The position numbers and the translations under genes were made by a program. Shown here one piece after another: positions 1 through 64,000 of a stretch of 64,000 nt of DNA; within the stretch, counting starts at the first letter, position 1, and every line of letters begins with the position of its first letter. The DNA is taken from the IMG/VR virus record IMGVR_UViG_3300020473_000013, positions 62,001 through 126,000 of that record; one strand, written 5' to 3'. Under the pieces are notes generated by a model, which made no database searches, was not told the origin of the DNA, and was given only the letters and a program-made list of their open reading frames with translations.

Positions 1-2
1 AA

Positions 3-500
3 TCACCGGTTGTAGGCGATTGTGGCTAGGCTCCGAGAAACGTCAGGACCTTTAAGGAATACGTGATTGTCGATGCGACCGACAACATCGTATGCGTAGT
101 ACCAATTCGGAAGCGTGTTTAGCTTGTCCGGATTCAGGTAATGGGTAGAACCGGCGACGGGAGTCGAAGGCAGACCGTTGTACAAATAGGAATACACAAC
201 CTGCGCAGCTTCGAGGATTTCCTGTTCGGTGGGAGGGTCAATGAAGTCCATAGCACCGGGGTTTGTCCAAGAGAACTGCGCGGGGTCATGCACCACACCG
301 CACACCGTATCAGGGTAATCGGAGCGCGATACTCGCTCCATAGTGACCTCTATGACAGCCAGCTTTCCTTCAGGAGATTCGCCGCGAGCCTCGTACACCA
401 CGTTGTCGATAAGACAGTCGTGGGCTCGATACTGCATCGGTGATTCGTACAGGTCTACTACAACGGCCATCGGGATCAAAAGGCTAGCAATCGCGCTCAT
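3..500 (-). CDS. SleB-type cell wall hydrolase (Hydrolase_2 family)
   Basis: Motifs EARGE..GKLAV..V..R....YP.TVCGVV....QFSW and GSTHYLNP; N-terminal hydrophobic segment; RBS GGAG upstream. Confidence 0.85.
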   Translation of the reverse strand: MSAIASLLIPMAVVVDLYESPMQYRAHDCLIDNVVYEARGESPEGKLAVIEVTMERVSRSDYPDTVCGVVHDPAQFSWTNPGAMDFIDPPTEQEILEAAQVVYSYLYNGLPSTPVAGSTHYLNPDKLNTLPNWYYAYDVVGRIDNHVFLKGPDVSRSLATIAYNR

Positions 501-515
501 ACAATGTACTCCAGT

Positions 516-581
516 TAAACATCATCTATGACCGTTACCAACTTTAGTAACGGTCGCTCTGCTCTTACGACCAGTATATCA
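516..581 (-). promoter_or_regulatory. Promoter/leader cassette (divergent copy): TGaTATACT, 32 bp, TGGTAACGG-N7-TGATGTTTA
   Basis: Read directly; matches the 8-copy element; upstream of the hydrolase gene. Confidence 0.55.
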
Positions 582-592
582 CATCTTGGCGC

Positions 593-2125
593 CTAGTGCA
601 TGTCGCTTAGGGCTTCGATGAGGCTGCGCTTGAACTCGTCGTCTGGCACTGTGATGATGTCACCGAAGGAGGCGACAACAATGTTGGCGTATCGGTCGAA
701 GTCGATTCGACCTTGAAAGGACTCCTTGTCATACCCGTGAGCAATGTATCGGACAGCACGTTCTCCGTCCAACCTCTCCTTCAACATCACCTTACGCATA
801 CGTTTGAAGGTAGGGCTAGTTATCAGGTGTCGGTCTTGAATGTCGGACCAATAGTCGTGTGCGAACTTGCGCTCATCCGCAGTCAGCAAGGTCTCCGACT
901 GCCTTACGGAATCCCGAATCGCGGCATGGTCCTTGTCGGATAGTAGGCCAGCAAGCACCAGTATTGCGCCCATAAACCTATCGTAAGGTTGGTCAATGAT
1001 AGTTGTGCTAGTGTGGACAGCGGATTCCACCGAGCTGCGCACATCACCGTGAACTTGGCGCAGGTCCTCCTGCTTTGCGATCTTGATGTCTGACAGTATA
1101 GAATTTACAACTTTGTCATTCTTCGGGAACGCAAACAGGCGTTTGGATTTAGGTAGGGACTTTTTGGCCGTCAACCGATTGCCACGATATGCGTAAGAGC
1201 TGGTCGTCTTTCCGTAGGTATACCCCTGAACGGAAATGCGGTACCTGACTCGTATACTCTCCAGAAGCTCAGGGACCTGAGGCTTGAACGGGTGCGCCGA
1301 ATGAAGTATCACGTACCGATCCTGCGGCATTTCGACAAGGAGGACATACTCAGGTTGAGCGAGTGTCGCCTCCTTAATGTCGTTCTCCGTTACGTCAATG
1401 TTGTATCCAAACTTGTTAAGGCGGTGCATGTCTTCCAAGAACAGAGGACCGTGATCCGCGTTCGCGTACCTGCGGTCCTGATCCTCAAAGAGACGCTTGT
1501 GGTGCTTAATGTGGATCATTTCGTGGAGCACGATGGAACAGATGCGCGGTATATCCGTCAATGCTCGCTTGCTAATCCGCAGCTTGTATTCCACATTGAC
1601 GGGCGAATGAGCGCGAGTGACGGCTTGTCCAGAAAGACGAGTAGATTCCGACAACTGGACGGTGAGTTTTGACGGAAGCTCATTATCGAAATGGAGCTTG
1701 TTGAAGTAGTGATACAGGCGAAGGATGTCAGCCTTCTTAGGAGGCATCGGTATGCTTGGAAAGTATTTGGAAGGCTTAGCCTGAGGCTGTCCTTCGGGTA
1801 CGTGCGTGCGTGTCTTGCGCGCAGGCTTTTTCTTGTCCAAACCACCGACCCCAGGAGTCAGCTTCACACCACGAATGGTTGCCTTGTAGCCCGTCGAGCG
1901 ACGAACGACTTTAGCGACTTCCTTCTCCGTGAGGGTGAAGTTGACCTTGGGGTTGGTAATGTCGATCAGTTTGTACTGACCTCGATACTTCCGAATGCCG
2001 AATCGGTCGTTATACTGGAGCTCCAGATCATGTGTCCTATTATGATCGTTGAACTCCAGATGCTTTTTCGACTTGAACCTGTACCATTCGTATTTGTCCA
2101 ATGAGGCAGACAGTGACACGTACAT
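593..2125 (-). CDS. SprT-like zinc metalloprotease domain protein
   Basis: LYHYFNKLHFDNELP, IVLHEMIH (HExxH) and HGPLF motifs; N-terminal ~85 aa resemble those of ORF 9274..10071. Confidence 0.8.
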   Translation of the reverse strand: MYVSLSASLDKYEWYRFKSKKHLEFNDHNRTHDLELQYNDRFGIRKYRGQYKLIDITNPKVNFTLTEKEVAKVVRRSTGYKATIRGVKLTPGVGGLDKKKPARKTRTHVPEGQPQAKPSKYFPSIPMPPKKADILRLYHYFNKLHFDNELPSKLTVQLSESTRLSGQAVTRAHSPVNVEYKLRISKRALTDIPRICSIVLHEMIHIKHHKRLFEDQDRRYANADHGPLFLEDMHRLNKFGYNIDVTENDIKEATLAQPEYVLLVEMPQDRYVILHSAHPFKPQVPELLESIRVRYRISVQGYTYGKTTSSYAYRGNRLTAKKSLPKSKRLFAFPKNDKVVNSILSDIKIAKQEDLRQVHGDVRSSVESAVHTSTTIIDQPYDRFMGAILVLAGLLSDKDHAAIRDSVRQSETLLTADERKFAHDYWSDIQDRHLITSPTFKRMRKVMLKERLDGERAVRYIAHGYDKESFQGRIDFDRYANIVVASFGDIITVPDDEFKRSLIEALSDMH

Positions 2126-2137
2126 GGGTAGGTACCT

Positions 2138-2545
2138 TTAGAAGAAGACGATGTTGGCGAAGCCGGCCTGAGGACTGACGAACGTTACGGTGATGGTATT
2201 CTCCTCGATCACCAGATCATCGCACAGGATTTCCCGCATGTCAGTGTCCAACAAAGTGACGACTGCGTTAGTGCTGCCTTTCCCGTGTTCGATGGTCCAC
2301 GTAGCCGCAGGAGTGTTCGCTGCGAAGGAGTACCCGTTAGCGCCTCCGGAACCGGACGGAGCAGGGACGCTTGTGAGCTTCCCGTTTACCATCATCGGGA
2401 TATGACCTTCGGCTAAGCTCAAGCCTCCTAATTGACGAGGACCCGCACCACGGCGCAAGATGACGGACTCCTGCGGAACGTCTTCGGCCATGTACGGACG
2501 TTTGGGCAGCTCCAACTGGATGAAGTTTTCAAAGCTGTTAGCCAT
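2138..2545 (-). CDS. Putative virion structural protein
   Basis: Start moved to MANSFENF (RBS AGGAGAG); C-terminal TWTIEHGKG..AVVTLLD....NTITVTF..PQAGFA pattern seen in phage virion proteins. Confidence 0.55.
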   Translation of the reverse strand: MANSFENFIQLELPKRPYMAEDVPQESVILRRGAGPRQLGGLSLAEGHIPMMVNGKLTSVPAPSGSGGANGYSFAANTPAATWTIEHGKGSTNAVVTLLDTDMREILCDDLVIEENTITVTFVSPQAGFANIVFF

Positions 2546-2546
2546 G

Positions 2547-4586
2547 TCAGAGACTCTCCTCAATATCAACCTGGAGGGTGCCCGAGGTGTTGGCAGAGGC
2601 AAAGGCATCATCGCTCAACCAAAGATGCGTTCCACCCGACGGAGCGTAGTTGCCTTCGGAGTCAACGATGGAGTATGCGCCCACCGCATCCCGAGTATCG
2701 GTACGGAGTTCAAGCATGGAATCCGACCCGGTGTAGTTCGCGCTAGTGTTGATGGCATTGTACACTTCGACTCCGATAGGAGCCAGACGTGCGAATGCCG
2801 GGAACGTCACGGTGCGTAGCTCGAAGCCTGCCACAGCGTAGTCGCCCAGACCGCTAAAGTCCGTTGTCTCCAAATTGGCGATGTTGGTAGCGGAGAAGTT
2901 GGAGAGCGCAGCAGGGCCGCGGGCGTCAGAGTTGGTCACGCGCAGGGTACGCGCCCAGGTCACCGAGTCCATCTGCTCCCAGTCGTCTACCCAAGAGCCG
3001 ATCTCAGGGTCCAGAACAGGAGCGTTCTCGATAATCTGGTCGAACTCTACGATCACTGGATATTCTGAGCCTGTTTCAGACGTGGCAATATGCGGAATCT
3101 GATCGCCGGTCCCTACAGGAAGTCCGGGATTCTGGAACGACACCTGATGCGGAGCAATCACACCGCTGGAGTCCGTACGGTACACGTACCAGTCTACATC
3201 ATCCTTGCGAACAATGAGAGGACCATACGTATTACCCACAGACCCGTCCTCGGGCCATGTAGCGCCCTCCCAACCGCCGGAAATACCAGAGGAAAGATCG
3301 ACGAAAGACGCTTCGCCCAAGGCCGCAGGATACGCAAAGAACCCGTACATGGGATCAGGAGCTTCGAGCATGAAGTCTTGGTTGTCAGTGCTGTCGAACT
3401 GGTTGGTCAGAAGGTCGATGTCTTCCGCAGTCTCCACGCGGGTCTGGGCGAGCGCACCGAAGCGCGGGTAGTCTGACACCTCGCGGGTGTTCTTACCGAG
3501 AATGGAGCCGACGATCTCCACGCTAACGACGGATGCCGCAACGCTGGCAATTTTCAGATCATAGGTCTTCTCGACAAATGAACCATTGGCCGTGCGCGAA
3601 GCTGTCACAGTGACGCCGCCTTCGAGGCTGTACGCGCCTTGGGTGACTGTAAGGAGACGGGTATTAAGGACCTCCGTCTCACCTCCGCTAGCGTCTCCAT
3701 AGTCGAACGCAAAGGTCATCGCGTCCTGATTGGAGAACGTAACGTTGGCGGTCACGGTATCACCCATGCCGAGAGCGTCAGTGCCTGTGCTGTAGCCGGT
3801 AAACGTAACATCGATTGACGGGTACGTCTGGTCCAGCGTGAGAGCAGAGGTCTCAGCCGGAGCGCCGATAGTCCCTAGTTGGTTCACACCTGCCACACGG
3901 ATGGGAAAAGACCCTACCCGATCAGAGATAACGACTGTGCCGGAGAACGTGCGAAGACCTGCTCCTCCGCTGTCGGCCGCACCGAGGACGAAAGAACCAG
4001 ACTCTCCAGCACCAGAGCCAAGAACGATCAGGTCCACGGCGACATTATCGACAGTGCCGGACACCTGCACTTCGTCCCCTTGTTTCACTGAGGTCTGACC
4101 TGCAGGGGTACTGTCTATACTAATAGTGCCGGCAGGAGGACCTAGCGCATCTACGGTGATGTCGATAGTAGAGCTACCGCCAGCGGATGACGTTACCTCT
4201 ACCTCACCGCTAACAGCAAGGGAAACGTCGGCATAACCGTAGAACAGACGCCGATCGCCTTCGACCTCTTGCAGTTCGGCTTGTACGCCGTCCACCTGCA
4301 CGGTCGGGTTGTAGAATGAGGACCCGCCCTCTGCCAGAAAGTGGATACGCAGCTCCGCGGTATCACTTACACAACTCAAGAGAACTTGGTCGGCAGGGAT
4401 GGTATCCGCATATACGCGATTGCCGACGTTACCACTTCCGACAGGTTCCACACCTGTGATGAACACAGGACGAGCACCCGAAGTCGCAAGCGATTCAAGA
4501 TCGCCTAGACGCACAGGGTGCTGCGGATCAGTCGGAGAACGGGTCAGCTTTACCTCGCCCAGAATTTCAAGGTCATGTGCTTTCAC
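2547..4586 (-). CDS. Large beta-rich virion structural protein (Ig-like or fibre-associated)
   Basis: 679 aa, G/T/S/V/D-rich; GTG start with RBS GGAGG; adjacent to other structural genes. Confidence 0.55.
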   Translation of the reverse strand: MKAHDLEILGEVKLTRSPTDPQHPVRLGDLESLATSGARPVFITGVEPVGSGNVGNRVYADTIPADQVLLSCVSDTAELRIHFLAEGGSSFYNPTVQVDGVQAELQEVEGDRRLFYGYADVSLAVSGEVEVTSSAGGSSTIDITVDALGPPAGTISIDSTPAGQTSVKQGDEVQVSGTVDNVAVDLIVLGSGAGESGSFVLGAADSGGAGLRTFSGTVVISDRVGSFPIRVAGVNQLGTIGAPAETSALTLDQTYPSIDVTFTGYSTGTDALGMGDTVTANVTFSNQDAMTFAFDYGDASGGETEVLNTRLLTVTQGAYSLEGGVTVTASRTANGSFVEKTYDLKIASVAASVVSVEIVGSILGKNTREVSDYPRFGALAQTRVETAEDIDLLTNQFDSTDNQDFMLEAPDPMYGFFAYPAALGEASFVDLSSGISGGWEGATWPEDGSVGNTYGPLIVRKDDVDWYVYRTDSSGVIAPHQVSFQNPGLPVGTGDQIPHIATSETGSEYPVIVEFDQIIENAPVLDPEIGSWVDDWEQMDSVTWARTLRVTNSDARGPAALSNFSATNIANLETTDFSGLGDYAVAGFELRTVTFPAFARLAPIGVEVYNAINTSANYTGSDSMLELRTDTRDAVGAYSIVDSEGNYAPSGGTHLWLSDDAFASANTSGTLQVDIEESL

Positions 4587-4600
4587 CTGATCCTCCTATA

Positions 4601-4634
4601 GAAAACAAGAAGGGGCCCAAAAGGCCCCCTTCTA
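4601..4634 (-). terminator. Rho-independent terminator
   Basis: AGAAGGGGCC/GGCCCCCTTCT inverted repeat followed by a T-rich tract on the minus strand. Confidence 0.7.
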
Positions 4635-4910
4635 CTAGGAAATTTCTAACGCATGGCGGAACAGATCGTTGTAGGTATCGCAAACAAGGACCTGCTCACC
4701 GTTGGTAACCGCAGCCTTCACGGCCGACTTGGCATTTTTGCACTTGTACCGATAATCGGCGTCGTGTTGGAGAGGCGCGAACATGGCTGAGTTCTTGGGG
4801 CCAGAAGCCAAGACATAAACATGCCTCTCGGTGACGAAAGCTACGATCCGACGTGAGATTTTCACTTCGTCCAGGTTGCTGCTTGTTAAATTAGTTACCA
4901 TTGGGAGCAC
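4635..4910 (-). CDS. Hypothetical protein
   Basis: ORF in operon, RBS AGGAG. Confidence 0.6.
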   Translation of the reverse strand: MLPMVTNLTSSNLDEVKISRRIVAFVTERHVYVLASGPKNSAMFAPLQHDADYRYKCKNAKSAVKAAVTNGEQVLVCDTYNDLFRHALEIS

Positions 4911-4919
4911 TTCTCCTTA

Positions 4920-5282
4920 TCAGCGCATTGATACCTTGAACACGATGTTGCCCTCACGCAGGGAGTGAGGGTACTTGTTGAGGAGTTCCGACTCGCGGGC
5001 CTCCAGTTCATCCATCCGGTCGAAAAACGGCTGCTTCTCGTCGGACGAAATAGAGTCGTCGTTGATCTTCGGCTTGAGGCGGTCCATCTGCTGGCGAACA
5101 TGGACCAGTTGCTTTTCCCGCTCGTTCAGGTAGTTAGGGAATACCTGAGCCGCGTTGGCGTGAGCCAAGCACGCCTTGAGTTCACTCGGCGTCAGAGCGA
5201 TGTGGGATACACGACTGTCTTTCTTGCACTGATCGATTAGGCCCTGGAGTTCCTCCAGAACATCATGATATACGAGACGCAT
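4920..5282 (-). CDS. Hypothetical coiled-coil protein
   Basis: ORF in operon, RBS GAGG. Confidence 0.65.
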   Translation of the reverse strand: MRLVYHDVLEELQGLIDQCKKDSRVSHIALTPSELKACLAHANAAQVFPNYLNEREKQLVHVRQQMDRLKPKINDDSISSDEKQPFFDRMDELEARESELLNKYPHSLREGNIVFKVSMR

Positions 5283-5290
5283 CGGTCACC

Positions 5291-5488
5291 TCATGTAAGG
5301 TAGGTTGCAGGAACAGGTGACAAGAACCGGGAAGTGGGAGGCTTGGGCCACACCTTGAATCCCTTGTATACGTTCCTGTCAAACATAGGGTCAACCGACT
5401 TGATGTTGTCGGTCATAGCAGGGTCATGCTGGCGGGCTCCCCAAATCGTAAACGTGTTGAGGTACGCCCGCTCCTCCAAGAGTTTCAA
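5291..5488 (-). CDS. Small hypothetical protein downstream of the spike gene
   Basis: RBS GGAG; tight packing. Confidence 0.55.
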   Translation of the reverse strand: MKLLEERAYLNTFTIWGARQHDPAMTDNIKSVDPMFDRNVYKGFKVWPKPPTSRFLSPVPATYLT

Positions 5489-5497
5489 ATTAGTCTC

Positions 5498-6310
5498 CTA
5501 TCCGTTCGTCTCGGAACGAGTGCATTGAATCCTATGGAGAAGGTCGATAGTCTCCAAGCGGTTGCGCTGCACACGGAGAATGTCGTTACCTTCGATCACG
5601 GTCATCCTGTTCCCACGAATATGAGTGGTCTGATCACCTTTAACAAAGGTATGCTGATTGCCCGCGAAGCTCTTGGACATCAGGCCCTTGAAAGGAATGC
5701 GCTTCGCGGGTTTGGCTCGCAGATCACTCAAGACCGTCTCGGGGGCGTTCAGCAGGTACCCTGGAATGTCGTTCTTGCTGTCGGTGACGGTGAGCTGTTG
5801 GTTGCCCACGATATACTGATTAACGTCCCCAAGTACCGTCATATCCACATCGCCCGGATTGTTGAGGAATATCTCATTGGTCCGAGTGTCGATGATCATG
5901 TAACAACCGTTGGAGAACTTGAAGACTGCACGATCAGGGTAATTGACGTCCTGATGTTCAGGAAGGGCGACCTGTTCGTCTACCGTATAGCTAGTCCAGA
6001 CAGGGCGGTGTGGGTCTCCAGTAGGAAATTTGATTCCCACCTTGTGACCTTTCTTCGGCACCCATGCCATACCGCTGCGGTCTGTCGCGTTACCGCCTTC
6101 ATTGTACGCTCCGTCGGGGTGTCCAAATTCGGGAATGCTCCACGGAAGGTCATTATCCGGGATGCCGTCGAACACACCTTCGATGCGTGCTTGGATACGG
6201 CAGAGCTTACGCTGATCGTAGTTGTTCACCACCTCAGCTTCGTACACCATCTTAGGGTCCAAGCCCTGCCGCTGTAGATGCTTAGTAGCGTTAATCGTTC
6301 CGCCGGCCAT
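5498..6310 (-). CDS. Baseplate central spike protein, gp5/VgrG-like (OB-fold plus beta-helix repeats)
   Basis: YEAEVVNNYD..KLCRIQARI..V....LPW, P.G..V...F..GDP..PV motifs; C-terminal 8-residue VxG-type repeats. Confidence 0.75.
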   Translation of the reverse strand: MAGGTINATKHLQRQGLDPKMVYEAEVVNNYDQRKLCRIQARIEGVFDGIPDNDLPWSIPEFGHPDGAYNEGGNATDRSGMAWVPKKGHKVGIKFPTGDPHRPVWTSYTVDEQVALPEHQDVNYPDRAVFKFSNGCYMIIDTRTNEIFLNNPGDVDMTVLGDVNQYIVGNQQLTVTDSKNDIPGYLLNAPETVLSDLRAKPAKRIPFKGLMSKSFAGNQHTFVKGDQTTHIRGNRMTVIEGNDILRVQRNRLETIDLLHRIQCTRSETNG

Positions 6311-6313
6311 AGG

Positions 6314-6529
6314 TCACTCCATGAGTGTTTCAACCAGCTCCTTCAGGTCTTGGTACTCCTCCTCGCTGACGTAGTGTTCGCGTAGGTTGAGCAGGAAGTC
6401 TCTGGAGCCTTCTGAGTCGAATCGGTTTACAATCTCCATAGCCACGACCGTATGCTGTCCCGCAGCACACAGGTTGGCTAGGCGTCGTGTGTCCTCCAAG
6501 GTGTTGAAAGCCTCGCGTGCGTTGCTCAC
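6314..6529 (-). CDS. Hypothetical protein
   Basis: Probable GTG start overlapping the upstream TGA (GTGA). Confidence 0.55.
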   Translation of the reverse strand: MSNAREAFNTLEDTRRLANLCAAGQHTVVAMEIVNRFDSEGSRDFLLNLREHYVSEEEYQDLKELVETLME

Positions 6530-6900
6530 ACTTCCTCGCCTCGGATCGTCCAGTACAAGCATTTGGCGCGCACGTTAACGGACAGCAGCAGTACCGCCTT
6601 GTAGAACTTCTGGGCCGTATCAGGGTGCTGCACCTCCTCGTCGGTCATACCGCTGTACGCCAGCACGCTAGCTTCGGACAGGCAGTTCTTGAGGTAGAGA
6701 TCGACCTTGCCGCCCAATTGGGACTCGCACTGGCAGACCAGATTGGCATCCACAGCCAGATCGGGGTGGATGTCATCGACAACCTCGTCGCCGTGCATGA
6801 ACGGGTCTGCGTTGCTTGCGCCAAACATGTGGAGCCAAGCGGCGCGCTCGTTCTCCTCCATCAGGTCCCAGTTCTGCGAACGGAATTCGGACGGGGTCAT
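6526..6900 (-). CDS. Hypothetical protein
   Basis: ATGA overlap with upstream gene. Confidence 0.65.
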   Translation of the reverse strand: MTPSEFRSQNWDLMEENERAAWLHMFGASNADPFMHGDEVVDDIHPDLAVDANLVCQCESQLGGKVDLYLKNCLSEASVLAYSGMTDEEVQHPDTAQKFYKAVLLLSVNVRAKCLYWTIRGEEV

Positions 6901-7280
6901 AGCTCGTTCTCCTTGCTGTGGCGACGGAAGCCCTCTTCCTTCAACACTAGGTCGAGGTCATCGTCTGATGTCATAGCATGGTCGATGGTGTTGCGCACAT
7001 GGTACAGCAGGAAGACCTCATCTGAGACCATGTACTGCATTTCGATACGGCGGAGTTGGCCATCCACGTATCTAAGGACGGACACCTCCCATTCAAGATC
7101 GAGGTGCTCGCCTTCCACGGTGCTCATGGGCTTGATGCCTACGAGGGCGCCTTCCGTTTGAAAAGTGCCGGTGTAGTCGTCGAGGATGGCCTGCTGGTGC
7201 TCAGGGTTATCGACCTGGGGAACACCATCTCGGACGATAACCCCTTCGTTGAATTTGCGGAGTAGCTGCTTGTACAGCAT
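6897..7280 (-). CDS. Hypothetical protein
   Basis: ORF in operon after portal. Confidence 0.65.
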   Translation of the reverse strand: MLYKQLLRKFNEGVIVRDGVPQVDNPEHQQAILDDYTGTFQTEGALVGIKPMSTVEGEHLDLEWEVSVLRYVDGQLRRIEMQYMVSDEVFLLYHVRNTIDHAMTSDDDLDLVLKEEGFRRHSKENEL

Positions 7281-7290
7281 GATGTCCCCC

Positions 7291-9213
7291 TCAGAAAGTG
7301 CGCGTATTGGGATTCTCTTTCTTCGGCGTAACCGACTTGTGCGTCAGAGGAGTCTTGCCTTTCTTGGTGACCTCACCGAGCGCGCGGGCAATCTCACGGT
7401 TAGCACGTTCGTTGGCACGCTTCTGATCGTGGATGTATTGCTTCTTACCGGTCTTGGTGCGACCTACGATCTCTTCCTGCTCGCCAAAGTCACGCTGAGC
7501 GAGCGACGGGCGACGACCGTTGCCTTGAGCCAGAACGGATGAGCGGCCGCCTTGTGCGTAGTCAAGCAGACCGTTCAGGTTATCGTTACCGCCGGAGGCG
7601 AAGGCACTGCCGTCGTCACCCTCCTGCTTGGGGCCGTACTTGGACTTGATCTCGCCGACCTGCTTGCTGTACTCAGACACACGTTTCAACAGGTCCAGAT
7701 CGTCATCGGAGTCTGCAAGCAGGCTGTCCAGGTTGAAACCACCTGCTGCGGCCATGGCGCGAAGCGGTACTGGTATTCCCTTGTCGGTGAGCTGCTGGAG
7801 CATGTCCAGGTACTGGCTGTCGCCTTCGGGCTTGAGCTGTTTCGACCAGTGGACGTTGGGGATCAGCAGGCGGGTACCGTTCGCCATCTTGTCCAGATTC
7901 GCCGACATGTTGTCGCTGTCGAGCAGGCCTTCCTTACGGATCAGCTTGCCTCGATCGTTCACGGTGAAGCCGTTGACGAGACTAACCAGCGGGAAAATCT
8001 TATTGTAGAACAGCTTGCGGGTAATCATGTCGCGATACGCGCGGATGCTTTCGATGAACACCGTCAGGCTGCTGTCCGCCGTGGCATAGTTGGCGTCACC
8101 ACTAAGGAACGACTCGCTGATACCCATGGCGCGGAGCTTGAACGTAGCGGTGCTGTCCCAGGTGTCGGTCACCTTCCAGAAGTCACCACCCTGGCGAATC
8201 TCCTCAGAGGTCACACCGAGACGAGTAGCGATGATGGCACCGAGAGGGTCGGCGTCAGCGTTCATAAACAGCTCGGTCATGAACTCCATATCGGCCACGG
8301 TCGGCTCCCACTGGTCACCGTCGCCCAAACTCAGATGTAGGATACCACGCTGACGACGGCTGGACTCAACTAGCGTACCACGGAACAGATTCTTCTCGAT
8401 CAAGTAAATCGGGAGAATGCGTCGGAAGAACGAGACACCTTCACCTGTTGTGAATGTCTTGCGCGGAATGTAGACCGTGGTCAGAGGGTCCAGCTCCAGG
8501 GCATCCTGAGTCAGGAGACCAATGATGTCCTCACCAAGGCGCTCCTTCAAGCTCTCGACACGAGAGCTTGAACCAGTGAGCGTTGCGCGAACCTCCTCAG
8601 GAATGGCAACTGTGATAATCGGGTCCTGTCCGTAGAACGGCAGGCTGTCGATCTTCGCGTTGTCATGACGGTGAGGCATGATGTCGAAGAACCGCTTAGA
8701 CGTGCGGTTGAACAACATGCTGCCGATGAACGCTCCATCCACGAGGTGATCCGTACTCAGGTGAGGCAGGATCGTGCGCACGCCGAGACGGTCGATAGTC
8801 TCCTGGAACGTGCGCAGGGCCCGCTTATCAGACACACCGCCTAGTGTGAAGTCCGAGAACGGTAGAGTGGAGAGCATGTCCACCGCAGAGCCACACACCG
8901 AGTCATTGTAGTAGATGTCCCGGTAGAGACGGTTGACCAGCTTCTTTTGCTCCAAGTCCTCAGAGAACACGATGTCCTTGAGGAGCGGATCAATGTCGAT
9001 CTCCAGAGGCATCTGGCCAACGCTGGTGTTCGTCATACTGGTCGCCGAGGCTTGGGCGCGCCAGTCATTGCCCGTCGTGCCTTTCGGCTGCGCAGGCTGC
9101 GACTTGTGAGAGTTGGCGCTATTCGTGCCTAGCCCACTCCCGTCGCTTGGTTTTCCCACTCTCCGTGAGTCCACCTGATCGGTGTTCACGGAGGGGCGCT
9201 TGAATTTCATCAT
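7291..9213 (-). CDS. Portal protein (putative)
   Basis: 640 aa, near terL; YRDIYYND...AVD..S.LPF motif and overall organisation like jumbo-myovirus portals. Confidence 0.7.
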   Translation of the reverse strand: MMKFKRPSVNTDQVDSRRVGKPSDGSGLGTNSANSHKSQPAQPKGTTGNDWRAQASATSMTNTSVGQMPLEIDIDPLLKDIVFSEDLEQKKLVNRLYRDIYYNDSVCGSAVDMLSTLPFSDFTLGGVSDKRALRTFQETIDRLGVRTILPHLSTDHLVDGAFIGSMLFNRTSKRFFDIMPHRHDNAKIDSLPFYGQDPIITVAIPEEVRATLTGSSSRVESLKERLGEDIIGLLTQDALELDPLTTVYIPRKTFTTGEGVSFFRRILPIYLIEKNLFRGTLVESSRRQRGILHLSLGDGDQWEPTVADMEFMTELFMNADADPLGAIIATRLGVTSEEIRQGGDFWKVTDTWDSTATFKLRAMGISESFLSGDANYATADSSLTVFIESIRAYRDMITRKLFYNKIFPLVSLVNGFTVNDRGKLIRKEGLLDSDNMSANLDKMANGTRLLIPNVHWSKQLKPEGDSQYLDMLQQLTDKGIPVPLRAMAAAGGFNLDSLLADSDDDLDLLKRVSEYSKQVGEIKSKYGPKQEGDDGSAFASGGNDNLNGLLDYAQGGRSSVLAQGNGRRPSLAQRDFGEQEEIVGRTKTGKKQYIHDQKRANERANREIARALGEVTKKGKTPLTHKSVTPKKENPNTRTF

Positions 9214-9257
9214 GGGTACAATTTACCTTGAACAGTGAGTTTACCGCTTCTGGTATG

Positions 9258-9266
9258 TATTTACAC
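9258..9266 (-). promoter_or_regulatory. Putative phage-specific promoter GTGTAAATA
   Basis: Recurrent (S)TGTAAA(T/G)A motif, 45 bp upstream of the portal start. Confidence 0.55.
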
Positions 9267-9273
9267 CGTTGAA

Positions 9274-10071
9274 TCAGGAGTCGAGCTGGCGCGCCCAGTA
9301 GCCGGGGTCGGTCTTGTCGGGTTCTTCTCCGCCGCTGGACTTATCGCGATTGTCGAACTTCACGAGGACGGTCTTGCCGTTAGGGTTGGTGACGTAGACG
9401 CCGTACTCCTTATCAGAGTCCCTGAGGCGAAACGGGCGATTGAGTCGGACTCCTTCCCCTTCGTGCTCCCCAACCGTGCTACCCGACAAGGACTCGAAAC
9501 CTTTAGGTAAACGGCTAAGCCGCGTCTCGGGTTTGACACCCTTAATACGGCGATTGAACCAGCGGCCTTGTGAAGCGGCTCGCTCAAGGGCTCGGGCCTC
9601 CTTCAATGTAACTTCGTCGTATTCCCACAGAGCACCGTTACGGAACTTGACGTAGAGCTTGTTCTCTTTGGAGTCGTGGTACAACTCAGAAAACATGGAG
9701 CTATCCGTGATAAGATGCTTGCGGCCTTTGCTATCCCGTCGGCGCGCTCGCATTTCTTTCTTGTCCTTACCTCCGTCGTACGGAAGGACCTTGTAGCGTC
9801 CGATCTTGCCTTCGTATCCTTTCGAGTTCTCGATGATTCGCTTGGCGTCAGCGGGCTTGAGCTTAAACTGGACAGAGCGCTCGTCCTCGTGAAGGACATA
9901 GACGTGCCCGCGGTGAGACTTGATTCCGAACTTCTCACCCTTGAGGAACTCTACCTCGTACTCCTCCTTGTCGGACCCGGTCAGGTGAAGGGTGGCCTTG
10001 CGACCACCATATTCCAACCAGCGATACTTTCTCGGGTCGCGCTTCGTTGCTGCTGAGATTCCGATATACAT
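9274..10071 (-). CDS. Multi-domain KTSC-domain protein
   Basis: Central SSMFSELYHD..ENKLYVKFRNGALWEY.EV....A..L..A.SQGRWFN..IK is KTSC; N-terminus resembles the SprT protein; C-terminal RLNRPFR...YGVYV.NP.G..V.V.F motif. Confidence 0.7.
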   Translation of the reverse strand: MYIGISAATKRDPRKYRWLEYGGRKATLHLTGSDKEEYEVEFLKGEKFGIKSHRGHVYVLHEDERSVQFKLKPADAKRIIENSKGYEGKIGRYKVLPYDGGKDKKEMRARRRDSKGRKHLITDSSMFSELYHDSKENKLYVKFRNGALWEYDEVTLKEARALERAASQGRWFNRRIKGVKPETRLSRLPKGFESLSGSTVGEHEGEGVRLNRPFRLRDSDKEYGVYVTNPNGKTVLVKFDNRDKSSGGEEPDKTDPGYWARQLDS

Positions 10072-10110
10072 GGCTGCGTCCTCTTTGTGTTTGAGAGCGT
10101 TGGACCAAAA

Positions 10111-12321
10111 TTATCGACCGCGGCGAATGACTCCGAGATTGCCCTCGAAAGACGTACCGTTGCCACCGCCTAACGCACGCCCGCCTCCAGAACCTAGCTT
10201 GGATACAGCGAATGCTTGAGGCCGGAAACGCTCATCCTCCTCATCGGCTTCGGGTAGCATCATGAACTCGTCGTATTTCTCGTTGGTTAGACCCCACACC
10301 AACAAGCACAGCGCACGCCACAGATCATCCGTCAGACCGTCGCCCTTGTTTACCTGGGTACCTGTATCCTGAACGGTGAGGGCTTGGAGTACGAAATGCT
10401 CCATCGGGTAGCCCTTATAGCAGTGTGGGTATACGTCCGCATCGAAGTGCATGGCATCATCGACGCTCTTGGTCTCCTTGCTCATGCGAGGGAGCTTGAG
10501 CGATCCTGCCTCGAGGAATGAGCGTGTCAGGCCGATGTCTTTGTACTTGAGGGAATACTGCTCGGCCACGATGTCCAGACCTTGCTCGATGTCCTGCAGA
10601 ATCTTGACGCTGTTCCAACGGTCAGCCAGCACAACCTGAGTGTTCTGGAAGGACATTACCTCTTCCAGCACCTCCTCCATGATCATCGTGTAGTTGAGAG
10701 GAATGCCTTGCTCAGGCATGATTTCAAACATCAGGTTGATCTGGACCTCACCCATGTCGTTAAGGCGGCCAACCACACACGCGAAGCTATTGTTGGTATA
10801 GCCTGCGTCGATGGCGAGCATGGTAGGCTTGCGACACTTGCCGACCTTCTCGACCTCGGCCCACTTGGTAGCGCTACCCTTACGCTTGCGATTCTTCACC
10901 TTGTCGCGGAGCTTGATCTTGTTTGGCTTATCGCCCAGAGCCTTGGCCAGCCAGTCCTTGTTCGTGATATAAGGGTTGGCAGACAGAGGAGGGTTAGCGC
11001 CGTAGTCGCGCTCAGCGTCAAGCGGGTTCTTCTGGTACTCCGACGTGATGACCTTACTGGTCTTAGGCAGCGTCGGGTTCACCTCCCATGTAGGACGCAG
11101 GATGCCATACATGGTATCACTGTCCATGGACTGGCGAACCAGCTCACATATCTTGTCGCGTTGACTGGAGGGCGACGAGACATTCATGGAGTAGCCCGTG
11201 AGGATGTTATCGAAGCCGCTGTTAATCAGACGGTCGGCGGCGCCACGAACGGTCAGCAGGGAGCGATCCAGCGCCGTGTATACCTCTCGGGCACTCGTCT
11301 TCACCTTCTTACTGTCGGCGGCGTTATCGAACCAACCGATCTCATCGATGCCTGCAAAGATTCGAGTACGACCACGAAGAACACGCTTGTCAGGCCCTGC
11401 CGGATAGAACATCAGGGAGCGCGGACGATACACCACGAAGGTGTCATTAAACTTAAGGAGAGACTGCCCGTACTGCTCCTCGTAGTACCGCAACATGCCG
11501 TGATAGCCCTTGAACCACTCGGACTCGCACAGAGTACCGTAGTAGAACTCCCAAAGCGTCTCCTTGGCCTGCGCGTAGGTGAGGGCCACGAACGTGCCGT
11601 GCAGCATAGTCGAGCCTGCGATCCCGTACACGTCGTTAGGCTTCTGCATCTTGAGTACGCGGTGGGTCAGATATGGCGTGAGCATGCCTCCTGTCGCCGC
11701 AGACTTACCAGAACGCTGCCCAGCACACACCGCCAGCTCCTGATAGAACGGCATTTCACCGCTGCGCACCATGTCGGACTTCTTAGCATGGCACGACGGG
11801 CAGACACCATGCTCCAGCAAACAGATTTTCTTCTCGAAGTGGGCGAAAGTATCGTTGGCCAGGTGTGTCTCAAACAGGTAGGTGTTGTCGCTACATCGAG
11901 GACACCACTCCCCATATACCACGATTCCCCAGATCAACTGCTCAAGGAAAGGCGTCATGACGGTGCCGGCGAAGTGGTCCTTCATTACCCACTCATAGAA
12001 GTTCTTGGCGAGCGGGAAATCACCGTCGTCGATCTTCACATCCTTCGGCACCAGCGAGTTCTCATCGAGGACACTGCGTACCATGGACGATATATCCACC
12101 TCCCGTGATAACATGTCGGCATCGAACGAACCGATGGAGCGGGATGCCCCTCCGGCTCCTAGCGTGGAAGGATCGAAGTCATCGCCTTTAGAGTCAGGCT
12201 TGTTCTTCAATCCCCGTAGGAAGTCGAAAGGGTCTCCGTTATGGTCAACCAGCAGGTTGTCATAGTCGAGCGGTTCGGGAACCGTAGCGACCTCTCGCTT
12301 TTTCCGGTCTTTGATTTTCAT
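10111..12321 (-). CDS. terL: Terminase large subunit
   Basis: Walker A AGQRSGKS, Walker B FAGIDEIG, nuclease LAIDAG; two CxxC motifs near the N-terminus; start at MKIKDR (RBS GAGG). Confidence 0.88.
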   Translation of the reverse strand: MKIKDRKKREVATVPEPLDYDNLLVDHNGDPFDFLRGLKNKPDSKGDDFDPSTLGAGGASRSIGSFDADMLSREVDISSMVRSVLDENSLVPKDVKIDDGDFPLAKNFYEWVMKDHFAGTVMTPFLEQLIWGIVVYGEWCPRCSDNTYLFETHLANDTFAHFEKKICLLEHGVCPSCHAKKSDMVRSGEMPFYQELAVCAGQRSGKSAATGGMLTPYLTHRVLKMQKPNDVYGIAGSTMLHGTFVALTYAQAKETLWEFYYGTLCESEWFKGYHGMLRYYEEQYGQSLLKFNDTFVVYRPRSLMFYPAGPDKRVLRGRTRIFAGIDEIGWFDNAADSKKVKTSAREVYTALDRSLLTVRGAADRLINSGFDNILTGYSMNVSSPSSQRDKICELVRQSMDSDTMYGILRPTWEVNPTLPKTSKVITSEYQKNPLDAERDYGANPPLSANPYITNKDWLAKALGDKPNKIKLRDKVKNRKRKGSATKWAEVEKVGKCRKPTMLAIDAGYTNNSFACVVGRLNDMGEVQINLMFEIMPEQGIPLNYTMIMEEVLEEVMSFQNTQVVLADRWNSVKILQDIEQGLDIVAEQYSLKYKDIGLTRSFLEAGSLKLPRMSKETKSVDDAMHFDADVYPHCYKGYPMEHFVLQALTVQDTGTQVNKGDGLTDDLWRALCLLVWGLTNEKYDEFMMLPEADEEDERFRPQAFAVSKLGSGGGRALGGGNGTSFEGNLGVIRRGR

Positions 12322-12347
12322 ACGAACCTCTAAAATGGAATACAAAC

Positions 12348-12373
12348 GCAAAAACCCGGCGCGGAGGCCGGGT
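12348..12373 (-). terminator. Rho-independent terminator
   Basis: ACCCGGC/GCCGGGT stem plus T5 on the minus strand. Confidence 0.7.
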
Positions 12374-12385
12374 CAATGGTGCTGA

Positions 12386-13333
12386 TTACAAATTGTCAGT
12401 GCGGACTCCGGCGTCCTGCCTCTCGTTGAAGGCGTGCTGGTCATCCACTTTATCGCTCGTAGGCGGGCTCACGCCTCCACCGCTTGACCGCTTACGAACA
12501 ACACCAAGCTGACCAGCCAAGTCAGGTTGCGCGGCTGGTGCCGGATTTTCTTCCGACCCTCCTTTCATACGTGCCTGAAGGTTCTTCAACACCGAGTTAT
12601 ACTTCTCGCTGGTGAGCGCCTTGTTGATTGAGGTGTGAGCATCCTCTGCCAGTTTCTCCGTCAGCACTCGCATGAACCGGGACTTAATAGGTTCGGGCAA
12701 CGACATCCGATCCATGTACTCGGAGATCATGTTGAGGCGCATCATGTGAGAAATAACCTCAGACACTGAGGCGTCAATCTCCACAGTTATTCCAAGCCCA
12801 TCGCGAAGGATGGCCTCGACATTGGAACTGGCGTCGTCATAGGACATGAGCAACGCCGCACCTTCGCGCAACATCTTGTCCTGCACCGCGGCAGTCGTCT
12901 CGTTGCTAGCGGAGGTTACCTTGTCGAGGTCTTCCTGGCTATAGGTCACAAGGTTCTCGATGTTGAATCGACCTTCCGCATCACGCTCGGGAGAAGCCTC
13001 ATCATTGAACACGATGTCGGGATTGATGCCGAACAACGGGTGTCTCCGAGGTCCGTCCCCGTCAGGAATCTCAGTGAACGTGTGGTAGTCGTTCTCCGGC
13101 TCAGGCTGACGTATAGGAGAGGGCGCTTTAACGGCGAACGGAAGAGGGTTGGTCTTCCTGTTCGTGTGCTTTGCCGTCTCACGCGAAAAGCGGCGATGAT
13201 CGCCGCTTGTCTCAACACGTTTAAAAGGCCTGTATCTCACCGGCTTACTAGCTGTAGGTACAACGTCGTCCGGCATGGGAGCCGTATTGCCGAAGATGTA
13301 CTCTGGCCCATCAGGCTCTTGATCTCCAAACAT
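12386..13333 (-). CDS. Hypothetical protein (position compatible with terminase small subunit, unproven)
   Basis: Start at MFGDQE (RBS GAGGAG); between helicase and terL. Confidence 0.6.
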   Translation of the reverse strand: MFGDQEPDGPEYIFGNTAPMPDDVVPTASKPVRYRPFKRVETSGDHRRFSRETAKHTNRKTNPLPFAVKAPSPIRQPEPENDYHTFTEIPDGDGPRRHPLFGINPDIVFNDEASPERDAEGRFNIENLVTYSQEDLDKVTSASNETTAAVQDKMLREGAALLMSYDDASSNVEAILRDGLGITVEIDASVSEVISHMMRLNMISEYMDRMSLPEPIKSRFMRVLTEKLAEDAHTSINKALTSEKYNSVLKNLQARMKGGSEENPAPAAQPDLAGQLGVVRKRSSGGGVSPPTSDKVDDQHAFNERQDAGVRTDNL

Positions 13334-13343
13334 TAGGCTCTCC

Positions 13344-14717
13344 TCAGGACAGTGCGTAGTCGTCTTCGTCTTCGGCAGCCTCTGAATCATCTTCGGCATT
13401 CAGGTCGATGTCGTCTCCAGACTCATCATCGTCATCACCGTACCCTGAATCACCTTCGATGTTCTCGGCCATCATGATGTCGAAGCGCTCACCAAGCTCG
13501 AATGTGAACAGCTCACCATCACGTGCCTTGTCCACGTTTATGGGCAGGATACGGATTTCCCGCTGCTCCTTCTTCGAGTAGTTCCACGACCACATAACAT
13601 CAGCGTGCTCCTTCATACCGCGGGAGTACCTGATCTTGTCCGTGTCGGCATCAAGCTGACACAGGATGATGACCAAACACTTGTTCTCACGGCTGAACAC
13701 CTTGGCTTCACGCACGATGGAGCTGAGGATTCGCCACTGGTTATCTTCGTCCACACCTTCCAAGAGTGAAACGTAGTCGATACCCACGACGTCCAGACCG
13801 TATGGCTTGACGATGCGCAACGCCTCGTCGATCCGAATACCGCGTGTCGGACTGACGGAGGTGAACACGCAGTCGTTGTCCTCCCCGTGTTGCTTGAACT
13901 TGTCGTAGGCCTTCTTGATGCGTTGCTTTTCTTTGGGGCTGAGCTTCTGCTGTTTGATCTTCCAGAATGGGACCTTGGAAAGGCGGGAAAGCATACGCTG
14001 CATTTCCTGCTCGTCACCCATTTCCAGGGAGATACGACCGACCCGCTTATTAGACTCCAGGTAGAGGTTCACCAGCAGGTTCATCAGAACAGTAGACTTA
14101 CCGCCTGACGTGGTGGCGGCTATGATCATTACGCCTTCGTCAGGCAGGCCGCCGTTCCGTGTGTCGTATTTCGTGAAACCAGTCTTGATCATCTGGTCCA
14201 CGACTTTGTTGAGGACATTATGCACTAGGTCGTCGGCGTTGTTGTTCTTACCGATGACGACGAACTGATCCTCCTCGTTGATGTCGCGGCGTGCCTTCGT
14301 CAATCGGTCAGCGATTGTGTCCAACAGGCCGTTGATGTCAACGGAATCCCCTTCAATCTTTTCCAAGGCCGAATTGGCCGTGTCATATACAATACGAATC
14401 TTGCGGTACTCGTCGAGCTGGCCAACCATGCGTTCGATGGCTTTCTTGTTCTTGCAGGACTTCATGTCCGTATCCCGCAAGATGTCCCGAAAGTCCTCTT
14501 CCAGCGCAGGGTCTTCCATCAGGTCAGAGAAGTCTACAATCTCGAACCGCTTCCGAGCGATAACGTCGATTCGATTGAATGCAGCGGCGCACGGAGGATA
14601 GTGGAAATACTCCTTGTTCAACTTGCCTAGCAACGTGCTCCTGACAGTCTCCGGAATCTTGGAGTTGGTCAGCGTCACTATGCAGCGCATTTCCATATCT
14701 TGTGAGTAAAGCTGCAT
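13344..14717 (-). CDS. dnaB: DnaB-like replicative helicase
   Basis: Walker A ATTSGGKST, ISLEM, VVGIDYVSLL, ILCQL, RYSRGMKEHAD. Confidence 0.9.
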   Translation of the reverse strand: MQLYSQDMEMRCIVTLTNSKIPETVRSTLLGKLNKEYFHYPPCAAAFNRIDVIARKRFEIVDFSDLMEDPALEEDFRDILRDTDMKSCKNKKAIERMVGQLDEYRKIRIVYDTANSALEKIEGDSVDINGLLDTIADRLTKARRDINEEDQFVVIGKNNNADDLVHNVLNKVVDQMIKTGFTKYDTRNGGLPDEGVMIIAATTSGGKSTVLMNLLVNLYLESNKRVGRISLEMGDEQEMQRMLSRLSKVPFWKIKQQKLSPKEKQRIKKAYDKFKQHGEDNDCVFTSVSPTRGIRIDEALRIVKPYGLDVVGIDYVSLLEGVDEDNQWRILSSIVREAKVFSRENKCLVIILCQLDADTDKIRYSRGMKEHADVMWSWNYSKKEQREIRILPINVDKARDGELFTFELGERFDIMMAENIEGDSGYGDDDDESGDDIDLNAEDDSEAAEDEDDYALS

Positions 14718-14731
14718 CTTCGGCGCTCCAG

Positions 14732-15148
14732 TTAGGCATTACCTGTGTTGATTTCCGCCAGTTCCGGGCAGTCATTGGAAACGTAGTCTGACCAAGCGCC
14801 GATTACGTCCTGCTTGTTCTTGCGGAGGCGGAGATGGATGATCTGGCGATTCGACTCCTGTTGAGGACGATTGCGCAGATGGTATTTGGAAACAGCACCG
14901 AAGATGCGACGGTTCGCCAGAGCGTTAACTGCGATCTCCACGTCTTCGGGCTTCAAGGAGAACTCGTTGTCGAGACGCCACTGGAGCTTATTTGTGGTGA
15001 TGCCGCTGTTCTCCTTGATTGTGGTGTACACCACGTAGAGAAGAAAGCGACGAAACTTCTCGGTGTTCTCCGAGGGAAACATGTTGAAGTAGAGTTGCTC
15101 CGCGGTGTGGACCCGCGAAGCGATCTCCTGGGCGGCTTGAACGTCCAT
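14732..15148 (-). CDS. Hypothetical protein (possible winged helix)
   Basis: ORF in operon; helical pattern. Confidence 0.6.
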   Translation of the reverse strand: MDVQAAQEIASRVHTAEQLYFNMFPSENTEKFRRFLLYVVYTTIKENSGITTNKLQWRLDNEFSLKPEDVEIAVNALANRRIFGAVSKYHLRNRPQQESNRQIIHLRLRKNKQDVIGAWSDYVSNDCPELAEINTGNA

Positions 15149-16299
15149 TATTTTGACTCCGAAAATTTTTCAGGGTAAGCGACTCGGGCGATATACTTCA
15201 TGAAATTACGAGCGCGATTCTCCGCGAGGCTCAGGAAGTCGCACACCTCTTTTAGGTATCCGTCCTCTCCTGCAATCTCCCCAAAGTCCACGTTGTCTTG
15301 GTCCGGGGCGATCTTATCCTTCTCGCGGAGGAATGCGGTAAACTCCGAGTGCTCTTGCAAGGCGATCAACATGATGAATACCTTGCGTTTCTGGGTCTTT
15401 CCGAATCGTTGCAACAACATCTGGAACGTCATATCGGACTCTTGCCTCGTCGTTTCCTCGGAAGCGGAATCCGAACTGCGCATCGTCTCATAGCTGGCGT
15501 TGTCCAATCCAAAGGTTTTGAACAACTGGTTCTCGGACATCACGGGTATCTCGTAGTGGTGTCCTCCAAACCCATCCGACGCACCTTGCACCATGCGCTG
15601 CCTCTTCTGCGTGGTGTAAGACTTGATCATATTGGTGGTGTGATTGCTCACGGACGAACGCAGGTAGTTAGCTATGTGCAACTCCGTCTTATCCGTCGGC
15701 ACCATCTTGATATACGTCTGGAGTGCCTTGCACATCAGCTCCATGTGGAGGTCATAGAACTCCATGTTGGAGCTAACGCTTACGAACCGCAGCTTGGTAT
15801 AGGTACGGTTCTTGATATGCTTCATGAGCGATGGATAGATATTGTCGAACGTGCGGAACACTCCTTTGAATGCACGCTTGTCGATCTGGTCCTTCTCGAT
15901 CTTGGATAACCTGTCGGAATTCCGAAGCTCGGTACGCAGGCCTCGCTGTTGGAACACCTTCTTTAAGAGGACAACATCGTTCCGAAGAATCCCGAAGTCC
16001 TCTTTAAACTTGGTCAGGTTGTTCCGTGTCATGCCGCGCTTGATCACGTTCAAGCAAAAGAACTTGATGTTCAAATGCAGGTAAGACGTGTCCGACAAAT
16101 AGAGGCGGAACCTCTGAGGGCTCGACCCCACAGCGTGGAAGTCGAAGGCTTCCTTGAACCGCCGCTGGCAAGCGTAAGCATCATCGACGCCGATAACGTA
16201 ACGCACGATGGTAGTGGCGAGACTGAGGAGTTCAGGGCTGTTCGGCGTTAAGCCCAACTCGGTCAAAGTCTCGTATAGCGATTGTGTTGGCTCAGACAT
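15148..16299 (-). CDS. Hypothetical protein, weak sigma region-2-like segment
   Basis: DLHMELMCKALQTY....ELHIANYLRSSVSNHTTNMIK loosely parallels sigma region 2. Confidence 0.55.
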   Translation of the reverse strand: MSEPTQSLYETLTELGLTPNSPELLSLATTIVRYVIGVDDAYACQRRFKEAFDFHAVGSSPQRFRLYLSDTSYLHLNIKFFCLNVIKRGMTRNNLTKFKEDFGILRNDVVLLKKVFQQRGLRTELRNSDRLSKIEKDQIDKRAFKGVFRTFDNIYPSLMKHIKNRTYTKLRFVSVSSNMEFYDLHMELMCKALQTYIKMVPTDKTELHIANYLRSSVSNHTTNMIKSYTTQKRQRMVQGASDGFGGHHYEIPVMSENQLFKTFGLDNASYETMRSSDSASEETTRQESDMTFQMLLQRFGKTQKRKVFIMLIALQEHSEFTAFLREKDKIAPDQDNVDFGEIAGEDGYLKEVCDFLSLAENRARNFMKYIARVAYPEKFSESK

Positions 16300-16352
16300 T
16301 TCATCCTCTGGTAGTCATGCAATGAGAGTGGCGGTCCGGACTACCAGTCGGA

Positions 16353-17186
16353 TTAGGAAACGTCTATCTCGCTCACGCCACCTTTCTGACGCTTGGTCGA
16401 GGTCTTCTTGGCCTTCTTCTTTTTCTTCTTGCTGCCGGAGACCTCGTAACCACTTTCGATTGCACTGACAATGCTGACCAGATCGTTGGGGCCTGAGGCC
16501 TTAGACTTTTTCACCTTGTTGGACTTGAAGACCTTGTCGATGGTGGGAATTTCACCCACGTCGATCTGATCGGTAAGCCCAAGCTCGTACTCCTCCAGGC
16601 AACGAAGGTGCTTGCTCACATGCTTCTGGACATCAGGGTCCGTGTACCTAGCCTTCTTGATCATCCGTTCGCGGATAGGCTCGAACTGCTCGTCGGTGTG
16701 GACGGCCTCTCGTGCCTTTCCTGCGAAAGTCATGGTCAACTTACCATCACGACTGGTGACACGGATGACATCACGATCTGCGTACATGATGTACGCGGAC
16801 ATGAAGTTGGACAGGTAGTTGGAACGAGCCAAGCCCCTGTACCGAACATACACTTTCATGCCCATCTGGAAACCAGCGGCGCGTGTCTGTTTCTCGCGCA
16901 TGATCAAGGCACCGAGCTTACGCAACTGGTTATCATCGACGGAGGCGACCATACGGCTAATGCCGATGAAGGTTTCCTCGTCCTCGACGATAGATGACAA
17001 CTCGTTGGTGTTGGGCACAAACTGCTGGCACGGCTTTTGTGATTCGATGACTCCGCGTTCAGAGCACAGCTTTTTATCCCGTACTATCTCGCAATCGAAA
17101 CCGACGCAATCACCACAGGTCGGACGTTGATTTTTTAGGGAGTCTACGACCTTTGCTTCGATTTGGTTCTTCATGGTGCCCATCAA
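16353..17186 (-). CDS. Hypothetical protein with Cys-rich N-terminus and Lys-rich tail
   Basis: CGDC..C...C...C cluster. Confidence 0.65.
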   Translation of the reverse strand: MMGTMKNQIEAKVVDSLKNQRPTCGDCVGFDCEIVRDKKLCSERGVIESQKPCQQFVPNTNELSSIVEDEETFIGISRMVASVDDNQLRKLGALIMREKQTRAAGFQMGMKVYVRYRGLARSNYLSNFMSAYIMYADRDVIRVTSRDGKLTMTFAGKAREAVHTDEQFEPIRERMIKKARYTDPDVQKHVSKHLRCLEEYELGLTDQIDVGEIPTIDKVFKSNKVKKSKASGPNDLVSIVSAIESGYEVSGSKKKKKKAKKTSTKRQKGGVSEIDVS

Positions 17187-17622
17187 TCAATCCCCTAGCT
17201 TTGAGCGTTTCCGCTATACAATACAAAACGGTATCCTGCAGATTGGTCACGCCGTCCAAGTCCTGCTTCAGGAGCTTGAGGGCTTTGTGCATCTGTCCCG
17301 GAACCTCAACATGTAGTTTGTATCCTTTATCATCCCCTTCAACGGGAGGATTCAGGATAGCATCAACCAGAATACTCAGATACGGCTGCGCCCGCTCCGC
17401 GTTCTCTGGTGAACTCCAGTACCGACGGCGTATGGGCCTGCCGGTACGTACTTTGGCAACGACGGCCTCGGCGTGCGCGTGAAGCACATTGTGGCAGTCG
17501 GAGCATAGAGGTATCTGTAAGCTGTCTTGTCCTCCCAAGGCTTGGGGCACGGTATGGTGCCAGTGTAACAGGGAAAAGTATTCGGTGCAAATCGAACAGT
17601 GCCCGCTCTTGTACTTCTCCAT
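17110..17622 (-). CDS. HNH endonuclease family protein
   Basis: CSIC...HWHHTVP.ALGG......LCSDCHNVLH. Confidence 0.8.
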   Translation of the reverse strand: MEKYKSGHCSICTEYFSLLHWHHTVPQALGGQDSLQIPLCSDCHNVLHAHAEAVVAKVRTGRPIRRRYWSSPENAERAQPYLSILVDAILNPPVEGDDKGYKLHVEVPGQMHKALKLLKQDLDGVTNLQDTVLYCIAETLKARGLIDGHHEEPNRSKGRRLPKKSTSDLW

Positions 17623-17634
17623 GTGCAGGCACCC

Positions 17635-18696
17635 TCATAGCACGGCCGCCGCTTCGCGTGACCACGGGAAACCCCACTGGAAGTTCGACAGGTTACCTGT
17701 GCGCTCGAACATCTTGTAGGTGTTGCGTGGCATGATCCATGCGAAGGCGATCTTACCGTTTTGAGGGTTACCCTCGAAGTGCGAGGACACGAGGACGTAA
17801 TCCTCATCGGACATGCCGTTGATCTGATCCACGACCTCGAGAACGAACTGCTCCTGCATAGTCTGGTGCTTGGCTCTACGCTTGCGCGCCTTGAGTCCTT
17901 GAACCCTGACAGCATCTTCGCCCGTCTTCCGGCCTTTATATTCGGTGGCCTTGACAAGATCGAACGCCAACAGGTATTGCTTTTCGAGTACAGGGAACGA
18001 GTCGTCGATGTAGCTGAACTCGATGCCAGTCTTCCTAAGGAAGGAGGGAGTCATAAGACGGAAGTCTACGAACGGCACAACCGGCATCTGCACCAGTTGG
18101 AATAGACGACCTTTGAGCGAGGTGGGAAGCTTGGTCTTGTGCTTCAGGTAACCCTTCATGGCTTTCTGAGCCTCAGGGTCAGGACCGTGGTTCGCGGAAT
18201 CTTCGGCTTCCTCAGCGCGCTTGCCTGCGCCTTTGAGGATTTTCGCCGCGTCGCGACTACCCTTGGTCTGGGACAGGTGCCTCGCTTCTCGTTCGAGGTC
18301 TTCCTCAGTCATACCAGACGGATAGAAGGTCTGAGCAATTTCGACCAGCTTGTCTTTGGAGGGCTTGATGTGGGAACGAACCAGATTCCGGAACTTGGTG
18401 AGGTTCAGCTCACCGTTGTCGATTCCTGATTCGATGGCGTCGATGTTACGGAGTAGCTCACGCATCGGCTTCTTGAGGCCTGCCATTGCTTTGGCGGATG
18501 CGGCGCTTGCCGGGGAAGTGGATCGACGCTGTAATGTGTCCATGAAGCCTTTGGTGGCTTCGCGTTGTTTCTGGAGCTCCGCACGGATCGCAGAGATTTT
18601 CCGAAGCTCGTTCTTACCGACGGCGGTGACAAACTTTGCCAGACCGTTGATCTGATCGACCATGCGGTCGAAGAGGTACTTCTCAACTTCTCTCAT
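17635..18696 (-). CDS. Hypothetical protein
   Basis: 353 aa ORF, phage-like codon usage. Confidence 0.7.
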   Translation of the reverse strand: MREVEKYLFDRMVDQINGLAKFVTAVGKNELRKISAIRAELQKQREATKGFMDTLQRRSTSPASAASAKAMAGLKKPMRELLRNIDAIESGIDNGELNLTKFRNLVRSHIKPSKDKLVEIAQTFYPSGMTEEDLEREARHLSQTKGSRDAAKILKGAGKRAEEAEDSANHGPDPEAQKAMKGYLKHKTKLPTSLKGRLFQLVQMPVVPFVDFRLMTPSFLRKTGIEFSYIDDSFPVLEKQYLLAFDLVKATEYKGRKTGEDAVRVQGLKARKRRAKHQTMQEQFVLEVVDQINGMSDEDYVLVSSHFEGNPQNGKIAFAWIMPRNTYKMFERTGNLSNFQWGFPWSREAAAVL

Positions 18697-18780
18697 TGTC
18701 GCACCTATATGATGATACGCCGAAACGTATGGATGACACCTGATAAATTAGCATAGCGAACTGCTAAATTATAAGCGTGA

Positions 18781-18895
18781 TAGAGCCCGCGAGGGCTAGG
18801 GCGCTGAGCGCCGCTTAAAAAGGACCCCGACTGTCAGGGCGCTTCACGCTTCCTGCAAGGAGAAACAGTAGCGTGCAGAACAGTCCGGGGCCAAG
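18781..18895. ncRNA. Candidate structured RNA or complex terminator
   Basis: Intergenic; hairpins AGCCC-GCGA-GGGCT and GGCGC-TGA-GCGCC; multibranch stem CCCCGACTGT/ACAGTCCGGGG enclosing CACGCT/AGCGTG and TCCT/AGGA. Confidence 0.35.
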
Positions 18896-18905
18896 GATCG
18901 AACCG

Positions 18906-19523
18906 CTAGCTAGCGGTCTTCGTTACGCGGATGGGTTGAGTGCGTGACACTTTGCCTTTCACCCCGGCCACAGCTCCAAAGTCGAACGGAGGAGCATCCG
19001 TAGATCGACGACGGGGGTGGTTCCGCGAGTCCTGCTCGCTGCCGTTGATGACGGTGCCTTCAATGTACGGTTTGACGGAGTCGTCATAATCCGTGGCACG
19101 GCGTCTCCTGTGTTCGGGCCTGGACCGAATAACAGGAAGGGCAGCTTCGGGTTCGACTTCAGGATGATCGACCAGAGCAGGCACACGGCCGTTCTCCAAA
19201 TCGCCGATCAAGTCGTACAGGTCGTAACCCATGATTGTTGCGGGCATGAGAATATCCAACATCGCGCTACCCAGGCGGCGGCGCAAGTGGACTCCGTCTA
19301 ACAACAAGGATAAAAAAGAAGACAGGGTTCCATCGAAAGGCATGTCGCCTTCTGCGGTGAACACTTCATCGAACACCGTGATGGTAACCTGCTCTAAATC
19401 AAGTCCGTCCTCTGCGCATCGTTTGAGGAACGAGATTAGGACTTGCTCAAACACCACATCAGTTCCCTGCTTAGTAGGAATGTTTTTGAATTTATCGCTT
19501 GAGACTGACAGTGTATGTTTCAT
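18906..19523 (-). CDS. Hypothetical protein with two RRRxTD motifs
   Basis: ORF, RBS AGGAG. Confidence 0.65.
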   Translation of the reverse strand: MKHTLSVSSDKFKNIPTKQGTDVVFEQVLISFLKRCAEDGLDLEQVTITVFDEVFTAEGDMPFDGTLSSFLSLLLDGVHLRRRLGSAMLDILMPATIMGYDLYDLIGDLENGRVPALVDHPEVEPEAALPVIRSRPEHRRRRATDYDDSVKPYIEGTVINGSEQDSRNHPRRRSTDAPPFDFGAVAGVKGKVSRTQPIRVTKTAS

Positions 19524-19587
19524 AACCATTCTCCTGAACGGTAACAGTTTCCTTGTGCTGCCCTTTGAAAGCTATCTCCTCTGTTGC

Positions 19588-20061
19588 TCACCACGCTTTC
19601 TGGGCGTACTCGGTGAATCTCAGAATGAAGTCGTCCATCAGAGGTCGGCAAACCTCGGTCTCCGTAGACACTTCGCGGAGTACGGGCTCGCCTAGATCAT
19701 CAGGATCGTCATCCGTCGGATCGGGCGGAAGGAAAAGGATTTGAACGTCACCAACAACGTTGCCTTTGTTGACCACACGGTAGATTGTCGGACTCTGCTC
19801 CAGCAAGACGAAGCCGTGGTCATGTGCTCCGCCATGCAAGAACGAGAGGAAGTGACGCTGGAAGTGCTCCATGGAAATGTGATCGCACGGGATGTCGTCG
19901 AGGTCCAATGCGTACATATCCACAAAGTATTGCACGCCACCCGGATTCGGCATCGAGCGACGCAGCCGTTCACCCTTCGCAGCAGCGGTGAAAGGACTGG
20001 TGAAGAACTTGCCGTAGTAAGAGCCGCTATGCTCGCGTAACAGCCACACTTTATCCGTCAT
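19588..20061 (-). CDS. Hypothetical protein
   Basis: RBS AGGAGG; GTGTAAATA at 20090-20098. Confidence 0.65.
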   Translation of the reverse strand: MTDKVWLLREHSGSYYGKFFTSPFTAAAKGERLRRSMPNPGGVQYFVDMYALDLDDIPCDHISMEHFQRHFLSFLHGGAHDHGFVLLEQSPTIYRVVNKGNVVGDVQILFLPPDPTDDDPDDLGEPVLREVSTETEVCRPLMDDFILRFTEYAQKAW

Positions 20062-20103
20062 GGAAATCCTCCTGTGAGTCGTTACGCTATATTTACACTT
20101 TCG

Positions 20104-20352
20104 CTATTTGAGCTTCTCAAACTCTTTGACTGGCCGGATGTTCTCCATGAACCACTGGCCTTGAGAGTCCGCTTTGGAGAACTCGATGAACTCATCCAGA
20201 GACACGTCCTCGTAGGCATACTTGGTGCCGTTACGAAACTTGATCAGGAGTTTCTCCTTCTCGAAATTGTAGGACGCCTTGTCGATGTTGGACGACACTA
20301 CGTCCAGATGCCAGACGGGTCTGGTGCGGCTCGGCTGTTTCTTCTTTGCCAT
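20104..20352 (-). CDS. KTSC domain protein
   Basis: VVSSNIDKASYN...LLIKFRNGTKYAYEDV....F.EF.KADSQGQWF..NIR. Confidence 0.85.
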   Translation of the reverse strand: MAKKKQPSRTRPVWHLDVVSSNIDKASYNFEKEKLLIKFRNGTKYAYEDVSLDEFIEFSKADSQGQWFMENIRPVKEFEKLK

Positions 20353-20360
20353 AGGTCACC

Positions 20361-20810
20361 TCAAAAGTCGATGTTGTAGCTAGGCGATTCCTCCCACGGG
20401 ATCAAGGTGTTCAACCAATGAGGAGGGTTGGACACGATCTGAGCGTAGGTCCGAGAATCCCGCGACTTGATTACGGATTGATCCTTCATATTCACGATGT
20501 CCGACGCGGAAAACGCGAACTGCATAGGCAAAGCCGGCGAAAACTTCCCGGTCAGGTCGTTGTAACCGTTAGCCACTGCCCAGACGGTGTCTCCTTTCCA
20601 GTACCACCAGCAGTTTGTTTTGGTACAGCGCAGGTTGTGACGATCTGCATTATGCCAAGCGCGACGAAAGCTGCGCATATCGAAGCGAAGCAGGAAAGTG
20701 CCGCTAGCTGGCAGTGCGGACGGAGCGGACCCGAACGCTATAGCGGGTGCGGCAGCGGTCACTGCGGCTGCAACGGACCCTTTGAGGAATGTGCGGCGTG
20801 TGATGTTCAT
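20361..20810 (-). CDS. Protein with twin-arginine (Tat) signal peptide
   Basis: MNITRRTFLKGSVAAAVTAAAPAIA fits the S/T-R-R-x-F-L-K consensus plus h-region and AxA. Confidence 0.7.
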   Translation of the reverse strand: MNITRRTFLKGSVAAAVTAAAPAIAFGSAPSALPASGTFLLRFDMRSFRRAWHNADRHNLRCTKTNCWWYWKGDTVWAVANGYNDLTGKFSPALPMQFAFSASDIVNMKDQSVIKSRDSRTYAQIVSNPPHWLNTLIPWEESPSYNIDF

Positions 20811-21355
20811 GCGATTCTCCTTATGCGGCAGTATAGAGGCCGTTTTCTCAGGCGGCGTTGTCTGAGCGTGTCGGGCCTAGTCTCGGAGGAAGGCCACCAA
20901 TCAGGCGGAGGCCGTCTCGTCCATCGGGCGAACGTCTTATCGCCCAGATAGAAATTGCGATAGCTCTTTACAGCATTCGCGTCCTTGAACTCGTCAGGCA
21001 TGCCCAGATACGGGCGGGTAAGACCAATGTCTTCCAAGGCACTGGGCGGCTCTCGCAGCACGCTAGCCAACAGCAAACTTTCATGGACTCTACCGTAGCG
21101 GTATTCGTACTCGTCACACAGCGCTATGTATAGGCGGAACAACCATCGGTAGTTGGCGCGGCTCTCCCGTACCCATTTGGTGCACCCGTGATTCGGGTTG
21201 TAGCGTTCGCAGATGCCCTCCGGAGGAACCGATGCCAGAACGTGGTGCGTATCACTCAACATCTGGGTACTCTCAATAGGCATCTTGATCACATGCTGAT
21301 CGCACTGCATACGAGCGGCTATCGTAGGATTCCTGTGGAGGACAAAGATGTTCAC
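20807..21355 (-). CDS. Pyrimidine-dimer DNA glycosylase (DenV/endonuclease V)-like protein
   Basis: MNIF.L...P..AA.MQCDQHVIKMPIESTQMLS..H, NHGCTKWVRES..NY.WL, AVKSYRNFY..DK. Confidence 0.7.
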   Translation of the reverse strand: MNIFVLHRNPTIAARMQCDQHVIKMPIESTQMLSDTHHVLASVPPEGICERYNPNHGCTKWVRESRANYRWLFRLYIALCDEYEYRYGRVHESLLLASVLREPPSALEDIGLTRPYLGMPDEFKDANAVKSYRNFYLGDKTFARWTRRPPPDWWPSSETRPDTLRQRRLRKRPLYCRIRRIA

Positions 21356-21359
21356 GCCG

Positions 21360-21593
21360 TCACAGGTTCCGGAAGTCGTGAACGATCGGAGTCTGAGCCG
21401 CTTTATCCCGCAGGAGCTGAGCGTTCAACTCCTCCAAGAGTCTATCCTCGGCGATTGTCTTGGGTGACCGCTCGGACCGATCAAACCGATCCTTGAGTGT
21501 CGCCTCCGTTCCTTGCATAGGCATGGCTTCCATCAACCGCGCCATGAACTCATTGTCACCCATATCCTTCACTGACTTGTTACCGTTACTCAT
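21360..21593 (-). CDS. Hypothetical protein
   Basis: RBS AGGAG. Confidence 0.55.
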   Translation of the reverse strand: MSNGNKSVKDMGDNEFMARLMEAMPMQGTEATLKDRFDRSERSPKTIAEDRLLEELNAQLLRDKAAQTPIVHDFRNL

Positions 21594-21778
21594 TGATTAT
21601 CTCCTTTACGCTCATCGAGAAATACTTGACCGCAGGTGCAGGAGATATGGTGCTCTCCTGTACTCAGGGTAACTGACATGATCTGGTGGGGTGTGCGTAG
21701 GAAAATCTCGTGTGTACGCACCAGACCGTGAATGTTTGCGCGGAAGCTCGCCTTGAATCGTTGACCCAGCTTATTCAT
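21590..21778 (-). CDS. Hypothetical protein (HxxCxC motif)
   Basis: Overlapping start/stop packing. Confidence 0.5.
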   Translation of the reverse strand: MNKLGQRFKASFRANIHGLVRTHEIFLRTPHQIMSVTLSTGEHHISCTCGQVFLDERKGDNQ

Positions 21779-22439
21779 CGTAGCTCTCCTCGCGGGCTGC
21801 CTTGCGATGTTCGCGGCGCTTCACCAACTCACCTGCGTACCGAGACTTGTGATGGAAGACCAGCTTGGTCATGTCGGCGAGCACGTCATCGAAGGAGTCT
21901 ACGACTATCAGCACCACGGCACCGAGTGTCGAGACTTTGATGGCCGTCGCAATCGCATCGACTCCGATGCAGACGCCGATAGAGGCTAGCAGCCAGACGG
22001 TGGCCGCGCTCGTCACGCCGTTAACGCTTCCCTTTTTGGTGAACATGACGCCCGCGCCCAGGAAGCCGATGCCAGATACGATCTGGCCGATGATGCGGCT
22101 CGGGTCGGTGACGATGCGAGCGTCAGCGTCCGGCATGTTGCCTGTCATGTGAATGGACACGGCTACGAAGATGTAGGAGCCAAGGCACACCAGCATCGAG
22201 GTGCGCATACCAATGGGCTTACCCCGCAACTGGCGCTCCCAGCCGAGAATACCTCCACAGAATAAAGCCGCGAACACGCTACGCCAGTTGAGCGGTCCCA
22301 GGTGTGTCGCCTCGTAGATCAAACTTTCCAGCGACTGCTCAGACAACATAAGCAAGGCAACGGCCCCTGCGAACAGAGGCACGATTGCGAGGAACAACGA
22401 CGGCATGCGACGAGGCTTGATTGTAGGGAGGTCCATCAA
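21771..22439 (-). CDS. mgtC: MgtC/SapB family membrane protein
   Basis: GGILGWERQLRGKPIGMRT..LVCLGS, DPSRIIGQIVSGIGFLGAG, GVTSAATVW..ASIG. Confidence 0.9.
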   Translation of the reverse strand: MMDLPTIKPRRMPSLFLAIVPLFAGAVALLMLSEQSLESLIYEATHLGPLNWRSVFAALFCGGILGWERQLRGKPIGMRTSMLVCLGSYIFVAVSIHMTGNMPDADARIVTDPSRIIGQIVSGIGFLGAGVMFTKKGSVNGVTSAATVWLLASIGVCIGVDAIATAIKVSTLGAVVLIVVDSFDDVLADMTKLVFHHKSRYAGELVKRREHRKAAREESYDE

Positions 22440-23089
22440 AAGTTCTCCTCATCTTCCTCATCATCTTCCCCGTCGAGCCAGTCGGTGTAAGCATCGTGAT
22501 TGCGCTTGACTACCCACATGGGCCACTCGCTTGGGACAACCTCATCCACAATACGCTTCGCGATGTCCTCGAAGGACAGCTCGTTGAGGTCTAGCGTCAG
22601 GCGGACCGCCTCTTCCATGTCCTCGAGTTCGAGTCCGTCATCACTCGTAGCGAACGAGCAGGTTAGGTTCAAACATTGAGCTATCGCGGAGGCGCGAGTA
22701 GGATCGCCATACGCCTTGTTCAAGGAGTCCGTTGCGACTTCACGGTTGACGGTGTGGCGCTTCTTGCGCTTAGGGGCGGGAAGCTCATCCTCATCGTCCT
22801 CCTCCAAGGTAACTTCCTGCGCCCCTTCGGTATCTTCCCTATAGTCCAGCTCACCCTTATCCGCAATAACAGGATCGAAAGTGCTGTCTACGTTGGTCAG
22901 GTCAAAGCCTGTGTTTGCCTCGTTCAGAATCGTGCGAGCGCGCAGGCGGTCGATGCCCTGAGAAGCCATGATGCGAACCAACTCGTCCTGGAAGGCATCG
23001 AGCGCGTTCTCGGCATCCACGTCCTGAGAAATCATGACGGTACCCAGTGCGATGTAGAGGGCGCCGTGCTCTTGGTTATTGAGTTCCAT
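22436..23089 (-). CDS. Hypothetical acidic protein
   Basis: First gene after a promoter cassette; RBS AGGAG. Confidence 0.7.
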   Translation of the reverse strand: MELNNQEHGALYIALGTVMISQDVDAENALDAFQDELVRIMASQGIDRLRARTILNEANTGFDLTNVDSTFDPVIADKGELDYREDTEGAQEVTLEEDDEDELPAPKRKKRHTVNREVATDSLNKAYGDPTRASAIAQCLNLTCSFATSDDGLELEDMEEAVRLTLDLNELSFEDIAKRIVDEVVPSEWPMWVVKRNHDAYTDWLDGEDDEEDEENF

Positions 23090-23122
23090 GCCTATCTCCT
23101 TGCGTACTTTTCAATCGTAAAG

Positions 23123-23197
23123 TGAACCTGAGCAATCACCGTTACCACGTTTGTATGTGCTCGCTCAGGTTTTCGTTGCTACACGTCTATTATATCA
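23123..23197 (-). promoter_or_regulatory. Promoter/leader cassette: TGaTATAAT, 41 bp, TGGTAACGG-N7-TCAGGTTCA
   Basis: Read directly; also a 9-bp stem AACCTGAGC/GCTCAGGTT. Confidence 0.75.
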
Positions 23198-23626
23198 CGA
23201 TTTGCCGATGACCAAAACGGGCAGCTTGCGCATTTCGCTCCCCAGATACCGCTTTAGCGTCTTGTCTTCCACGTCGATGTCGCGCTCGCCTTTCCAGAAG
23301 ATGCGGTACGAGTCTGATCCGTAGCGACCAATACCCGGCAGCACCGTCGCGTCCTCTCCGTCCCACGATAGAAACGCGTGGCTCAAACTTTTCAGGCAGC
23401 GCGCTCGCATTTCGTGCAGCCCGCACGGCTGGATGATGCGCTCAATGTCGCGGACGTTGGCGTTCGCCATTGCTTGAGCATCGGGAAACATCACCAGCAA
23501 CTTCGGTAAGACTTGCCTCACCTGAACGTGGGAGGTCTGGTTGAGGAGTACGACTGCAACCATGTGCTCCCACGGTGTATCGCAGTGTTCCTGGACAAGC
23601 TGCTCTTTGGTCATCGGCAGTTTCAT
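23195..23626 (-). CDS. HhH-GPD DNA glycosylase, MBD4-like catalytic domain
   Basis: PWEHMVAVVLLNQT...V..VL.KL...FP.......A....I..II.P.GL...RA, LPGIGRYGSDSYRIF. Confidence 0.8.
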   Translation of the reverse strand: MKLPMTKEQLVQEHCDTPWEHMVAVVLLNQTSHVQVRQVLPKLLVMFPDAQAMANANVRDIERIIQPCGLHEMRARCLKSLSHAFLSWDGEDATVLPGIGRYGSDSYRIFWKGERDIDVEDKTLKRYLGSEMRKLPVLVIGKS

Positions 23627-24174
23627 GGTATGTTCACCTGCGGTAGTTGGGAAAGACGCTTCTGGTTGTAGCGTCGCCGAACGCTATCGAACGGCTTGGT
23701 CGAATCCCACGCCCACTGCAACAATCCCTGCCTCTGGCGCATACGTTTCGACTCGTCCTTCAGGACGCCCGCTTTGACGATCTGGCCTTGGTGCCTCGCG
23801 ACAAACGATACCCAGCGCGCAATCTGCCAATCATCTTCTTCTCCGAGACGGCGGCCGAGGAAGTAACGACAGTACCACTCAAACCACCCGCCCGGGTCCG
23901 TGCGAATCCAGCCTTTCTCTTGCCACGCTCTAAGCGACAAGCGGGACGTAACTCCGAACTTGTTGAGGCCGGGATCGCCCGCCTCACCTGAGCCAACAAC
24001 TTTCTCCTGTTTGTACCACGACTTAGGTAGATCACGAATAGCACGAACATAGGTTCCTTCAAACACTCCCTGCTGTATCATTTCCAACGGCGTGTATGCC
24101 GGTGCAAACTTTTCATTCCATTCTGGATAGCGCTTAGACATAAGCACCTCTGCATTAAGCAGGCGAGGAATCAC
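23623..24174 (-). CDS. Conserved hypothetical protein (Trp-rich family of unknown function)
   Basis: F.P..TP.EM...GVF.GTY, N.FGV....SL..W..KGWI..DP.GWFEWYCRY.LGRR...D..QI.RW; start may be MSKRYP at 24141. Confidence 0.7.
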   Translation of the reverse strand: MIPRLLNAEVLMSKRYPEWNEKFAPAYTPLEMIQQGVFEGTYVRAIRDLPKSWYKQEKVVGSGEAGDPGLNKFGVTSRLSLRAWQEKGWIRTDPGGWFEWYCRYFLGRRLGEEDDWQIARWVSFVARHQGQIVKAGVLKDESKRMRQRQGLLQWAWDSTKPFDSVRRRYNQKRLSQLPQVNIP

Positions 24175-24196
24175 TCCCCGCCTGGCGTGCGCTCTA

Positions 24197-24484
24197 TCAC
24201 CGCGTGTTACGCACCTTTGCTCTCCTATCCTCCACTATGATGTGAAGAGGAGCATCCGTATTATGGTACGCATTACGTATCATATCAAACTGGCTCTCGG
24301 TTATTTCCGAATGACCCATGTGGATAATGCGGGACATACCGCGGCGTATCTCCTCTTCGAGATACTCCGTCGGATGGAAGTTACCGAGAACGACGTTATG
24401 GTGCACGCCGCCTACAAGGAACAAAGCTAAAAAGAACCGCTCATTTGCCGGGTCTTTAGACGCGGCGGTACTGCGATCTGTCAT
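24197..24484 (-). CDS. Hypothetical protein
   Basis: RBS AGGAGG after a promoter cassette. Confidence 0.65.
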   Translation of the reverse strand: MTDRSTAASKDPANERFFLALFLVGGVHHNVVLGNFHPTEYLEEEIRRGMSRIIHMGHSEITESQFDMIRNAYHNTDAPLHIIVEDRRAKVRNTR

Positions 24485-24520
24485 GGCTTGCCTCCTTACC
24501 TACGTGATGTGGTCGGCAGA

Positions 24521-24595
24521 CGAACCTCAGCAATGTCCGTAACCACAGTGATATACGCACATGTAGCCTCTGATAGCTACACTCCCATTATAGCA
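24521..24595 (-). promoter_or_regulatory. Promoter/leader cassette: TGcTATAAT, 41 bp, TGGTTACGG-N7-TGAGGTTCG
   Basis: Read directly; TTGCTC-like -35; 5' hairpin GTGTAGC/GCTACAT. Confidence 0.75.
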
Positions 24596-24604
24596 TATCG
24601 CGAG

Positions 24605-24632
24605 CAAAAGAAAAAGGGCGCCGAAGCGCCCT
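24605..24632 (-). terminator. Rho-independent terminator after recA
   Basis: AGGGCGC-TTCG-GCGCCCT plus T-tract. Confidence 0.8.
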
Positions 24633-24658
24633 CTGTGGGTGGTGTACCAACTGGAATC

Positions 24659-26164
24659 TTACTCGTCGTCGTCATCGTCCGAGACGGCTTCCGCAGCTTT
24701 CTTCCGCTTGCTGGAATTGACAGCACGCTTGGCATCGACCATATACTGGTAAGCCTTGCCTTCGCGAACCTGCTTCTGGAGGAAGTTGCGGAACAAGACA
24801 GGCTTCTTGAGGCCGAGTTCACGGCACAGCTCGCGGATGTCTTCGCGCTCACCCTCGATCAAGGTCTTGAACTGGAACCAGTCGAGCGTGCAGCCTGCCA
24901 GAGGACTCTTGAAGTCTACGTAGACCTCTTTCTCCTTGCCCTTCTTCTTGTCCTTCTTGACGACGTTGAAGCCTTCGAGGAACTTGATCTTCTTCCGTGT
25001 TCCTCCCACCTGACCTGTCAGCTTGAGGTACTGGAAGGCATCCCAAGTGCGGCAGAAACCGGTGGCATCACCCTCAGCATTCTCGACAACGAGGCGCATG
25101 GTGATCGACTGGTTGGGAATACCGCCCAGCTTGTTCTTGTGCGTCCGCATCTTGATGTAGCGGTAGGTGTCGTTACCATCCGCGACGACACTCTCCTCTT
25201 CCTCCAGCATGCCCTTGCCGTGCGGGATACTGACGGACGACATACGGAGGCGGACGTCACTGTAGAACTTGAGCGCATCGCCGCAAGGCTCGGTCTCGGT
25301 AGGACCGTACATGGCCATCGGAACCTTGCGCAACTGATTGACGCCCAGCACCACGATACGCTTGGTGCGCATCATGCCTTTGACGCGCTTGAGGCCGTCG
25401 GAGAACATACGGGCTTGCAGCGCCAGCGACTTGTCACCTTCCTCCTTCTCGTCAGCAATGCCGGGAAGCATAGCCGGGTAGGAGTCGGTGAGCACGATGG
25501 CCTGGATGCTGCCGTCGGGAGCCGGTACGCGGAAGCGGTTGGTCTTGGCAAAATACTTCTTGTCGTACAGGCCCTTGAGCGCCTTCTGGTTCTCGCGGGT
25601 GTTGTCGTACACGAAGTACCACTGGCCGTTCATGCGCACCTTGTCAGGCAGCATCTTGCCGAGCTTGGCCATGTAGTTGAAGAACTTTTCACCTGTATCC
25701 GGAGCGTAGTAACGCACGCGCGGGGCTACCACCCAATCTCCGGTCTCCTCATCACGCACACCGAACACCTTCTCGACATCGGTGTTGACGCCCATGGCGC
25801 CCATGATGTTCTCGATGTAGTCCGCCTGCGAGCTGCCCTCGTAGTCGAAGTAGCTGGCCTTACCGATGAAGTCCTTCTGGGCCATGATGGAGCTGAGAAT
25901 CGTCATAGCTGTGGTAGACTTACACGATTGCTCCCCTCCGAAGCAGGTGTACCAGCCGCCTCCGAGCATTCCGCCTGCCAGAGCAACGTCGAGAGAAAGG
26001 AGACCGGTACTGAACCGAGGCTCATCCTTATCGAACGCCAAGGAGGAGAGTCGAAACTTCTTCTCCATGCCGTCGATCTCTTTGTCGATATGAGCATAGG
26101 GATTAAACTGGGGAACCTCTGCGATCTCCTGGTCCTGCTCGTCTTTCTTCTTACGCTTTGCCAT
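24659..26164 (-). CDS. recA: RecA/UvsX-like recombinase
   Basis: STGLLSLDVALAGG, Walker A GGEQSCKST, FDYEGS, VLTDS, LQARMFS..LK, GVNQLR, PCGDALKFYSDVRL; start MAKRKK (RBS GAGG). Confidence 0.9.
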   Translation of the reverse strand: MAKRKKKDEQDQEIAEVPQFNPYAHIDKEIDGMEKKFRLSSLAFDKDEPRFSTGLLSLDVALAGGMLGGGWYTCFGGEQSCKSTTAMTILSSIMAQKDFIGKASYFDYEGSSQADYIENIMGAMGVNTDVEKVFGVRDEETGDWVVAPRVRYYAPDTGEKFFNYMAKLGKMLPDKVRMNGQWYFVYDNTRENQKALKGLYDKKYFAKTNRFRVPAPDGSIQAIVLTDSYPAMLPGIADEKEEGDKSLALQARMFSDGLKRVKGMMRTKRIVVLGVNQLRKVPMAMYGPTETEPCGDALKFYSDVRLRMSSVSIPHGKGMLEEEESVVADGNDTYRYIKMRTHKNKLGGIPNQSITMRLVVENAEGDATGFCRTWDAFQYLKLTGQVGGTRKKIKFLEGFNVVKKDKKKGKEKEVYVDFKSPLAGCTLDWFQFKTLIEGEREDIRELCRELGLKKPVLFRNFLQKQVREGKAYQYMVDAKRAVNSSKRKKAAEAVSDDDDDE

Positions 26165-26303
26165 GCAAACCTCACTAAGTAAAGGAGCGAGCCACAATGC
26201 TCGCTATACAATGGCCTTGCTTGAGGCATCTAAAAGCAAGCTCTGTGCGAACTCACTTTTGGATGCACCCTACAGTGTCCAGGAAGTAGGGAGGACCGGC
26301 TGT

Positions 26304-26441
26304 TTATGTCGCCGGATGAGGGTTGCTTGCAATGGACAACACTCTTGACCTGAACGATAGTAGGGTACATTCCTGGCGTATTTCTGTCATAGCGCCCGCC
26401 AAGCAAATCGCTCCTACGAAAGCGACCGGTGCGGCGCTCAT
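26304..26441 (-). CDS. Possible small protein
   Basis: ATGA overlap with the 26438..26602 stop; 45 aa. Confidence 0.25.
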   Translation of the reverse strand: MSAAPVAFVGAICLAGAMTEIRQECTLLSFRSRVLSIASNPHPAT

Positions 26442-26602
26442 CCCGTGCGCGTCTTCTGGTCTGGCCAATCGGCCTGCGCTGGCAGATCGAGGTATGCCGC
26501 GGTATCTTGGGCAAATATCTCGAACCCGCGCGTCAACACGAGGAACACTGGCGGTCGTAGGTCCGCCTCCCAGACCAGAAGGCGAATCAAGTGCCAAAGC
26601 AT
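26438..26602 (-). CDS. Small hypothetical protein (54 aa, not in ORF track)
   Basis: Strong RBS AGGAGG before ATG: MLWHLIRLLVWEADLRPP... Confidence 0.45.
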   Translation of the reverse strand: MLWHLIRLLVWEADLRPPVFLVLTRGFEIFAQDTAAYLDLPAQADWPDQKTRTG

Positions 26603-26686
26603 CAACACGCCTCCTGTAAGCAGGGTCGCCCAATCACGTTACCCTGCGTCGCTCGGGTCAAGACACCCGAGAATTGTCAGACGGGA

Positions 26687-27946
26687 TCAGTCATCCCAAT
26701 CGTCGTCGTCATCGTCGAGGGCAGGCTTCGACTTCTTCTTGCCCTTCTTCTTGGTACCGGAAGAGGAAGTCTTCTTCTTGGACTTCTTCTTGGGCGGTGC
26801 GTCGTCATCGTCATCGTCATCATCATCGTCGATGGCTGACTTGGCCTTCTTCTTGGCGGAGGAGGACTTCTTCTTCTTGGACTTGGCCTTCTTCTTGGGA
26901 GGCTCGTCATCATCCTCATCATCGTCGTCATCGTCATCATCGAACGACGGACGCTTCGGCTTGGACTTCTTGGATTTCTTCTTGGACTTGGCCTTCTTCT
27001 TGGGAGGCTCGTCATCATCGTCATCGCCGTCATCGTCGAGGTCGTCGTCATCGTCGAGGGCAGACGCTTTCTTGCCAGACTTCTTCTTGCCCTTCTTCTT
27101 CTTGGAAGAGGAACCGAGGTCGAGGCTGTCGTCGTCGAGGTCGTCGCCATCATCGTCGTCATCGACCTCATCGCCGCCGAAGACTTCCATGCGCTTGAAG
27201 TCCTCCTTGGCTTGCTCCTCACCCATGCGACCCGCCGCGTCGAGAAGCTCAGGATTCAGGTTCCAGACGAGGTACTCCTTCTCCTCATCGGTAAGCGGCG
27301 TACGGCCGTCGACCTTGTCAGCACTGTACTTATCGGTGCCAGCGGCCTTTGGCTTGAACTTAACGTTCACGTCCACGCCGTGCTTCGGGTGAGAAACGTC
27401 GAACGCCTTCTTCTCACCAGACTTCTTGCTCTTGACGATGTTGGTCTCGCCGAGCTCCTGCATACGAGCGACAAGGCTGTTGGTGAGGCGAACAACACGA
27501 ACGGGAGTCCACGACTTCGACTTCATTTCCTTGTAGCCGGTCTTCTTCTCCTTCTTGGTCGGCTCAGCCTTACGGGCTGGCTCGTCCTCCTGGATGTCGC
27601 GAATGATCGCGTTCACCAGATAGAAGTGCTCGTTCCGCATCGTTGCGTCCTGGCCGCCTTCGGTAGACAGGTCGCAGTACGGACAGTGAGCGTCGAGAGG
27701 CTCGTCCTCGTTCTCCGGGTTGAACGACACACAGAAGCGCGGGATGGTTACCAGCTTCTTCTCCTTGCCTGCCATGATCTTCACCCAGTGGCGACGAACC
27801 GGCAGGATATCGGAATCGAGGAAGCGAAGCTGCACCCACTCATCGGGATGGTCTTGGAACTTGAACAATTCGACAAGTTCCTCCAAGCGCAGGGAGTCAT
27901 TCTTCCCAGTCTTGGGTTTCATGTTGGAAAAGCCACGACGGGCCAT
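26687..27946 (-). CDS. Single-stranded DNA-binding protein (gp32-like) with long Asp/Lys-rich tail
   Basis: W..LRFL, C.....HCPYC zinc-site-like, NAIIR, PVRVVRL core; next to recA; acidic C-terminus DDDDDWDD. Confidence 0.65.
   Translation of the reverse strand: MARRGFSNMKPKTGKNDSLRLEELVELFKFQDHPDEWVQLRFLDSDILPVRRHWVKIMAGKEKKLVTIPRFCVSFNPENEDEPLDAHCPYCDLSTEGGQDATMRNEHFYLVNAIIRDIQEDEPARKAEPTKKEKKTGYKEMKSKSWTPVRVVRLTNSLVARMQELGETNIVKSKKSGEKKAFDVSHPKHGVDVNVKFKPKAAGTDKYSADKVDGRTPLTDEEKEYLVWNLNPELLDAAGRMGEEQAKEDFKRMEVFGGDEVDDDDDGDDLDDDSLDLGSSSKKKKGKKKSGKKASALDDDDDLDDDGDDDDDEPPKKKAKSKKKSKKSKPKRPSFDDDDDDDDEDDDEPPKKKAKSKKKKSSSAKKKAKSAIDDDDDDDDDDAPPKKKSKKKTSSSGTKKKGKKKSKPALDDDDDDWDD
26800..27150 (-). 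repeat. Low-complexity repeats encoding poly-D blocks alternating with PPKKKAKSKK
   Basis: Near-identical GACTTGGCCTTCTTCTTGGGAGGCTCGTCATC copies at about 26880 and 26985. Confidence 0.8.
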
Positions 27947-27984
27947 AGTGTTCTCCTCTATACAAACGATGCGCTAACACAATG

Positions 27985-27993
27985 TCTTTACAC
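27985..27993 (-). promoter_or_regulatory. Putative phage-specific promoter GTGTAAAGA
   Basis: Recurrent motif about 40 bp upstream of the SSB start. Confidence 0.5.
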
Positions 27994-29019
27994 TTTTGTC
28001 AGCTCAGGACATTCTTCCTGCGTCTGCTGGCGCATTCTGGAAAGTTCGTCTTGGGTAAAATGTTCGCCTATATCTAACACCAGTCGGGCGCACCCGTTGG
28101 TGTCAGCGTGTTTGGCTAAATACATTACTATATTTTCAGTCTCGCTCCTCTCGAAGTCTTCAAACACGTCAGCCTTACCTCCAATAACGCTGTGGAGGTT
28201 CTTGTTGCCGTCGTCCGTCACCATGTCGTCAAGGCTGACGCTGTAGTTCAGGAAGCCGGTATTCTTCTCGGCGATTTTCTTCCTGTGGGACTGCGGAATG
28301 GTATAGGCGATCCCGTATTCGTGCTCGGACGTTCCACACGTCTGGGCGTTGAGAACCCACCAGTTGATGTAGGAGGTCAAAGCGCCTTTGTTGCTGTCGT
28401 ACTTGTCGATAGCCAAGAGGATACTTTTCAGGATCGACTGGCGAACATCGTGGAAGTCGAAGTTGGACCCGTTAGCCTTGATGTAGATTTTGGCTTGGCG
28501 GGAAGACAGCTTAACGTAGTGGTCGAGCACCTTGGACCGAGATTCGTAAAACTTTTCGAGGTACGCTTCGCCGATCGTGACGATGCGATACAGGCCTTGT
28601 CGGTCCTTACAGCCTGCGAGGTGTGACTCCATGTCCAGCTCATGCTTTATCTGGAAGCGCGTATTCCCGCTGACCATAAGCATCTTGTGGTATCTGCTCA
28701 CGTAAGTGGAATGCTCGCGGAGGAACCTCGAAGCGAAGGCATGTAAGAACGAACGTTCCAACCGGGCCTCACGCAGCAGCCTGAATTTTTCCTCCCTGTT
28801 CTCGGATACTAGAAAGCAACAAAGAAGCTCGATAGTCCTGTCACGCGGAAGGGAACTAGGCTTCCTCTTACGATTGGCAGACACAAGGGCCAGTATATAA
28901 GACACCTGAACGTCGAAGGCATCCGTGTTCAGGATGATCGGCTCAAGTGCCTTATACAGAAAGAGGTCCAGCACTTGTTGTATCTGCTCACCTGTTAAAT
29001 TTTTGTCTGCAAGTGACAT
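27988..29019 (-). CDS. Phage-encoded sigma-70-family factor
   Basis: FHDVRQSILKSILLAIDKYDSNKGALTSYINWWVLNA matches sigma region 2 (DL.QEG..GL..AV.KFD...G..FSTYA.WWI); start moved to MSLADK. Confidence 0.75.
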   Translation of the reverse strand: MSLADKNLTGEQIQQVLDLFLYKALEPIILNTDAFDVQVSYILALVSANRKRKPSSLPRDRTIELLCCFLVSENREEKFRLLREARLERSFLHAFASRFLREHSTYVSRYHKMLMVSGNTRFQIKHELDMESHLAGCKDRQGLYRIVTIGEAYLEKFYESRSKVLDHYVKLSSRQAKIYIKANGSNFDFHDVRQSILKSILLAIDKYDSNKGALTSYINWWVLNAQTCGTSEHEYGIAYTIPQSHRKKIAEKNTGFLNYSVSLDDMVTDDGNKNLHSVIGGKADVFEDFERSETENIVMYLAKHADTNGCARLVLDIGEHFTQDELSRMRQQTQEECPELTKV

Positions 29020-29038
29020 GACACAACCTTGTGTTGGA

Positions 29039-29794
29039 TTAGGATTTGCGGCTAGCCTCCACGAGGCAGTCCACGATGTTGAACTGCGAAGGAACGCGGC
29101 GGGTCTTGTTGCGCTCCTTGTATGCACGAACGATGTGCTCGATGCGGAGAGCGGTACCGGTGGCTTTCTGGAAGCGATGCAGGACTGAATACTTGACCGC
29201 ACGTGTGACTTCCAGATACCACATGAAGGCCTGACGCTGTTCGCCCAGCTCGTCCTGCAGGTCGTAGTTGTGCTCCTGGAGTTGCTTTTCGTTGTGCTTG
29301 ACCGTTGCGAACTTACCGCGCACTTCCTGGAGTGCGGACTCGGACTGATGGAGCTTGGCGCGTACCGGCGTGAACTGCTGCTCCATCTGGGACATGTGCT
29401 CGGCGAGGCGCTTGTTCTCCGCTTCATGGTGCTGGCGCTCGATCTCGCGTTCGGCTCCTTCGTCGATCTCGCGATCCATAAACAGGTCGCGCTGGGCGGT
29501 GACCTTGGCGAGCTTGGCCTCGGTACGTTGAGCATTGGCACCGGATATCTGGAGAGCGTACTCCAACTGCTGGACACGTTCGTTGGCTGCGTTCAGAGAA
29601 GACTCCAAAGCGCTGGTGTGTTCGACGCGCTTGCGCACGTCGTTCTCCAGCAGGATCACCTTGTGCTCGTCCGGAATCTCCGCGTACGGAGGTTGATCCA
29701 TAGGAATGCCCGGAGAAGCCTTGATCTGATCAAAGGGGCTCATGGATTCCTCGGACGGAACGATCTCCGGACGGTGTTGATTATGTTCGGTCAT
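29039..29794 (-). CDS. Coiled-coil hypothetical protein
   Basis: Heptad E/Q/L/A-rich; RBS GGAG. Confidence 0.7.
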   Translation of the reverse strand: MTEHNQHRPEIVPSEESMSPFDQIKASPGIPMDQPPYAEIPDEHKVILLENDVRKRVEHTSALESSLNAANERVQQLEYALQISGANAQRTEAKLAKVTAQRDLFMDREIDEGAEREIERQHHEAENKRLAEHMSQMEQQFTPVRAKLHQSESALQEVRGKFATVKHNEKQLQEHNYDLQDELGEQRQAFMWYLEVTRAVKYSVLHRFQKATGTALRIEHIVRAYKERNKTRRVPSQFNIVDCLVEASRKS

Positions 29795-29804
29795 TGCTGC
29801 TCTC

Positions 29805-30494
29805 CTATACGTCGTTCTTAATGAGGAACGTGGCGGCCGCCACGAGGTGTTTACATAAACCTGGAGCCAGGTCAGGGTTCATGACCACTGGAGGCTCCCC
29901 GTTACTGTACACGATACGGCTAGCACCGTGCGCGGCATTGGCATACTCGAAGGTGAATACGTAGGACTCGCAGTCACAAGATACGATCACCTTCTTGTGT
30001 TTGTTGATGGGCTTGTCGGCAGGGTTGCCTTCCTTGCCGATCTCGGCTCCGATGATGAAGGTCTTGTGCTTCCGGACGACTTTTGTAGGGCGCCACGGAT
30101 CATCGGTAATGGTGACAGCACGAAAAGCAGGCATACCTGAGCGTGTCTTGGTACGTTTCTTCTCCAGAAGTTCCACGTCCCGTGAGTTATTCACCATGAG
30201 GCGAGGTGTACCACGGACCAACTTGCGAAGCGTCATGCCCTTCTTGGATAGCTCGGTCTCCGGAAGCTGTTTCGGAGTCTTCGGGTTAAGTGCAGAGAGG
30301 CGATAAGAGTAAGGCTTACCTCCGAACTGCAACTTCTTAGGCTTGCTAGCCTTGCTGCCGACTCCCATGCCGCTGGAAGGCTTGCGTGCCTTCTTGCGCT
30401 TGGCTTCACCCTCTCGCTTGGCTTTACTTGCCTTACCGCTGGTGTTGCCGCGCGACACGGGGAGAGGCTTGTAGCCTTTCTTGCGCTTCTTCAT
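29805..30494 (-). CDS. SWIM zinc-finger protein
   Basis: VSCDCESY...PGLCKHLVAA (CxC-xn-CxH); basic N-terminus. Confidence 0.75.
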   Translation of the reverse strand: MKKRKKGYKPLPVSRGNTSGKASKAKREGEAKRKKARKPSSGMGVGSKASKPKKLQFGGKPYSYRLSALNPKTPKQLPETELSKKGMTLRKLVRGTPRLMVNNSRDVELLEKKRTKTRSGMPAFRAVTITDDPWRPTKVVRKHKTFIIGAEIGKEGNPADKPINKHKKVIVSCDCESYVFTFEYANAAHGASRIVYSNGEPPVVMNPDLAPGLCKHLVAAATFLIKNDV

Positions 30495-30558
30495 AAAATC
30501 CTCCGGATGTGGACTGAGGAAATTACCGACGAGGGAGACGGAAAGTCAGGCGCTCGCG

Positions 30559-30828
30559 TTACATGTCCTCATCGTCGGTGTCATCATCATCATCATCATA
30601 ATCGTCGTCGTCGATGTCATCATGCGGGCCGCATCCAAGTCGATCGGGGTCTCCCTCCACAACGATCTTGTAGTTATCGTAGGAGACGAGGCGGCTTCCT
30701 TCTCCTGCGACGATAGACAAACCCTTCATGATGCGGGAGAATCGCTCAAGGTCGATACCCTCAAGATCGGCACCTTCGACCTGGAGGGTCAGGCGCATCT
30801 GCTTGGTGTTCTCAGTTTCGTGGCTCAT
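30559..30828 (-). CDS. Small acidic-tailed protein
   Basis: RBS AGGAG before MSHET; poly-D tail. Confidence 0.6.
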   Translation of the reverse strand: MSHETENTKQMRLTLQVEGADLEGIDLERFSRIMKGLSIVAGEGSRLVSYDNYKIVVEGDPDRLGCGPHDDIDDDDYDDDDDDTDDEDM

Positions 30829-31714
30829 GGATTCGCTCCTCATTCACTGATACGATCTTGTCGAATACTTCTTCCTGATTTGAGTCGAGCCACACGTAGG
30901 GCTCCAGACCCATGGACTCGTTCTCTTTCTCATAGTACCACTCCAGAGGAACCTGCTTTTTATGCGGAGTGCGACCGGTCACCGCTGTCGTCACCCAATA
31001 CCATCCGGGCTTGCGGTGAGTGCGCAGGAAGCAACGAGAATCAGGACCTGGCTGAGAGACGGACACATACGAGGTGAGGAACTTGGGCGCCATCTCGCTA
31101 TATAGTGCTTTGGCTCCCTCCTTACCTAAGAACAACTGGAACATAGAGAGCGAGTGCGGCTCACACTTGAATACCACAGCAGGGCCTTCCCCATAGACAG
31201 GATCGACAGTCTCGATGATTGCGCTGTCGCTGAGGAACTTGGCGCCGAGTTTCTCCAGAACATGGGAAACAGGGTAAGGCTCAGACGAGATTGCGTTCTG
31301 GAGAAGCGTCAGAACCACGGCGACTTCCTGTATAGTCAGGTGCCGGTCTTGACTAGGGTGAGGATACGTTGTGGTATATCCCCAGATATGCAAAGCATAC
31401 CCGTACTGGGGAAGACTGTGCAGAGGAATCATACCTGCTTTCACTGCACGGTCTCGCTCCTGCTCGGAGAGTGCGTTCTCCTTCGCATTCTTTACACCAT
31501 CCAATGTTACAGGATAGTGCATTCCAGCAGGACGAGGCTCCATCCTGGCCAAGTGGTTCTTTATACCACGAGTGATTTCCTCAAGCTCCTTTGCGCCTTC
31601 CTCTGTAGCGGTAAGGTCTTTGTGTCCTGTATGGAACACCAGGCCCGGGACCTTCTTGCGAAGTTTGCGCACGGCGCCTGATGTTGTGATGAACTTGTCG
31701 GGATAGACGATCAT
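30812..31714 (-). CDS. Hypothetical protein
   Basis: 300 aa ORF, somewhat lower GC than neighbours. Confidence 0.65.
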   Translation of the reverse strand: MIVYPDKFITTSGAVRKLRKKVPGLVFHTGHKDLTATEEGAKELEEITRGIKNHLARMEPRPAGMHYPVTLDGVKNAKENALSEQERDRAVKAGMIPLHSLPQYGYALHIWGYTTTYPHPSQDRHLTIQEVAVVLTLLQNAISSEPYPVSHVLEKLGAKFLSDSAIIETVDPVYGEGPAVVFKCEPHSLSMFQLFLGKEGAKALYSEMAPKFLTSYVSVSQPGPDSRCFLRTHRKPGWYWVTTAVTGRTPHKKQVPLEWYYEKENESMGLEPYVWLDSNQEEVFDKIVSVNEERIHEPRN

Positions 31715-31715
31715 G

Positions 31716-32177
31716 CTATGTCCTTACCAAGTTAGGGAATTGTTCCATAAGTTCTTCTCGGATTTCCATGAGGATGATACCGAGCCAGTTCTTACCTTTA
31801 CCTCGACAGACTCCCCAGAACGTGTCGTTCCACGTATTACCCTCGACGAGGCGGGCAGGATACGTAGCGATCAGGCGGTGAATCAGGGCCGGGTTCTGTA
31901 AGAACTTTTGGCGCACGATGTTCCGCATGATCTTGACCTTCACCTTCTCCCAATCAGGTCGTAACTGAACAGCGTTCCCTACCTCCTTTGCTTCGCGAGC
32001 CTTGCGTAAGGCGGCTATCATCTGCTTCTCTGCACGCGACCGTGTCTTGGCTGCTTGGAAGGCATGCTCGACCGTCATGTATCTGACACCACGGCGCTCG
32101 ATCAGACTGAAGGAGAAGTTGCTAAGGAAGGCATACTGTCCTCGAAAGTCGTCGATCACTTTCTGGGGATCATACAT
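31716..32177 (-). CDS. NADAR (YbiA-like) family hydrolase
   Basis: YAFLSNF, Y.TVEHAFQAAK, LRPDWEKVK..IM...V.QKF.QN, LVEGN.WNDTFWG....G.NWLG.ILMEIR; start MYDPQK. Confidence 0.9.
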   Translation of the reverse strand: MYDPQKVIDDFRGQYAFLSNFSFSLIERRGVRYMTVEHAFQAAKTRSRAEKQMIAALRKAREAKEVGNAVQLRPDWEKVKVKIMRNIVRQKFLQNPALIHRLIATYPARLVEGNTWNDTFWGVCRGKGKNWLGIILMEIREELMEQFPNLVRT

Positions 32178-32187
32178 AGGGCGGCTC

Positions 32188-32430
32188 CTACTGCGTAGCG
32201 ACGAACGCCAGAGCTGGTGACGCATTGGGATGAGGAGGGAGAGGACCGTAACCCAGCTCCTTAGCCTTACCCAGACACCAAGAGCGTGTGACTTTAGAGG
32301 CGCAGCTCGGACATACGGGCATGACGCCATCGGCCCACCAGTATAAGGTTTGCACGTCGCAACGAACACACTTCTCGATACCGTAACGGAGGAGTTCCGG
32401 ATCGGTCTCTTTCATTACCTGTACGCTCAT
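32188..32430 (-). CDS. Hypothetical protein (CxxC...CxxC)
   Basis: ORF in operon. Confidence 0.55.
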   Translation of the reverse strand: MSVQVMKETDPELLRYGIEKCVRCDVQTLYWWADGVMPVCPSCASKVTRSWCLGKAKELGYGPLPPHPNASPALAFVATQ

Positions 32431-32440
32431 GGTGTTGTCC

Positions 32441-32833
32441 TTATTTCTTGCGACCCAGATCGCTTGGATCGGTCTCGTCAGTAATAAACATCGTCGGGCC
32501 CTTGTTGTACGCAGGAGCCACGCGCTGTTTCTTGCGTTCCGTCTCCATACGCGCCTTCATTTCACGTAGGGCCATATCGCCTTCGTACTTCTCGTCCCGC
32601 TTCTGGTACGTGTGATGTCCGCGGAAGTCAGAGGTGCCAGTTGCTTTACGCTGTTCTCGATCCTGATGCCAGCGGTCAGGCATGTTAGGCCTCAGCTCTC
32701 GCTCAAACTGCCTTTCGCGTTGCCTCTTCTTGTGGTTGCGCTCCTTCTTTACCTTGTTGCGTTTGTGAGCACGTTGAACCTCCTGCCTACGTTCCTCCTC
32801 GATAGGCTTAGGCTTCTTCCTCTTGTCCCACAT
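32441..32833 (-). CDS. Basic phage protein with VAPAYNKG motif
   Basis: Start MWDKRK (RBS GAGG); the C-terminal APAYNKG...D..DLGRK motif recurs in myoviruses. Confidence 0.6.
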   Translation of the reverse strand: MWDKRKKPKPIEEERRQEVQRAHKRNKVKKERNHKKRQRERQFERELRPNMPDRWHQDREQRKATGTSDFRGHHTYQKRDEKYEGDMALREMKARMETERKKQRVAPAYNKGPTMFITDETDPSDLGRKK

Positions 32834-33050
32834 CGGACGATCCTCGCTTATAACGATCAACGACGTTGCTAGCGGCACGCGCCGCGTTGCGAATCCGGTC
32901 GGCAGCTTCGTCGCTACCTCCGACCGCTGGCTCGTACACTGCGAAGCCTGCGCGAATAAGCTCCTCGACTAGGGAGACGGGGAGCACGACGTATCCTTCA
33001 GGGATCAGGCCGCTTGCGCGTAGTTCAGCAGCCGTAAGCTGCTCAGCCAT
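32808..33050 (-). CDS. Hypothetical protein
   Basis: Start moved to MAEQLT. Confidence 0.5.
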   Translation of the reverse strand: MAEQLTAAELRASGLIPEGYVVLPVSLVEELIRAGFAVYEPAVGGSDEAADRIRNAARAASNVVDRYKRGSSDVGQEEEA

Positions 33051-33348
33051 TGGTCGGCACTCCGCGCGTCTGAACGTTCTTGATGTTGTGCTTGGCACAC
33101 AGGTCCGTGAGTTCCTTGAGAGCAGGGAGCTCCTCGTTATAGAGGTCCTCGATCTCCTTCTGCGCCTGCTCGATCTGTTGGCTACGCAGCTTAGCGTGCT
33201 CCAAGGCTTCGCGCACGGAATTGAAGGGTCCAGGTGTTGCAGGAGGTCCAATCAGTTCCCCTTTGAGAGTTGCGAGCTGTTTGGAGAGCTGTGTGTACTT
33301 TTCCTCGAGGAGGGAAACCATGCGACGGGCTTGCTGGAGATTACTCAT
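33043..33348 (-). CDS. Hypothetical coiled-coil protein
   Basis: ATGA overlap. Confidence 0.6.
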   Translation of the reverse strand: MSNLQQARRMVSLLEEKYTQLSKQLATLKGELIGPPATPGPFNSVREALEHAKLRSQQIEQAQKEIEDLYNEELPALKELTDLCAKHNIKNVQTRGVPTNG

Positions 33349-34076
33349 GACTTCTTCCTTCCTTTTGCGCGGCGTTTCATAGCTACATACCGCGATGTGT
33401 CGTTGACAATGCCCACCGTCTTGGCTACCTTACGGGCGACCAGAGGGAAGGGGTTGTGGATGCAGGACGTATCCACGATTAGGCCGTCCTGATATATGTC
33501 GATGATGTCCTGAGCGCAACGGCTAGGGTTCACCGAGCTTAGGTCCGCTGTGGAGTGGTGGCTGTTAAAAGCAAACACGACGCAGACCTTGTGGCGCTTC
33601 TGATTGTTCAGGAAGCGATGTTCGTTTGAATCGTCGTCTAACCGCATGATGACCGAAGACTGACTGACTACCTTGAAGCCGGAAAGCATGGCGCTGTACA
33701 CGACAGCTATCAGAGCCGACACCTCGACAAACAGGACGATGTGTCCGTTAGGTCGGAGCACGCGACGGCATGCCGAGAAGTATCTGTCGTTATACGTTCG
33801 GAACGCTGAAGGTTCCAGCAACGTGCGTACCAGAAAATCAAAGTGATCAGGATACGACCAGATGAGGCCGACGGACTCCGGCTTCAATCTACCGAGGCCT
33901 GTGTGAGGATTGTCGTACAGCAAGGCCAGTTTCTTATTCTTGGTAATGAACGATCTGCGATCCTCTTGCATAACGACGTTTCGCGTGGCGGAAACGACAT
34001 TCCCTCCATGCTCCTTGCACGAGGAGATTATAGGAACGTCGTAAGAGGAACACCCGCAACTATAGACGTTCTTCAT
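33345..34076 (-). CDS. Degenerate DNA amino-methyltransferase-like protein
   Basis: LKPESVGLIWSYPD (vs ..SVDLI.TDPPY), CRRVLRPNGHIVLF; catalytic and SAM motifs altered; start MKNVYS. Confidence 0.55.
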   Translation of the reverse strand: MKNVYSCGCSSYDVPIISSCKEHGGNVVSATRNVVMQEDRRSFITKNKKLALLYDNPHTGLGRLKPESVGLIWSYPDHFDFLVRTLLEPSAFRTYNDRYFSACRRVLRPNGHIVLFVEVSALIAVVYSAMLSGFKVVSQSSVIMRLDDDSNEHRFLNNQKRHKVCVVFAFNSHHSTADLSSVNPSRCAQDIIDIYQDGLIVDTSCIHNPFPLVARKVAKTVGIVNDTSRYVAMKRRAKGRKKS

Positions 34077-34086
34077 AGGCCACCTC

Positions 34087-34464
34087 TCAGTTGAGTCTGG
34101 CCTCGTCACCGTCCAGGTTCTCATCAGACGCAGGAGGGTCGAACTCGGAACGGACCTCGGGAATCTTGTCGGTGACGTGCAGAGAGAACGGAAAATCCAT
34201 GGTGCTGTCGTTCTGCCACTGTTCCAGCATATCCACGAATTTGCCGAAGCCAACCAGAACGTCAGCAGGCAAGTCACCCAGCAGCTTGATCTCCACCATG
34301 TTCGCATCAACTACGGTGTAACCCATAGAGTTGTCGGACAGGTCGTAATACGCGATGAACTGGAACCCATCGCTAATCGGATAAAGGACGTAGCAGGTGC
34401 TCTGGATTTCCTGCATCTGCCGTTGAAGGTCCTTGATCTGGCTTTGAACGCTCGCAAACTTCAC
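34087..34464 (-). CDS. Hypothetical protein
   Basis: GTG start overlapping upstream stop. Confidence 0.6.
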   Translation of the reverse strand: MKFASVQSQIKDLQRQMQEIQSTCYVLYPISDGFQFIAYYDLSDNSMGYTVVDANMVEIKLLGDLPADVLVGFGKFVDMLEQWQNDSTMDFPFSLHVTDKIPEVRSEFDPPASDENLDGDEARLN

Positions 34465-35195
34465 TGGCTACCCTCCACACCTTCCTCTACCTGTTCGACC
34501 TTGAAGCTGTTGTCCTGTAGGCGAGGAATATTGTCCGAAGCCAGAACACGGTTCTCATCCATGACGTTCCGATCGAAGATGGCTGCGCGCTCTTTCTCGT
34601 AACGGGCAACCTGCATAAGGACTGTGGTCTTGTCCAGCGTTAAGAAGCGGTCCGTATCCTTTTGGATAGACTCGCGAAGGGCGAGCACTCCGGACATGAG
34701 CACCTGACTGTCCGGGTGCATCTTGAGCATCATCATGTGGTCGGCAGGAATGTGGCCGACGGAGCACAGGTGATTGTAGGACTTCCAGTGAAGATCGCAC
34801 CGCCACTCCAAGCGCTGGCACATCTGGTGCGCGACATAATCAGGCTGCGAAGCGTGGACACGATGGGGTTGGATAATCTCCTTCAACATGCGAAGGAACT
34901 GGAGTTCGCGGCGAGCCTCATCGAGACACGGCTGGGCGACAACTTTACGGGCGCGCTGCTCGTCGATGTTACACTGCGCCAGTAGCTTACCGCTCTTGGA
35001 CTCATTCTCGTCTGCCAGAATGGTCTTGGAGGTTACCACTTTAGCCTGAGCCCTTAGGCTTTCTGCGAATGAGGTGTCGATAGCGAGTACGCGATCCTCT
35101 TCAAGCTCGCAGATGATGCGGTAGGCTTCATCAAAGGTATGGCAGTTGCCGAGGATGATGTAGGCAGTCTCAAATCGGGAATGTTTCCAGTGCAT
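34461..35195 (-). CDS. Hypothetical helical protein
   Basis: Start MHWKHS (RBS GGAG). Confidence 0.65.
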   Translation of the reverse strand: MHWKHSRFETAYIILGNCHTFDEAYRIICELEEDRVLAIDTSFAESLRAQAKVVTSKTILADENESKSGKLLAQCNIDEQRARKVVAQPCLDEARRELQFLRMLKEIIQPHRVHASQPDYVAHQMCQRLEWRCDLHWKSYNHLCSVGHIPADHMMMLKMHPDSQVLMSGVLALRESIQKDTDRFLTLDKTTVLMQVARYEKERAAIFDRNVMDENRVLASDNIPRLQDNSFKVEQVEEGVEGSQ

Positions 35196-35381
35196 TACAA
35201 TCGCTCCAAAACAGAAAACCCGCAATGCGTTAGCGAACCCGAGGCACGGTCTGAGCGTTTGGGCTCTGTGCTGCGGAATCGCCGTACATTGCGGGTCATA
35301 GCGCGGGACGAAGGGTGGTGTCTACGTCCCGCAATTTCTAGGCCGGTGTCAACCTATGCGACGTTGCAGAAGGCGTCCGAC

Positions 35382-35933
35382 TTACAGCTCGTCGTCGAAG
35401 TCGTCGAAGTCGTCAGCGCTCTTGGCAGACTTGCCCTTCTTGCCGCCTTTCTTGCCGCCTTTGGCATCGGCCTTGGCAGCGGCTTTCTTGCCGGCTTTCT
35501 TGCCCTTACCCTTCTTGGCAGGAGCTTCTTCTTCGGCAGCGGCCTTCTTGCCTTTGCCTTTGCCCTTGCCTTTCTTGCCCTTGGCAGGAGCTTCTTCTTC
35601 GGCAGCGGCCTTCTTGCCTTTGCCCTTGCCTTTCTTGCCCTTGGCAGGAGCTTCTTCTTCGGCAGCGGCTTTCTTGCCCTTGGCAGCACCCTTCTTGCCG
35701 CCTGCAGCCTTGCCGCCTTTGGCAGCGCCCTTGCCCTTGGCCGGTGCGGCTTCACCGTCGGTGCCGTTCTCGACGACTTCGATCTGAGCGGTCACGGCTT
35801 CGATCTGCTCGTCGATCTTGGTGGCGCCGGTCTCGATGGACTTCTTGGTGGCTTCGAGAGCCTTGAGCTGCTTCTTCAGGCGAGCGGCTTCACCACGTTG
35901 CGGCAGTTCGATAGTCTTTGCGGCCATTGTCAT
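35382..35933 (-). CDS. Histone H1-like Lys/Ala/Gly-rich protein with acidic tip
   Basis: N-terminal coiled coil, KKAAAEEEAPAKGKKGKG repeats, ends DDFDDFDDEL. Confidence 0.75.
   Translation of the reverse strand: MTMAAKTIELPQRGEAARLKKQLKALEATKKSIETGATKIDEQIEAVTAQIEVVENGTDGEAAPAKGKGAAKGGKAAGGKKGAAKGKKAAAEEEAPAKGKKGKGKGKKAAAEEEAPAKGKKGKGKGKGKKAAAEEEAPAKKGKGKKAGKKAAAKADAKGGKKGGKKGKSAKSADDFDDFDDEL
35510..35690 (-). repeat. Three tandem 60-66 bp repeats
   Basis: GGCAGGAGCTTCTTCTTCGGCAGCGGC unit at about 35517, 35583 and 35643. Confidence 0.85.
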
Positions 35934-36131
35934 GTACTCCGTACAGGTTCGATTTTACAATCGGGATTCAAGTTTGAACGGGACCGTAAGTAGGCCCCTA
36001 GGGGATAATGCCAAATTGTTTGCGCAGGCAAGGGGCGCATCATTTGCGAGGGCTGAATTAACGGCTCAGCCCTCAAGGCCAGGCGACGAACAGTCGATCA
36101 GATAGAGCCGGTGTCGGCGAGTCGGATGGGA

Positions 36132-36524
36132 TTAGTCGTCCCAGTCGTCGTCATCGTCATCGTCCTCGTCCTCGTCCTCATCGTCCTCGTCGTCGTCCTC
36201 TTCATCATCGTCGTCGTCGGAGTCGTCGTCGTCCTCGTCGTCGTCGTCGTCGTCGTCGTCGTCCTCGTCGTCGTCGTCGTCCTCGTCATCATCGTCGTCG
36301 TCGGAGTCGGAATCATCATCCTCGTCCTCGTCGTCCTCGTCGTCCTCGTCGTCCTCGTCTTCGTCGTCCTCCGGCTCCTCATCCTCACCGGACTTCTCAC
36401 TCACGAGGTCGATCAGCGTTTCGAGGGTGTGGTTCTTCTCCTGAGCCTCGACCAGGAAGGTCAGGAAAGCAGTGCCGAAAAGGGCTTCGAGGTCGAGGGG
36501 TTGCGGCTTCTTGGACTTGGCCAT
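36132..36524 (-). CDS. Extremely acidic protein (C-terminal ~80 aa nearly all D/E)
   Basis: Start MAKSKK (RBS AGGA); ends DDDDDDDWDD. Confidence 0.75.
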   Translation of the reverse strand: MAKSKKPQPLDLEALFGTAFLTFLVEAQEKNHTLETLIDLVSEKSGEDEEPEDDEDEDDEDDEDDEDEDDDSDSDDDDDDEDDDDDEDDDDDDDDDEDDDDSDDDDDEEDDDEDDEDEDEDDDDDDDWDD

Positions 36525-36627
36525 TACTGTATATCCTTTCGGTTGTTGCGTAGTGAGGTTGGGGGTGTTGCTAACAGTCGTCTCGTTGCGACTGCTCAAT
36601 CTTTACACTTTCACGAAACTGCTGGCG

Positions 36628-37335
36628 TCAGAGGTCTTCGTCGTCGAGGTCTTCGTCGTCTTCGTCCTCGTCCTCGTCCTCCTCATCTTCATCTTCATCT
36701 TCGTCTTCATCCTCGTCGTCCTCATCCTCATCGGAATCGTCGTCGAGGTCCTCATCTTCGTCCTCGTCCTCGTCCTCGTCTTCGTCGTCGAAGTCCTCAT
36801 CTTCCTCGTCATCGACAGGAGCGGGAGCAGGCTTGGACTTCTTACCCTTCTTACCCTTGGCCGGCTTGGCGGCGCGCTGAGCCTTGTCGTCCTCATCGGC
36901 GAAGACTTCGATCTTGATGGCATCGTTCGGATAAATGCAGGTGATCTCGCCAGTGACGTAATCCTTGATCTTGAGGACGCCGGTTTGAGCATCGCGCTTG
37001 ATGAAGCCTTTGAGGCTGTACATCAGGTCGTCGCGCAGCACGGTGACACTGGAAGGTTCGCCCGGGCGGCCGAATACCTTAACCACGTCGCGAACCATGA
37101 AAGTGCTGAGGCGAGTCTTCTTGGAGCCGTTCGTTTTCTTGTGGCGGAAAACGACGCCGGATTCATCTTGGCTGACCAGAAAGCCATTGAGCGTGACAGG
37201 TACGCGGCTGGCGTAAACATTGACAACGTGCACCGCTTGATCAACCGCCATACCAACGCCAGGCTTGATACCGCGCAGACGACGATTGATCTTGTCGGTC
37301 TGCGACAGGCGTTTGTTGGTCTTCGGCTTGGCCAT
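36628..37335 (-). CDS. Hypothetical protein, basic beta-rich core plus poly-D/E tail
   Basis: RBS GGAG; CTGTAAAGA at 37376-37384. Confidence 0.75.
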   Translation of the reverse strand: MAKPKTNKRLSQTDKINRRLRGIKPGVGMAVDQAVHVVNVYASRVPVTLNGFLVSQDESGVVFRHKKTNGSKKTRLSTFMVRDVVKVFGRPGEPSSVTVLRDDLMYSLKGFIKRDAQTGVLKIKDYVTGEITCIYPNDAIKIEVFADEDDKAQRAAKPAKGKKGKKSKPAPAPVDDEEDEDFDDEDEDEDEDEDEDLDDDSDEDEDDEDEDEDEDEDEEDEDEDEDDEDLDDEDL

Positions 37336-37448
37336 TTGTATCTCCAGATAAAATGCTGCCCGATGTTCTGAGCAATCTTTACAGTTTCAGAGCTGTCTAG
37401 GTGCGGGGCGGCAGAATAACTACCGCCCGTGCTACCCGTTATTTACAG

Positions 37449-38639
37449 TTACAGGAGGAGCAGTGCGTCGCCGCCGTTGGTCAGGAGCATACGCTCGGCA
37501 TCCTGAGCGGTGTTGCCTGCCGGGAACAGGCGATAGAGGTCGTGGCCCAGATCAGTCGCACACTTGCGCAGGTAGGTACCAGACACGATCACCGCTTCAC
37601 TCTCCTCAGTGGCGAAGCTCTGGAAGACGTTCAGGAGCGATTCGTCCAGAATGTCCTCGGTGTTGAAAGCCAGAGACAGGCGGAAGTCGTCGTCACCAAG
37701 GCCGGCTTCGCGGGCGTAGTTGTTGACGATCTTCTGCATAGAGGACAGAGGCTTGAGCATGGACTGCGCGTTGGCCAAGATCGGCATGTTGACATTGACA
37801 GCCACGGTCGGACGCAGGATCACGGTACCATCCTCGCTGTCGGTGTCATACACCGGCCATGTCACCACAGAGAAAGACTGTTCTGCGGGAACAGTGACGA
37901 CGTGAGAGGTCGGACCAGAAACATCGTTCTCGGTTACGCCGATGTCGTCGATGTTCTCGTCCTCGTCAGCTTCTTCCTCCTCTTCCTCTTCCTCTTCAGG
38001 GGCGGAAACGAATGAGAACTTCGGACGGTGCGGGTCATCGAAGACGCCGTACATCAGCTCACGGGCGCGACCGTCGAGGTAGGACATCAGCTCGTTGACG
38101 CGATCCTCGATGCCATCCGCAGGACCGAACAGCATGGCTTCGTCACGGCTGTGACCGACGAAGGATGCCAAGTCGGCGAGACCCGAGCGAAGCAGGCCAT
38201 ACGGGTTGCGCTCGCTGCCGTTACCTTTACGCATCGGGCTTGCGACACTGTAGTGGGAGCCGTTGATTTCCACCACTTCCGGTACGCCGTCGGCGAGAGA
38301 AGGAGTGACGTTCAGCATGATGCGCGGCTCGATGCGAAGACGGACGGCGCCACTACCTGCGAGAAGTTCGCCGAACGTGGGAGCCAGCTCGTTCTCCTCG
38401 ATGGTCTCGTCCTGCTCCTCGGTATCTTCGGACGGCTCATCGTCTTCGACTTCCGGATCGTCAGAAGCGATGGGCTCCTCGCCCATGTCTTCGTCACCCA
38501 TGTCTTGCACGTCTTCGATGTTGGCTTCGGGCTCGCTGGCTTCGTTCTCGCCAACGACGTTACCCTTCTGGACGGTCTGATCGTCGGCTTCGCCGATGAT
38601 GTCGCGAGCAGAACGCGATTCGTGTTCACGATTGGACAT
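37449..38639 (-). CDS. Acidic hypothetical protein
   Basis: Start MSNREH (RBS GGAG/AAGGAA). Confidence 0.7.
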   Translation of the reverse strand: MSNREHESRSARDIIGEADDQTVQKGNVVGENEASEPEANIEDVQDMGDEDMGEEPIASDDPEVEDDEPSEDTEEQDETIEENELAPTFGELLAGSGAVRLRIEPRIMLNVTPSLADGVPEVVEINGSHYSVASPMRKGNGSERNPYGLLRSGLADLASFVGHSRDEAMLFGPADGIEDRVNELMSYLDGRARELMYGVFDDPHRPKFSFVSAPEEEEEEEEEADEDENIDDIGVTENDVSGPTSHVVTVPAEQSFSVVTWPVYDTDSEDGTVILRPTVAVNVNMPILANAQSMLKPLSSMQKIVNNYAREAGLGDDDFRLSLAFNTEDILDESLLNVFQSFATEESEAVIVSGTYLRKCATDLGHDLYRLFPAGNTAQDAERMLLTNGGDALLLL

Positions 38640-38730
38640 TTTCCTTTCTCCTTTACTTTCGCTTTGAGAGATCATCTGCTGGCGGAGCATACCTGAGCGG
38701 CTTACCACTCGGTCACACATGGTACACCTC

Positions 38731-40251
38731 CTAGTTGGCAGCCACTAGATAGACCGGCAACTTCTGAGGCTTCTTTACACTTCCCATTTCCACAGGACGT
38801 GCGATGATGCCGGACACGTTGAAGTCGGGATACTTCTCCGACAGTTTCTTCATTGCCGAACGATAGGTCTTCGGCGTGAAGGCTTTCTTGCCTGAAGGCC
38901 TGAGAACGAAATAATCCCCAAGCAGGCTTGTGTTGGTCACAGTAAAACCAATACCCATAAGGTGCTGGTCGATATGCTGACCCACAGGCACGGGCACGGT
39001 CTTGCCTTTCTTTCCGTAGTAAATGTCGGTAGCGATGAAACGGAAAAGATTCTCAGGATACTTAGCTTCCTGTCGACCGCGATACTGCGCGTTCATGGAC
39101 TCCATGGCCTTGAGGCGCTGTTTGTATGAGGCGATCTGTGTCTCGATAGAGCCTTCGGCGGTGCCTTTCTTGATCTGGGCCCCAAACTTCTTGAGGGCTT
39201 TCAAGTCACTTCGGAGTCGTGCTTTAGTCTCGATGTCGCCTTTACGCTTAGCGCGGCGGAACTCCTTACCTTTGGCGTCGAACTCCTCTTTCAGGAGAGC
39301 ATACTCCGACCCGTCACGTACACGCTCCAGCCGAGCCTTAGCCTCTTTCATGAGGTCGTTTACGGAGTTGTACTCCGGATGGTCTATGACCTTCTTACGT
39401 TCCACATCGAGCGTTTCAAGGAACACGGATAGGAGGTCCGATGTAGTGCGCGCTTCGGGGTGGACCTTACGAACAAACTTTTTCTTGCTATTCGGGACAG
39501 CCAGCGTACCGGCGACCACGAAATAGCTAGGCGGGAACTCGAAGTAATCATCCATGTGCGCAACATAGTTGGGCTGCATGATCTTCTTGTGTTCCGGTTT
39601 CTCGCATCCGTGAGAGCCAATATAGTTCGGCAGGTTCAGCTTGTTGGCAATCTCCAGCGCTACCCTTTCACCGTGAATACCTCCTACGCGAACGTCGTAC
39701 AGGTAACACCGACTTTTATCTCCTACCTGCTTAACGCGATAGATGGCGTACAAGCGAAGCCCTGCAATCAAAGGGGATAGGAGGTAGGTATCGTTCGGTA
39801 CGTCGCCTGGCTCCACTCGACGAAACTTCGGAATCATCGAGTTATAGATGCTCTCCACCTTACCTGGATACGAGTAATCGGAGTCGGGCAGGCGCTTCAG
39901 GTCTTTATCCAGAGCAGCAGTCGCCTGCTCGAAGTCGAGAGGACCTGTCTCCACAAGAGCAAAGTTTGCCCAGGACATGGCGTGAGCCTGATCTTCGGGA
40001 ACACCAAGTCCTACGGTGTACATCATCGACAGCGTGAGCATGTCGTTTAGGTTGCCGCCTTTCGCCCCGGAGGCGATTCGCTTCACCGTGGTGTTGGGGA
40101 TACGCGGCATGATATTCAATGTCTCCTTCCCAGAAGCAAGCTCCAACGGCATATCTAGCACCGTTTCCGGGTACGGCGACTTGACCTTTATGCTGTCCGG
40201 ATACTGCACGAACAGCCTGTTGAACAGAGTGGCAATGGCTTCATTTGGCAT
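38731..40251 (-). CDS. NAD-dependent DNA ligase adenylation-domain-like protein lacking the catalytic KxDG, with a Sel1-like repeat
   Basis: LSPLIAGL (vs EPKIDGL), GGIHGERV, VAGTLAVP, FRFIATDI, LMGIGF, VSGIIAR appear in ligase motif order; LSMMYTVGLGVPEDQAHAMSW is Sel1-like. Confidence 0.5.
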   Translation of the reverse strand: MPNEAIATLFNRLFVQYPDSIKVKSPYPETVLDMPLELASGKETLNIMPRIPNTTVKRIASGAKGGNLNDMLTLSMMYTVGLGVPEDQAHAMSWANFALVETGPLDFEQATAALDKDLKRLPDSDYSYPGKVESIYNSMIPKFRRVEPGDVPNDTYLLSPLIAGLRLYAIYRVKQVGDKSRCYLYDVRVGGIHGERVALEIANKLNLPNYIGSHGCEKPEHKKIMQPNYVAHMDDYFEFPPSYFVVAGTLAVPNSKKKFVRKVHPEARTTSDLLSVFLETLDVERKKVIDHPEYNSVNDLMKEAKARLERVRDGSEYALLKEEFDAKGKEFRRAKRKGDIETKARLRSDLKALKKFGAQIKKGTAEGSIETQIASYKQRLKAMESMNAQYRGRQEAKYPENLFRFIATDIYYGKKGKTVPVPVGQHIDQHLMGIGFTVTNTSLLGDYFVLRPSGKKAFTPKTYRSAMKKLSEKYPDFNVSGIIARPVEMGSVKKPQKLPVYLVAAN

Positions 40252-40651
40252 AAGCGGGTTCTACCGTGGAGAGGAGGTGCTTCACCTGATCTATTGCCGA
40301 CGTGTGCGCACCTTCGATAGAGAGGTTGGCCTCGTCGTCCTTCACCGTCTTCTGGGTGATGCCGAGGAAAAGTTGCGCGTCCATGATGCAGATGTCGCAG
40401 GCCTCAAACATCGTTGTGGGAAACGCGATGACACTAGCTCCAGACTGAATGAGCTTGGTGTTAAGCTCATCGAAGAAAGAGGCCGGAATGTCATCGGCCT
40501 CTACACGACACGTAGGGGCCTCGATAGCGAGGGCGCCCGAAATGAGGATAGGTTGGGGATTATCCTCATCGGTGCGTCCTGCCATTTCTCCATCGGTCAG
40601 AGCCACGTACCGTTTGATGAAGGTGTCGGTGTTGCAAAGGGGCGTCGTCAT
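40241..40651 (-). CDS. Hypothetical protein, possible BRCT-like domain
   Basis: ILISGAL...DELNTKLIQSGASV...CDICIM pattern; start MTTPLC (RBS GGAG). Confidence 0.5.
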   Translation of the reverse strand: MTTPLCNTDTFIKRYVALTDGEMAGRTDEDNPQPILISGALAIEAPTCRVEADDIPASFFDELNTKLIQSGASVIAFPTTMFEACDICIMDAQLFLGITQKTVKDDEANLSIEGAHTSAIDQVKHLLSTVEPAYAK

Positions 40652-40744
40652 ACAATGTCTCCACAGTAGAGCCTCGAAAGGCTGTTTGATCGAAGTTCGA
40701 TGCGGCGAGGGGAACAAGTAGGCTCCCCTCGCGCGGTTCTGCCG

Positions 40745-41260
40745 TTATACCAGTGCAGCGTCCTTGAGCTTCTTCATAGGACGAACCTTGATCTTGGTGG
40801 TGGCGGGCTTCGGCTTGGTGACGATCTCCTTGCCAAAGGACATCTTCGTTTCGCCGCCTTTCTTGGCCGGAATGTGCTTGGTCACGACCTTGAGCAGTCC
40901 CGGAATCATGAACTCGCCGAGACCCTTCTTGCGGATGGACGCGAGCATGGTAGTCTCCAGAGCTTCCATGACCTTCTTGACATCCTTCTTGTCGAGTTCG
41001 GTCTCGTCAGCCAGATGCTGGATGAGCTGAGTCTTGGTCAGCTTCTCCTTCATCGGCTTCGGCAGGTGAGAGGTATCCGGCTTGGCCGCCTTGCCTTTCT
41101 TCGTGCTACCCTTCTTCGCGGAAGCCTTGGCTTTGGTAGCCTTGGTAGCCTTCGAGGCCTTCTTCTCAGACGCCTTGGTCTTGGCAGTCTTCTTGGTGGT
41201 CTTCACGTCCTCGTCCTTCTTGGAACGAGTCTTCTTGGTCTTGGTGGTCTTGGTAGCCAT
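40745..41260 (-). CDS. HU/IHF-family DNA-binding protein with Lys/Thr/Ala-rich N-terminal extension
   Basis: LTKTQLIQHLAD.TEL.KKDV..V..AL.......I......F.IPGL.K......PA..G.......I..K.KPA...IK.RP.K.LKDA. Confidence 0.88.
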   Translation of the reverse strand: MATKTTKTKKTRSKKDEDVKTTKKTAKTKASEKKASKATKATKAKASAKKGSTKKGKAAKPDTSHLPKPMKEKLTKTQLIQHLADETELDKKDVKKVMEALETTMLASIRKKGLGEFMIPGLLKVVTKHIPAKKGGETKMSFGKEIVTKPKPATTKIKVRPMKKLKDAALV

Positions 41261-41304
41261 GATGTTACTCCTGAGGATTCAATAGTACAGTAGCGTACGG
41301 GTTA

Positions 41305-41313
41305 TATTTACAG
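41305..41313 (-). promoter_or_regulatory. Putative phage-specific promoter CTGTAAATA
   Basis: Recurrent motif 45 bp upstream of the HU start. Confidence 0.55.
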
Positions 41314-41320
41314 TGGAAGG

Positions 41321-41476
41321 TTATTCTTCCTCGTCGCCGCCCAGAGGTCGGGCAGCGTGGGTGGCCGAAGCCAGGCACTCGTCGTCACAGTAGACGTTAC
41401 CGTCGTTATCAACCACCAGATCGACTTCGCGGTAATCGCCACAGTTGTTGCAGTAGCCAGAGTCGATGTCATCCAT
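41321..41476 (-). CDS. Small Cys4 zinc-finger-like protein (51 aa, not in ORF track)
   Basis: MDDIDSGYCNNCGDYREVDLVVDNDGNVYCDDECLAS...; coupled to upstream TGA; RBS GGAG. Confidence 0.6.
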   Translation of the reverse strand: MDDIDSGYCNNCGDYREVDLVVDNDGNVYCDDECLASATHAARPLGGDEEE

Positions 41477-41727
41477 CACGGGCACTCCAAACTTTTCACG
41501 ATGTGCCGTACGGCATTCAACGTATCACGCACATAGTGGTCAGTTATGTGAAGTTTGGGAGGGGAGCGAGTAAGCGCTATCAGCGCCTCCTCCAGTCGAG
41601 GTATCTCAGGCTTCAATGCCTTGAGAACGGATACGCGGAGTCGGTGAAGTTTATCCTCATACCTGACACTCAGCGTCTCGCTTCGATCTCGCTCCTGCTC
41701 CAGCAAACATTTCAGGTCGTCTGACAT
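41476..41727 (-). CDS. Hypothetical protein
   Basis: ORF in operon. Confidence 0.55.
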   Translation of the reverse strand: MSDDLKCLLEQERDRSETLSVRYEDKLHRLRVSVLKALKPEIPRLEEALIALTRSPPKLHITDHYVRDTLNAVRHIVKSLECP

Positions 41728-41769
41728 CGAGCCTGCCGCAACAGGCTCGTGGTCGGAAAGGTTCGACTT

Positions 41770-43323
41770 TCAGAGTTCGTCGTCGAAGTCGTCGAAGTCG
41801 TCGTCCTCTTCATCTTCCTCAGAGTCCTCGTCCTCGTCGTCCTCGTCGTCCTCTTCATCTTCCTCAGAGTCATCGTCATCCTCTTCGGAATCGTCGTCCT
41901 CGTCATCCTCCTCAGAGTCATCGTCGTCCTCTTCGGTGTCTTCGAGGTCGTCTTCGTCGTCCTCTTCCTCGTCGAAGTCTTCCTCCTCATCGTCGTCGGA
42001 GTCGTCTTCTTCGGAATCGTCGTCCTCTTCCTCGTCGTCGAAGTCTTCCTCGTCCTCGCCTTCATCACCTTCATCGCTGTCGGCGTCTTCGGGCTCCGGC
42101 TCCTCGTCGTCGAGAATCTCCATGCGGACGACCTTGGCAACGGACACCAGCTTCACGGACTCGCTGTCTGTCAGGTAAAGCATAATCTTGGACTTAGCGT
42201 CGGAGAAGCCGATGACAATAGCTTCCTCTCCCTCGTAGTCCAGCTTGGTGCCGATCTCCACTTCGTCCCCGAGCTTGGGCTCGATGACGGACTCAAAGTT
42301 TGCATCCCAGGCCGCGGTGATTTTCTCCAGCTTGGAATCGCTAACGACGCTTTCGTCCACGAAGTTGCGCAGCATGTCGATGCGAGTCTCGCCACTCGAA
42401 CCCTTGTCGGAGGAGGTGGCCTTCTGCTCGGCGTCCTCCATGTCGGCAGCGTAAGCCTCGATGTCCTCATCGGAAGCGTTAGTCGGGAGCAGGCCGATCT
42501 GCATAGTCAGGCGCTCGTCATTGAACACACCGCCAACGCAAGCTACGGTGAAGTTGTGCCCAGTAGACTTGCGAATGAAGTCGGACACATGCTCACCCAG
42601 AGCAGCCTCGACGGAGCGCGCCAGCTCCTCAGTGATGGACTTGACCGGCTTGGCTTTCACGCTGCCAGATTTCTTGGTCGACTTCTTGCTCTTGGCCGGA
42701 GCTTCTTCCTTCTGAGCAGCAGCCTTCTTACCGCGGCGCGGGACCTTGCTACCTTTCTCGCTAGCGTCTTCGCTGGACTTCTTACCGCGACGCTGACGCT
42801 TCGGCTTGGCTTCTTCCTGCTCAGCCTTCTTGGAGCTGGACTTCTTGGAGCTGGCAGACTTTCCGGTGCTCTTGCCTGTAGACTTCTTACCGGAAGTCTT
42901 CTTGGTGCCTTTCTTGCCGATGTTGTCGACCATCTCGCGGAGTTCGTCGATGCCTACGCCTTTGGCATCGGCACGGACCCGGAAGACTTCGGCGTTGACC
43001 AGTTCAGATACGAGTTCACGACGGCCCATGTTAGCGCTGTTGGTTGCTTTCTTTGCCACGGTGGATGTTCCTTTTTCAGATTGCTTGGAAGTGTTGGACC
43101 CGCGCTTGCGAGTAGTGGAGCTGGTCTTCGGGGTTGCGCCGCTGCCGTCGCCGTCGAGTTCGACGAGGCCGCGTCCCTTCTTACCGATGTTGCTGGGTTT
43201 GATCTTGGTGCCGCCTTCCGTCTTGTAACCAGTCTTCATCACCTTGACGATACGCTCTTTGGTACCGTCCAGGAGGGTGATGCGCTTGCCTTCGAAGGTC
43301 GGGTCGGTTTTGGTGACAGCCAT
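41770..43323 (-). CDS. Large charge-segregated protein (Lys/Ser-rich half, folded middle, poly-D/E tail)
   Basis: RBS AGGAG; ends DDFDDFDDEL; preceded by a promoter cassette. Confidence 0.8.
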   Translation of the reverse strand: MAVTKTDPTFEGKRITLLDGTKERIVKVMKTGYKTEGGTKIKPSNIGKKGRGLVELDGDGSGATPKTSSTTRKRGSNTSKQSEKGTSTVAKKATNSANMGRRELVSELVNAEVFRVRADAKGVGIDELREMVDNIGKKGTKKTSGKKSTGKSTGKSASSKKSSSKKAEQEEAKPKRQRRGKKSSEDASEKGSKVPRRGKKAAAQKEEAPAKSKKSTKKSGSVKAKPVKSITEELARSVEAALGEHVSDFIRKSTGHNFTVACVGGVFNDERLTMQIGLLPTNASDEDIEAYAADMEDAEQKATSSDKGSSGETRIDMLRNFVDESVVSDSKLEKITAAWDANFESVIEPKLGDEVEIGTKLDYEGEEAIVIGFSDAKSKIMLYLTDSESVKLVSVAKVVRMEILDDEEPEPEDADSDEGDEGEDEEDFDDEEEDDDSEEDDSDDDEEEDFDEEEDDEDDLEDTEEDDDDSEEDDEDDDSEEDDDDSEEDEEDDEDDEDEDSEEDEEDDDFDDFDDEL

Positions 43324-43375
43324 GATGTTACTCCTTGAGGATGATCGTGCGTTCGTTCGTTTACGTGCGCTTTAG

Positions 43376-43450
43376 CGAGCCTTATCAACTGCCGTAACCA
43401 AATTGCTTTGAGCTGGCTCTGGCTTTCGCTACCACATCTTCATTATATCA
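43376..43450 (-). promoter_or_regulatory. Promoter/leader cassette: TTGCAC...TGaTATAAT, 41 bp, TGGTTACGG-N7-TAAGGCTCG
   Basis: Read directly. Confidence 0.75.
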
Positions 43451-43527
43451 AAATCTGGTCAGCGTGCAAAGGCTTTTATCTAGCTTGGTCGATTCGCTTT
43501 CGACCGGAAAAGTTTGCAGCGGATGCG

Positions 43528-43632
43528 CTAGCTGAAAAGCGGTGTGTAGTCAGCGCCGGCTAAGATGAACAGGCCGATGATTGCGACCGCTGCTCCAAAC
43601 TCCTTGATACGTGCGCGCATAGGCGGTGTCAT
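43528..43632 (-). CDS. Small single-pass membrane protein (34 aa, not in ORF track)
   Basis: RBS AGGAGG; MTPPMRARIKEFGAAVAIIGLFILAGADYTPLFS; CTGTAAATA at 43659-43667. Confidence 0.55.
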   Translation of the reverse strand: MTPPMRARIKEFGAAVAIIGLFILAGADYTPLFS

Positions 43633-43661
43633 GAGAACCTCCTGTCGTTTGTGCGATATAT

Positions 43662-44429
43662 TTACAGTTTGATCAGGTGGTCGGCAACGATCAGCGCCGA
43701 CTTGCGAAATTCAGGCTTCGTCTCCACGCTACAGGAGAGGGCCTCAAACTTTCTGTGGTGCTGGGGACCGAACGTCTGCCACATGCGGGCGGCGTTATAC
43801 GGCTCACCAACGTCGCGAGCTACGGTAAGGCGTTCGCCCCGCTCCTGTGTACGGGTTAGCTCGATCACCCGCCCATGCTCACCTACTTGGGAGTCCAGTA
43901 TGGTCTCGAACACGGTCAGGCTAACGCGGATATAGTTGAGCCTGCTCTTGTCCTTCATCAGGATAACGGGGACGTCCACGTAGATGCGGCTGACAGGATG
44001 ATCGACCGTCAGGTAGTACGAATCCAAGCGCAGGGGTAACATTACGCCTGGGCGAATCGGGTGTGGGAACCAGCGAATCAGGTGCGCGAAGTATTGGCGC
44101 AAGTTCGCCTTATCTACCAGAGGGTAGAACGCATTTCCTACAGACTTCGATGGTCTGCCTCCAAACGCAGGCTCGAAAAGGAAGGGCCGTGGAGGGCACT
44201 CGATGTTTGGACTATCCAGCGATGCGATGTGAAATCCGTCAGTGGTGAACGCTGGCTTCACCTTACGCGCTTCCATTTCCTTAAGTAGGGTGTGCGCGGC
44301 ACCTTGGGATTGTGTGACGCCTTCAAGATCGTCAAAGATCGACTGCATTTCCTCAAACGATACAAACTTCCTTAGAACGTCCAGGCCGGCGTCTGCGATG
44401 GTGCGTTCAATCTCTCTGGAGATACTCAT
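43662..44429 (-). CDS. Hypothetical protein
   Basis: Start moved to MSISRE. Confidence 0.6.
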   Translation of the reverse strand: MSISREIERTIADAGLDVLRKFVSFEEMQSIFDDLEGVTQSQGAAHTLLKEMEARKVKPAFTTDGFHIASLDSPNIECPPRPFLFEPAFGGRPSKSVGNAFYPLVDKANLRQYFAHLIRWFPHPIRPGVMLPLRLDSYYLTVDHPVSRIYVDVPVILMKDKSRLNYIRVSLTVFETILDSQVGEHGRVIELTRTQERGERLTVARDVGEPYNAARMWQTFGPQHHRKFEALSCSVETKPEFRKSALIVADHLIKL

Positions 44430-44484
44430 GTGTTTCACCCGAAGTCTGGAAGACGGCGCCCGGATTGACGCCGCCTGTGCTGAC

Positions 44485-44769
44485 TTACAAAGAGGGCCGC
44501 TGCGTATCCGGTTGGACCCTAAGATGGCTGTGACGGTTGGGCATAGGGAATTGAATTGACCCCAATACACACTCAACGGTATGGATCGCAATCGAACGAG
44601 TGGCTCCTGTCATGGGGCACCAAACGTCGAGCATCTGGTCTCTGTTGCCCGTAATGTTTACCGACGTTAGGTTAAGTTCGACGGAGTCAGGTATCCCTCT
44701 AATATTCCTGACTTGCAACCATTTGCCCGCAATGAGGCGCTCGTTCTTGCTCGGCAAAGACTCGACCAT
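44485..44769 (-). CDS. Hypothetical protein
   Basis: ATG immediately after upstream stop. Confidence 0.45.
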   Translation of the reverse strand: MVESLPSKNERLIAGKWLQVRNIRGIPDSVELNLTSVNITGNRDQMLDVWCPMTGATRSIAIHTVECVLGSIQFPMPNRHSHLRVQPDTQRPSL

Positions 44770-44770
44770 T

Positions 44771-45358
44771 TCAGCTCTCCTGAGTATTGCGTCGGGGGTC
44801 GGACAATTCTTCCGGGCGTGTTTTATCCGAGAACAACTGACGTTCCATGTCGGAGTAAAGACGCTCCTTGCGAGCCTGAACAGAAAGCTCCAGTTGGCAA
44901 AGTTCGCGATAGTTCATCATACCAACGAGGCGTTCGGCCATTTCGTTCTTGTGCTTGTCCAGCTTCTCATACGCGGAAGTGTTCTCCGCGTTGCGGCGCA
45001 TATTCTCCACATCTGGAATGTCTGTGCGGATCGCCATGCCTACACGGTACCCGTATGCTGCGCGTCCCGTGCTGCAACGCGGGCTGATACGCTTGGTGGT
45101 ACGACGCACCTGATCGAGATTGCGCGAGTAAGAGGTGCTGAGTGCGAGCGACGTTGCGGCGATTACCTCGTTGAGGTCGTCGCGGTCGATCGTGGTCAGG
45201 TCAACGCCGAGCGCGGTAATCATGCGGCTAGCCACGTCGGTGGCGGTAAAGAAAGCGGCGTTGTCGCACGCTACCATGGAACCAAGTGTGGACACGGCGC
45301 GAGCGCGAATGCGGTCGAACAGAGGAGCGAGACGTTGATCTTTAACGCGGTTTGTCAT
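44771..45358 (-). CDS. Hypothetical protein
   Basis: RBS GGAG. Confidence 0.65.
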   Translation of the reverse strand: MTNRVKDQRLAPLFDRIRARAVSTLGSMVACDNAAFFTATDVASRMITALGVDLTTIDRDDLNEVIAATSLALSTSYSRNLDQVRRTTKRISPRCSTGRAAYGYRVGMAIRTDIPDVENMRRNAENTSAYEKLDKHKNEMAERLVGMMNYRELCQLELSVQARKERLYSDMERQLFSDKTRPEELSDPRRNTQES

Positions 45359-45424
45359 TCTTAATCTCCAATAGGCAATGTTTGCAGTTGAGCGGCGGGG
45401 CGATATGCCCCGCCCGCTATCGCG

Positions 45425-45724
45425 CTAGCCGTAAGCGAAACGGTAGCGCTGGCCTTCCTTCTCAAGGGTGATGCCCCGTATCAGGGGACCGAAAGAATCA
45501 CCCTCGATGGTGAACCAGCCGGCTACTGGCTCGTAGCCGTTCTGGCGGAAGATCGGAAGAACCTCTTCCTCCCACTCATCGTAGTCCTTGGTCAACGGAG
45601 GAAGGCCGTTACGCTGGCGCGCCTCGTTGATGTAGGACCGGGCGCTCGGGGTCATGCAGAACCCAGCCTCCTCAGAGGTGGTAAGGCCCGGAACGTCGTC
45701 GATGCCGATTTCCTGAATGCTCAT
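45425..45724 (-). CDS. Hypothetical protein
   Basis: RBS GGGAG after a cassette. Confidence 0.65.
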   Translation of the reverse strand: MSIQEIGIDDVPGLTTSEEAGFCMTPSARSYINEARQRNGLPPLTKDYDEWEEEVLPIFRQNGYEPVAGWFTIEGDSFGPLIRGITLEKEGQRYRFAYG

Positions 45725-45747
45725 GCGCTGATTCTCCCGTCGATTGT

Positions 45748-45822
45748 TGAACCTGAACAGTAGCCGTTACCACATTGTTTCGAGCTGGCTCAGGTCTTCG
45801 CTGCCACAACTTCATTATATCA
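45748..45822 (-). promoter_or_regulatory. Promoter/leader cassette: TGaTATAAT, 41 bp, TGGTAACGG-N7-TCAGGTTCA
   Basis: Read directly; 32 bp (45764-45795) identical to 46265-46296. Confidence 0.8.
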
Positions 45823-45847
45823 AAATTCGGCGATCAGCGCACGGTCT

Positions 45848-46222
45848 TTATTCTGTGCGGCTGCGCACTTTCTTGGCAAAGTTTGCGTCGGGCGTCAACT
45901 CAGCCAAGCGCTTGAGGAGCGCAACGATGTTCGGGTAGTCGCGCCAAGAGGTGCGAGGAGAATCAAACATCAGGTCGAGACTTCCTACCAACTTCTCGGT
46001 ACCTTGCTTGTCTAGGCGGAAGGTCTCGATGTTTAGGCGCCTTCCAGATTTACAAGGTACCGAGTTAAACTCCACCGCGGTGTCAGGAGCCAAGTAGACT
46101 ACGCTGACCATGTCTTCGTTATCCACGTCCTCCAGTTCAAACTTTTCAGCTCCGATCGACTGGAGCCCAAGCTGCATTGCTCCGAAGGCGGTGTTGCGAG
46201 TGTCTGCGTTCTTATCGGTCAT
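45848..46222 (-). CDS. Hypothetical protein flanked by direct-repeat cassettes
   Basis: Start MTDKNA (RBS GAGG). Confidence 0.65.
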   Translation of the reverse strand: MTDKNADTRNTAFGAMQLGLQSIGAEKFELEDVDNEDMVSVVYLAPDTAVEFNSVPCKSGRRLNIETFRLDKQGTEKLVGSLDLMFDSPRTSWRDYPNIVALLKRLAELTPDANFAKKVRSRTE

Positions 46223-46248
46223 GCTTTCGTTCCTCGTGTGCGTGAATG

Positions 46249-46323
46249 CGAGGCTTAACAATCTCCGTTACCACATTGTTTCGAGCTGGCTCAGGTTCTT
46301 GCTGCCTCACGTTCATTATAACA
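46249..46323 (-). promoter_or_regulatory. Promoter/leader cassette: TGtTATAAT, 41 bp, TGGTAACGG-N7-TAAGCCTCG
   Basis: Read directly. Confidence 0.8.
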
Positions 46324-46340
46324 CAATAAGGCGTCCGTCA

Positions 46341-46799
46341 CTAGGCGTCGATATAACGTTTGGTTAGCTCGCTGATTCGCTCAACGACAGCTCCAAACGA
46401 TCCTGCGATAAGCGAGCCAGATACCATGTCGGGAATATCCCCGAGGAATACGCTACCTCCTACTTCTGGACGATCGAGGAAGGCCACAAACTTTCGACCT
46501 GTGAAGGTGATAGAGTTAGGCGCGATAGCGTCGTTTACATCCTCAGGATCAGCGGCATTAACCATGACCAGATGCACGTCACCCATAACCACACTGAACC
46601 CTTCGATGTACGAAGACATGCCACTGGTAATGCGGTCGATACGATCCACAGGAATATCAAAGGTGGCGCTGACTAGGTGGAACAGGGAGGAGTCCTTATC
46701 CGAAGTGTCGGGCTCGTCCAGTTTGTCGAACTCCGCGTAGAAGTCCTGCATTGTTTCAGCAATATGTTGATCGAGTACCATGTTTGTAGTCCTATTCAA
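46341..46799 (-). CDS. Hypothetical protein
   Basis: ORF in operon. Confidence 0.6.
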   Translation of the reverse strand: MNRTTNMVLDQHIAETMQDFYAEFDKLDEPDTSDKDSSLFHLVSATFDIPVDRIDRITSGMSSYIEGFSVVMGDVHLVMVNAADPEDVNDAIAPNSITFTGRKFVAFLDRPEVGGSVFLGDIPDMVSGSLIAGSFGAVVERISELTKRYIDA

Positions 46800-47040
46800 A
46801 GCCTCGGCGGATCAGGTCGTCGAGGGTCACGTTAAAAACCATGTGATCAGGAATCGACGCGATCACATGGGCGTTATTCCAATGAGAAGACGGGAACGGA
46901 AGCGGACGGCACAGTTGATATTGCACATACAGGAAGAAGTGCGGGTACTCTGCCGCGTGGTAGTTCTCAATGTCTCCAGGTACCTCAACGCCGGCATTCT
47001 CTGCAGGCGCTTTGAGCATTTGGACGGAACAGATCATCAA
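46792..47040 (-). CDS. Hypothetical protein
   Basis: ATGA overlap with upstream gene. Confidence 0.55.
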   Translation of the reverse strand: MMICSVQMLKAPAENAGVEVPGDIENYHAAEYPHFFLYVQYQLCRPLPFPSSHWNNAHVIASIPDHMVFNVTLDDLIRRGFE

Positions 47041-47303
47041 TCGTCCTCCATCAAGTCCTCTTCCTCAGCGACCTTGATTGCCTTATCGAGCACCTTGCGG
47101 AACTTGCGGAGTTCCTGAACGGGAATGACCATACCTTTCGCGGTAGGCGCAAACTTTTCCATGCTCTCCTTCTTGTACCACTGCCGTACGTCTAACACAG
47201 CGCGACCGTCGTCAAACTCTTGCAAGATGGCACGAGTTTCGGTGCCTTTGCGACGATTGAGGCGGCCGATCTTGTGCGTCTTTTTCGGTTGCTTGAAAGC
47301 CAT
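47037..47303 (-). CDS. PC4/YdbC-like ssDNA-binding protein
   Basis: LQEFDDGRAVLDVRQWY......APTAKGMVIP..EL..F matches the PC4 fold signature. Confidence 0.8.
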   Translation of the reverse strand: MAFKQPKKTHKIGRLNRRKGTETRAILQEFDDGRAVLDVRQWYKKESMEKFAPTAKGMVIPVQELRKFRKVLDKAIKVAEEEDLMEDD

Positions 47304-47315
47304 GATGTTCTCCTA

Positions 47316-47798
47316 TCAGATACCAGTGAGCTGGAGGATATGAGCGAACGACAGGTCATCGCCGAAGTTGCGTGGCATACTCCACATGCACTGCCCGTTA
47401 CGGTAGACGTTGAAGAATACCAGAGGCGAGTTCATGGGGGACTTGTCGTGCATTCCGACACTGTACCGAATGCACAGGGTTACGCGGAATTGGTCGAGTC
47501 CAATATGCAGCGTTATGGAGTCCCCATCCGTATTGTGGATGGTCGCACCGACTTCACTCCATGGGGTGGCAATGCGAATGTTCAATAAGGCGTTATGTGC
47601 GACCTGCTGCGCCGACGTATGCGCCTCGGCAATCACGGCTTGAAGATTTTCCTGTGTGACATTCCCCATGCCTTCCATATACTCGATGCGACGCTGGTAG
47701 TCCATGAACGTGTTACGGGCTTCGAGGTAAACCTCGGTACCGATAAATACTGCGGCGTTGATCAGACGGTGCTCGGTCATGCTTAGTTGAGGATTCAT
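47316..47798 (-). CDS. Hypothetical protein
   Basis: ORF in operon; start may be 47780. Confidence 0.6.
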   Translation of the reverse strand: MNPQLSMTEHRLINAAVFIGTEVYLEARNTFMDYQRRIEYMEGMGNVTQENLQAVIAEAHTSAQQVAHNALLNIRIATPWSEVGATIHNTDGDSITLHIGLDQFRVTLCIRYSVGMHDKSPMNSPLVFFNVYRNGQCMWSMPRNFGDDLSFAHILQLTGI

Positions 47799-47807
47799 GC
47801 TGGTTCC

Positions 47808-48317
47808 CTAAGTGAAGTGCTTGCGGAAAATCTCCGCGTAGTGCTCTCTTGGTTGGACGGTCTGACCCGTCATTTGATCTCGCTTGATGCAGGCGGCCAC
47901 AAAAGCATCTTCCATGCTGCCAACATAGCGGGAGTGGTATGGACTATACCCATACGTAACAGACACATCGCGCCGGTCTCCTTGAGGACCTTCGCGCCAC
48001 GTGGCTGCAAACTTTCTCAGGTGCTTCTGGTGAGAAACTCCTATCTTACCCGACCGGTTACGCCGGTAGGTCTCCATATATTCCGTGTTGTGCGATGGAG
48101 CCAAGCGCACCAGCCGGTCGATGTTGTCCGACCAAAGCTGTTCTATAAGGACGTCTCGCTGACTTCCCAGTTCTGCTATGGCTTCCGCTTCGGGCTTGCG
48201 AGACTTTATCACTAGGTGGTTACCGTCAGGCAGCGGAAGAAAGAGTATCCACGCCACACGGTCCCGGCCTTCTTTCTTACGCTGGATGAAGTCTCGATCC
48301 GTGAGTCCGTAGGGCAT
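47808..48317 (-). CDS. Hypothetical protein
   Basis: ORF in operon. Confidence 0.6.
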   Translation of the reverse strand: MPYGLTDRDFIQRKKEGRDRVAWILFLPLPDGNHLVIKSRKPEAEAIAELGSQRDVLIEQLWSDNIDRLVRLAPSHNTEYMETYRRNRSGKIGVSHQKHLRKFAATWREGPQGDRRDVSVTYGYSPYHSRYVGSMEDAFVAACIKRDQMTGQTVQPREHYAEIFRKHFT

Positions 48318-48320
48318 ACG

Positions 48321-48707
48321 TCAGTCCAGTTCTTCAAGGAGTTCGTCGATAGCAGCCTCTACCTCGGCGACCATCCTTTCGTAGGCATTATTGCCGTTGG
48401 TTCTCACTTCGCGCCCCTCAATGGAACCATCACCCAGGTGGGCGATAATAAGGGCGAATGCTTGGTCGTCCGATACGATACCTTCGTGTATGAAAGCTGC
48501 AAACTCTAGGCCTTCACCAAGAGCGACAGCGGCAGGAGCAATACGCCTTTCCGCAACGCCTGGCTGCGAGGGGAACGCGGGATTTATCGTCAGCTCTGGG
48601 AAGAACTCAACCTTACCCATGCTGTGAGCTTTGACCGTACGCGAGGTATCCTCGACGATCCTCCACTCGCCCTCCATGTCGGCCTTGAGGTTTACATACT
48701 TTGCCAT
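48321..48707 (-). CDS. Hypothetical protein
   Basis: RBS AGGAG after a cassette. Confidence 0.7.
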   Translation of the reverse strand: MAKYVNLKADMEGEWRIVEDTSRTVKAHSMGKVEFFPELTINPAFPSQPGVAERRIAPAAVALGEGLEFAAFIHEGIVSDDQAFALIIAHLGDGSIEGREVRTNGNNAYERMVAEVEAAIDELLEELD

Positions 48708-48722
48708 CTTGAGTCTCCTAGT

Positions 48723-48787
48723 TGAACCTTACTTACGTCCGTAACCACATTAGTGTGGGATCGTTCTCCCACATCTTCATTATAGCA
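48723..48787 (-). promoter_or_regulatory. Promoter/leader cassette: TGcTATAAT, 31 bp, TGGTTACGG-N7-TAAGGTTCA
   Basis: Read directly; 5' hairpin GTGGGA/TCCCAC. Confidence 0.75.
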
Positions 48788-48865
48788 CAAAACAGGAACG
48801 TGTGCACCACCATAGAAACAGAAAGACCGCACCCTGAGCGTATCAAAGTGCGGTCTCTAGTCGTC

Positions 48866-49156
48866 CTACTGTATCTCCGGCAAAGGCTCTTGGAAGCGCT
48901 CGGCCACACCGTCGTCGCGACGGAACCACGAGGGTTCATACTTTGTGGCCATAGTGCGGGCTTCATGATTACGGCACTTCCCGTTCCAACAGTACCAACG
49001 AGCGCGATGTCGGGACAAGCGATGTGTGTACACAGGCGACGAACACGCAACGCAAGTACCAAGTACGGTCCGCTCGCCCTGACGCATATTACACAGGGCG
49101 TGGTATAGCTCGGACTTTTGGGTGTGGCGAAAGGCTAGGCGCGGAAAGACTGGCAT
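48866..49156 (-). CDS. Hypothetical protein (CxxC...CxxxxC)
   Basis: RBS GAGG. Confidence 0.55.
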   Translation of the reverse strand: MPVFPRLAFRHTQKSELYHALCNMRQGERTVLGTCVACSSPVYTHRLSRHRARWYCWNGKCRNHEARTMATKYEPSWFRRDDGVAERFQEPLPEIQ

Positions 49157-49159
49157 CGG

Positions 49160-49702
49160 TCACCTCATTCTGACTCGTCGGTTGCGCCCACAAGACCGAC
49201 ACGGACGAGGTGAAACGGTCTTGCGTATTACGGCGAAGTTGTGATTGTTGGGCAAGGCGTTAACGTTCTCAGCAGCCTCCTGTCCGTTGATCACACCGTA
49301 GCGATAGCGGACCTCGTCTGGATCGAACATACGAAGATACGGCCACGACTCTTGGCGCTCGTATTCCCATGCAGGAACGTCGATAGCTTCTCCTCGTACG
49401 GACTCGATCAGACCTTGCGGGATCACCTTGTGAAGTTTGCGCCCTCCTGCCTTGATCACCGTGTTGTCCTCTTCCGACATAACGATAGGGGAGGCACCTT
49501 CGACATGAGGGTTAACGCACAGGTAGTGGTTCTTACCGCCAGGGCCGGGAGAGCGGAAACAGGGGACTCGCATCCACGAGTCCTCCATCGGTTCGTCTTC
49601 CTTACCCCACGGCATGTTCCACGCCCGAACGAAAACAAGCAGGTGAGCGTTGAACGTCATGTTGCTCCTGCTGTTGTGGACGTAAACACTCAGGTTTGCC
49701 AT
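49160..49702 (-). CDS. Hypothetical protein
   Basis: RBS GGAGG. Confidence 0.65.
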   Translation of the reverse strand: MANLSVYVHNSRSNMTFNAHLLVFVRAWNMPWGKEDEPMEDSWMRVPCFRSPGPGGKNHYLCVNPHVEGASPIVMSEEDNTVIKAGGRKLHKVIPQGLIESVRGEAIDVPAWEYERQESWPYLRMFDPDEVRYRYGVINGQEAAENVNALPNNHNFAVIRKTVSPRPCRSCGRNRRVRMR

Positions 49703-49712
49703 GGAGAACCTC

Positions 49713-51278
49713 CTAGAAGGTCAGGCCCGACTTCATCTTGTCGGGGTTCTTGAGGTAGGACTTGACGCGGTGCTCAGTGTCGCGAGCAGCACGATCACCA
49801 GGAGCTTCCTTGTCGACCTTGAGTTGCTTGATCTCAGCTTCGATGTCCTTGATCTTTTTCTTCAGGTCGGCAGCTTCCAGCTTGGCGAGCTTACGCACCT
49901 GACGGTTCAGAATGATGGTCGCGTCTTCCTTGGGCATCTTCATGCCTTTGGCGAGAGCAGCATCAGGGTCTTCGGAGACCAGAGCCTTGGGCAGCACCTT
50001 GAGCAGCTTCTCCATGTTCTCGACTGCGAACAGGTAAACTTTCTGGAGGTGCAACTCCTTCTCCGCTTTCTCCAGCAGGTGCTTGATGAGGCGGAGCTCC
50101 AGATTGATGCGATACTTGATCCACGTACGGAAGAACTTCTCGTAGTTCAGGTAGTGGAAGGCGTTCTTGTCGTTCGCCTTACGTACAGTCACGCCGAGGC
50201 GATACCCGACAGAGTTGGTGACCTGCTTTTCGACAGCCTCGTGGATGTCATAGAACTGGTCGGTGTCGAGGTTACGCTGGCACTCGATGATGAACAGAGC
50301 ACCGTAGGGGCCACTACCAACAGACTTCTTACCCTGCTTGCTGTAGCACTTCCGCACGCCGTCAATCTTGCTGATCTTCTCCAGAGTCTTGTCGATCTGG
50401 GCAGTAGATGCTAGGCCGGACGGGACGAAGGACCGCACACGGATCAGGCGCTTGTCGTAGTCCTCTTCGATCTCAGGCGCGTAGATGATACTGCCTTTAC
50501 CCGTCGCGATCATTTCCTCGAAGTCGGACGGATCGGTAACGCTTGTACATCCCCACGGATGCTGAATCTCCAAAACCTTCGCCAACTTCTTGCCAGACAT
50601 TTCCTTGCCCTTGAGCATGGCAATGACGACTTTCGATACGCTGCGGAAGGAGAAGCTCGGGTTACCAGCACGCACACCGTAGGCAGGAGCAGGCGTGTTA
50701 CCATTGAACAGCGCGTACGGCAGCAGGGCCGGCAGGAACAACGGAATGGAATCGTCGCCCGAGAAGTTCGGAACAGTCGGCACCACGTCGAGGTACGAAC
50801 GATCCAGCATGAACATGTGGGCGAACTTGCTCATGCGCGCCTCTGTGTAACGCTGAGCAGCAGCAGGGTTGATGGGCGTGCCCCAGTTACCCTGACCGTC
50901 TACCGCAGGAGGCATCGTGTTGGCGATGGTCACCATAGCACCGTAAGCGGCAGCGTCACCATGAGGGTGATACTTACCGATACAGTCGCCGACGGTACGT
51001 GCCGACTTCTTGTAAGATGAAGTCGGGCGCAGGTTCAGGCCTGCCAGTGACCAGAGCAGCGAACGATGCACGGGCTTGAGGCCGTCACGATAATCAGGAA
51101 CCGCGCGATCCTCAACGACGTATGCGCCGTAGTGGGAAAGAGCGTCGGACGTGAACGCCGACAGCTCGGTATCCTGTATGGTTTCCAGGTTCTGCCCGAG
51201 CATGGGAAACAGGCTGCGCTCGTCGCCCTTGATCGGAGCCGGCTTGCCGTTGCGGGTTGCTTTCTTCTTACGTGCCAT
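49713..51278 (-). CDS. gyrA: Type IIA DNA topoisomerase subunit A (GyrA/ParC-like, no C-terminal pinwheel)
   Basis: RAVPDYRDGLKPVHR, KSARTVG..IGKYHPHGD, GQGNWG, AAQRYTEAR active-site Tyr. Confidence 0.93.
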   Translation of the reverse strand: MARKKKATRNGKPAPIKGDERSLFPMLGQNLETIQDTELSAFTSDALSHYGAYVVEDRAVPDYRDGLKPVHRSLLWSLAGLNLRPTSSYKKSARTVGDCIGKYHPHGDAAAYGAMVTIANTMPPAVDGQGNWGTPINPAAAQRYTEARMSKFAHMFMLDRSYLDVVPTVPNFSGDDSIPLFLPALLPYALFNGNTPAPAYGVRAGNPSFSFRSVSKVVIAMLKGKEMSGKKLAKVLEIQHPWGCTSVTDPSDFEEMIATGKGSIIYAPEIEEDYDKRLIRVRSFVPSGLASTAQIDKTLEKISKIDGVRKCYSKQGKKSVGSGPYGALFIIECQRNLDTDQFYDIHEAVEKQVTNSVGYRLGVTVRKANDKNAFHYLNYEKFFRTWIKYRINLELRLIKHLLEKAEKELHLQKVYLFAVENMEKLLKVLPKALVSEDPDAALAKGMKMPKEDATIILNRQVRKLAKLEAADLKKKIKDIEAEIKQLKVDKEAPGDRAARDTEHRVKSYLKNPDKMKSGLTF

Positions 51279-51282
51279 GAGA

Positions 51283-51732
51283 TTACCTTACTCGACGAAC
51301 AGGGATGAAGATGGTGTTTGTGAAGGTGCCGATACCGTAGAGTTCAATGCACACACCGCCTGGAAGCGAATCGTCTTTGTGCACCGCCCCGTCGCCATCT
51401 TCCCCAGGGTTCAGGATGAGTTCTTTATGTTCGTAGGCGTAGCGATAGATGTCGGCAGGCAGACCATCGACCAGACGGTCCTTGTCGATGCGGACCACGA
51501 TCCCGTTTTCAAACTTCACGGCCTCTTGGTTCCAGTCACCGTTCAGGTCGACATTATACCATGCGGACTCATGGTCGCTCATGTCGTAGTCGAACTCCAG
51601 CGACACCTTCTCGTCAGGCTGATCGGTGCTAGCCCGGACAGCATCCACAAACTCTGCTAGCTCCTGGAACGTGGTGCCAGAGCGGTCCGTCTGAACGGAG
51701 AGCGTAACTTTGCCTTCGCGATTGCGTACCAT
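51283..51732 (-). CDS. Hypothetical acidic protein between topoisomerase subunits
   Basis: Tightly packed between gyrB and gyrA. Confidence 0.65.
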   Translation of the reverse strand: MVRNREGKVTLSVQTDRSGTTFQELAEFVDAVRASTDQPDEKVSLEFDYDMSDHESAWYNVDLNGDWNQEAVKFENGIVVRIDKDRLVDGLPADIYRYAYEHKELILNPGEDGDGAVHKDDSLPGGVCIELYGIGTFTNTIFIPVRRVR

Positions 51733-51734
51733 GA

Positions 51735-53783
51735 TCAGTCCTCCAGGCCAAGAAGCTGCCGGCGGTACATGGCGTTCTCTGCCACGACGCCGCGGAAGAA
51801 GCGCTCCTTCTCCGCACTCTCGAACGGATTGATGCGGATGAGGCGACGGGTGCTGGGCTTGAACGCGATGGGTTCGAGGAACGTCTCGTCTACCTCACCC
51901 CAACCCTTGATGCGCACGATCTCGCCGTCTTTCACTTTCTTGGGCGACTCCTTACGGCAAGCGTCGAACGTCATGCCTCCGTAAAGTTCGCCGTCCTTCA
52001 CTGCCGCGTACAGAGGTGCGTCGATGCACCACACGCGACCTTCCTTGTACAGGTCGGGCAACAGCCGGTAGATAGCGGCGAGGTACAGCACTGCGATGTG
52101 GCCCCCGTCAGGGTCAGGGTCGACCAACAGGATAACGTTCGCCGTGCGCAGCTTGCCTGTATCCAACGTCGGGTTCTCAGCCTTCGGGTCAAGCGTCTTC
52201 ACGTCGGCACCGAGGGCAGTCAACATCTTCTGAATTTCGGCGTGACCCAACACCTTGGACAGCGGAGCCTTGAGTGCGTTGAGTGGCTTACCGCCAGCAG
52301 GCAGCACTTCCTGGTAGTCAGAGTTGCGTGCGTCGATGGCGGTACCAGCGGCAGAGTCACCCTCCACGATGAACAGCTCGCGTTCGTGCGGCTTGGCCTT
52401 GTCGGCTACAGCCAGCTCGCCCGGCAGTGCGCTCCCCTTGGTCTTCTTCTTCACGTCAGCCATGGACTTGACGACAGCAGCCAGGTCCTCTCGTCCTTTA
52501 CCTACAGCCTGCGCACGCTTGATGATGTCGCGTGCCACCTTTTTGTTCTTGGAGAAATACTCCTCGAACGCAGGGAGCAACTCCTCGTAAACTTCTCGGT
52601 CGACCTTGGACGCCAGCTTGTCCTTCACCTGAGAAGTGTAGGCCGCGCCGTGCATACGGTAGTCGAACAGGCCTGTTAGACCGACGAGCAGATCACTACC
52701 CTTGAAGCCGAGAGACCGGCCCTTGCCTTTGCCCTTCGCTTTGGGCATGTAAGGCTTGACTGCTTGTACCAGAGCGTCGGTAAAGCCTTTGACGTGCCAA
52801 CCACCGTCAGCGGTCGGGCTGGTATTGACGAAACTGACGAAGTTGTCGGAGTCGGGATGATCAGACCAAACGACGGCGAGGCTGATGTGGTCGGACTTGT
52901 GCGTGAACGGCTTGCCCATAGGCTTGAGTTCGCGAGAATCGCACATGGTCTTGGGAATCCAAGCCAGGTCCTTCTTGTTATGGAAGGTGGCACCTTTCGT
53001 CTTGCCTTTGCGCACGACGGACAGCTTGATGACCAGGCCAGGGTTCAGGTTCGCCATGTACTTCAACCACTCAGCCACTTTCTTGGCATCGGGCTCAGCC
53101 TTGACGAAGTTCTTGGGCAGCTTGCGACCACGGCGTGATGACTCGGACACGACGGTCTGGTCGAGCTTGGACGCGATGATGGTACCGTACTTCTGAATCT
53201 TCTTATGGCTCAGCAACGCCGTCACGTCGCTGTCCACCTTCTTGACCTTTACTGGGTGGGGCCCCTTGGTCGCGATCTCGCCGCGCTCGAAGCGCTGGAA
53301 TGCGAGGCCGCCGTTGTACGTGGACCAGACGCGCATTTCCTCGCTCACCGCGTTAGCGGCAGCGACACCAACACCGTGTGTACCGGCACTGGTCTTGTAC
53401 GCCTTGTCGTTGAACTTGCCGCCTGCGTGTGTCTTGGTCAGGGCGGCTGTCATAATGGTGATCTTCTCCCCAGACTTCAACTTTTTGAAGTCGGTCGGAA
53501 TACCGCCGGCACCGTCAGCCACCACCATCAGGTCGTTGTCGTAGTCGAGCACCACCTCGATCAGGTTGTTGCGTCCAGCGACGTGCTCATCGTAGGAGTT
53601 ATCGACCTTCTCCTTTAGATGGCGGCGTGCCATTTCCTCACCCAGCTCGCCGAGGTACATGGAGGGATTGGCGCGCACACCATCCAAATTCTCTAGGATG
53701 GCAAATGAATCCTGAGCAAATGACTTCTTCTTACCTTTCTTACCAGAAGTCACGTCAACTTCCTTCACACCTTTTCTAGCCAT
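51735..53783 (-). CDS. gyrB: Type IIA DNA topoisomerase subunit B (GyrB/ParE-like)
   Basis: VR..P.MY.G, EKVDNSYDE, D.A.GIP, HAGGKF, GTHGVG, FIVEGDSA, LVDPDPDG, IKGWGE. Confidence 0.93.
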   Translation of the reverse strand: MARKGVKEVDVTSGKKGKKKSFAQDSFAILENLDGVRANPSMYLGELGEEMARRHLKEKVDNSYDEHVAGRNNLIEVVLDYDNDLMVVADGAGGIPTDFKKLKSGEKITIMTAALTKTHAGGKFNDKAYKTSAGTHGVGVAAANAVSEEMRVWSTYNGGLAFQRFERGEIATKGPHPVKVKKVDSDVTALLSHKKIQKYGTIIASKLDQTVVSESSRRGRKLPKNFVKAEPDAKKVAEWLKYMANLNPGLVIKLSVVRKGKTKGATFHNKKDLAWIPKTMCDSRELKPMGKPFTHKSDHISLAVVWSDHPDSDNFVSFVNTSPTADGGWHVKGFTDALVQAVKPYMPKAKGKGKGRSLGFKGSDLLVGLTGLFDYRMHGAAYTSQVKDKLASKVDREVYEELLPAFEEYFSKNKKVARDIIKRAQAVGKGREDLAAVVKSMADVKKKTKGSALPGELAVADKAKPHERELFIVEGDSAAGTAIDARNSDYQEVLPAGGKPLNALKAPLSKVLGHAEIQKMLTALGADVKTLDPKAENPTLDTGKLRTANVILLVDPDPDGGHIAVLYLAAIYRLLPDLYKEGRVWCIDAPLYAAVKDGELYGGMTFDACRKESPKKVKDGEIVRIKGWGEVDETFLEPIAFKPSTRRLIRINPFESAEKERFFRGVVAENAMYRRQLLGLED

Positions 53784-54850
53784 TATCCGGCCTCCAACTT
53801 AAAGTCACTTTTATTTACAGAGTTCTTCAATTCTTTCAGGGTCATCCAAGAAGCGACACCCTTCATACGATTGGTTCTGTCAGGCAGTACCTGTAAATTG
53901 CAAGGGTGCACCATAAAGCGGACGGGAATCACGGAAGGTCTGCGTTCGTACTCCATAGTATCGCGGTTCAGCCTAAAGTAGGCATCATGAACACTAACTA
54001 TGTGGTCGATGGACTCTCCGGGTCCTACATTAAGCACATGGGCGTAATGCGCAGGAAACCTCTTCATAGCGGAACGGGTCACCGTACTTATCAACCGGCG
54101 GTATTCCTTATACGTAAGGAGCGATGGGTCCAGGCTCAACTTATACGTCCAGGATTGCCGCGCGGCGTTTCTGTTCTGATTCACCTCACACGTTCTTCCC
54201 TTCGCTCGATTATCCTCTAGTAGGCTTACGGCTTCTTCGTGTGTACGAACACGGACACCATTAGCTCGGAGAAAATCTTTTAACGCACCTGAAGTTATGC
54301 GCATGTGAGGAAATTTTTTCCGAATGCCGTCAACGATATAAGAGGCGCTTCGCTTATCCTCGACGTACATACGACAGATGGAACTCTTGTTCCTGCGCAA
54401 AAAGGCTTGCTTCACCTGAGAACGCGACATCAAAGGAGTGCCGGCTCGATTACATGCAGTCTTAAAAGCCCAAACGCACATGTCGGTCGAATGTTTATGA
54501 GCTAGGCGTGAAGCCATTTTACCAGGGGAGACGAGCTTCTTATTCCATTCGATAATGGTGTCGCGCTCAGAAACAACGATGTCTATATGAGAGGCAGCCT
54601 TTTTCTTTTTACTGCGCATTAGATCGAAGTGGTGGAGGAGCTTTTGGAGGCTCCCGTGAGGTATTCCTGTCTCATTGGACAGTTCCCGCATGTTCAACCC
54701 CTTCACTTGGTAAAGGGATTTGAGCCAGTCGCGTATCTGAGGCGTGGGTTTGATTTGCCACTTACCGTTTTTCCGCTTTACGTAGGTGACGCCATCGACA
54801 AACTTTTCAGTCCCTGTTTTGGCGTCTTCTTTTATGTGTGTGTATCGCAC
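53783..54850 (-). CDS. Free-standing HNH homing endonuclease with N-terminal HTH-like repeats
   Basis: C-terminal ESIDHIVS...HPCNLQVL....NRMKG; HTH-like SLYQVKGLNMRELSNETGIPHGSLQKLL; atypical composition. Confidence 0.75.
   Translation of the reverse strand: MRYTHIKEDAKTGTEKFVDGVTYVKRKNGKWQIKPTPQIRDWLKSLYQVKGLNMRELSNETGIPHGSLQKLLHHFDLMRSKKKKAASHIDIVVSERDTIIEWNKKLVSPGKMASRLAHKHSTDMCVWAFKTACNRAGTPLMSRSQVKQAFLRRNKSSICRMYVEDKRSASYIVDGIRKKFPHMRITSGALKDFLRANGVRVRTHEEAVSLLEDNRAKGRTCEVNQNRNAARQSWTYKLSLDPSLLTYKEYRRLISTVTRSAMKRFPAHYAHVLNVGPGESIDHIVSVHDAYFRLNRDTMEYERRPSVIPVRFMVHPCNLQVLPDRTNRMKGVASWMTLKELKNSVNKSDFKLEAG
53812..53820 (-). promoter_or_regulatory. Putative phage-specific promoter CTGTAAATA inside the HNH gene 3' end
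   Basis: 29 bp upstream of the gyrB ATG. Confidence 0.55.
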
Positions 54851-54857
54851 GATGATC

Positions 54858-54903
54858 TCCCAGATACATAGCTTCGATATTCTAAATTAGTATGTATCTA
54901 GGA
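54858..54903 (-). promoter_or_regulatory. RBS-sequestering hairpin of the HNH gene
   Basis: 13-bp stem TCCTAGATACATA/TATGTATCTGGGA (one G-U) covering GGGA of the SD before the GTG at 54850. Confidence 0.65.
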
Positions 54904-54910
54904 TTTGTAC

Positions 54911-55018
54911 CTAGGCAAGTCCTTCCATAATCTCGAAGCCGTCCTGCCGTGCAGACTTCTTGCGTTTTTTCTTCGGGGCGGAAGACACGTCCACCTCGGT
55001 CACCTTCTTCTTTGCCAT
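54911..55018 (-). pseudogene. Stranded 5' fragment of gyrB (35 aa)
   Basis: MAKKKVTEVDVSSAPKKKRKKSARQDGFEIMEGLA* aligns with GyrB MARKGVKEVDVTSGKKGKKKSFAQDSFAILENL; has own RBS GGAGG and GTGTAAATA (55052-55060). Confidence 0.8.
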
Positions 55019-55077
55019 GATCGTGTAGCCTGTGTTGGAGGTATCAGTGACTATTTACACAATACCTTCTCGGTACA

Positions 55078-55106
55078 ATAAACAAAGACGGGGGCCGGAG
55101 CCCCCA
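55078..55106 (-). terminator. Rho-independent terminator
   Basis: GGGGGC-TCCG-GCCCCC then GTCTTTGTTT. Confidence 0.65.
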
Positions 55107-55112
55107 TCGGAT

Positions 55113-55427
55113 TCAAACTTTTTCGATGCCATCGAAGTACATGGTCAGCAATTCCTCTGCGCCGACCATATAATGGTATTCAAGATACCGACGCAAGACT
55201 TCTTCCTCACCATAAAGGGTGATGTTAGAGTTGCCTCCCGCGGGACCGATAAACTCGTTCATTTCCAGACCGATACCATGACTGAGGAGAATATCGTAAA
55301 GCTCTTTGGCGTCAGCGTTGGACAGGTCGAACGACCCATCTTCTGCCATGCCGTCCACAGCGAAGTCGATATCGGAAAGTTTGCACGGGCCGCGAACGTC
55401 GAGAGTAGCGAAAGTCATGTTGGTCAC
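55113..55427 (-). CDS. Hypothetical protein
   Basis: ORF with RBS AAGG. Confidence 0.6.
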   Translation of the reverse strand: MTNMTFATLDVRGPCKLSDIDFAVDGMAEDGSFDLSNADAKELYDILLSHGIGLEMNEFIGPAGGNSNITLYGEEEVLRRYLEYHYMVGAEELLTMYFDGIEKV

Positions 55428-55491
55428 CTTGTAGATCGTGTTGGAAGTCGGAGATAAAGATGGAGGGCCCGAAGACCCTCCCTGCCGTCAG

Positions 55492-55863
55492 TTACTCGCA
55501 GTACGTCTTGAGAAGTTCGACGAAGTTGGCGAGCGTTTCGTCAGGCAAGCCTCTCTGGTCATAAGCGTTGAACCATTGCTCAGCCAGCTCGCCAAACTTT
55601 TTGTTGACGACTTCCTCAGATTCCTCGTCCAGAATGAACGGGTCGATCGAGGTGCCCGTCTGCTTTGCAATGTCAGGGAAGATCACATCCTCCACAAACT
55701 CTCGGATGAAGCGGTACGCGGCTTTGGGCGCTTCGCCCGTGCAGATGATCTTACTATCCGAAAGGGCCAGCGCGATGATGGCCGGTTCTTTGTAGGCATC
55801 CCCTTCGAGCAGGGCGAACAGATTTTCTCGGGTAGCAAACTTTTGATTAGGGAAACGCGGCAT
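55492..55863 (-). CDS. Hypothetical protein
   Basis: Start moved to MPRFPN (RBS AAGGA) downstream of a cassette. Confidence 0.6.
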   Translation of the reverse strand: MPRFPNQKFATRENLFALLEGDAYKEPAIIALALSDSKIICTGEAPKAAYRFIREFVEDVIFPDIAKQTGTSIDPFILDEESEEVVNKKFGELAEQWFNAYDQRGLPDETLANFVELLKTYCE

Positions 55864-55909
55864 GATGTGATTCCTTACAGTGAGCGCGATTGCGCTAGTT
55901 GAATGATGG

Positions 55910-55984
55910 CGAACGTTATCAATCTCCGTCACCACATTGTCGAACGCTCGTTTCGGATCGCTAGCGTTCATCTTCATTATATCA
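55910..55984 (-). promoter_or_regulatory. Promoter/leader cassette: TGaTATAAT, 41 bp, TGGTGACGG-N7-TAACGTTCG
   Basis: Read directly. Confidence 0.75.
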
Positions 55985-56021
55985 CACCACGGCACGGCGA
56001 ACAAGGTAGGTCTCTATCTGG

Positions 56022-56606
56022 TCACCGCTCGATGTCGAACGTCTCACCAGCGTATGCTGCGTAGGATGCAAACTTTGCCAGATTGAGTTGCGCCAGCAGA
56101 TCGGTCAGCTTTACCCAGTTCCCCTCAGAACCGCCTATAACGATGTCTGCTAACCAGCGACCGTACTTACCGCTTCCGTTCTTACGGGTTAGAAGGATGA
56201 CCTCGCGATCCGTCAGGAGTGTCCGAACAAACCGTGAGGCCATAACACCGTGAGCTTCCTCGGCAGAGTTCTCTGCTCGCCACGTCGGCTCTGGAGTGTC
56301 GAAAGCCAGTAAGCGGAACGTCACGTTGACCGTCACGTTGAAGCCCAACTCGACGGCAGCCTCAAAGGTATCGCCGTCGATCACCCGTGTGACCTCAGCG
56401 CGGTAGATATAAAGTTGGTCTGTATCGAAGCTAAGAGTATCGCTGATCCTGCTGAACTCCAGCTCACTGGACTCGTACCACATATTGAGAATCTGGTCGC
56501 GAGTATAGGAGGTGGAGCACTGCCCGCACGTCTGAGTGTCGGCGGGCAGCGGGAACCAAGCGATGTCCTCTCCGCAGTTGGCACAGGGAGATTTCATCTT
56601 GTCCAT
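56022..56606 (-). CDS. Thermonuclease (SNase-like) with N-terminal zinc ribbon
   Basis: YRAEVTRVIDGDT, RLLAFDTPE, GKYGRWLADI; CxxC...CxxC N-terminus. Confidence 0.85.
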   Translation of the reverse strand: MDKMKSPCANCGEDIAWFPLPADTQTCGQCSTSYTRDQILNMWYESSELEFSRISDTLSFDTDQLYIYRAEVTRVIDGDTFEAAVELGFNVTVNVTFRLLAFDTPEPTWRAENSAEEAHGVMASRFVRTLLTDREVILLTRKNGSGKYGRWLADIVIGGSEGNWVKLTDLLAQLNLAKFASYAAYAGETFDIER

Positions 56607-56630
56607 AGGTTATGCCTTTATGGAATAGGA

Positions 56631-57059
56631 TTAGCGGACGTTCTGAGCCTGATCCGTCAGGAACTTCCGCACGTTATCCACGTACTTGGCGGAGGTGCTG
56701 GGAAGGTGGGCAACCTTGAGGAAAGTCTTGACGTGGCGATCCTCGATGGGGACGTCCAAGCCTACGGTGCCTTCCTCACTCCAGACGACTTTCTGGAAAC
56801 GTTTCCAGATAACGTCGCGGAAGAAGCGTTGGACAGCCTCTTGGAATTTCTTGTTCTTCTCCAGGACTTGGTAGCTGCGGCCCACAAAGTCGAGAAGGTC
56901 GGGAGCCCGTTTCGGCTCCAGAGTGTTTGCAGCCATGTCCAGCAGAAGCTCGCGATCATCGACGGATGAACACTGAGCGATGAAGTCAGGAAGTTGGTCG
57001 GGATTCCTGCTGGCCTGAATGTGGTGGGTTTTCGCGTTGGGGTCGATCTTGATTTCCAT
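56631..57059 (-). CDS. Hypothetical protein
   Basis: ORF in operon. Confidence 0.65.
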   Translation of the reverse strand: MEIKIDPNAKTHHIQASRNPDQLPDFIAQCSSVDDRELLLDMAANTLEPKRAPDLLDFVGRSYQVLEKNKKFQEAVQRFFRDVIWKRFQKVVWSEEGTVGLDVPIEDRHVKTFLKVAHLPSTSAKYVDNVRKFLTDQAQNVR

Positions 57060-57083
57060 TACAGAAGTCCTTGTCAGGATGGG

Positions 57084-57563
57084 TTAGGAGTCGTCTTCAT
57101 CGGAGTCAGCATCGGCGTCATCATCGGCGTCTGCGTCATCGCCAGAAGACTCATCATCGGAATCAGGGTCGGCATCATCGCCGTCACCATCATCGGAATC
57201 ATCAGAGGCATCATCGGTGCCAGTATCGGAGCCATCGTCATCACCTTCGTCTGAGGCATTGTCGTCAGAATCATCGCCGCCGTCTTCGGAGGAATCTTCA
57301 TCAGAACTATCCTCGTCCGAGGAGTCATCGGACGAGTCTTCGCTGTCCTCAGAATCGCCGTCGTCCGAGGAGTCTTTCTTGGCCTTTTTCTTGGCCTTTT
57401 CTTCCTTCTCCTTGCGCTCCTCCTCCCGTTCTTCCTTCTTCTCCTCTTCCTCTTCCGCATCGGAAGGCTGAGTCTGAGGGACGGTGCCTTGGTCCATGAA
57501 ACCATAAAAGCTGGCGAGAGCCTTATCGCTATCACTCACCATGGTTAGATCAATCTCGATCAT
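57084..57563 (-). CDS. Acidic D/S/E-rich low-complexity protein
   Basis: RBS GGAGG; E/K block followed by a long D/S tail. Confidence 0.65.
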   Translation of the reverse strand: MIEIDLTMVSDSDKALASFYGFMDQGTVPQTQPSDAEEEEEKKEEREEERKEKEEKAKKKAKKDSSDDGDSEDSEDSSDDSSDEDSSDEDSSEDGGDDSDDNASDEGDDDGSDTGTDDASDDSDDGDGDDADPDSDDESSGDDADADDDADADSDEDDS

Positions 57564-57573
57564 GGCCTGCCTC

Positions 57574-58644
57574 CTAGTTGATATTGATTGCGTCGATGAG
57601 GTGCTGGCGGTCCTGCTCGTCCGAGGGAAAGTCCTTGGTATGTTTCTTCAACGCCTTTCGGAGTTTCTTCTCGTTAAAGCATACATCCAACATCGGGCAT
57701 TCCGTGTAATACGCAATCTCCTTCTCGTAGAAGGCCAGCGTCTTGCACGGCTTATACTTGATCGCCTCCGCAGGGTTCATCTTGGCGAAGCTGTTAACTC
57801 CTGCCTTGAACTTGAGGCGTTCGTTGGCGACCATCTCCTTACAACGGCGATCCCAGTTCTTGGTCCAAGTCTCCGCGTGTTCGTAGTAGTTGAACGGGTT
57901 ATCGCGGCTGAAATACAGGAGGCTAAATCCAGCAATCTCCATCTTGTACTTCTTCTTCAGGACCCAGCAGTAGGACGGCAACTGTTTGAGGTGAGACTTT
58001 TGCGGGAGCTTGTTGCTATCGATCTTGGTTTTGGTGCAGGTCTTGTAGTCCGCAACCCAGTACCGACCGTCAGGCAGCTCAATAATACAGTCGATATGGC
58101 CTTTGAGGCCTTTGTAGTTGATCTCCTTCTCCACATACTCCATAGCATTACCGCACTTGGGGCATGTGTTGTTCGTCGTATTCTTTCGGGTTAGCTTACC
58201 TTCCCGGACCAGTTCGCCATTCGCGTCGTACAAATCGAGAGCGCGTTGGCCCTTCCGACACGCACGGTCGAGGCACTTCCAGTCGCCGAAAATCTTACCA
58301 GAGAAGCCCATGTGATACTGAATGTTCTCGTGGGCTGTTGTGCCGACAGAGGTGAAATAGTCACCTGCCGCGGAACGCTCGTTCTCAAAATAGCCGAGCG
58401 ATGCTCCCCGTACCAGCTTCATGTAGACCAGAACGCTACACAACGGGAACGAGGAGGGCCTGTATTCGGGGCGGCGACCTTTCTGACTTTTGAACTTGTT
58501 TTCCATGGCCTGCTCGTAGAGCTTACCAGCGATGGAGGCCGCTTTCGATTTTCTAGGAGGAAAGCCACCCTTGCGGAAGGTCTGCTTCCGCGGTACGTTT
58601 CCGAAGCCTGCCATAGGGTGCATCCTTTGTTCAGTATGTGGCAT
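57574..58644 (-). CDS. Cas4/RecB-like PD-(D/E)xK exonuclease
   Basis: RPSSFPLC, GTTAH, GHIDCI...VADYKT, QLPSY, C-terminal C..C..C Fe-S-type cysteines; true start may be 58623 or 58614. Confidence 0.75.
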   Translation of the reverse strand: MPHTEQRMHPMAGFGNVPRKQTFRKGGFPPRKSKAASIAGKLYEQAMENKFKSQKGRRPEYRPSSFPLCSVLVYMKLVRGASLGYFENERSAAGDYFTSVGTTAHENIQYHMGFSGKIFGDWKCLDRACRKGQRALDLYDANGELVREGKLTRKNTTNNTCPKCGNAMEYVEKEINYKGLKGHIDCIIELPDGRYWVADYKTCTKTKIDSNKLPQKSHLKQLPSYCWVLKKKYKMEIAGFSLLYFSRDNPFNYYEHAETWTKNWDRRCKEMVANERLKFKAGVNSFAKMNPAEAIKYKPCKTLAFYEKEIAYYTECPMLDVCFNEKKLRKALKKHTKDFPSDEQDRQHLIDAININ

Positions 58645-58679
58645 ATTTACACCGACTTATATACGCGGCAGTGTAAATA
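58644..58679. promoter_or_regulatory. Divergent pair of GTGTAAATA motifs
   Basis: Minus-strand copy 58644-58652 toward the exonuclease, plus-strand copy 58671-58679 toward the primase. Confidence 0.6.
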
Positions 58680-58723
58680 TGCACTAGACAACGTTGGTAA
58701 ATTACAACGCCATAGGACATTCC

Positions 58724-59707
58724 ATGAGCGACGCAAGGCAGATCATATTTGAGGAGATAACCTCCAAGATTCCAGGCAACAAAAAGTTGTCAGGCGACTC
58801 GTACATGATCCAGTGCCCGTACCATGATGACCGCAGCCCGTCCGGAGGTATCAACCTAGCGGTGGACTCTGGAGTACCGCTAGGTTTCTTTCACTGCTTC
58901 GGCTGCGGAGCCAAGGCGCACTGGAACTCGTTAGCTAAGAAGATGGACCTGCACCAGTTCAAAGACTGGGAGCTGGGTTTCTCTGGGAACGGGTCAAAAC
59001 GAGAAAACAAGAAACGGACGGTCGTCACATACGAATCGCGAAGCCAAGAGCTAAAGCGATCCCTCAATACGATGGAGACGATCCAGTGGCCGATCCACAT
59101 GTCGTGGCGCGGTTACCCGGGCAAGCTGCTTCGTAAGCTGGGAGGGCTGTTCTACAACGACCCTCTGACAGACGAGGTTATGCTGTTCTTCCCTGTATCG
59201 GTAAACGGAAGGTACAAAGGCGGGGTCCGTGCCTATTTAGAGAAGCAGGTGCACGGGGCCAGCTACCTAACGACGAAGGGCCAGTGGGTCAAGGACGTGG
59301 GCCTGCTAGGATATGAGTACGTAAAGAGGATCGTGCGCAAGAAGGGATATCGGTCTATAGTGCTAGTGGAAGGGCCGCGCGATATGCTACGCCTTGTGAA
59401 CAACAGCATTCCCTGCCTAGCGATCCTAGGTTCCGAGAACTTCACGGAGAAGAAGCTACTCCGTATTCTGGCGATGAGCACGAAACTGGAAACGATCTAT
59501 GTCATGCCGGATAACGACAAGGCCGGTACCCAGATGTTCAAGCGAATCAAGGCGGCGTGCGAAGGATACATACAGGTTAAGCACCTGCGTCTGCCTAAGG
59601 AGAAGGACGAGGAAGGCAAGCTAATCAAGATGGACCCGGACGACTGCCCTATCGAGATCATCCAGGAAGTTAAGGCAATGGTCGAGAAGGAGAGGAAGGG
59701 TAAGTGA
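58724..59707 (+). CDS. dnaG: DnaG-like DNA primase (CHC2 zinc finger plus TOPRIM)
   Basis: CPYHDDRSPS...HCFGCG, LVEGPRD, MPDND.AG, DPDD; start MSDARQ. Confidence 0.88.
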   Translation: MSDARQIIFEEITSKIPGNKKLSGDSYMIQCPYHDDRSPSGGINLAVDSGVPLGFFHCFGCGAKAHWNSLAKKMDLHQFKDWELGFSGNGSKRENKKRTVVTYESRSQELKRSLNTMETIQWPIHMSWRGYPGKLLRKLGGLFYNDPLTDEVMLFFPVSVNGRYKGGVRAYLEKQVHGASYLTTKGQWVKDVGLLGYEYVKRIVRKKGYRSIVLVEGPRDMLRLVNNSIPCLAILGSENFTEKKLLRILAMSTKLETIYVMPDNDKAGTQMFKRIKAACEGYIQVKHLRLPKEKDEEGKLIKMDPDDCPIEIIQEVKAMVEKERKGK

Positions 59708-59723
59708 AGAATGGAATAATTGA

Positions 59724-59750
59724 AGGGTCGTCTACAGGGCGACCTTTTTT
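59724..59750 (+). terminator. Rho-independent terminator after primase
   Basis: GGTCGTC-TACA-GGCGACC plus T6. Confidence 0.7.
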
Positions 59751-59819
59751 GTGTCTATGGACCACGAGTATAAAGCTAGAGTCGCACGGGATCGCCGAGT
59801 CGATGCGGAGCGGAGACAT

Positions 59820-59845
59820 AAAAAAGGGTCAGCCGAAGCTGACCC
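59820..59845 (-). terminator. Rho-independent terminator
   Basis: GGGTCAGC-TTCG-GCTGACCC plus T6 on the minus strand. Confidence 0.8.
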
Positions 59846-59877
59846 ACAAGATACCGGCGGTGGCTGCCGGTGTTCGA

Positions 59878-60480
59878 TCATTCGTCTTCGAGTGCTTCCA
59901 TGGCCTCGGCGCACCACTCCTTGAGCTGGGCGCTGGAGGTGTTGTCGCGCAGGTAGTTGATGTCCTGCACGCTCATGGTGTCGAGCTTCGCTTCCAGCTC
60001 CACGATCAGATCGTCGGCGCTGTCGTCGGTGCGGAGCAGGATGTTCTGCACGAACTGGCTGACCTGCTGTTCAGCTTCAGGCGGAGCGGCGTTCACCTGC
60101 TCATCGACCGGCGCCTGGAAGTTGCCCAGGTCGTAGTCGTCGTTCAGCACGTCGAAGATGCGGTTGTGCTCCTTCTGGGCTCGCTCGTCCTGCAGGAACT
60201 CCTCAGCACTCTCGCTGCTGACGATGTGGACGAAACCACGAGCGACCAGACGACGGAAGTTCGGGTTGCGCAGAACGTCGGCCTTGGTGGCGAAGGTGGA
60301 CAGGTCCACAGGAATGAACGTCACAGGAACCTGCACGGACACCTTCTGCTGACCGGAATCGACGACCACGAAGTTGACGTTGCCACGCGGGTTGCTCTTG
60401 TTCAGGACGAACAGTTGGGAATCGTCCGCCTTCTCAGCCTGCGTAACAGTCAGGCGCTGGAGTTTCACTTTGATCGGCAT
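59878..60480 (-). CDS. Hypothetical protein (possibly virion-associated)
   Basis: Highly biased codons; RBS GGAG; CTGTAAAGA upstream. Confidence 0.7.
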   Translation of the reverse strand: MPIKVKLQRLTVTQAEKADDSQLFVLNKSNPRGNVNFVVVDSGQQKVSVQVPVTFIPVDLSTFATKADVLRNPNFRRLVARGFVHIVSSESAEEFLQDERAQKEHNRIFDVLNDDYDLGNFQAPVDEQVNAAPPEAEQQVSQFVQNILLRTDDSADDLIVELEAKLDTMSVQDINYLRDNTSSAQLKEWCAEAMEALEDE

Positions 60481-60511
60481 TTTGCCTCTCCGTTTTGGTT
60501 AATGTGTCCTA

Positions 60512-61075
60512 CTACAGGACGCTATCGAATAGTGTATTACCTGAGCCAAGTATCTTTACAGCTTTGGTCAGGGCCGAGAAGTCCTTGGTCTTCAACCGAA
60601 GGGCGTCTTTGAGCTTGAACTTGCTGCCTGCTATAGGTTCGACAACCTTTTCGTCGAACAGCAAAGACAGCATCCAAGGCTCGAAGTCCAATCTCTCCAG
60701 CGACAGAGGTTCGGAGTTCAGGACGTCATCCACAATCTTGGACTTACCTTCAACATAGTCGAGGCCGGCATCAGGACTGTAACGCTCGCGCAGGACCTGA
60801 ATGACATGGTGAAGCATGATCAATGCCTTGACCTGATCCACTGACTTCTTCCTGACGCGAGACACGTCCTTTACCGATAGCTCCTGCCCGGAGAACTTGT
60901 AGCGCAACAACTCAGCATCGGAGAACGGCTTGTCCTCAGCGGAGAACCGAATGTCCATACCAAGGCAGCGGTTGCGCGTTACCGGTGAATGGAACTTGCA
61001 AGTCTCGACGCAACACTGCGTCCGAAACCTGTAGGATTCCACCAACGGACATTGCTTCACTTCATCTGAGGACAC
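60512..61075 (-). CDS. Hypothetical protein with Cys-rich N-terminus
   Basis: GTG start, RBS GGAGG. Confidence 0.6.
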   Translation of the reverse strand: MSSDEVKQCPLVESYRFRTQCCVETCKFHSPVTRNRCLGMDIRFSAEDKPFSDAELLRYKFSGQELSVKDVSRVRKKSVDQVKALIMLHHVIQVLRERYSPDAGLDYVEGKSKIVDDVLNSEPLSLERLDFEPWMLSLLFDEKVVEPIAGSKFKLKDALRLKTKDFSALTKAVKILGSGNTLFDSVL

Positions 61076-61115
61076 GTAAAAACCTCCGTTCCTGTTTCAG
61101 GATTCTGGAGTGTAT

Positions 61116-61694
61116 TTACAGTCTTGGTCGGGATTCGATATGGTTCAGGAACGCTTCAAGGCGTCCGCCGGACAGGCACTCGAACGGATCGTACTCCAGC
61201 TCCTTGCAAGCATGGTAGATGCCCATAAGGGAGCAGTCGAGTTCGTGTACAGTAAGACGTTCGGCCTTAGGCGTAGGCTTGGTCAGCTCCTTCAGGTCTT
61301 CGTACAACTCCTTGAGTGCGTTGGAGTTCTCAAACTTCCTGTTGAAGCTATTTTTCCAAGTTGATGCCGTGTAGATCGTGAGCTGCGGATAGGTTACAGC
61401 CAGGGCACCGAGCATCATATTTATTGCTTCGATTGTCGTGCCCTTGAGACCTCTGGATTGAAAACGTTCCGCCACGACGAGATCGAACGGACCGTACAGG
61501 TGCTCCAGATGGCGAATCTCCGAAATATACGCGCGGGACTCAGGAACTAGATCAGCGGGCACCTTGATCGTGTTCTCCACGAGGCGGGTTCCCACCACCC
61601 TTACCTTCAGCTTTTCGCCTGAAGGTGCGATCTTCAATATGGACGCGGCGTAGTTCGTGGTGCCGGGGTCCATTGAAAGTACAGTGATGGCCAT
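61116..61694 (-). CDS. ruvC: RuvC-like Holliday junction resolvase
   Basis: VLSMDPGTTN, VVAERFQ, HELDC RNase H-fold acidic residues; start MAITVL (RBS GGAGG). Confidence 0.75.
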   Translation of the reverse strand: MAITVLSMDPGTTNYAASILKIAPSGEKLKVRVVGTRLVENTIKVPADLVPESRAYISEIRHLEHLYGPFDLVVAERFQSRGLKGTTIEAINMMLGALAVTYPQLTIYTASTWKNSFNRKFENSNALKELYEDLKELTKPTPKAERLTVHELDCSLMGIYHACKELEYDPFECLSGGRLEAFLNHIESRPRL

Positions 61695-61778
61695 AAGGCC
61701 TCCGAGATACAATGTGCGATACGGCAAATTACTATCGAGATGGTCGATAATTTACCTCAACCAGTCTAGGAGGCCAAA

Positions 61779-62252
61779 ATGCTCGAAATTCATGTAAGCG
61801 TAGCCAGTTCGACCCTCACCAACTTGCTCGGCCCGACGCCGACCGTGTTCGTAGAGGATACCGATATTCCCATCAAGCTCGAAAAGCTGAGGAGTAAAGG
61901 ATGGGTCATTATGGTGTGCCAGCGTCCTATCACAGGAACAGACGGGAACGTCGCGATCGGAAACAATGCGCATGGCAGACATTGGGCGGCCATGAACCCA
62001 ATGGACGAGTTCTTCGAGGAGAACCTACGAAGCAACGAAAAGCTGGATGCTCGCGTCGCTGTGGTTCTGACGGGTGAACAGTTAGTGCGGATGGCTCTGA
62101 TCGGAAATAGATATGCTGACAAATACAGGGAAATGGAGCTCGATAACGCACTCAAGCTCCTGAAGCCAAAGATCGACAAGCTGGAAGGGAAGAAATATAG
62201 CGAGGTGATGGAGCTCCTGAAACAAGCGGAGGCCGGCTATGGCAAGGGTTAA
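61779..62252 (+). CDS. Hypothetical protein
   Basis: RBS GGAGG. Confidence 0.65.
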   Translation: MLEIHVSVASSTLTNLLGPTPTVFVEDTDIPIKLEKLRSKGWVIMVCQRPITGTDGNVAIGNNAHGRHWAAMNPMDEFFEENLRSNEKLDARVAVVLTGEQLVRMALIGNRYADKYREMELDNALKLLKPKIDKLEGKKYSEVMELLKQAEAGYGKG

Positions 62253-63393
62253 GCGCGGTACGGGAACAATCAAACGGAAGAACGCCCGTAACTATACACA
62301 CAAGCAGGCTCAAGCCCGATTGCAGGAAACTGTCGAACCGTTCAACCAGCAGGTGCTCAACTCCCTGTACGTGGACAGCGTTGAGGTGGACTACTATCAG
62401 GCGCAAGCGCGTATAGGTAAGACGTGCACCTGCGAGAAGGTGGAGGTTCGTCCTGAACACAACTCTATCACAGGCCATGAGAACGATTACCATGTTGAAC
62501 CTGTGGTGCCGACTGTTGACGAAGACAGCAGCTCGGAACTGGGAGTCCGCCTGCAAGACGACAACCTGTTCGGCGATAGCCCTGCGGAAAAGCTGTACGG
62601 CGAAAACGTCATGGACGTCAGTGGGTATGACGACATGGCGGATGACGACATTCCTGAGGAGCTGTATCGGGACGTTACCGCTAAGGAAGGAGACGTTGCT
62701 TTCACCGAGACCACCATGTTTGGCTCTAATGCCAACTGCGGTATCTGCTACAAGACGGGCTTCCAGCCGGGATACAAGGCGTACGGCAAACAGCGCCATG
62801 TGTTGACGACGTGGGACATCGAGCGGATCAGCGGGTACACGGTGGTAACGACGAACGCTCCAAACTCCATGCGGCGCCAAGGTCCTATCGAGCCCTACAA
62901 CTTCGTCGAGTTCGCGATCAACGTTCCCAAATACTTCCAGTCGGTGACGTACAGCCTGCGAAACAATACGCAGGTCCTGACGGGCGAGAAATTCATGATA
63001 GACTGGGAACCCGCATCACTGCGCAAACTCAAGGAGTACGCAGGGAAGACAGCCGTTCTTCAGGTTCAGGCGAAGGAGTTCACGCATCTGGTGCTGGAGT
63101 TCGATCTTGGCATGGACAAGGTACGCGCCAACCTAGGACCTGAGAGCCGTGCGCTGGATTACAGCAAGATGGACGCGCTGTCCAACTTCCCAATCGTGCT
63201 TCCGCCAAATATACATGAGGTTAGCACAGGAGACATCGTTGTGGTGCGCGACCGGCGCCTCGTCCTGAAAGTCATGGACATGGAGAGGAAGATCACCGCA
63301 GACAAGAGGCAACTCGAATGGATGGTTCAGACGAGGCTCGTCCAGAGAACGGAACCGTTAAGAGAAATAGCGAAAGGCCTGAAACTCCTCTAG
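62239..63393 (+). CDS. Putative virion structural or head-tail joining protein
   Basis: CTC...CGICYKTGF..GY motif; 384 aa; start of a plus-strand gene block. Confidence 0.5.
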   Translation: MARVKRGTGTIKRKNARNYTHKQAQARLQETVEPFNQQVLNSLYVDSVEVDYYQAQARIGKTCTCEKVEVRPEHNSITGHENDYHVEPVVPTVDEDSSSELGVRLQDDNLFGDSPAEKLYGENVMDVSGYDDMADDDIPEELYRDVTAKEGDVAFTETTMFGSNANCGICYKTGFQPGYKAYGKQRHVLTTWDIERISGYTVVTTNAPNSMRRQGPIEPYNFVEFAINVPKYFQSVTYSLRNNTQVLTGEKFMIDWEPASLRKLKEYAGKTAVLQVQAKEFTHLVLEFDLGMDKVRANLGPESRALDYSKMDALSNFPIVLPPNIHEVSTGDIVVVRDRRLVLKVMDMERKITADKRQLEWMVQTRLVQRTEPLREIAKGLKLL

Positions 63394-63537
63394 CCTAACG
63401 CTTCGACGTAACGACGAAGCGTAGCAGGCCGCCTACGCCTTAATTAAGCGGAATGGAGAGTGGGAACGAATCAAAGGGCTGCACGTCCATCACGATAACG
63501 CCGTGAAAACGGTATACGGAAACGAGAGGGTAACCTA

Positions 63538-64000
63538 ATGGATCGTAATCAAGCAATAGCAGGTAACATGATCGCGCTGGCGCGCCGCAAGAAAAAGAAG
63601 GGAAGCTCCCGCTCCCAGATGCTGCGCATGGTAATGCCGATGCTGAGCAGGGAACACGGAGAGAAGCTGGCGGCGGCTATCAAGGACAAGAACGTCACAA
63701 AGCTGCGCCATGTGTGGGACCAGATCAAGAATGATCTGTCTGACAAGCTGGCTGCCGAAGCGAGCGCTATCAACAAGGAAGCCTCGTTCGAGGAAGCGAT
63801 AACTAAAATCTTCGACGACTTGTTCGCGGACCTTGAGACCGCTCAGGCCTCCAACCGTGACCTGTCCAGCCTGTTCGTGGGAAGCTCCGTGATTCCCCGT
63901 CGTAGTCGGGAGCTGGTGGCCAACGGCCGGATCGAGCTTACAGACTACAAAGGCGACACGTTGAATGTTCGCCTGGCCTCGATCAAGGTGAAACAATCCG
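63538..64000 (+). CDS. Hypothetical protein, 5' part (runs off window)
   Basis: Open frame MDRNQAIAGNMIALARRKKK... to the window end; RBS GAGAGG. Confidence 0.6.
   Translation, partial: MDRNQAIAGNMIALARRKKKKGSSRSQMLRMVMPMLSREHGEKLAAAIKDKNVTKLRHVWDQIKNDLSDKLAAEASAINKEASFEEAITKIFDDLFADLETAQASNRDLSSLFVGSSVIPRRSRELVANGRIELTDYKGDTLNVRLASIKVKQS

What the first reader, a model, noticed from the sequence alone, without database searches (positions are those of the whole stretch)
516..55984. Eight-copy promoter-leader cassette with a helically phased bipartite motif
Seen in sequence: on the minus strand an extended -10 (TGnTATAAT; TATACT in one copy) is followed by TGGTNACGG-N7-TNAGGTTCR, then an RBS. 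The first half is near-invariant, the second degenerate in some copies. Copies: 516-581, 23123-23197, 24521-24595, 43376-43450, 45748-45822, 46249-46323, 48723-48787, 55910-55984. The -10 to TGG distance is exactly 41 bp in six copies and 31 and 32 bp in the other two, about one helical turn less. The intervening sequence varies and forms a 5' hairpin in at least some copies. Established: T4-type phages carry mobile early promoter/stem-loop (PeSL) cassettes, and phages use nut/put-type leaders for antitermination. Inference: this is a phage regulon site, either a DNA operator on the same helix face as RNA polymerase (early-gene switch), a tandem phage-specific promoter, or an RNA antitermination element. 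I do not recognise the motif.
Basis: partly seen in the sequence, partly recalled or inferred. Interest (0 to 1): 0.85.

Follow-up and report, generated by a model that had tools for sequence, protein, structure and literature searches.

The report
Jumbo-phage promoter cassette with repeated 9-mer
Eight copies of a host-type promoter followed by a conserved, twice-repeated 9-base motif head the variable gene modules of a PaBG-like jumbo phage; the unit is conserved across the clade, including the cultured Pseudomonas phage PaBG, and is probably the docking site of an unknown regulator.

Summary
Eight minus-strand cassettes sit at the stated coordinates. Each has TGnTATAAT (TATACT in one), then 41 nt (six copies) or 31/32 nt, then TGGTNACGG-N7-TNAnGTT. 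A weight matrix scores them 31-42 bits, and nothing else in the window exceeds 12.

The window is part of a 225-kb PaBG-like jumbo myovirus contig. The same cassette occurs in five other metagenomic lineages and in the isolate PaBG, at orthologous positions: after UvsX, before topoisomerase II.

- The helical phasing disappears. Across 26 copies the spacings are 29, 31-35 and 39-41.
- The "second half" looks like a degenerate direct repeat of the first 9-mer, 13 nt downstream.
- The cassettes head gene modules that have no PaBG homologue. These modules lie between conserved core genes, and two of them swapped order between two phages. That is PeSL-like behaviour.

No Rfam family matches, no consensus RNA fold is predicted, and covariation is weak. 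PaBG also has mirrored copies on the far side of three shared -10 boxes.

My best reading is a sequence-specific operator just downstream of the start site, bound by a clade-specific protein. I slightly favour action on DNA (0.35) over RNA (0.30). A tandem phage promoter is unlikely, because a separate TGTAAATA late-type motif exists.

The parts
517..581 (-). Cassette c1. TGATATACT (573-581), 32 nt, TGGTAACGG (532-540), then a weak second repeat ending at 517. It heads a SleB-type cell-wall hydrolase gene (3-500).
   Evidence: (31 bits). An inverted 9-mer (TAGTAACGG on the + strand, 545-553) forms an 11-bp hairpin with the motif. Its GTTAC core also lies 13 nt upstream of the main core.
23124..23197 (-). 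Cassette c2. TGATATAAT (23189-23197; its TGA is the stop codon of the upstream gene), 41 nt, TGGTAACGG (23139-23147), second repeat ending at 23124. It heads ORF 22436-23089 and then an MgtC-family gene.
   Evidence: (37.8 bits). Its leader shares AGCACATACAA and TGCTsAGG with a leader of Erwinia phage pEa_SNUABM_40.
24522..24595 (-). Cassette c3, directly after UvsX and an intrinsic-terminator-like hairpin (GGGCGC-TTCG-GCGCCC-T5). TGCTATAAT, 41 nt, TGGTTACGG (24537-24545).
   Evidence: 38 bits. Cassettes sit at the same position after UvsX in R (L106 11594), T (L171) and PaBG (81297). The 5' hairpin is GUAGC/GCUAC.
43377..43450 (-). Cassette c4. TGATATAAT, 41 nt, TGGTTACGG (43392-43400), second repeat TAAGGCTC. 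It heads the 517-aa ORF 41770-43323.
   Evidence: (37.7 bits). The orthologous cassette is Q2 (L350), between homologues of 43662-44591 and 41770-43323.
45749..45822 (-). Cassette c5. TGATATAAT, 41 nt, TGGTAACGG (45764-45772), TCAGGTTC. It heads ORFs 45425-45724, 44771-45358 and 43662-44591.
   Evidence: 36.1 bits. This module keeps its own cassette but sits in a different order in relative R.
46250..46323 (-). Cassette c6. TGTTATAAT, 41 nt, TGGTAACGG (46265-46273), TAAGCCTC. It heads ORF 45848-46234.
   Evidence: (37.4 bits). The leader is paralogous to those of c4 and c5.
48724..48787 (-). Cassette c7. A 16-bp terminator-like hairpin (48858-48822), then TGCTATAAT, 31 nt, TGGTTACGG (48739-48747), TAAGGTTC, and a ribosome-binding site 4 nt later. 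It heads a six-gene module that includes a PC4-like gene (47037-47303).
   Evidence: (37.3 bits). The 5' hairpin has z = -5.0.
55911..55984 (-). Cassette c8. TGATATAAT, 41 nt, TGGTGACGG (55926-55934), TAACGTTC. It heads three non-conserved ORFs upstream of the topoisomerase II large subunit.
   Evidence: 42.4 bits. Cassettes sit at the same position in PaBG (108805, before gp150 through topoisomerase II) and in Q1 (L348). The 5' hairpin has z = -2.4.

Best explanation
Each cassette is a host sigma-70 extended -10 promoter with no conserved -35. It drives a module of accessory genes.

About 22-35 nt into the transcribed region it carries a sequence-defined, asymmetric operator. This operator is two head-to-tail 9-mers: TGGTNACGG, and 13 nt later [T/A]GnTnA[C/G]GT.

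I propose that a protein encoded by this phage clade binds these repeats on the DNA and stops or holds RNA polymerase just after promoter escape. All accessory modules would then be switched off, or gated, together as infection proceeds. This would work like the orientation-specific 'stoperators' of mycobacteriophage L5.

The near-identical cassettes also act as homology patches through which modules are shuffled, as with T4-type PeSLs.

Shown here: the anatomy, the conservation, the one-to-one link between promoter and motif, the link to variable modules, and the shuffling.

Inferred: that transcription starts after the TATAAT box, that a protein binds, that it binds DNA rather than RNA, and that the effect is repression.
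For: - Motif tied to the promoter: 7 of 8 exact TGNTATAAT sites in the window carry it. In the complete PaBG genome all 4 matches to TGnTA[TC]A[AC]T carry it 32-34 nt downstream. A weight matrix adds five weaker sense copies.
- Deep conservation of sequence, not of context: the motif survives at orthologous sites (after UvsX, before topoisomerase II) in phages whose core proteins are only 52-61% identical and whose G+C runs from 39 to 56%. The leader around it is replaced.
- Recognised as sequence: all four bases occur at the central N, which argues against pairing with a fixed RNA. RNAalifold predicts 0 pairs. A permutation test for an enclosing helix gives p = 0.20.
- The core GTNAC is palindromic with a free centre.
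- Head-to-tail repeat: self-identity of the five core positions peaks at offset 13 (0.80, against about 0.2-0.3 at most other offsets; 0.59 at offset 19). PaBG P4 repeats GGTTACG exactly at +13. Contig T has four GTWACG cores at a 13-nt period.
- Mirrored copies in PaBG: three lie on the other strand, on the far side of the same -10 box and at the same distance (33/33, 34/34, 34/33 nt). No gene is served there. This is easy to explain for DNA sites guarding both directions of a symmetric -10 box, and harder for an mRNA element.
- The distance to the -10 is tight within each genome, while the distance to the ribosome-binding site runs from 0 to about 45 nt.
Against: - No binding protein has been identified. 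The genes next to the cassettes have no DNA-binding domain hits.
- Every primary copy is transcribed and in the sense orientation, which fits an RNA site equally well.
- In five or six of the nine PaBG sense cassettes the second repeat (GAGG) serves as the Shine-Dalgarno sequence. That points to control of translation.
- Two small candidate helices show weak covariation. For AGCN/NGUU, 2 of 500 shuffles reach the observed score. For GGNN/NGUU, 15 of 500 do, with position 10 against position 19 giving GC in 7 sequences and CG in 5.
- A 13-bp period puts successive sites on different faces of B-DNA.
- The copies are homologous, so their shared orientation and spacing are partly inherited rather than independent evidence.
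- The repeat reading rests on one consensus comparison plus a few exact cases.
Confidence: 0.35

Rival explanations
1. RNA-level operator. The tandem 9-mers are read in the 5' untranslated leader by a phage RNA-binding protein, as with T4 RegA acting on many early mRNAs. This protein would control translation or stability of the first gene of every module.
For: - All primary copies lie in the sense orientation inside the predicted leader.
- In PaBG the second repeat is the Shine-Dalgarno sequence, or abuts it, in most cassettes.
- c7 and c1 have the ribosome-binding site 4 nt after the motif.
- There are weak covariation signals.
- The first 9-mer is predicted to be somewhat more paired than in flank-shuffled controls (0.32 against 0.41, p = 0.02).
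- One mirrored PaBG copy (20713) would give a short leader-only RNA ending at a terminator hairpin, which could act as a decoy.
Against: - In the window and in R the motif lies up to about 45 nt from the ribosome-binding site.
- R, T and Q changed the second repeat to AACGTT, which is not Shine-Dalgarno-like, yet kept the motif.
- There is no consensus structure and the minimum-free-energy folds disagree between copies.
- The mirrored PaBG copies would need functional antisense RNAs.
Confidence: 0.3
2. Loading site for an elongation or antitermination factor, in the manner of lambda nut, HK022 put or RfaH ops/JUMPStart. The element would modify RNA polymerase early in the leader so that foreign-looking accessory modules are read through terminators or Rho.
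For: - The element sits close to the promoter at the head of multi-gene accessory modules and is orientation-specific.
- G1-G2-T3-N4-A5-C6 could form an ops-like mini-hairpin in the non-template strand (a G-C pair, a G.A pair and a two-base loop). This is my inference from the published ops structure and was not tested.
- The start of the c4 leader contains GGTAGCG, the ops core.
Against: - No Rfam match at gathering or permissive thresholds.
- No boxB-type or put-type conserved hairpins.
- The ops consensus GGCGGTAGnnTG is not met.
- No NusG-like gene was seen among the roughly 50 window ORFs scanned.
- No obvious internal terminators were examined within the modules.
Confidence: 0.12
3. No trans-acting factor. 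The conserved leader is just the homology core of a mobile or recombining promoter cassette (PeSL-like). It is kept uniform by gene conversion, and the ancestral second repeat was simply the ribosome-binding region.
For: - Module order is swapped between the source phage and R, with each module keeping its own cassette. The R2 and R3 leaders are identical over about 100 nt.
- The c2, c4, c5 and c6 leaders are clearly paralogous.
- Alexandravirus phages share the extended -10 promoter and leader style without the 9-mer.
Against: Gene conversion explains uniformity within a genome. It does not explain why the same 9-mer survives in at least seven lineages while the rest of each leader is replaced, even at orthologous sites: c3, R6, T1 and P3 share little beyond the -10 box and the motif.
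Confidence: 0.1
4. Tandem second promoter. The bipartite motif would be the recognition site of the phage's own sigma factor (ORF 27988-29577) or of sigma-54.
For: - The phage encodes a sigma-70-family protein.
- TGG...TTGC in c2 and c3 loosely resembles the sigma-54 -24/-12 elements.
Against: - The motif never occurs without the upstream -10 box.
- The two blocks are 10 bp apart, too close for -35/-10 elements.
- The GG to GC spacing is one base too long for sigma-54, and TTG is not conserved.
- Separate motifs mark the other gene classes: TGTAAATA, and possibly TTGTATAG.
Confidence: 0.04
5. Transcription-primed replication origins of the T4 oriF/oriG type: a promoter followed by a conserved downstream block where the transcript forms an R-loop primer.
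For: - The phage has T4-like recombination and replication genes: UvsX, a gp32-like single-strand binding protein and topoisomerase II in the window, and a UvsW-like helicase in PaBG.
- There are several co-oriented copies, one of them next to uvsX.
Against: - The leaders are not A+T-rich unwinding elements.
- Every copy is followed by a ribosome-binding site and a gene.
- G-richness is not marked.
Confidence: 0.03

Closest known systems
PeSL cassettes of T4-type phages (Arbiol et al. 2010, PMC2839356; Comeau et al. 2014, PMC4122927)
   Same: - Small composite regulatory units with a host-type early promoter, sometimes directly after a terminator stem-loop.
- Repeated many times in the variable regions between conserved core genes.
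- Act as exchange points for module shuffling.
   Different: - A different phage lineage (PaBG-like jumbo phages), and I found no sequence relation.
- The conserved part here lies downstream of the promoter, in the leader, and is a specific tandem 9-mer.
- A terminator stem-loop is seen at only two of the eight copies.
Stoperators of mycobacteriophage L5 and cluster A phages
   Same: - A short asymmetric site present in many copies.
- Located in short intergenic spaces, in one orientation relative to transcription, downstream of promoters.
- Proposed here to act on the elongating polymerase.
   Different: - L5 sites are single 13-bp sites bound by the lysogeny repressor of a temperate phage.
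- Here the sites are doubled 9-mers tied one-to-one to a promoter in phages with no lysogeny signs seen.
- Binding and blocking are untested here.
Lambda nut, HK022 put, and RfaH ops/JUMPStart leader elements
   Same: A conserved cis element early in the leader of long or accessory operons, specific to one orientation.
   Different: No boxB or put hairpins, no match to the boxA or ops consensus, no Rfam hit, and no cognate factor identified.
T4 RegA translational operators
   Same: One regulator, many early or middle mRNAs, with the site at or near the ribosome-binding region (as in the PaBG cassettes).
   Different: RegA sites are A/U-rich, poorly conserved and overlap the start codon. This motif is G/C-containing, strongly conserved and often far from the start codon.
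T4 lysozyme, soc and gene 49 'promoter inside a hairpin' control (from my own knowledge)
   Same: In four PaBG cassettes an inverted copy upstream of the promoter can pair with the motif, and with the Shine-Dalgarno sequence, in read-through RNA. The predicted arm-to-arm duplexes are -13 to -28.5 kcal/mol. Transcripts starting at the cassette promoter would lack the upstream arm.
   Different: Seen only in PaBG, not in this window. The arms keep the motif's conserved positions rather than covarying at the free positions, so pairing may be a by-product.

Membership tests
PeSL-type mobile promoter/terminator cassette | Host sigma-70 early-type promoter in each copy | tested here: met
   TGnTATAAT is present in 7 copies and TGATATACT in 1. 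The consensus scan finds only weak -35 boxes, at c4 and c7. This is sequence evidence only; no start sites were mapped.
PeSL-type mobile promoter/terminator cassette | Adjacent stem-loop or terminator forming a composite unit | tested here: inconclusive
   Clear terminator-like hairpins lie directly upstream of c3 and c7 only. c2 overlaps the stop codon of the upstream gene.
PeSL-type mobile promoter/terminator cassette | Copies lie in variable regions and flank non-conserved ORFs between core genes | tested here: met
   By tblastn of the window ORFs against PaBG, none of the first genes after c2-c8 has a PaBG homologue (the c1 gene also gave no hit), while the flanking core genes do.
PeSL-type mobile promoter/terminator cassette | Evidence of exchange or shuffling at the cassettes | tested here: met
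   The modules [45848] and [45425-43662] are in opposite order in R (L150), and each keeps its own cassette. The R2 and R3 leaders are identical.
L5-type stoperator | Asymmetric short site, many copies, one orientation relative to transcription | tested here: met
   The 9-mer is asymmetric outside its GTNAC core. All sense copies follow their promoter in the same orientation. The PaBG mirrored copies face the opposite direction from a shared -10 box.
L5-type stoperator | Bound by a phage repressor that blocks elongation | not testable with these tools
   This needs protein-DNA binding and in vitro transcription assays.
nut/put antitermination RNA | Conserved hairpin(s) (boxB, or the two put stem-loops), with or without boxA | tested here: not met
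   RNAalifold predicts 0 pairs on 21 anchored copies. The minimum-free-energy folds differ between copies. No Rfam match.
RfaH ops/JUMPStart | ops consensus GGCGGTAGnnTG in the leader | tested here: not met
   By my own inspection of the consensus, the motif shares only GGT-A...CG with ops.
Sigma-54 promoter | GG-N10-GC spacing with conserved TGGCAC and TTGC | tested here: not met
   The spacing is one base too long, and TTG(C) is absent from c1, c5, c7 and many relatives.
Any curated RNA family (Rfam 15) | Covariance-model match | tested here: not met
   No hit at gathering thresholds in the whole window. Permissive searches of the c5/c6 region and of L150 gave only chance-level hits.

The most novel reading that the evidence does not exclude
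The tandem 9-mers are the RNA binding sites of a phage-encoded global post-transcriptional regulator, making a Csr-like circuit carried by a virus. The short divergent leader-only transcripts seen as mirrored copies in PaBG would act as decoy RNAs that titrate it. A related unexcluded reading is an ops-like mini-hairpin in the non-template strand that recruits an elongation factor protecting accessory modules from Rho.
Probability: 0.08. Interest if true: 0.85.

Novelty: new variant of a known kind. Interest (0 to 1): 0.6.

Why it matters
Gene regulation in jumbo phages that rely on the host polymerase is almost uncharted. The PaBG genome paper does not describe promoters.

This cassette defines a small, sharply bounded regulon: 8 copies in this window and 9 sense copies in PaBG. 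It controls exactly the fast-changing accessory genes. Its motif has been conserved across phages whose G+C differs by 17 points, which points to an unidentified regulator inherited with the clade.

The same units appear to be the joints at which gene modules are exchanged. That extends the PeSL idea from T4-type phages to a distant jumbo-phage group.

Because PaBG is a cultured phage of P. aeruginosa PAO1, the DNA-or-RNA question and the identity of the factor can be tested directly.

Tried and rejected
- Known RNA family: Rfam at gathering thresholds on the whole window and at permissive thresholds on two cassette regions gave nothing. ARAGORN found no tRNA or tmRNA.
- Conserved RNA fold: single-sequence folds gave z-scores from -3.0 to +0.3 and different shapes. 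RNAalifold gave 0 pairs.
- Helices seen by eye: I thought I saw helices flanking the motif (CAAU/AUUG, AGCGC/GCGCU and others). A cross-copy permutation test gave p = 0.20, so I dropped them.
- Two small helices that both use NGUU show only weak covariation, and I treat them as inconclusive.
- Pairing with a fixed RNA (rRNA, tRNA 3' end, small RNA): rejected because all four bases occur at the central N, and no complementary copy exists on the + strand of the window apart from c1's own inverted arm.
- Sigma-54 and -35/-10 readings: rejected on spacing.
BLAST of cassettes against isolated phages found only the shared promoter start in Erwinia and Dickeya phages, plus PaBG itself. No bacterial genome carries the cassette.
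- Locus V1 (the L346 and L367 loci, the same 65.8-kb contig, binned to a Tolypothrix MAG) shows no homology to the phage and is probably a chance match.
- L370 has clustered TGTAACCA repeats but is an unrelated phage.
- Pfam and PHROGs scans of about 50 window ORFs found no obvious regulator next to the cassettes.


Full report

Yes. TGGTNACGG occurs exactly ten times on the minus strand and never on the plus strand. The other two (28223, 57189) lie in coding sequence without a promoter, which fits the roughly one chance hit expected per strand.

The bipartite pattern with up to two mismatches gives 9 hits against 1.06 expected, and 8 of them are the cassettes. A weight matrix built from the copies scores the eight at 31-42 bits. 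Nothing else on either strand exceeds 12 bits.

Seven of the eight exact TGNTATAAT sites on the minus strand carry the motif, and c1 has TGATATACT. The distance from the -10 box to TGG is 41 nt in six copies, 31 nt in c7 and 32 nt in c1. All copies sit in intergenic spacers in front of a ribosome-binding site and start codon.

**2. Where the window comes from**

All genes are on the minus strand. PHROGs and Pfam identify a terminase, a portal, a tail sheath, a DnaB-like helicase, a UvsX-like recombinase, a gp32-like single-strand binding protein, two topoisomerase II subunits and a sigma-70-family protein.

The closest isolate is Pseudomonas jumbo phage PaBG, with 52% identity in the terminase and 54% in UvsX. 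Gene order matches PaBG positions 61-115 kb.

The window is positions 62001-126000 of IMG/VR contig 3300020473_000013, which is 224,853 bp long. I call this phage S.

**3. The cassette in relatives**

Pattern and protein searches found the same unit in:
- R, contig 3300011934_000017 (220 kb, UvsX 83% identical): six copies;
- T, contig 3300036762_000065 (241 kb, G+C 39%): one cassette whose 26-nt motif unit is duplicated in tandem;
- Q, two contigs from JGI1221J13441;
- U, Ga0209788_1023562;
- X, three contigs close to PaBG;
- PaBG itself.

In the complete PaBG genome there are only four matches to TGnTA[TC]A[AC]T. All four are on one strand, and all four have the motif 32-34 nt downstream. 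The weight matrix adds five weaker sense copies, with -10 boxes such as GATAAT and TAAACT.

Cassettes occupy orthologous positions:
- after UvsX: c3, R6, T1 and P3;
- before topoisomerase II: c8, Q1 and P4;
- after the gp144 homologue: c7, R1 and P1;
- c4 and Q2.

At these sites the leader between the -10 box and the motif is completely different in each phage, but the motif is kept.

Lu11 and the Erwinia Alexandravirus phage pEa_SNUABM_40 lack the motif in the regions I fetched. The Erwinia phage has the same style of extended -10 promoter with short, hairpin-starting leaders, but no 9-mer. No bacterial genome carries the cassette.

**4. What the motif is**

Across 21 copies the invariant or nearly invariant positions are T0 G1 G2 T3. 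A5 C6 G7 G8 ... T12 W13 G14. T16. A18 S19 G20 T21 T22.

Positions 13-21 read [T/A]GnTnA[C/G]GT, which is the first 9-mer again. Self-identity of the five core positions peaks at offset 13. It is 0.80 there, about 0.2-0.3 at most other offsets, and 0.59 at offset 19. PaBG P4 repeats GGTTACG exactly at +13. T has four GTWACG cores at a 13-nt period. R1 and c1 have a third core at -11.

I therefore read the "bipartite motif" as two head-to-tail copies of one asymmetric 9-mer whose core, GTNAC, is palindromic with a free centre. This rests on one consensus comparison plus those exact cases, so I call it probable rather than proven.

A third, weaker block, (G)AGC, lies at -15 to -12 in 13 of 22 copies.

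The c2 leader shares AGCACATACAA and TGCTsAGG with an Erwinia phage leader. This suggests that the first 9-mer sits in an extra segment of about 12 nt, added upstream of an ancestral ribosome-binding region.

**5. Helical phasing**

It does not hold. Over 26 copies the spacings are 29, 31, 32, 32, 33, 33, 34x3, 35x3, 39x5, 40x3 and 41x6. Spacing is tight within a genome and drifts between genomes.

**6. RNA structure**

- A strong hairpin at the 5' end is present in c3, c7, c8 and most PaBG copies. It is absent from the paralogous c2, c4, c5 and c6 leaders and from the R-type leaders.
- Minimum-free-energy folds around the motif differ from copy to copy.
- RNAalifold predicts no pair on the anchored alignment.
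- A permutation test for a helix enclosing both repeats gives p = 0.20.
- Two short alternative helices that both use NGUU (positions 19-22) show weak signals. AGCN/NGUU is 77% paired against 72% in shuffles, and 2 of 500 shuffles reach its covariation score. GGNN/NGUU is 81% against 75%, with 15 of 500.
- The signal comes mainly from position 19, which is C in R, T, Q and c8 and G elsewhere. This looks like one or two lineage events, so I treat it as inconclusive.
- All four bases occur at the central N, which argues against pairing with a fixed partner RNA.

**7. Genomic role**

The first genes after cassettes c2-c8 have no PaBG homologue, and the c1 gene also gave no hit. The genes flanking these islands are conserved.

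Between the gp144 and gp128 homologues both phages have about 9 kb of unrelated genes, and the cassettes are the only shared sequence there.

Between S and R, two cassette-bounded modules have swapped order, each with its own cassette. R2 and R3 have identical leaders.

c3 and c7 directly follow terminator-like hairpins.

This is the behaviour described for PeSL cassettes in T4-type phages (PMC2839356, PMC4122927), here in an unrelated lineage and with a conserved element downstream of the promoter.

**8. Mirrored copies in PaBG**

Four extra motif copies lie on the opposite strand.

Three are back-to-back with P2, P4 and P7. They sit on the far side of the same -10 box, whose reverse complement gives a weak -10 (CATTAT, CAGTAT, CAGTTT). 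The spacing is the same on both sides: 34/34, 33/33 and 34/33 nt. No gene lies downstream of these copies.

The fourth copy, at 20713, has a leader-like start (ATGTAGCG) and runs into a bidirectional terminator hairpin.

In read-through RNA the inverted copy pairs with the motif, with predicted arm-to-arm duplex energies of -13 to -28.5 kcal/mol. However, the arms keep the motif's conserved positions rather than covarying at the free ones.

The window has no such copies, apart from c1's adjacent inverted 9-mer.

**9. Mechanism**

The evidence points to an element recognised by its sequence. It is tied to a promoter, specific to one orientation, and inherited with the clade across hosts of very different G+C. 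That implies a trans-acting factor, probably encoded by the phage.

| Question | Evidence |
|---|---|
| For action on DNA | Palindromic core with a free centre; mirrored copies at equal distance from a shared -10 box; tight spacing to the promoter but loose spacing to the ribosome-binding site; no conserved fold |
| For action on RNA | Every primary copy is transcribed in the sense orientation; the second repeat doubles as the Shine-Dalgarno sequence in PaBG; weak covariation |

I commit, with modest confidence (0.35), to a DNA operator that holds or blocks polymerase just after promoter escape, in the manner of L5 stoperators. An RNA operator is close behind at 0.30.

Antitermination, a passive recombination core, a tandem promoter and R-loop origins are less likely, for the reasons given under the rival explanations.

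**10. Novelty**

Nothing matching this motif was found in Rfam. The two literature searches I ran on PaBG transcription, and the PaBG genome paper itself, returned nothing on this element; the motif sequence itself was not searched for in papers. The kind of element, a repeated promoter cassette at the joints of variable modules, is known from T4-type phages. The conserved tandem 9-mer in the leader, its clade-wide conservation and the mirrored arrangement in PaBG are new.

Noticed in passing
window 9258, 20090, 37440, 41305, 43659, 53812, 55052, 58644, 61113 (minus strand); 58672 (plus strand): TGTAAATA occurs 10 times against 0.38 expected. Most of the nine minus-strand copies listed lie in spacers upstream of genes, including the portal gene and the HU-like gene. 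This is probably the late promoter, an analogue of T4 TATAAATA. The Lu11 GenBank record annotates CTGTAAAT as a 'putative middle/late promoter'.
   Followed up: partly
window 17214-17221, 26204-26211, 27958-27965 (minus strand): TTGTATAG occurs three times against 0.58 expected. All three are just upstream of genes: UvsX, the single-strand binding protein and ORF 16353-17186. This may be a third (middle) promoter class.
   Followed up: no
PaBG NC_022096.1, + strand 108877, 98475, 4484 and 20713 (loci L358, L356, L362, L361): Mirrored motif copies lie on the opposite strand. Three share a -10 box with a sense cassette at equal spacing. One would give a short leader-only RNA ending at a terminator hairpin. 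In read-through RNA they pair with the motif and the Shine-Dalgarno sequence.
   Followed up: partly
window 45425-46323, compared with L150 2300-6100: Two cassette-bounded modules are in opposite order in the source phage and in relative R. Two R cassettes (L150 minus-strand positions 2072 and 5292) have identical leaders over about 100 nt. This suggests recent exchange at the cassettes.
   Followed up: partly
window 47037-47303, 40745-41260, 21771-22439, 23195-23626, 56022-56606 and 3-500 (all minus strand): Accessory genes of note:
- a PC4-like single-strand DNA-binding protein;
- an HU/IHF-like protein behind a TGTAAATA box;
- an MgtC-family protein;
- an HhH-GPD glycosylase;
- a staphylococcal-nuclease-like protein;
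- a SleB-type cell-wall hydrolase, driven by cassette c1 rather than by a late-type motif.
   Followed up: no
window 27988-29577 (minus strand): The sigma-70-family protein is 529 aa. Only residues 190-522 match the phage sigma family profile (341 positions); PaBG's sigma gene gp118 is 1,017 bp. The roughly 190-aa N-terminal extension is unexplained and could be a fusion with the PaBG gp119 equivalent.
   Followed up: no
L171 minus-strand positions 4725-4860 (contig T): The 26-nt motif unit is duplicated in tandem, giving four GTWACG cores at a 13-nt period. A second TATAAT box follows directly.
   Followed up: no
L355 (Erwinia phage pEa_SNUABM_40) 9691, 14151, 20003, 28847, 32267, 37295: Alexandravirus phages use the same extended -10 promoters (TGnTAYAMT) with short leaders that begin with a hairpin. 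Two of these leaders share ACAACTAAnGCTGAGGAGC. One shares an 11-mer with the c2 leader, which suggests a common ancestry of the leader without the 9-mer.
   Followed up: partly
L370 minus-strand positions 2830-3080 (IMGVR_UViG_3300028833_000315): An unrelated phage has eight GGTTAC/GTAACC hexamers arranged in tandem pairs (TGTAACCA) inside an A+T-rich spacer. This looks like an iteron or operator array and was picked up by chance.
   Followed up: no
window 54851-55112, 32370-32807, 29578-29804 and 2126-2546: Several long 'gaps' in my greedy ORF map contain plausible unlisted small ORFs with their own ribosome-binding sites, for example ATGGCAAAGAAGAAGGTG... within 54851-55112. The gene map used here is therefore approximate.
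   Followed up: no

What the first reader, a model, noticed from the sequence alone, without database searches (positions are those of the whole stretch)
26687..57563. Suite of charge-segregated disordered proteins with shared acidic-aromatic C-terminal motifs
Seen: at least seven genes encode long poly-D/E tracts, often paired with Lys-rich blocks (26687..27946, 30559..30828, 35382..35933, 36132..36524, 36628..37335, 41770..43323, 57084..57563; also acidic 37449..38639). Two otherwise different proteins end in the identical DDFDDFDDEL (35382 and 41770). The SSB and the 36132 protein both end in DDDDDDWDD. Established: SSB C-terminal acidic-aromatic tails are docking motifs, and blocky-charge IDRs drive condensates and histone-chaperone or DNA-mimic activity. 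Inference: a network of scaffolds that builds a phage replication compartment or nucleoid without a protein shell, or mimics that jam host DNA-binding defence proteins. No chimallin or PhuZ is recognisable in this window.
Basis: partly seen in the sequence, partly recalled or inferred. Interest (0 to 1): 0.7.

Follow-up and report, generated by a model that had tools for sequence, protein, structure and literature searches.

The report
Acid-tailed DNA proteins of a jumbo phage
A marine jumbo phage related to Pseudomonas phage PaBG carries, in its replication gene block, a conserved and transcribed set of proteins with long disordered lysine-rich and aspartate/glutamate-rich tails that end in short conserved acidic-plus-aromatic tips like those that single-strand-DNA-binding proteins use to dock partners; whether they build a compartment is untested.

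Summary
The window is bases 62001-126000 of a complete 224,853-bp marine jumbo phage of the PaBG/Lu11 group. Its minus-strand replication block holds the most charge-segregated proteins of the genome (kappa ranks 1-4, 6 and 8 of 218), and the two pairs of identical C-termini exist as described.

The 'SSB' has a T4 gp32-type core with a 160-residue disordered tail of alternating acidic and Lys blocks. Of 97 homologues, 58 end in an acidic-aromatic tip. Some carry the canonical bacterial SSB tip DDIPF at that same position, so the tip is a docking motif.

A gene cassette p396-p235-p130-p183 keeps its order in 20 or more phage genomes, including the distant Alexandravirus-type. The tips are conserved while the tracts vary by tandem repeats. 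p183 has [FY]xxF in 15 of 18 sequences, with 37 aromatic residues in the tips and none in 2,095 other IDR residues. p517 ends FDDFDDEL in 7 of 8. p130 keeps one W or F inside poly-D/E.

Marine metatranscriptomes suggest transcription.

Best reading: basic, probably DNA-binding proteins with self-inhibiting, DNA-like acidic tails and shared docking tips, as in gp32, gp2.5 and SSB. The condensate and DNA-mimic ideas are neither shown nor excluded. p94, p159 and p217 have no homologues in relatives or were not traced. I rate it a new variant of a known kind.

The parts
26687..27946 (-). gp32-type single-strand DNA-binding protein (419 aa). Core is residues ~20-255. A 160-residue disordered tail of alternating poly-D and Lys blocks ends DDDDDDWDD.
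   Evidence: phrog_15004, E 2.9e-132. AF2 pLDDT is above 90 for the core and about 50 for the tail. Foldseek top six hits are all gp32 (2a1k E 1.2e-5, 1gpc 1.5e-4). The tail contains 105-nt tandem repeats. Tips of 97 homologues are.
35382..35933 (-). p183: N-terminal coiled coil, then three ~20-aa Lys/Gly/Ala-rich repeats (net +20), then the tip DDFDDFDDEL.
   Evidence: phrog_36478. 60-66-nt tandem repeats. [FY]xxF tip in 15 of 18 homologues. In-frame 9-nt indel variant in run X2.
36132..36524 (-). p130: ~45-aa helical N-domain, then ~85 residues of almost pure D/E (net about -80), with a single W three residues from the end.
   Evidence: Kappa 0.75, rank 1. Homologues keep a W or F near the end in our subclade, the PaBG subclade and Alexandravirus-type phages, but not in the Lu11 subclade.
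36628..37335 (-). p235: all-beta N-domain (~150 aa), a Lys-rich linker, then an acidic tail with an internal EDF motif and a terminal ...DLDDEDL.
   Evidence: phrog_22271. AF2 model pLDDT 78.9. Only weak small-barrel (Sm/SH3/WYL) matches, Z about 5. 70 cluster representatives in 1.8 billion proteins, many ending in a Lys-rich stretch plus a short acidic tip with terminal L/F/M/Y/W.
37449..38639 (-). p396: acidic, mostly globular protein with internal poly-E loops. It is the first gene of the conserved cassette.
   Evidence: Positional homologues lie directly upstream of p235 in every relative examined. No family match.
41770..43323 (-). p517: small beta N-domain, Lys/Ser-rich IDRs, central and Tudor/SH3-like domains, then a ~105-residue acidic tail ending DDFDDFDDEL.
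   Evidence: Homologues P0012-P0015, L014 and L063 end FDDFD(D/E)(E/A)L. In PaBG, Lu11 and HRDY3 the acidic tract is internal. 45-48-nt tandem repeats. Weak Tudor/SH3-like structural look-alikes.
40745..41260 (-). HU-type DNA-binding domain fused to a ~70-residue Lys/Thr/Ala-rich (H1-like) N-terminal extension, net +32.
   Evidence: PF00216, E 3.9e-11, above the cut-off. Relatives carry the Lys-rich extension at either the N- or the C-terminus.
24659..26164 (-). RecA-like recombinase ending SDDDDDE.
   Evidence: PF00154, E 2.4e-22. An acidic ...DDE/DEE end is present in nearly all of the 46 related loci.
13344..14717 (-). DnaB-like helicase with an acidic tail ending DDYALS.
   Evidence: 52% identical to the PaBG replicative helicase. 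Tails: PaBG GDYALA, Lu11 and HRDY3 GPAALS.
30559..30843 (-). p94: small ORF with a poly-D tail containing one Y. Lineage-specific.
   Evidence: No acid-tailed homologue in 46 related loci.
57084..57563 (-). p159: almost wholly disordered, with an E/K-rich segment followed by a Ser/Asp-rich segment (net -60). No charge segregation.
   Evidence: Acidic ORFs in the same position next to the exonuclease and primase in NCTB and AD1. Homology was not tested.
22436..23089 (-). p217: acidic ORF ending DEENF. Lineage-specific.
27985..27993 (-). Promoter-like motif GTGTAAAGA, 47 nt upstream of the SSB start.
   Evidence: Same core as the annotated Lu11 'middle/late promoter' CTGTAAAT.
36600..36608 (-). 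Promoter-like motif GTGTAAAGA upstream of p130.
37376..37384 (-). Promoter-like motif CTGTAAAGA, 49 nt upstream of p235. A second copy lies at 37440-37448.
41305..41313 (-). Promoter-like motif CTGTAAATA, 53 nt upstream of the HU fusion.

Best explanation
These are replication- and recombination-module proteins of a PaBG/Lu11-type jumbo phage, all built on one plan: a folded or coiled-coil head, a Lys-rich disordered segment, and an acidic segment with a short hydrophobic 'tip'.

What is shown:
- The heads include a gp32-type SSB, an HU fold, an uncharacterised beta domain and a coiled coil.
- The tips are conserved: W in SSB and p130, F-x-x-F-x-x-x-L in p183 and p517, and a terminal L in p235.
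- The charged tracts between head and tip evolve fast, by tandem duplication.
- The cassette p396-p235-p130-p183 keeps its gene order across the wider phage group.
- The genes carry a shared promoter-like motif. Uneven depth in marine RNA libraries suggests that they are transcribed.

What is inferred, by analogy with T4 gp32, T7 gp2.5/gp4 and bacterial SSB:
- The Lys-rich segments bind DNA.
- The acidic tract acts as a tethered DNA-like polyanion. It folds back on the protein's own basic or DNA-binding surface, which lowers and tunes DNA affinity.
- The hydrophobic tip inserts into a pocket on partner proteins of the replisome or recombination machinery. Proteins with the same tip would then share, or compete for, the same partner.
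- p130 is a head plus a bare polyanion plus a tip, and is always encoded next to the Lys-rich p183. It is most likely a soluble competitor or chaperone for the Lys-rich proteins and for the tip pocket.
For: - gp32 fold of the SSB core and a disordered tail.
- At the same C-terminal position, family members carry DDIPF/DDVPF (the bacterial SSB tip), [SA]WDDD[DE], D6WD[DE] or DDDDDEW. 58 of 97 end acidic plus aromatic.
- Tip conservation with synonymous codon turnover.
- Aromatic residues are confined to the tips: p183 37/216 against 0/2095; p517 16/96 against 10/295.
- p517 ends FDDFDDEL in 7 of 8.
- The p235 family (70 representatives) often ends in a Lys-rich stretch followed by 3-6 acidic residues and a terminal L/F/M/Y/W.
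- Cassette order is conserved in PaBG, Lu11, HRDY3, IMG/VR and ENA/Logan relatives and in AD1-type phages.
- The genes are embedded among RecA, sigma factor, HU, 5'-3' exonuclease, topoisomerase II, helicase and primase genes.
- A shared promoter-like motif lies upstream of SSB, p130, p235, p396 and HU.
- RNA libraries show uneven depth, 13 to 459 in run X4, with p183, p235 and p396 at or above the SSB. A DNA run is flat at 26-28.
- Precedent: the gp32 docking helix ...DDLDAFNVDDF uses L262 and F265, and the far-C-terminal acidic part is proposed to occupy the ssDNA site (PMC11551737). The T7 gp2.5 acidic tail binds a basic patch of the polymerase (PMC12339929).
Against: - No partner has been identified.
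- The only complex prediction (SSB core with the p130 tail) gave no verdict.
- The AF2 model of the full SSB shows no docked tip.
- The N-domains of p235, p396, p517 and p130 match no characterised family, so DNA binding by them is assumed from composition and context.
- p130 lacks any aromatic residue in the Lu11/HRDY3 subclade. p235 ends in lysines there, and p517 has no tip in PaBG or Lu11. The tips are therefore not indispensable across the group.
- Depth from Logan contigs is a poor measure of expression.
Confidence: 0.45

Rival explanations
1. The blocky polyampholytes (SSB, p183, p517, p235, the HU fusion) and the polyanion p130 co-condense with DNA into a shell-less replication factory. 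The tips supply specific 'sticker' contacts.
For: - Extreme charge segregation and a high fraction of charged residues.
- Multivalency. A distant p130 homologue carries about a dozen D-D-F repeats (L068), and the SSB tail is built of repeated acidic/Lys units.
- Depth in marine RNA libraries at or above that of the SSB gene (a poor measure of expression).
- The genome has no tubulin or multisubunit RNAP hallmarks of nucleus-forming phages.
- E. coli SSB itself phase-separates through its tail and tip (PMC7584906, listed).
- This reading is compatible with, and would build on, the best explanation.
Against: - There are no data on localisation or phase behaviour for any PaBG-type phage in the searched literature.
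- Charge patterning predicts a propensity, not a function.
- Relatives of the Lu11 subclade have much shorter acidic parts in p235 and p183, so hypertrophied blocks are not a group-wide requirement.
Confidence: 0.2
2. The acidic proteins, above all p130 and also p159 and p94, are DNA mimics or polyanion sponges. They would titrate host DNA-binding proteins such as nucleoid proteins, restriction enzymes or other defence nucleases, as Ocr and Arn do.
For: - Net charges of -60 to -80 on small proteins.
- The genes have their own promoter-like motifs.
- Acidic DNA mimics are an established phage strategy (general knowledge, not tested here).
Against: - Known DNA mimics are folded proteins that position carboxylates like phosphates. 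p130 is an unstructured homopolymer-like tract with a conserved aromatic tip.
- The genes sit in a replication cassette that is syntenic across the group, not in variable accessory islands.
- There is no hit to any anti-defence family in Pfam or PHROGs.
Confidence: 0.1
3. The long charged tracts are largely neutral products of repeat expansion in tolerant disordered regions. Only the short tips, or nothing, are functional, and the 'suite' is a compositional habit of this lineage.
For: - Tandem DNA repeats underlie all the tracts.
- Near-identical strains differ in length: P0011 has 515 aa against 517, P0017 has 418 against 419, there is a 9-nt indel in run X2, and run X1 holds repeat-number variants of the SSB tail.
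- The position of the tract varies: it is internal in PaBG p517 and terminal here.
- Lineage-specific acidic ORFs p94 and p217.
Against: - The composition is kept as acidic and Lys blocks over deep divergence. All 97 SSB homologues have Lys-rich tail windows, and nearly all have acidic ones.
- The codons are mixed GAC/GAT/GAA/GAG rather than pure slippage repeats.
- Tips and cassette order are conserved.
Confidence: 0.15
4. They are packaged internal proteins or counter-ions that travel with the DNA in the capsid.
For: - The shared promoter-like motif also precedes many late, plus-strand genes.
- Lys-rich proteins could neutralise packaged DNA.
Against: - The genes lie among replication genes.
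- The PaBG virion proteome text names gp80, 81, 191, 213 and 215 among 14 proteins, and none of gp124-131 (its Table 1 was not available).
- Polyanions would be disfavoured inside a DNA-filled head.
Confidence: 0.05

Closest known systems
T4/RB69 gp32 (gene 32 protein)
   Same: The predicted core fold matches (Foldseek prob 1.00, TM by target 0.55-0.59). It shares a basic N-terminus and a conserved CPYC segment that I take, from memory of gp32's zinc site, to be the same feature. The C-terminal region is acidic with hydrophobic docking residues. gp32 uses L262 and F265 in ...DDLDAFNVDDF to bind Dda.
   Different: Sequence identity is only 13-16%, and there is no HMM hit to PDB sequences. The tail is about 160 residues of alternating poly-D and poly-K blocks, against about 50 mainly acidic or Ser-rich residues in gp32. 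The tip is a single W in an Asp run, or DDIPF in some homologues.
Bacterial SSB disordered linker plus C-terminal tip (DDDIPF)
   Same: A disordered linker is followed by an acidic tip ending in hydrophobic residues that dock many partners. Some members of this phage SSB family end in exactly DDIPF. EcSSB condenses through its tail (PMC7584906).
   Different: The core is a monomeric gp32-type fold, not the homotetrameric bacterial OB fold. This phage uses WDD, not IPF.
T7 gp2.5 and gp4 acidic C-terminal tails
   Same: Different replication proteins of one phage carry similar acidic tails with a terminal aromatic residue. These contact basic patches of the polymerase and compete with ssDNA. That gp4 shares the patch is from my own knowledge.
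   Different: The core folds are unrelated. Here the tip is shared by proteins of unknown function, not only by SSB and helicase, and the tails are five to ten times longer.
HMGB1-type acidic-tail autoinhibition, and prothymosin-alpha with histone H1
   Same: A DNA-binding basic region is combined in cis or in trans with a poly-D/E tract. The p130/p183 pairing of a polyanion with a Lys-rich H1-like protein resembles a chaperone-client pair (own knowledge; analogy only).
   Different: There is no homology. The setting is bacterial-virus, and the conserved aromatic tips are not a feature of those systems.
Phage DNA-mimic proteins (Ocr, Arn, ArdA)
   Same: Small and very acidic.
   Different: Those are folded mimics of B-form DNA with no homopolymeric tracts and no conserved terminal motif. 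No sequence or family match was found here.

Membership tests
gp32-type SSB (T4-like gene 32 protein) | OB-fold core with the gp32 topology | tested here: met
   AF2 core pLDDT is above 90. The six best Foldseek PDB hits are all gp32 (E 1.2e-5 to 5.7e-3), followed by a sharp drop.
gp32-type SSB (T4-like gene 32 protein) | Zinc-binding subdomain (His/Cys ligands) | tested here: inconclusive
   A conserved C88-P-Y-C segment with an upstream Cys/His is visible in alignment A3. The ligand geometry was not checked.
gp32-type SSB (T4-like gene 32 protein) | Acidic C-terminal domain that mediates partner binding | tested here: inconclusive
   An acidic, disordered tail with a conserved tip is present. 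Binding was not testable, and the complex job gave no verdict.
gp32-type SSB (T4-like gene 32 protein) | Cooperative ssDNA binding | not testable with these tools
   Needs biochemistry.
Bacterial SSB-Ct tip motif (D-D-D-I-P-F) | C-terminal acidic run ending in I/L/V-P-F | tested here: not met
   The window's SSB ends DDDDDDWDD. Homologues P0050, P0058, P0063, P0066, P0068, P0083, P0091, P0096, P0098 and P0103 do end in DDIPF or DDVPF. The position is equivalent but the motif here differs.
HU/IHF (Bac_DNA_binding) | PF00216 domain above the gathering score | tested here: met
   40745-41260: 43.5 bits against a cut-off of 22.4.
Nucleus-forming jumbo phages (Chimalliviridae) | PhuZ tubulin and multisubunit RNA polymerases | tested here: not met
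   No PF00091 and no PF00562 match in the complete genome. The nearest relatives are Baikalvirus PaBG and Lu11. Chimallin itself was not searched with a model.
Folded DNA-mimic anti-restriction proteins (Ocr/ArdA/Arn) | Recognisable family domain or a folded acidic surface | tested here: not met
   No Pfam or PHROG match for p130, p94 or p159. Their tracts are near-homopolymeric D/E.
Phase-separating scaffold (operational class) | Demixing in vitro or foci in vivo | not testable with these tools
   Only sequence propensity was measured (kappa 0.36-0.75).

The most novel reading that the evidence does not exclude
PaBG/Lu11-type jumbo phages, which lack a chimallin shell, organise their replicating DNA in a polyelectrolyte coacervate. 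A hyper-extended gp32 tail, Lys-rich H1-like and HU-fusion DNA coats and a free polyanion (p130) would set the phase behaviour. Two or three classes of acidic-aromatic tips (W, FxxFxxxL, terminal L) would act as address labels that admit or exclude replisome and host factors. Exchange of the SSB tip between DDIPF and W types would mark switches between host and phage partner networks.
Probability: 0.15. Interest if true: 0.8.

Novelty: new variant of a known kind. Interest (0 to 1): 0.55.

Why it matters
Acidic tails with hydrophobic tips are the classic way in which SSBs of bacteria, T4 and T7 recruit partners. Three things here go beyond that picture:

- The same kind of tip is spread over several unrelated, uncharacterised proteins of one conserved cassette.
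- A gp32-type SSB family swaps between the bacterial DDIPF tip and phage-specific W tips.
- There is a 'free tail' protein made of a small head, a polyanion and a tip.

If the tips share a partner, this defines a new interaction hub in a widespread group of marine, Pseudomonas, Erwinia and Dickeya jumbo phages whose replication biology is almost unstudied. It would also give a tractable test of whether charge-blocky IDRs organise phage DNA without a protein shell. PaBG and Lu11 are culturable, which makes the test practical.

Tried and rejected
- **Near-identity DNA search:** megablast of 20 kb against the phage collection gave no match.
- **Family scans:** Pfam and PHROG scans of the acidic proteins and ten neighbours gave only HU, RecA, a weak sigma region 2 and function-unknown PHROGs. 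The CDC45, TBCA, Presenilin and similar hits are low-complexity artefacts below the cut-offs.
- **SSB core against PDB sequences:** nothing found, either as a single sequence or as an 8-sequence profile.
- **p235 N-domain fold:** Foldseek against PDB and AFDB clusters gave TM at or below 0.27. VIA-align gave Z at or below 5.6 to Sm/SH3/WYL/BirA-C barrels, which is below the level that means more than a common arrangement. No fold is assigned.
- **ESM Atlas look-ups:** for p517 only weak Tudor/SH3-like rows (TM below 0.5); for p396 nothing.
- **Complex prediction:** SSB core (1-262) with the last 40 residues of p130 scored 0.00, with no verdict. This is not evidence either way.
- **p130 as a copy of the SSB tail:** I considered this, and the idea that the cassette exists only where the SSB has a W tip. 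Rejected, because AD1-type and other relatives with Lys-ended SSBs still have the cassette and a W/F-tipped p130.
- **Recent duplication as the source of the identical p183/p517 tips:** the flanks are unrelated and the last two codons differ synonymously. However, both genes share genome-specific synonymous codons in ours and in L014, which hints at short-patch gene conversion. This is unresolved.
- **PaBG paper:** it says nothing about these genes.

Full report
**1. What the sequence is**

The window is bases 62001-126000 of a complete 224,853-bp virus record with direct terminal repeats. G+C is 55%. A codon-usage-based gene call gives 218 genes in two large strand blocks.

No near-identical phage is in the annotated collection. 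Protein searches place it with Pseudomonas phage PaBG:
- topoisomerase II large subunit: 71% identical to PaBG;
- SSB core: 59% identical to PaBG;
- further relatives: Lu11, HRDY3, phage NCTB and the Erwinia/Dickeya Alexandravirus-type phages.

Gene order from topoisomerase through SSB, RecA and helicase to terminase is the same as in PaBG, Lu11 and HRDY3.

Public runs that hold the stretch are almost all labelled marine metagenome or metatranscriptome. The genome has no tubulin and no RNA-polymerase beta match. It encodes a sigma-70-like factor next to the SSB, as described for PaBG (PMC7412058).

**2. Check of the observation**

- Across the genome, 11 of 218 proteins have a 20-residue window with at least 60% D/E. 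Eight of them are in this block.
- Charge segregation is extreme: p130, p235, p517 and SSB hold kappa ranks 1-4 (0.75, 0.59, 0.46, 0.45; genome median 0.19). p94 ranks 6 and p183 ranks 8. z-scores against shuffled charges reach 12-18.
- p159 is acidic but not segregated.
- RecA, the DnaB-like helicase and a clamp-loader-like protein also end in acidic tails.

**3. The SSB**

With an alignment of 95 homologues, AlphaFold2 gives pLDDT above 90 for residues ~20-255 and about 50 for residues 260-419.

Foldseek's six best PDB hits are all RB69 or T4 gp32: 2a1k at E 1.2e-5, 1gpc at 1.5e-4, and the gp32-Dda complex 8gme. The next hit is far worse. Sequence-only searches of the PDB find nothing.

The tail is built from 105-nt tandem units, each encoding an Asp block and a Lys block.

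The tails of 97 homologues are the most informative result:
- All 97 have Lys-rich tail windows and nearly all have acidic ones.
- 58 end in an acidic run with an aromatic residue.
- Tip types include [SA]WDDD[DE], D6WD[DE] and DDDDDEW.
- About ten end in DDIPF, DDVPF or DEPF, which is the canonical bacterial SSB docking tip.
- 23 end in lysines, as in the Alexandravirus-type phages.

A position that can hold the bacterial SSB tip is a docking position.

**4. The conserved cassette**

Immediately upstream in transcription order lie p396, p235, p130 and p183 (37449-38639, 36628-37335, 36132-36524, 35382-35933). The HU fusion (40745-41260) and p517 (41770-43323) lie a few kb further upstream.

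The same order, p396-like then p235-like then p130-like then p183-like, is found in:
- PaBG (gp127-124), Lu11 and HRDY3;
- IMG/VR relatives;
- ENA and Logan contigs;
- three more distant genomes, including Dickeya phage AD1, where it sits at a different genomic location.

The p235 N-domain family has 70 cluster representatives among 1.8 billion proteins.

**5. Tips against tracts**

The charged tracts vary in length, sequence and even position:
- The acidic tract of p517 is internal in PaBG, Lu11 and HRDY3 and terminal here.
- Near-identical strains differ by in-frame indels.
- All tracts are tandem-repeat DNA.

The tips are conserved:

| Protein | Tip | Conservation |
|---|---|---|
| p183 | [FY]xxF in the last 12 residues | 15 of 18 distinct sequences. 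37 aromatic residues in 216 tip positions, none in 2,095 other IDR positions |
| p517 | FDDFD(D/E)(E/A)L | 7 of 8 |
| p130 | one W or one F near the end of an otherwise pure D/E tract | W in six genomes of our subclade plus L017, L069 and L072. F in the PaBG subclade, AD1 and L068. No aromatic in the Lu11/HRDY3 subclade |
| p235 | terminal L | 13 of 25. An internal EEDF motif is also common. The wider family often ends in a Lys-rich stretch, 3-6 acidic residues and a terminal L/F/M/Y/W |

Between relatives, the tip codons differ synonymously (GAC/GAT, TTC/TTT, CTG/CTA/TTA) while the peptide stays the same. This points to selection on the peptide.

F, F and L in DDFDDFDDEL are spaced i, i+3, i+7, which is one face of a helix. 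The Dda-binding helix of T4 gp32 (...DDLDAFNVDDF) uses A255, V258, L262 and F265 in the same way (PMC11551737).

**6. Expression**

A promoter-like motif [CG]TGTAAA[GT]A lies 30-60 nt upstream of SSB, p235 (two copies), p396, the HU fusion, topoisomerase, primase and many late genes. It lies 84 nt upstream of the p130 start. There are 36 hits against about 20 in shuffles, mostly intergenic. The motif has the core of the annotated Lu11 'middle/late promoter'.

Four marine metatranscriptome runs hold the cluster at 99% identity or more.
- Their contig depth is uneven. In run X4: p183 459, p235/p396 333, SSB 217-328, the sigma gene 13-138, and part of the 506-aa gene 0-90.
- A DNA run is flat at 26-28.

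This pattern suggests transcripts rather than carried-over DNA. The cassette's depth is at or above that of the SSB gene. Depth from assembled contigs is only a rough guide.

**7. What the heads are**

- HU is certain.
- p183 has a ~55-residue coiled-coil head and an H1-like Lys/Ala/Gly repeat region.
- p130 has a ~45-residue helical head.
- The p235 head is an all-beta domain (pLDDT 78.9) with only weak small-barrel resemblances.
- p517 has small beta domains and a possible helix-extension-helix motif, seen by eye only, with weak Tudor/SH3-like look-alikes.
- p396 matches nothing.

DNA binding is therefore inferred from the Lys-rich segments, the HU fold and the genomic setting. It is not shown.

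**8. Mechanism, with what is shown and what is inferred**

Shown:
- a gp32-type SSB;
- disordered polyampholyte tails;
- conserved acidic-hydrophobic tips, shared between unrelated proteins;
- a conserved cassette in the replication module.

Also, the genes share a promoter-like motif, and RNA-library depth suggests that they are transcribed.

Inferred, by analogy with gp32, T7 gp2.5 and bacterial SSB:
- The acidic tract is a tethered DNA-like competitor for the protein's own basic or DNA-binding surface.
- The tip docks in a pocket of a partner. Proteins with equal tips would then share or compete for partners.
- p130, a polyanion with a tip that is always encoded next to the Lys-rich p183, acts in trans as competitor or chaperone.

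I put this at about 0.45.

L068's p130 homologue has about a dozen DDF repeats. Nothing here tests the model, and I give it about 0.2. The DNA-mimic or defence-jamming reading gets about 0.1. Mostly neutral repeat expansion with functional tips only gets about 0.15. Packaging gets about 0.05.

**9. Limits**

- The partner is unknown.
- The single complex prediction gave no verdict and counts for nothing.
- Tip statistics use related sequences, so the p-values overstate independence.
- Tips are absent in some subclades.
- Chimallin itself was not searched with a model.
- p94 and p217 have no homologues with acidic tails in relatives. p159 has only positional counterparts. These three should not be counted in the conserved system.

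**10. Novelty**

I found no description of this cassette or of the tip classes in the PaBG paper or in searches on jumbo-phage condensates. The principle, acidic tail plus hydrophobic tip, is textbook for SSBs.

What appears new:
- the spread of this principle over a conserved set of uncharacterised proteins;
- the free-tail protein p130;
- the exchange of DDIPF and W tips within one gp32-type family.

I rate it a new variant of a known kind, with interest 0.55.

Noticed in passing
window 35382-35420 and 41770-41808; L014:11702-11740 and L014:6017-6055: Within each genome, the FDDFDD tips of p183 and p517 use the same synonymous codons: GAC GAC TTC GAC GAC TTC here, and GAC GAC TTC GAT GAT TTT in both genes of L014. 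This suggests short-patch gene conversion between two genes 6 kb apart. L063 does not show it.
   Followed up: partly
whole genome; in the window e.g. 27985-27993, 36600-36608, 37376-37384, 41305-41313, 58663-58679: A promoter-like motif [CG]TGTAAA[GT]A lies 30-60 nt upstream of many middle and late genes on both strands (36 hits against about 20 in shuffles). It has the same core as Lu11's annotated middle/late promoter, and is presumably read with the phage sigma factor at 27988-29034.
   Followed up: partly
homologues P0050, P0058, P0063, P0066, P0068, P0083, P0091, P0096, P0098, P0103; loci L040, L061: Some gp32-type SSBs of this jumbo-phage family end in the bacterial SSB tip DDIPF or DDVPF. 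This implies recruitment of host SSB-interacting proteins. Others use W tips or Lys-rich ends.
   Followed up: partly
genome 183675-185069, 192834-194789, 198019-198561 (outside the window, plus strand): Three more strongly acidic proteins lie in the late gene block. One is 651 aa with net charge -126 and repeated CPVC motifs. They may be scaffold or processed head proteins.
   Followed up: no
L062:18019-18357: In a close relative, a 112-aa gene between SSB and RecA has a weak Acb2_Tad1_hairpin (anti-CBASS/Thoeris sponge) Pfam hit. The window has no ORF of that kind between 26197 and 26687.
   Followed up: no
L043-L054, L052 (Alexandravirus-type loci); L018: RecA-like genes of several relatives are 840-1190 aa, against about 500 aa here. 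This suggests intein or other insertions.
   Followed up: no
window 35678 (run X2) and 26717-27011 (runs X1-X4): There is natural length polymorphism in the repeats: a 9-nt in-frame insertion in the p183 Lys-rich repeat, and alternative joints within the SSB tail repeats.
   Followed up: partly
window 29805-30494 and 31716-32100: By eye, a Lys-rich protein has a SWIM-like CxC...CxH motif, and another ORF has a YbiA/NADAR-like motif. PaBG annotates an N-glycosidase of this kind elsewhere. Pfam gave no hit for the first, and the second was not scanned.
   Followed up: no
window 53783-54850: A 355-aa ORF lies directly downstream of the topoisomerase II large-subunit gene and has no counterpart in the PaBG gene order. 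It looks like an inserted mobile (homing-endonuclease-like) gene. This was not tested.
   Followed up: no
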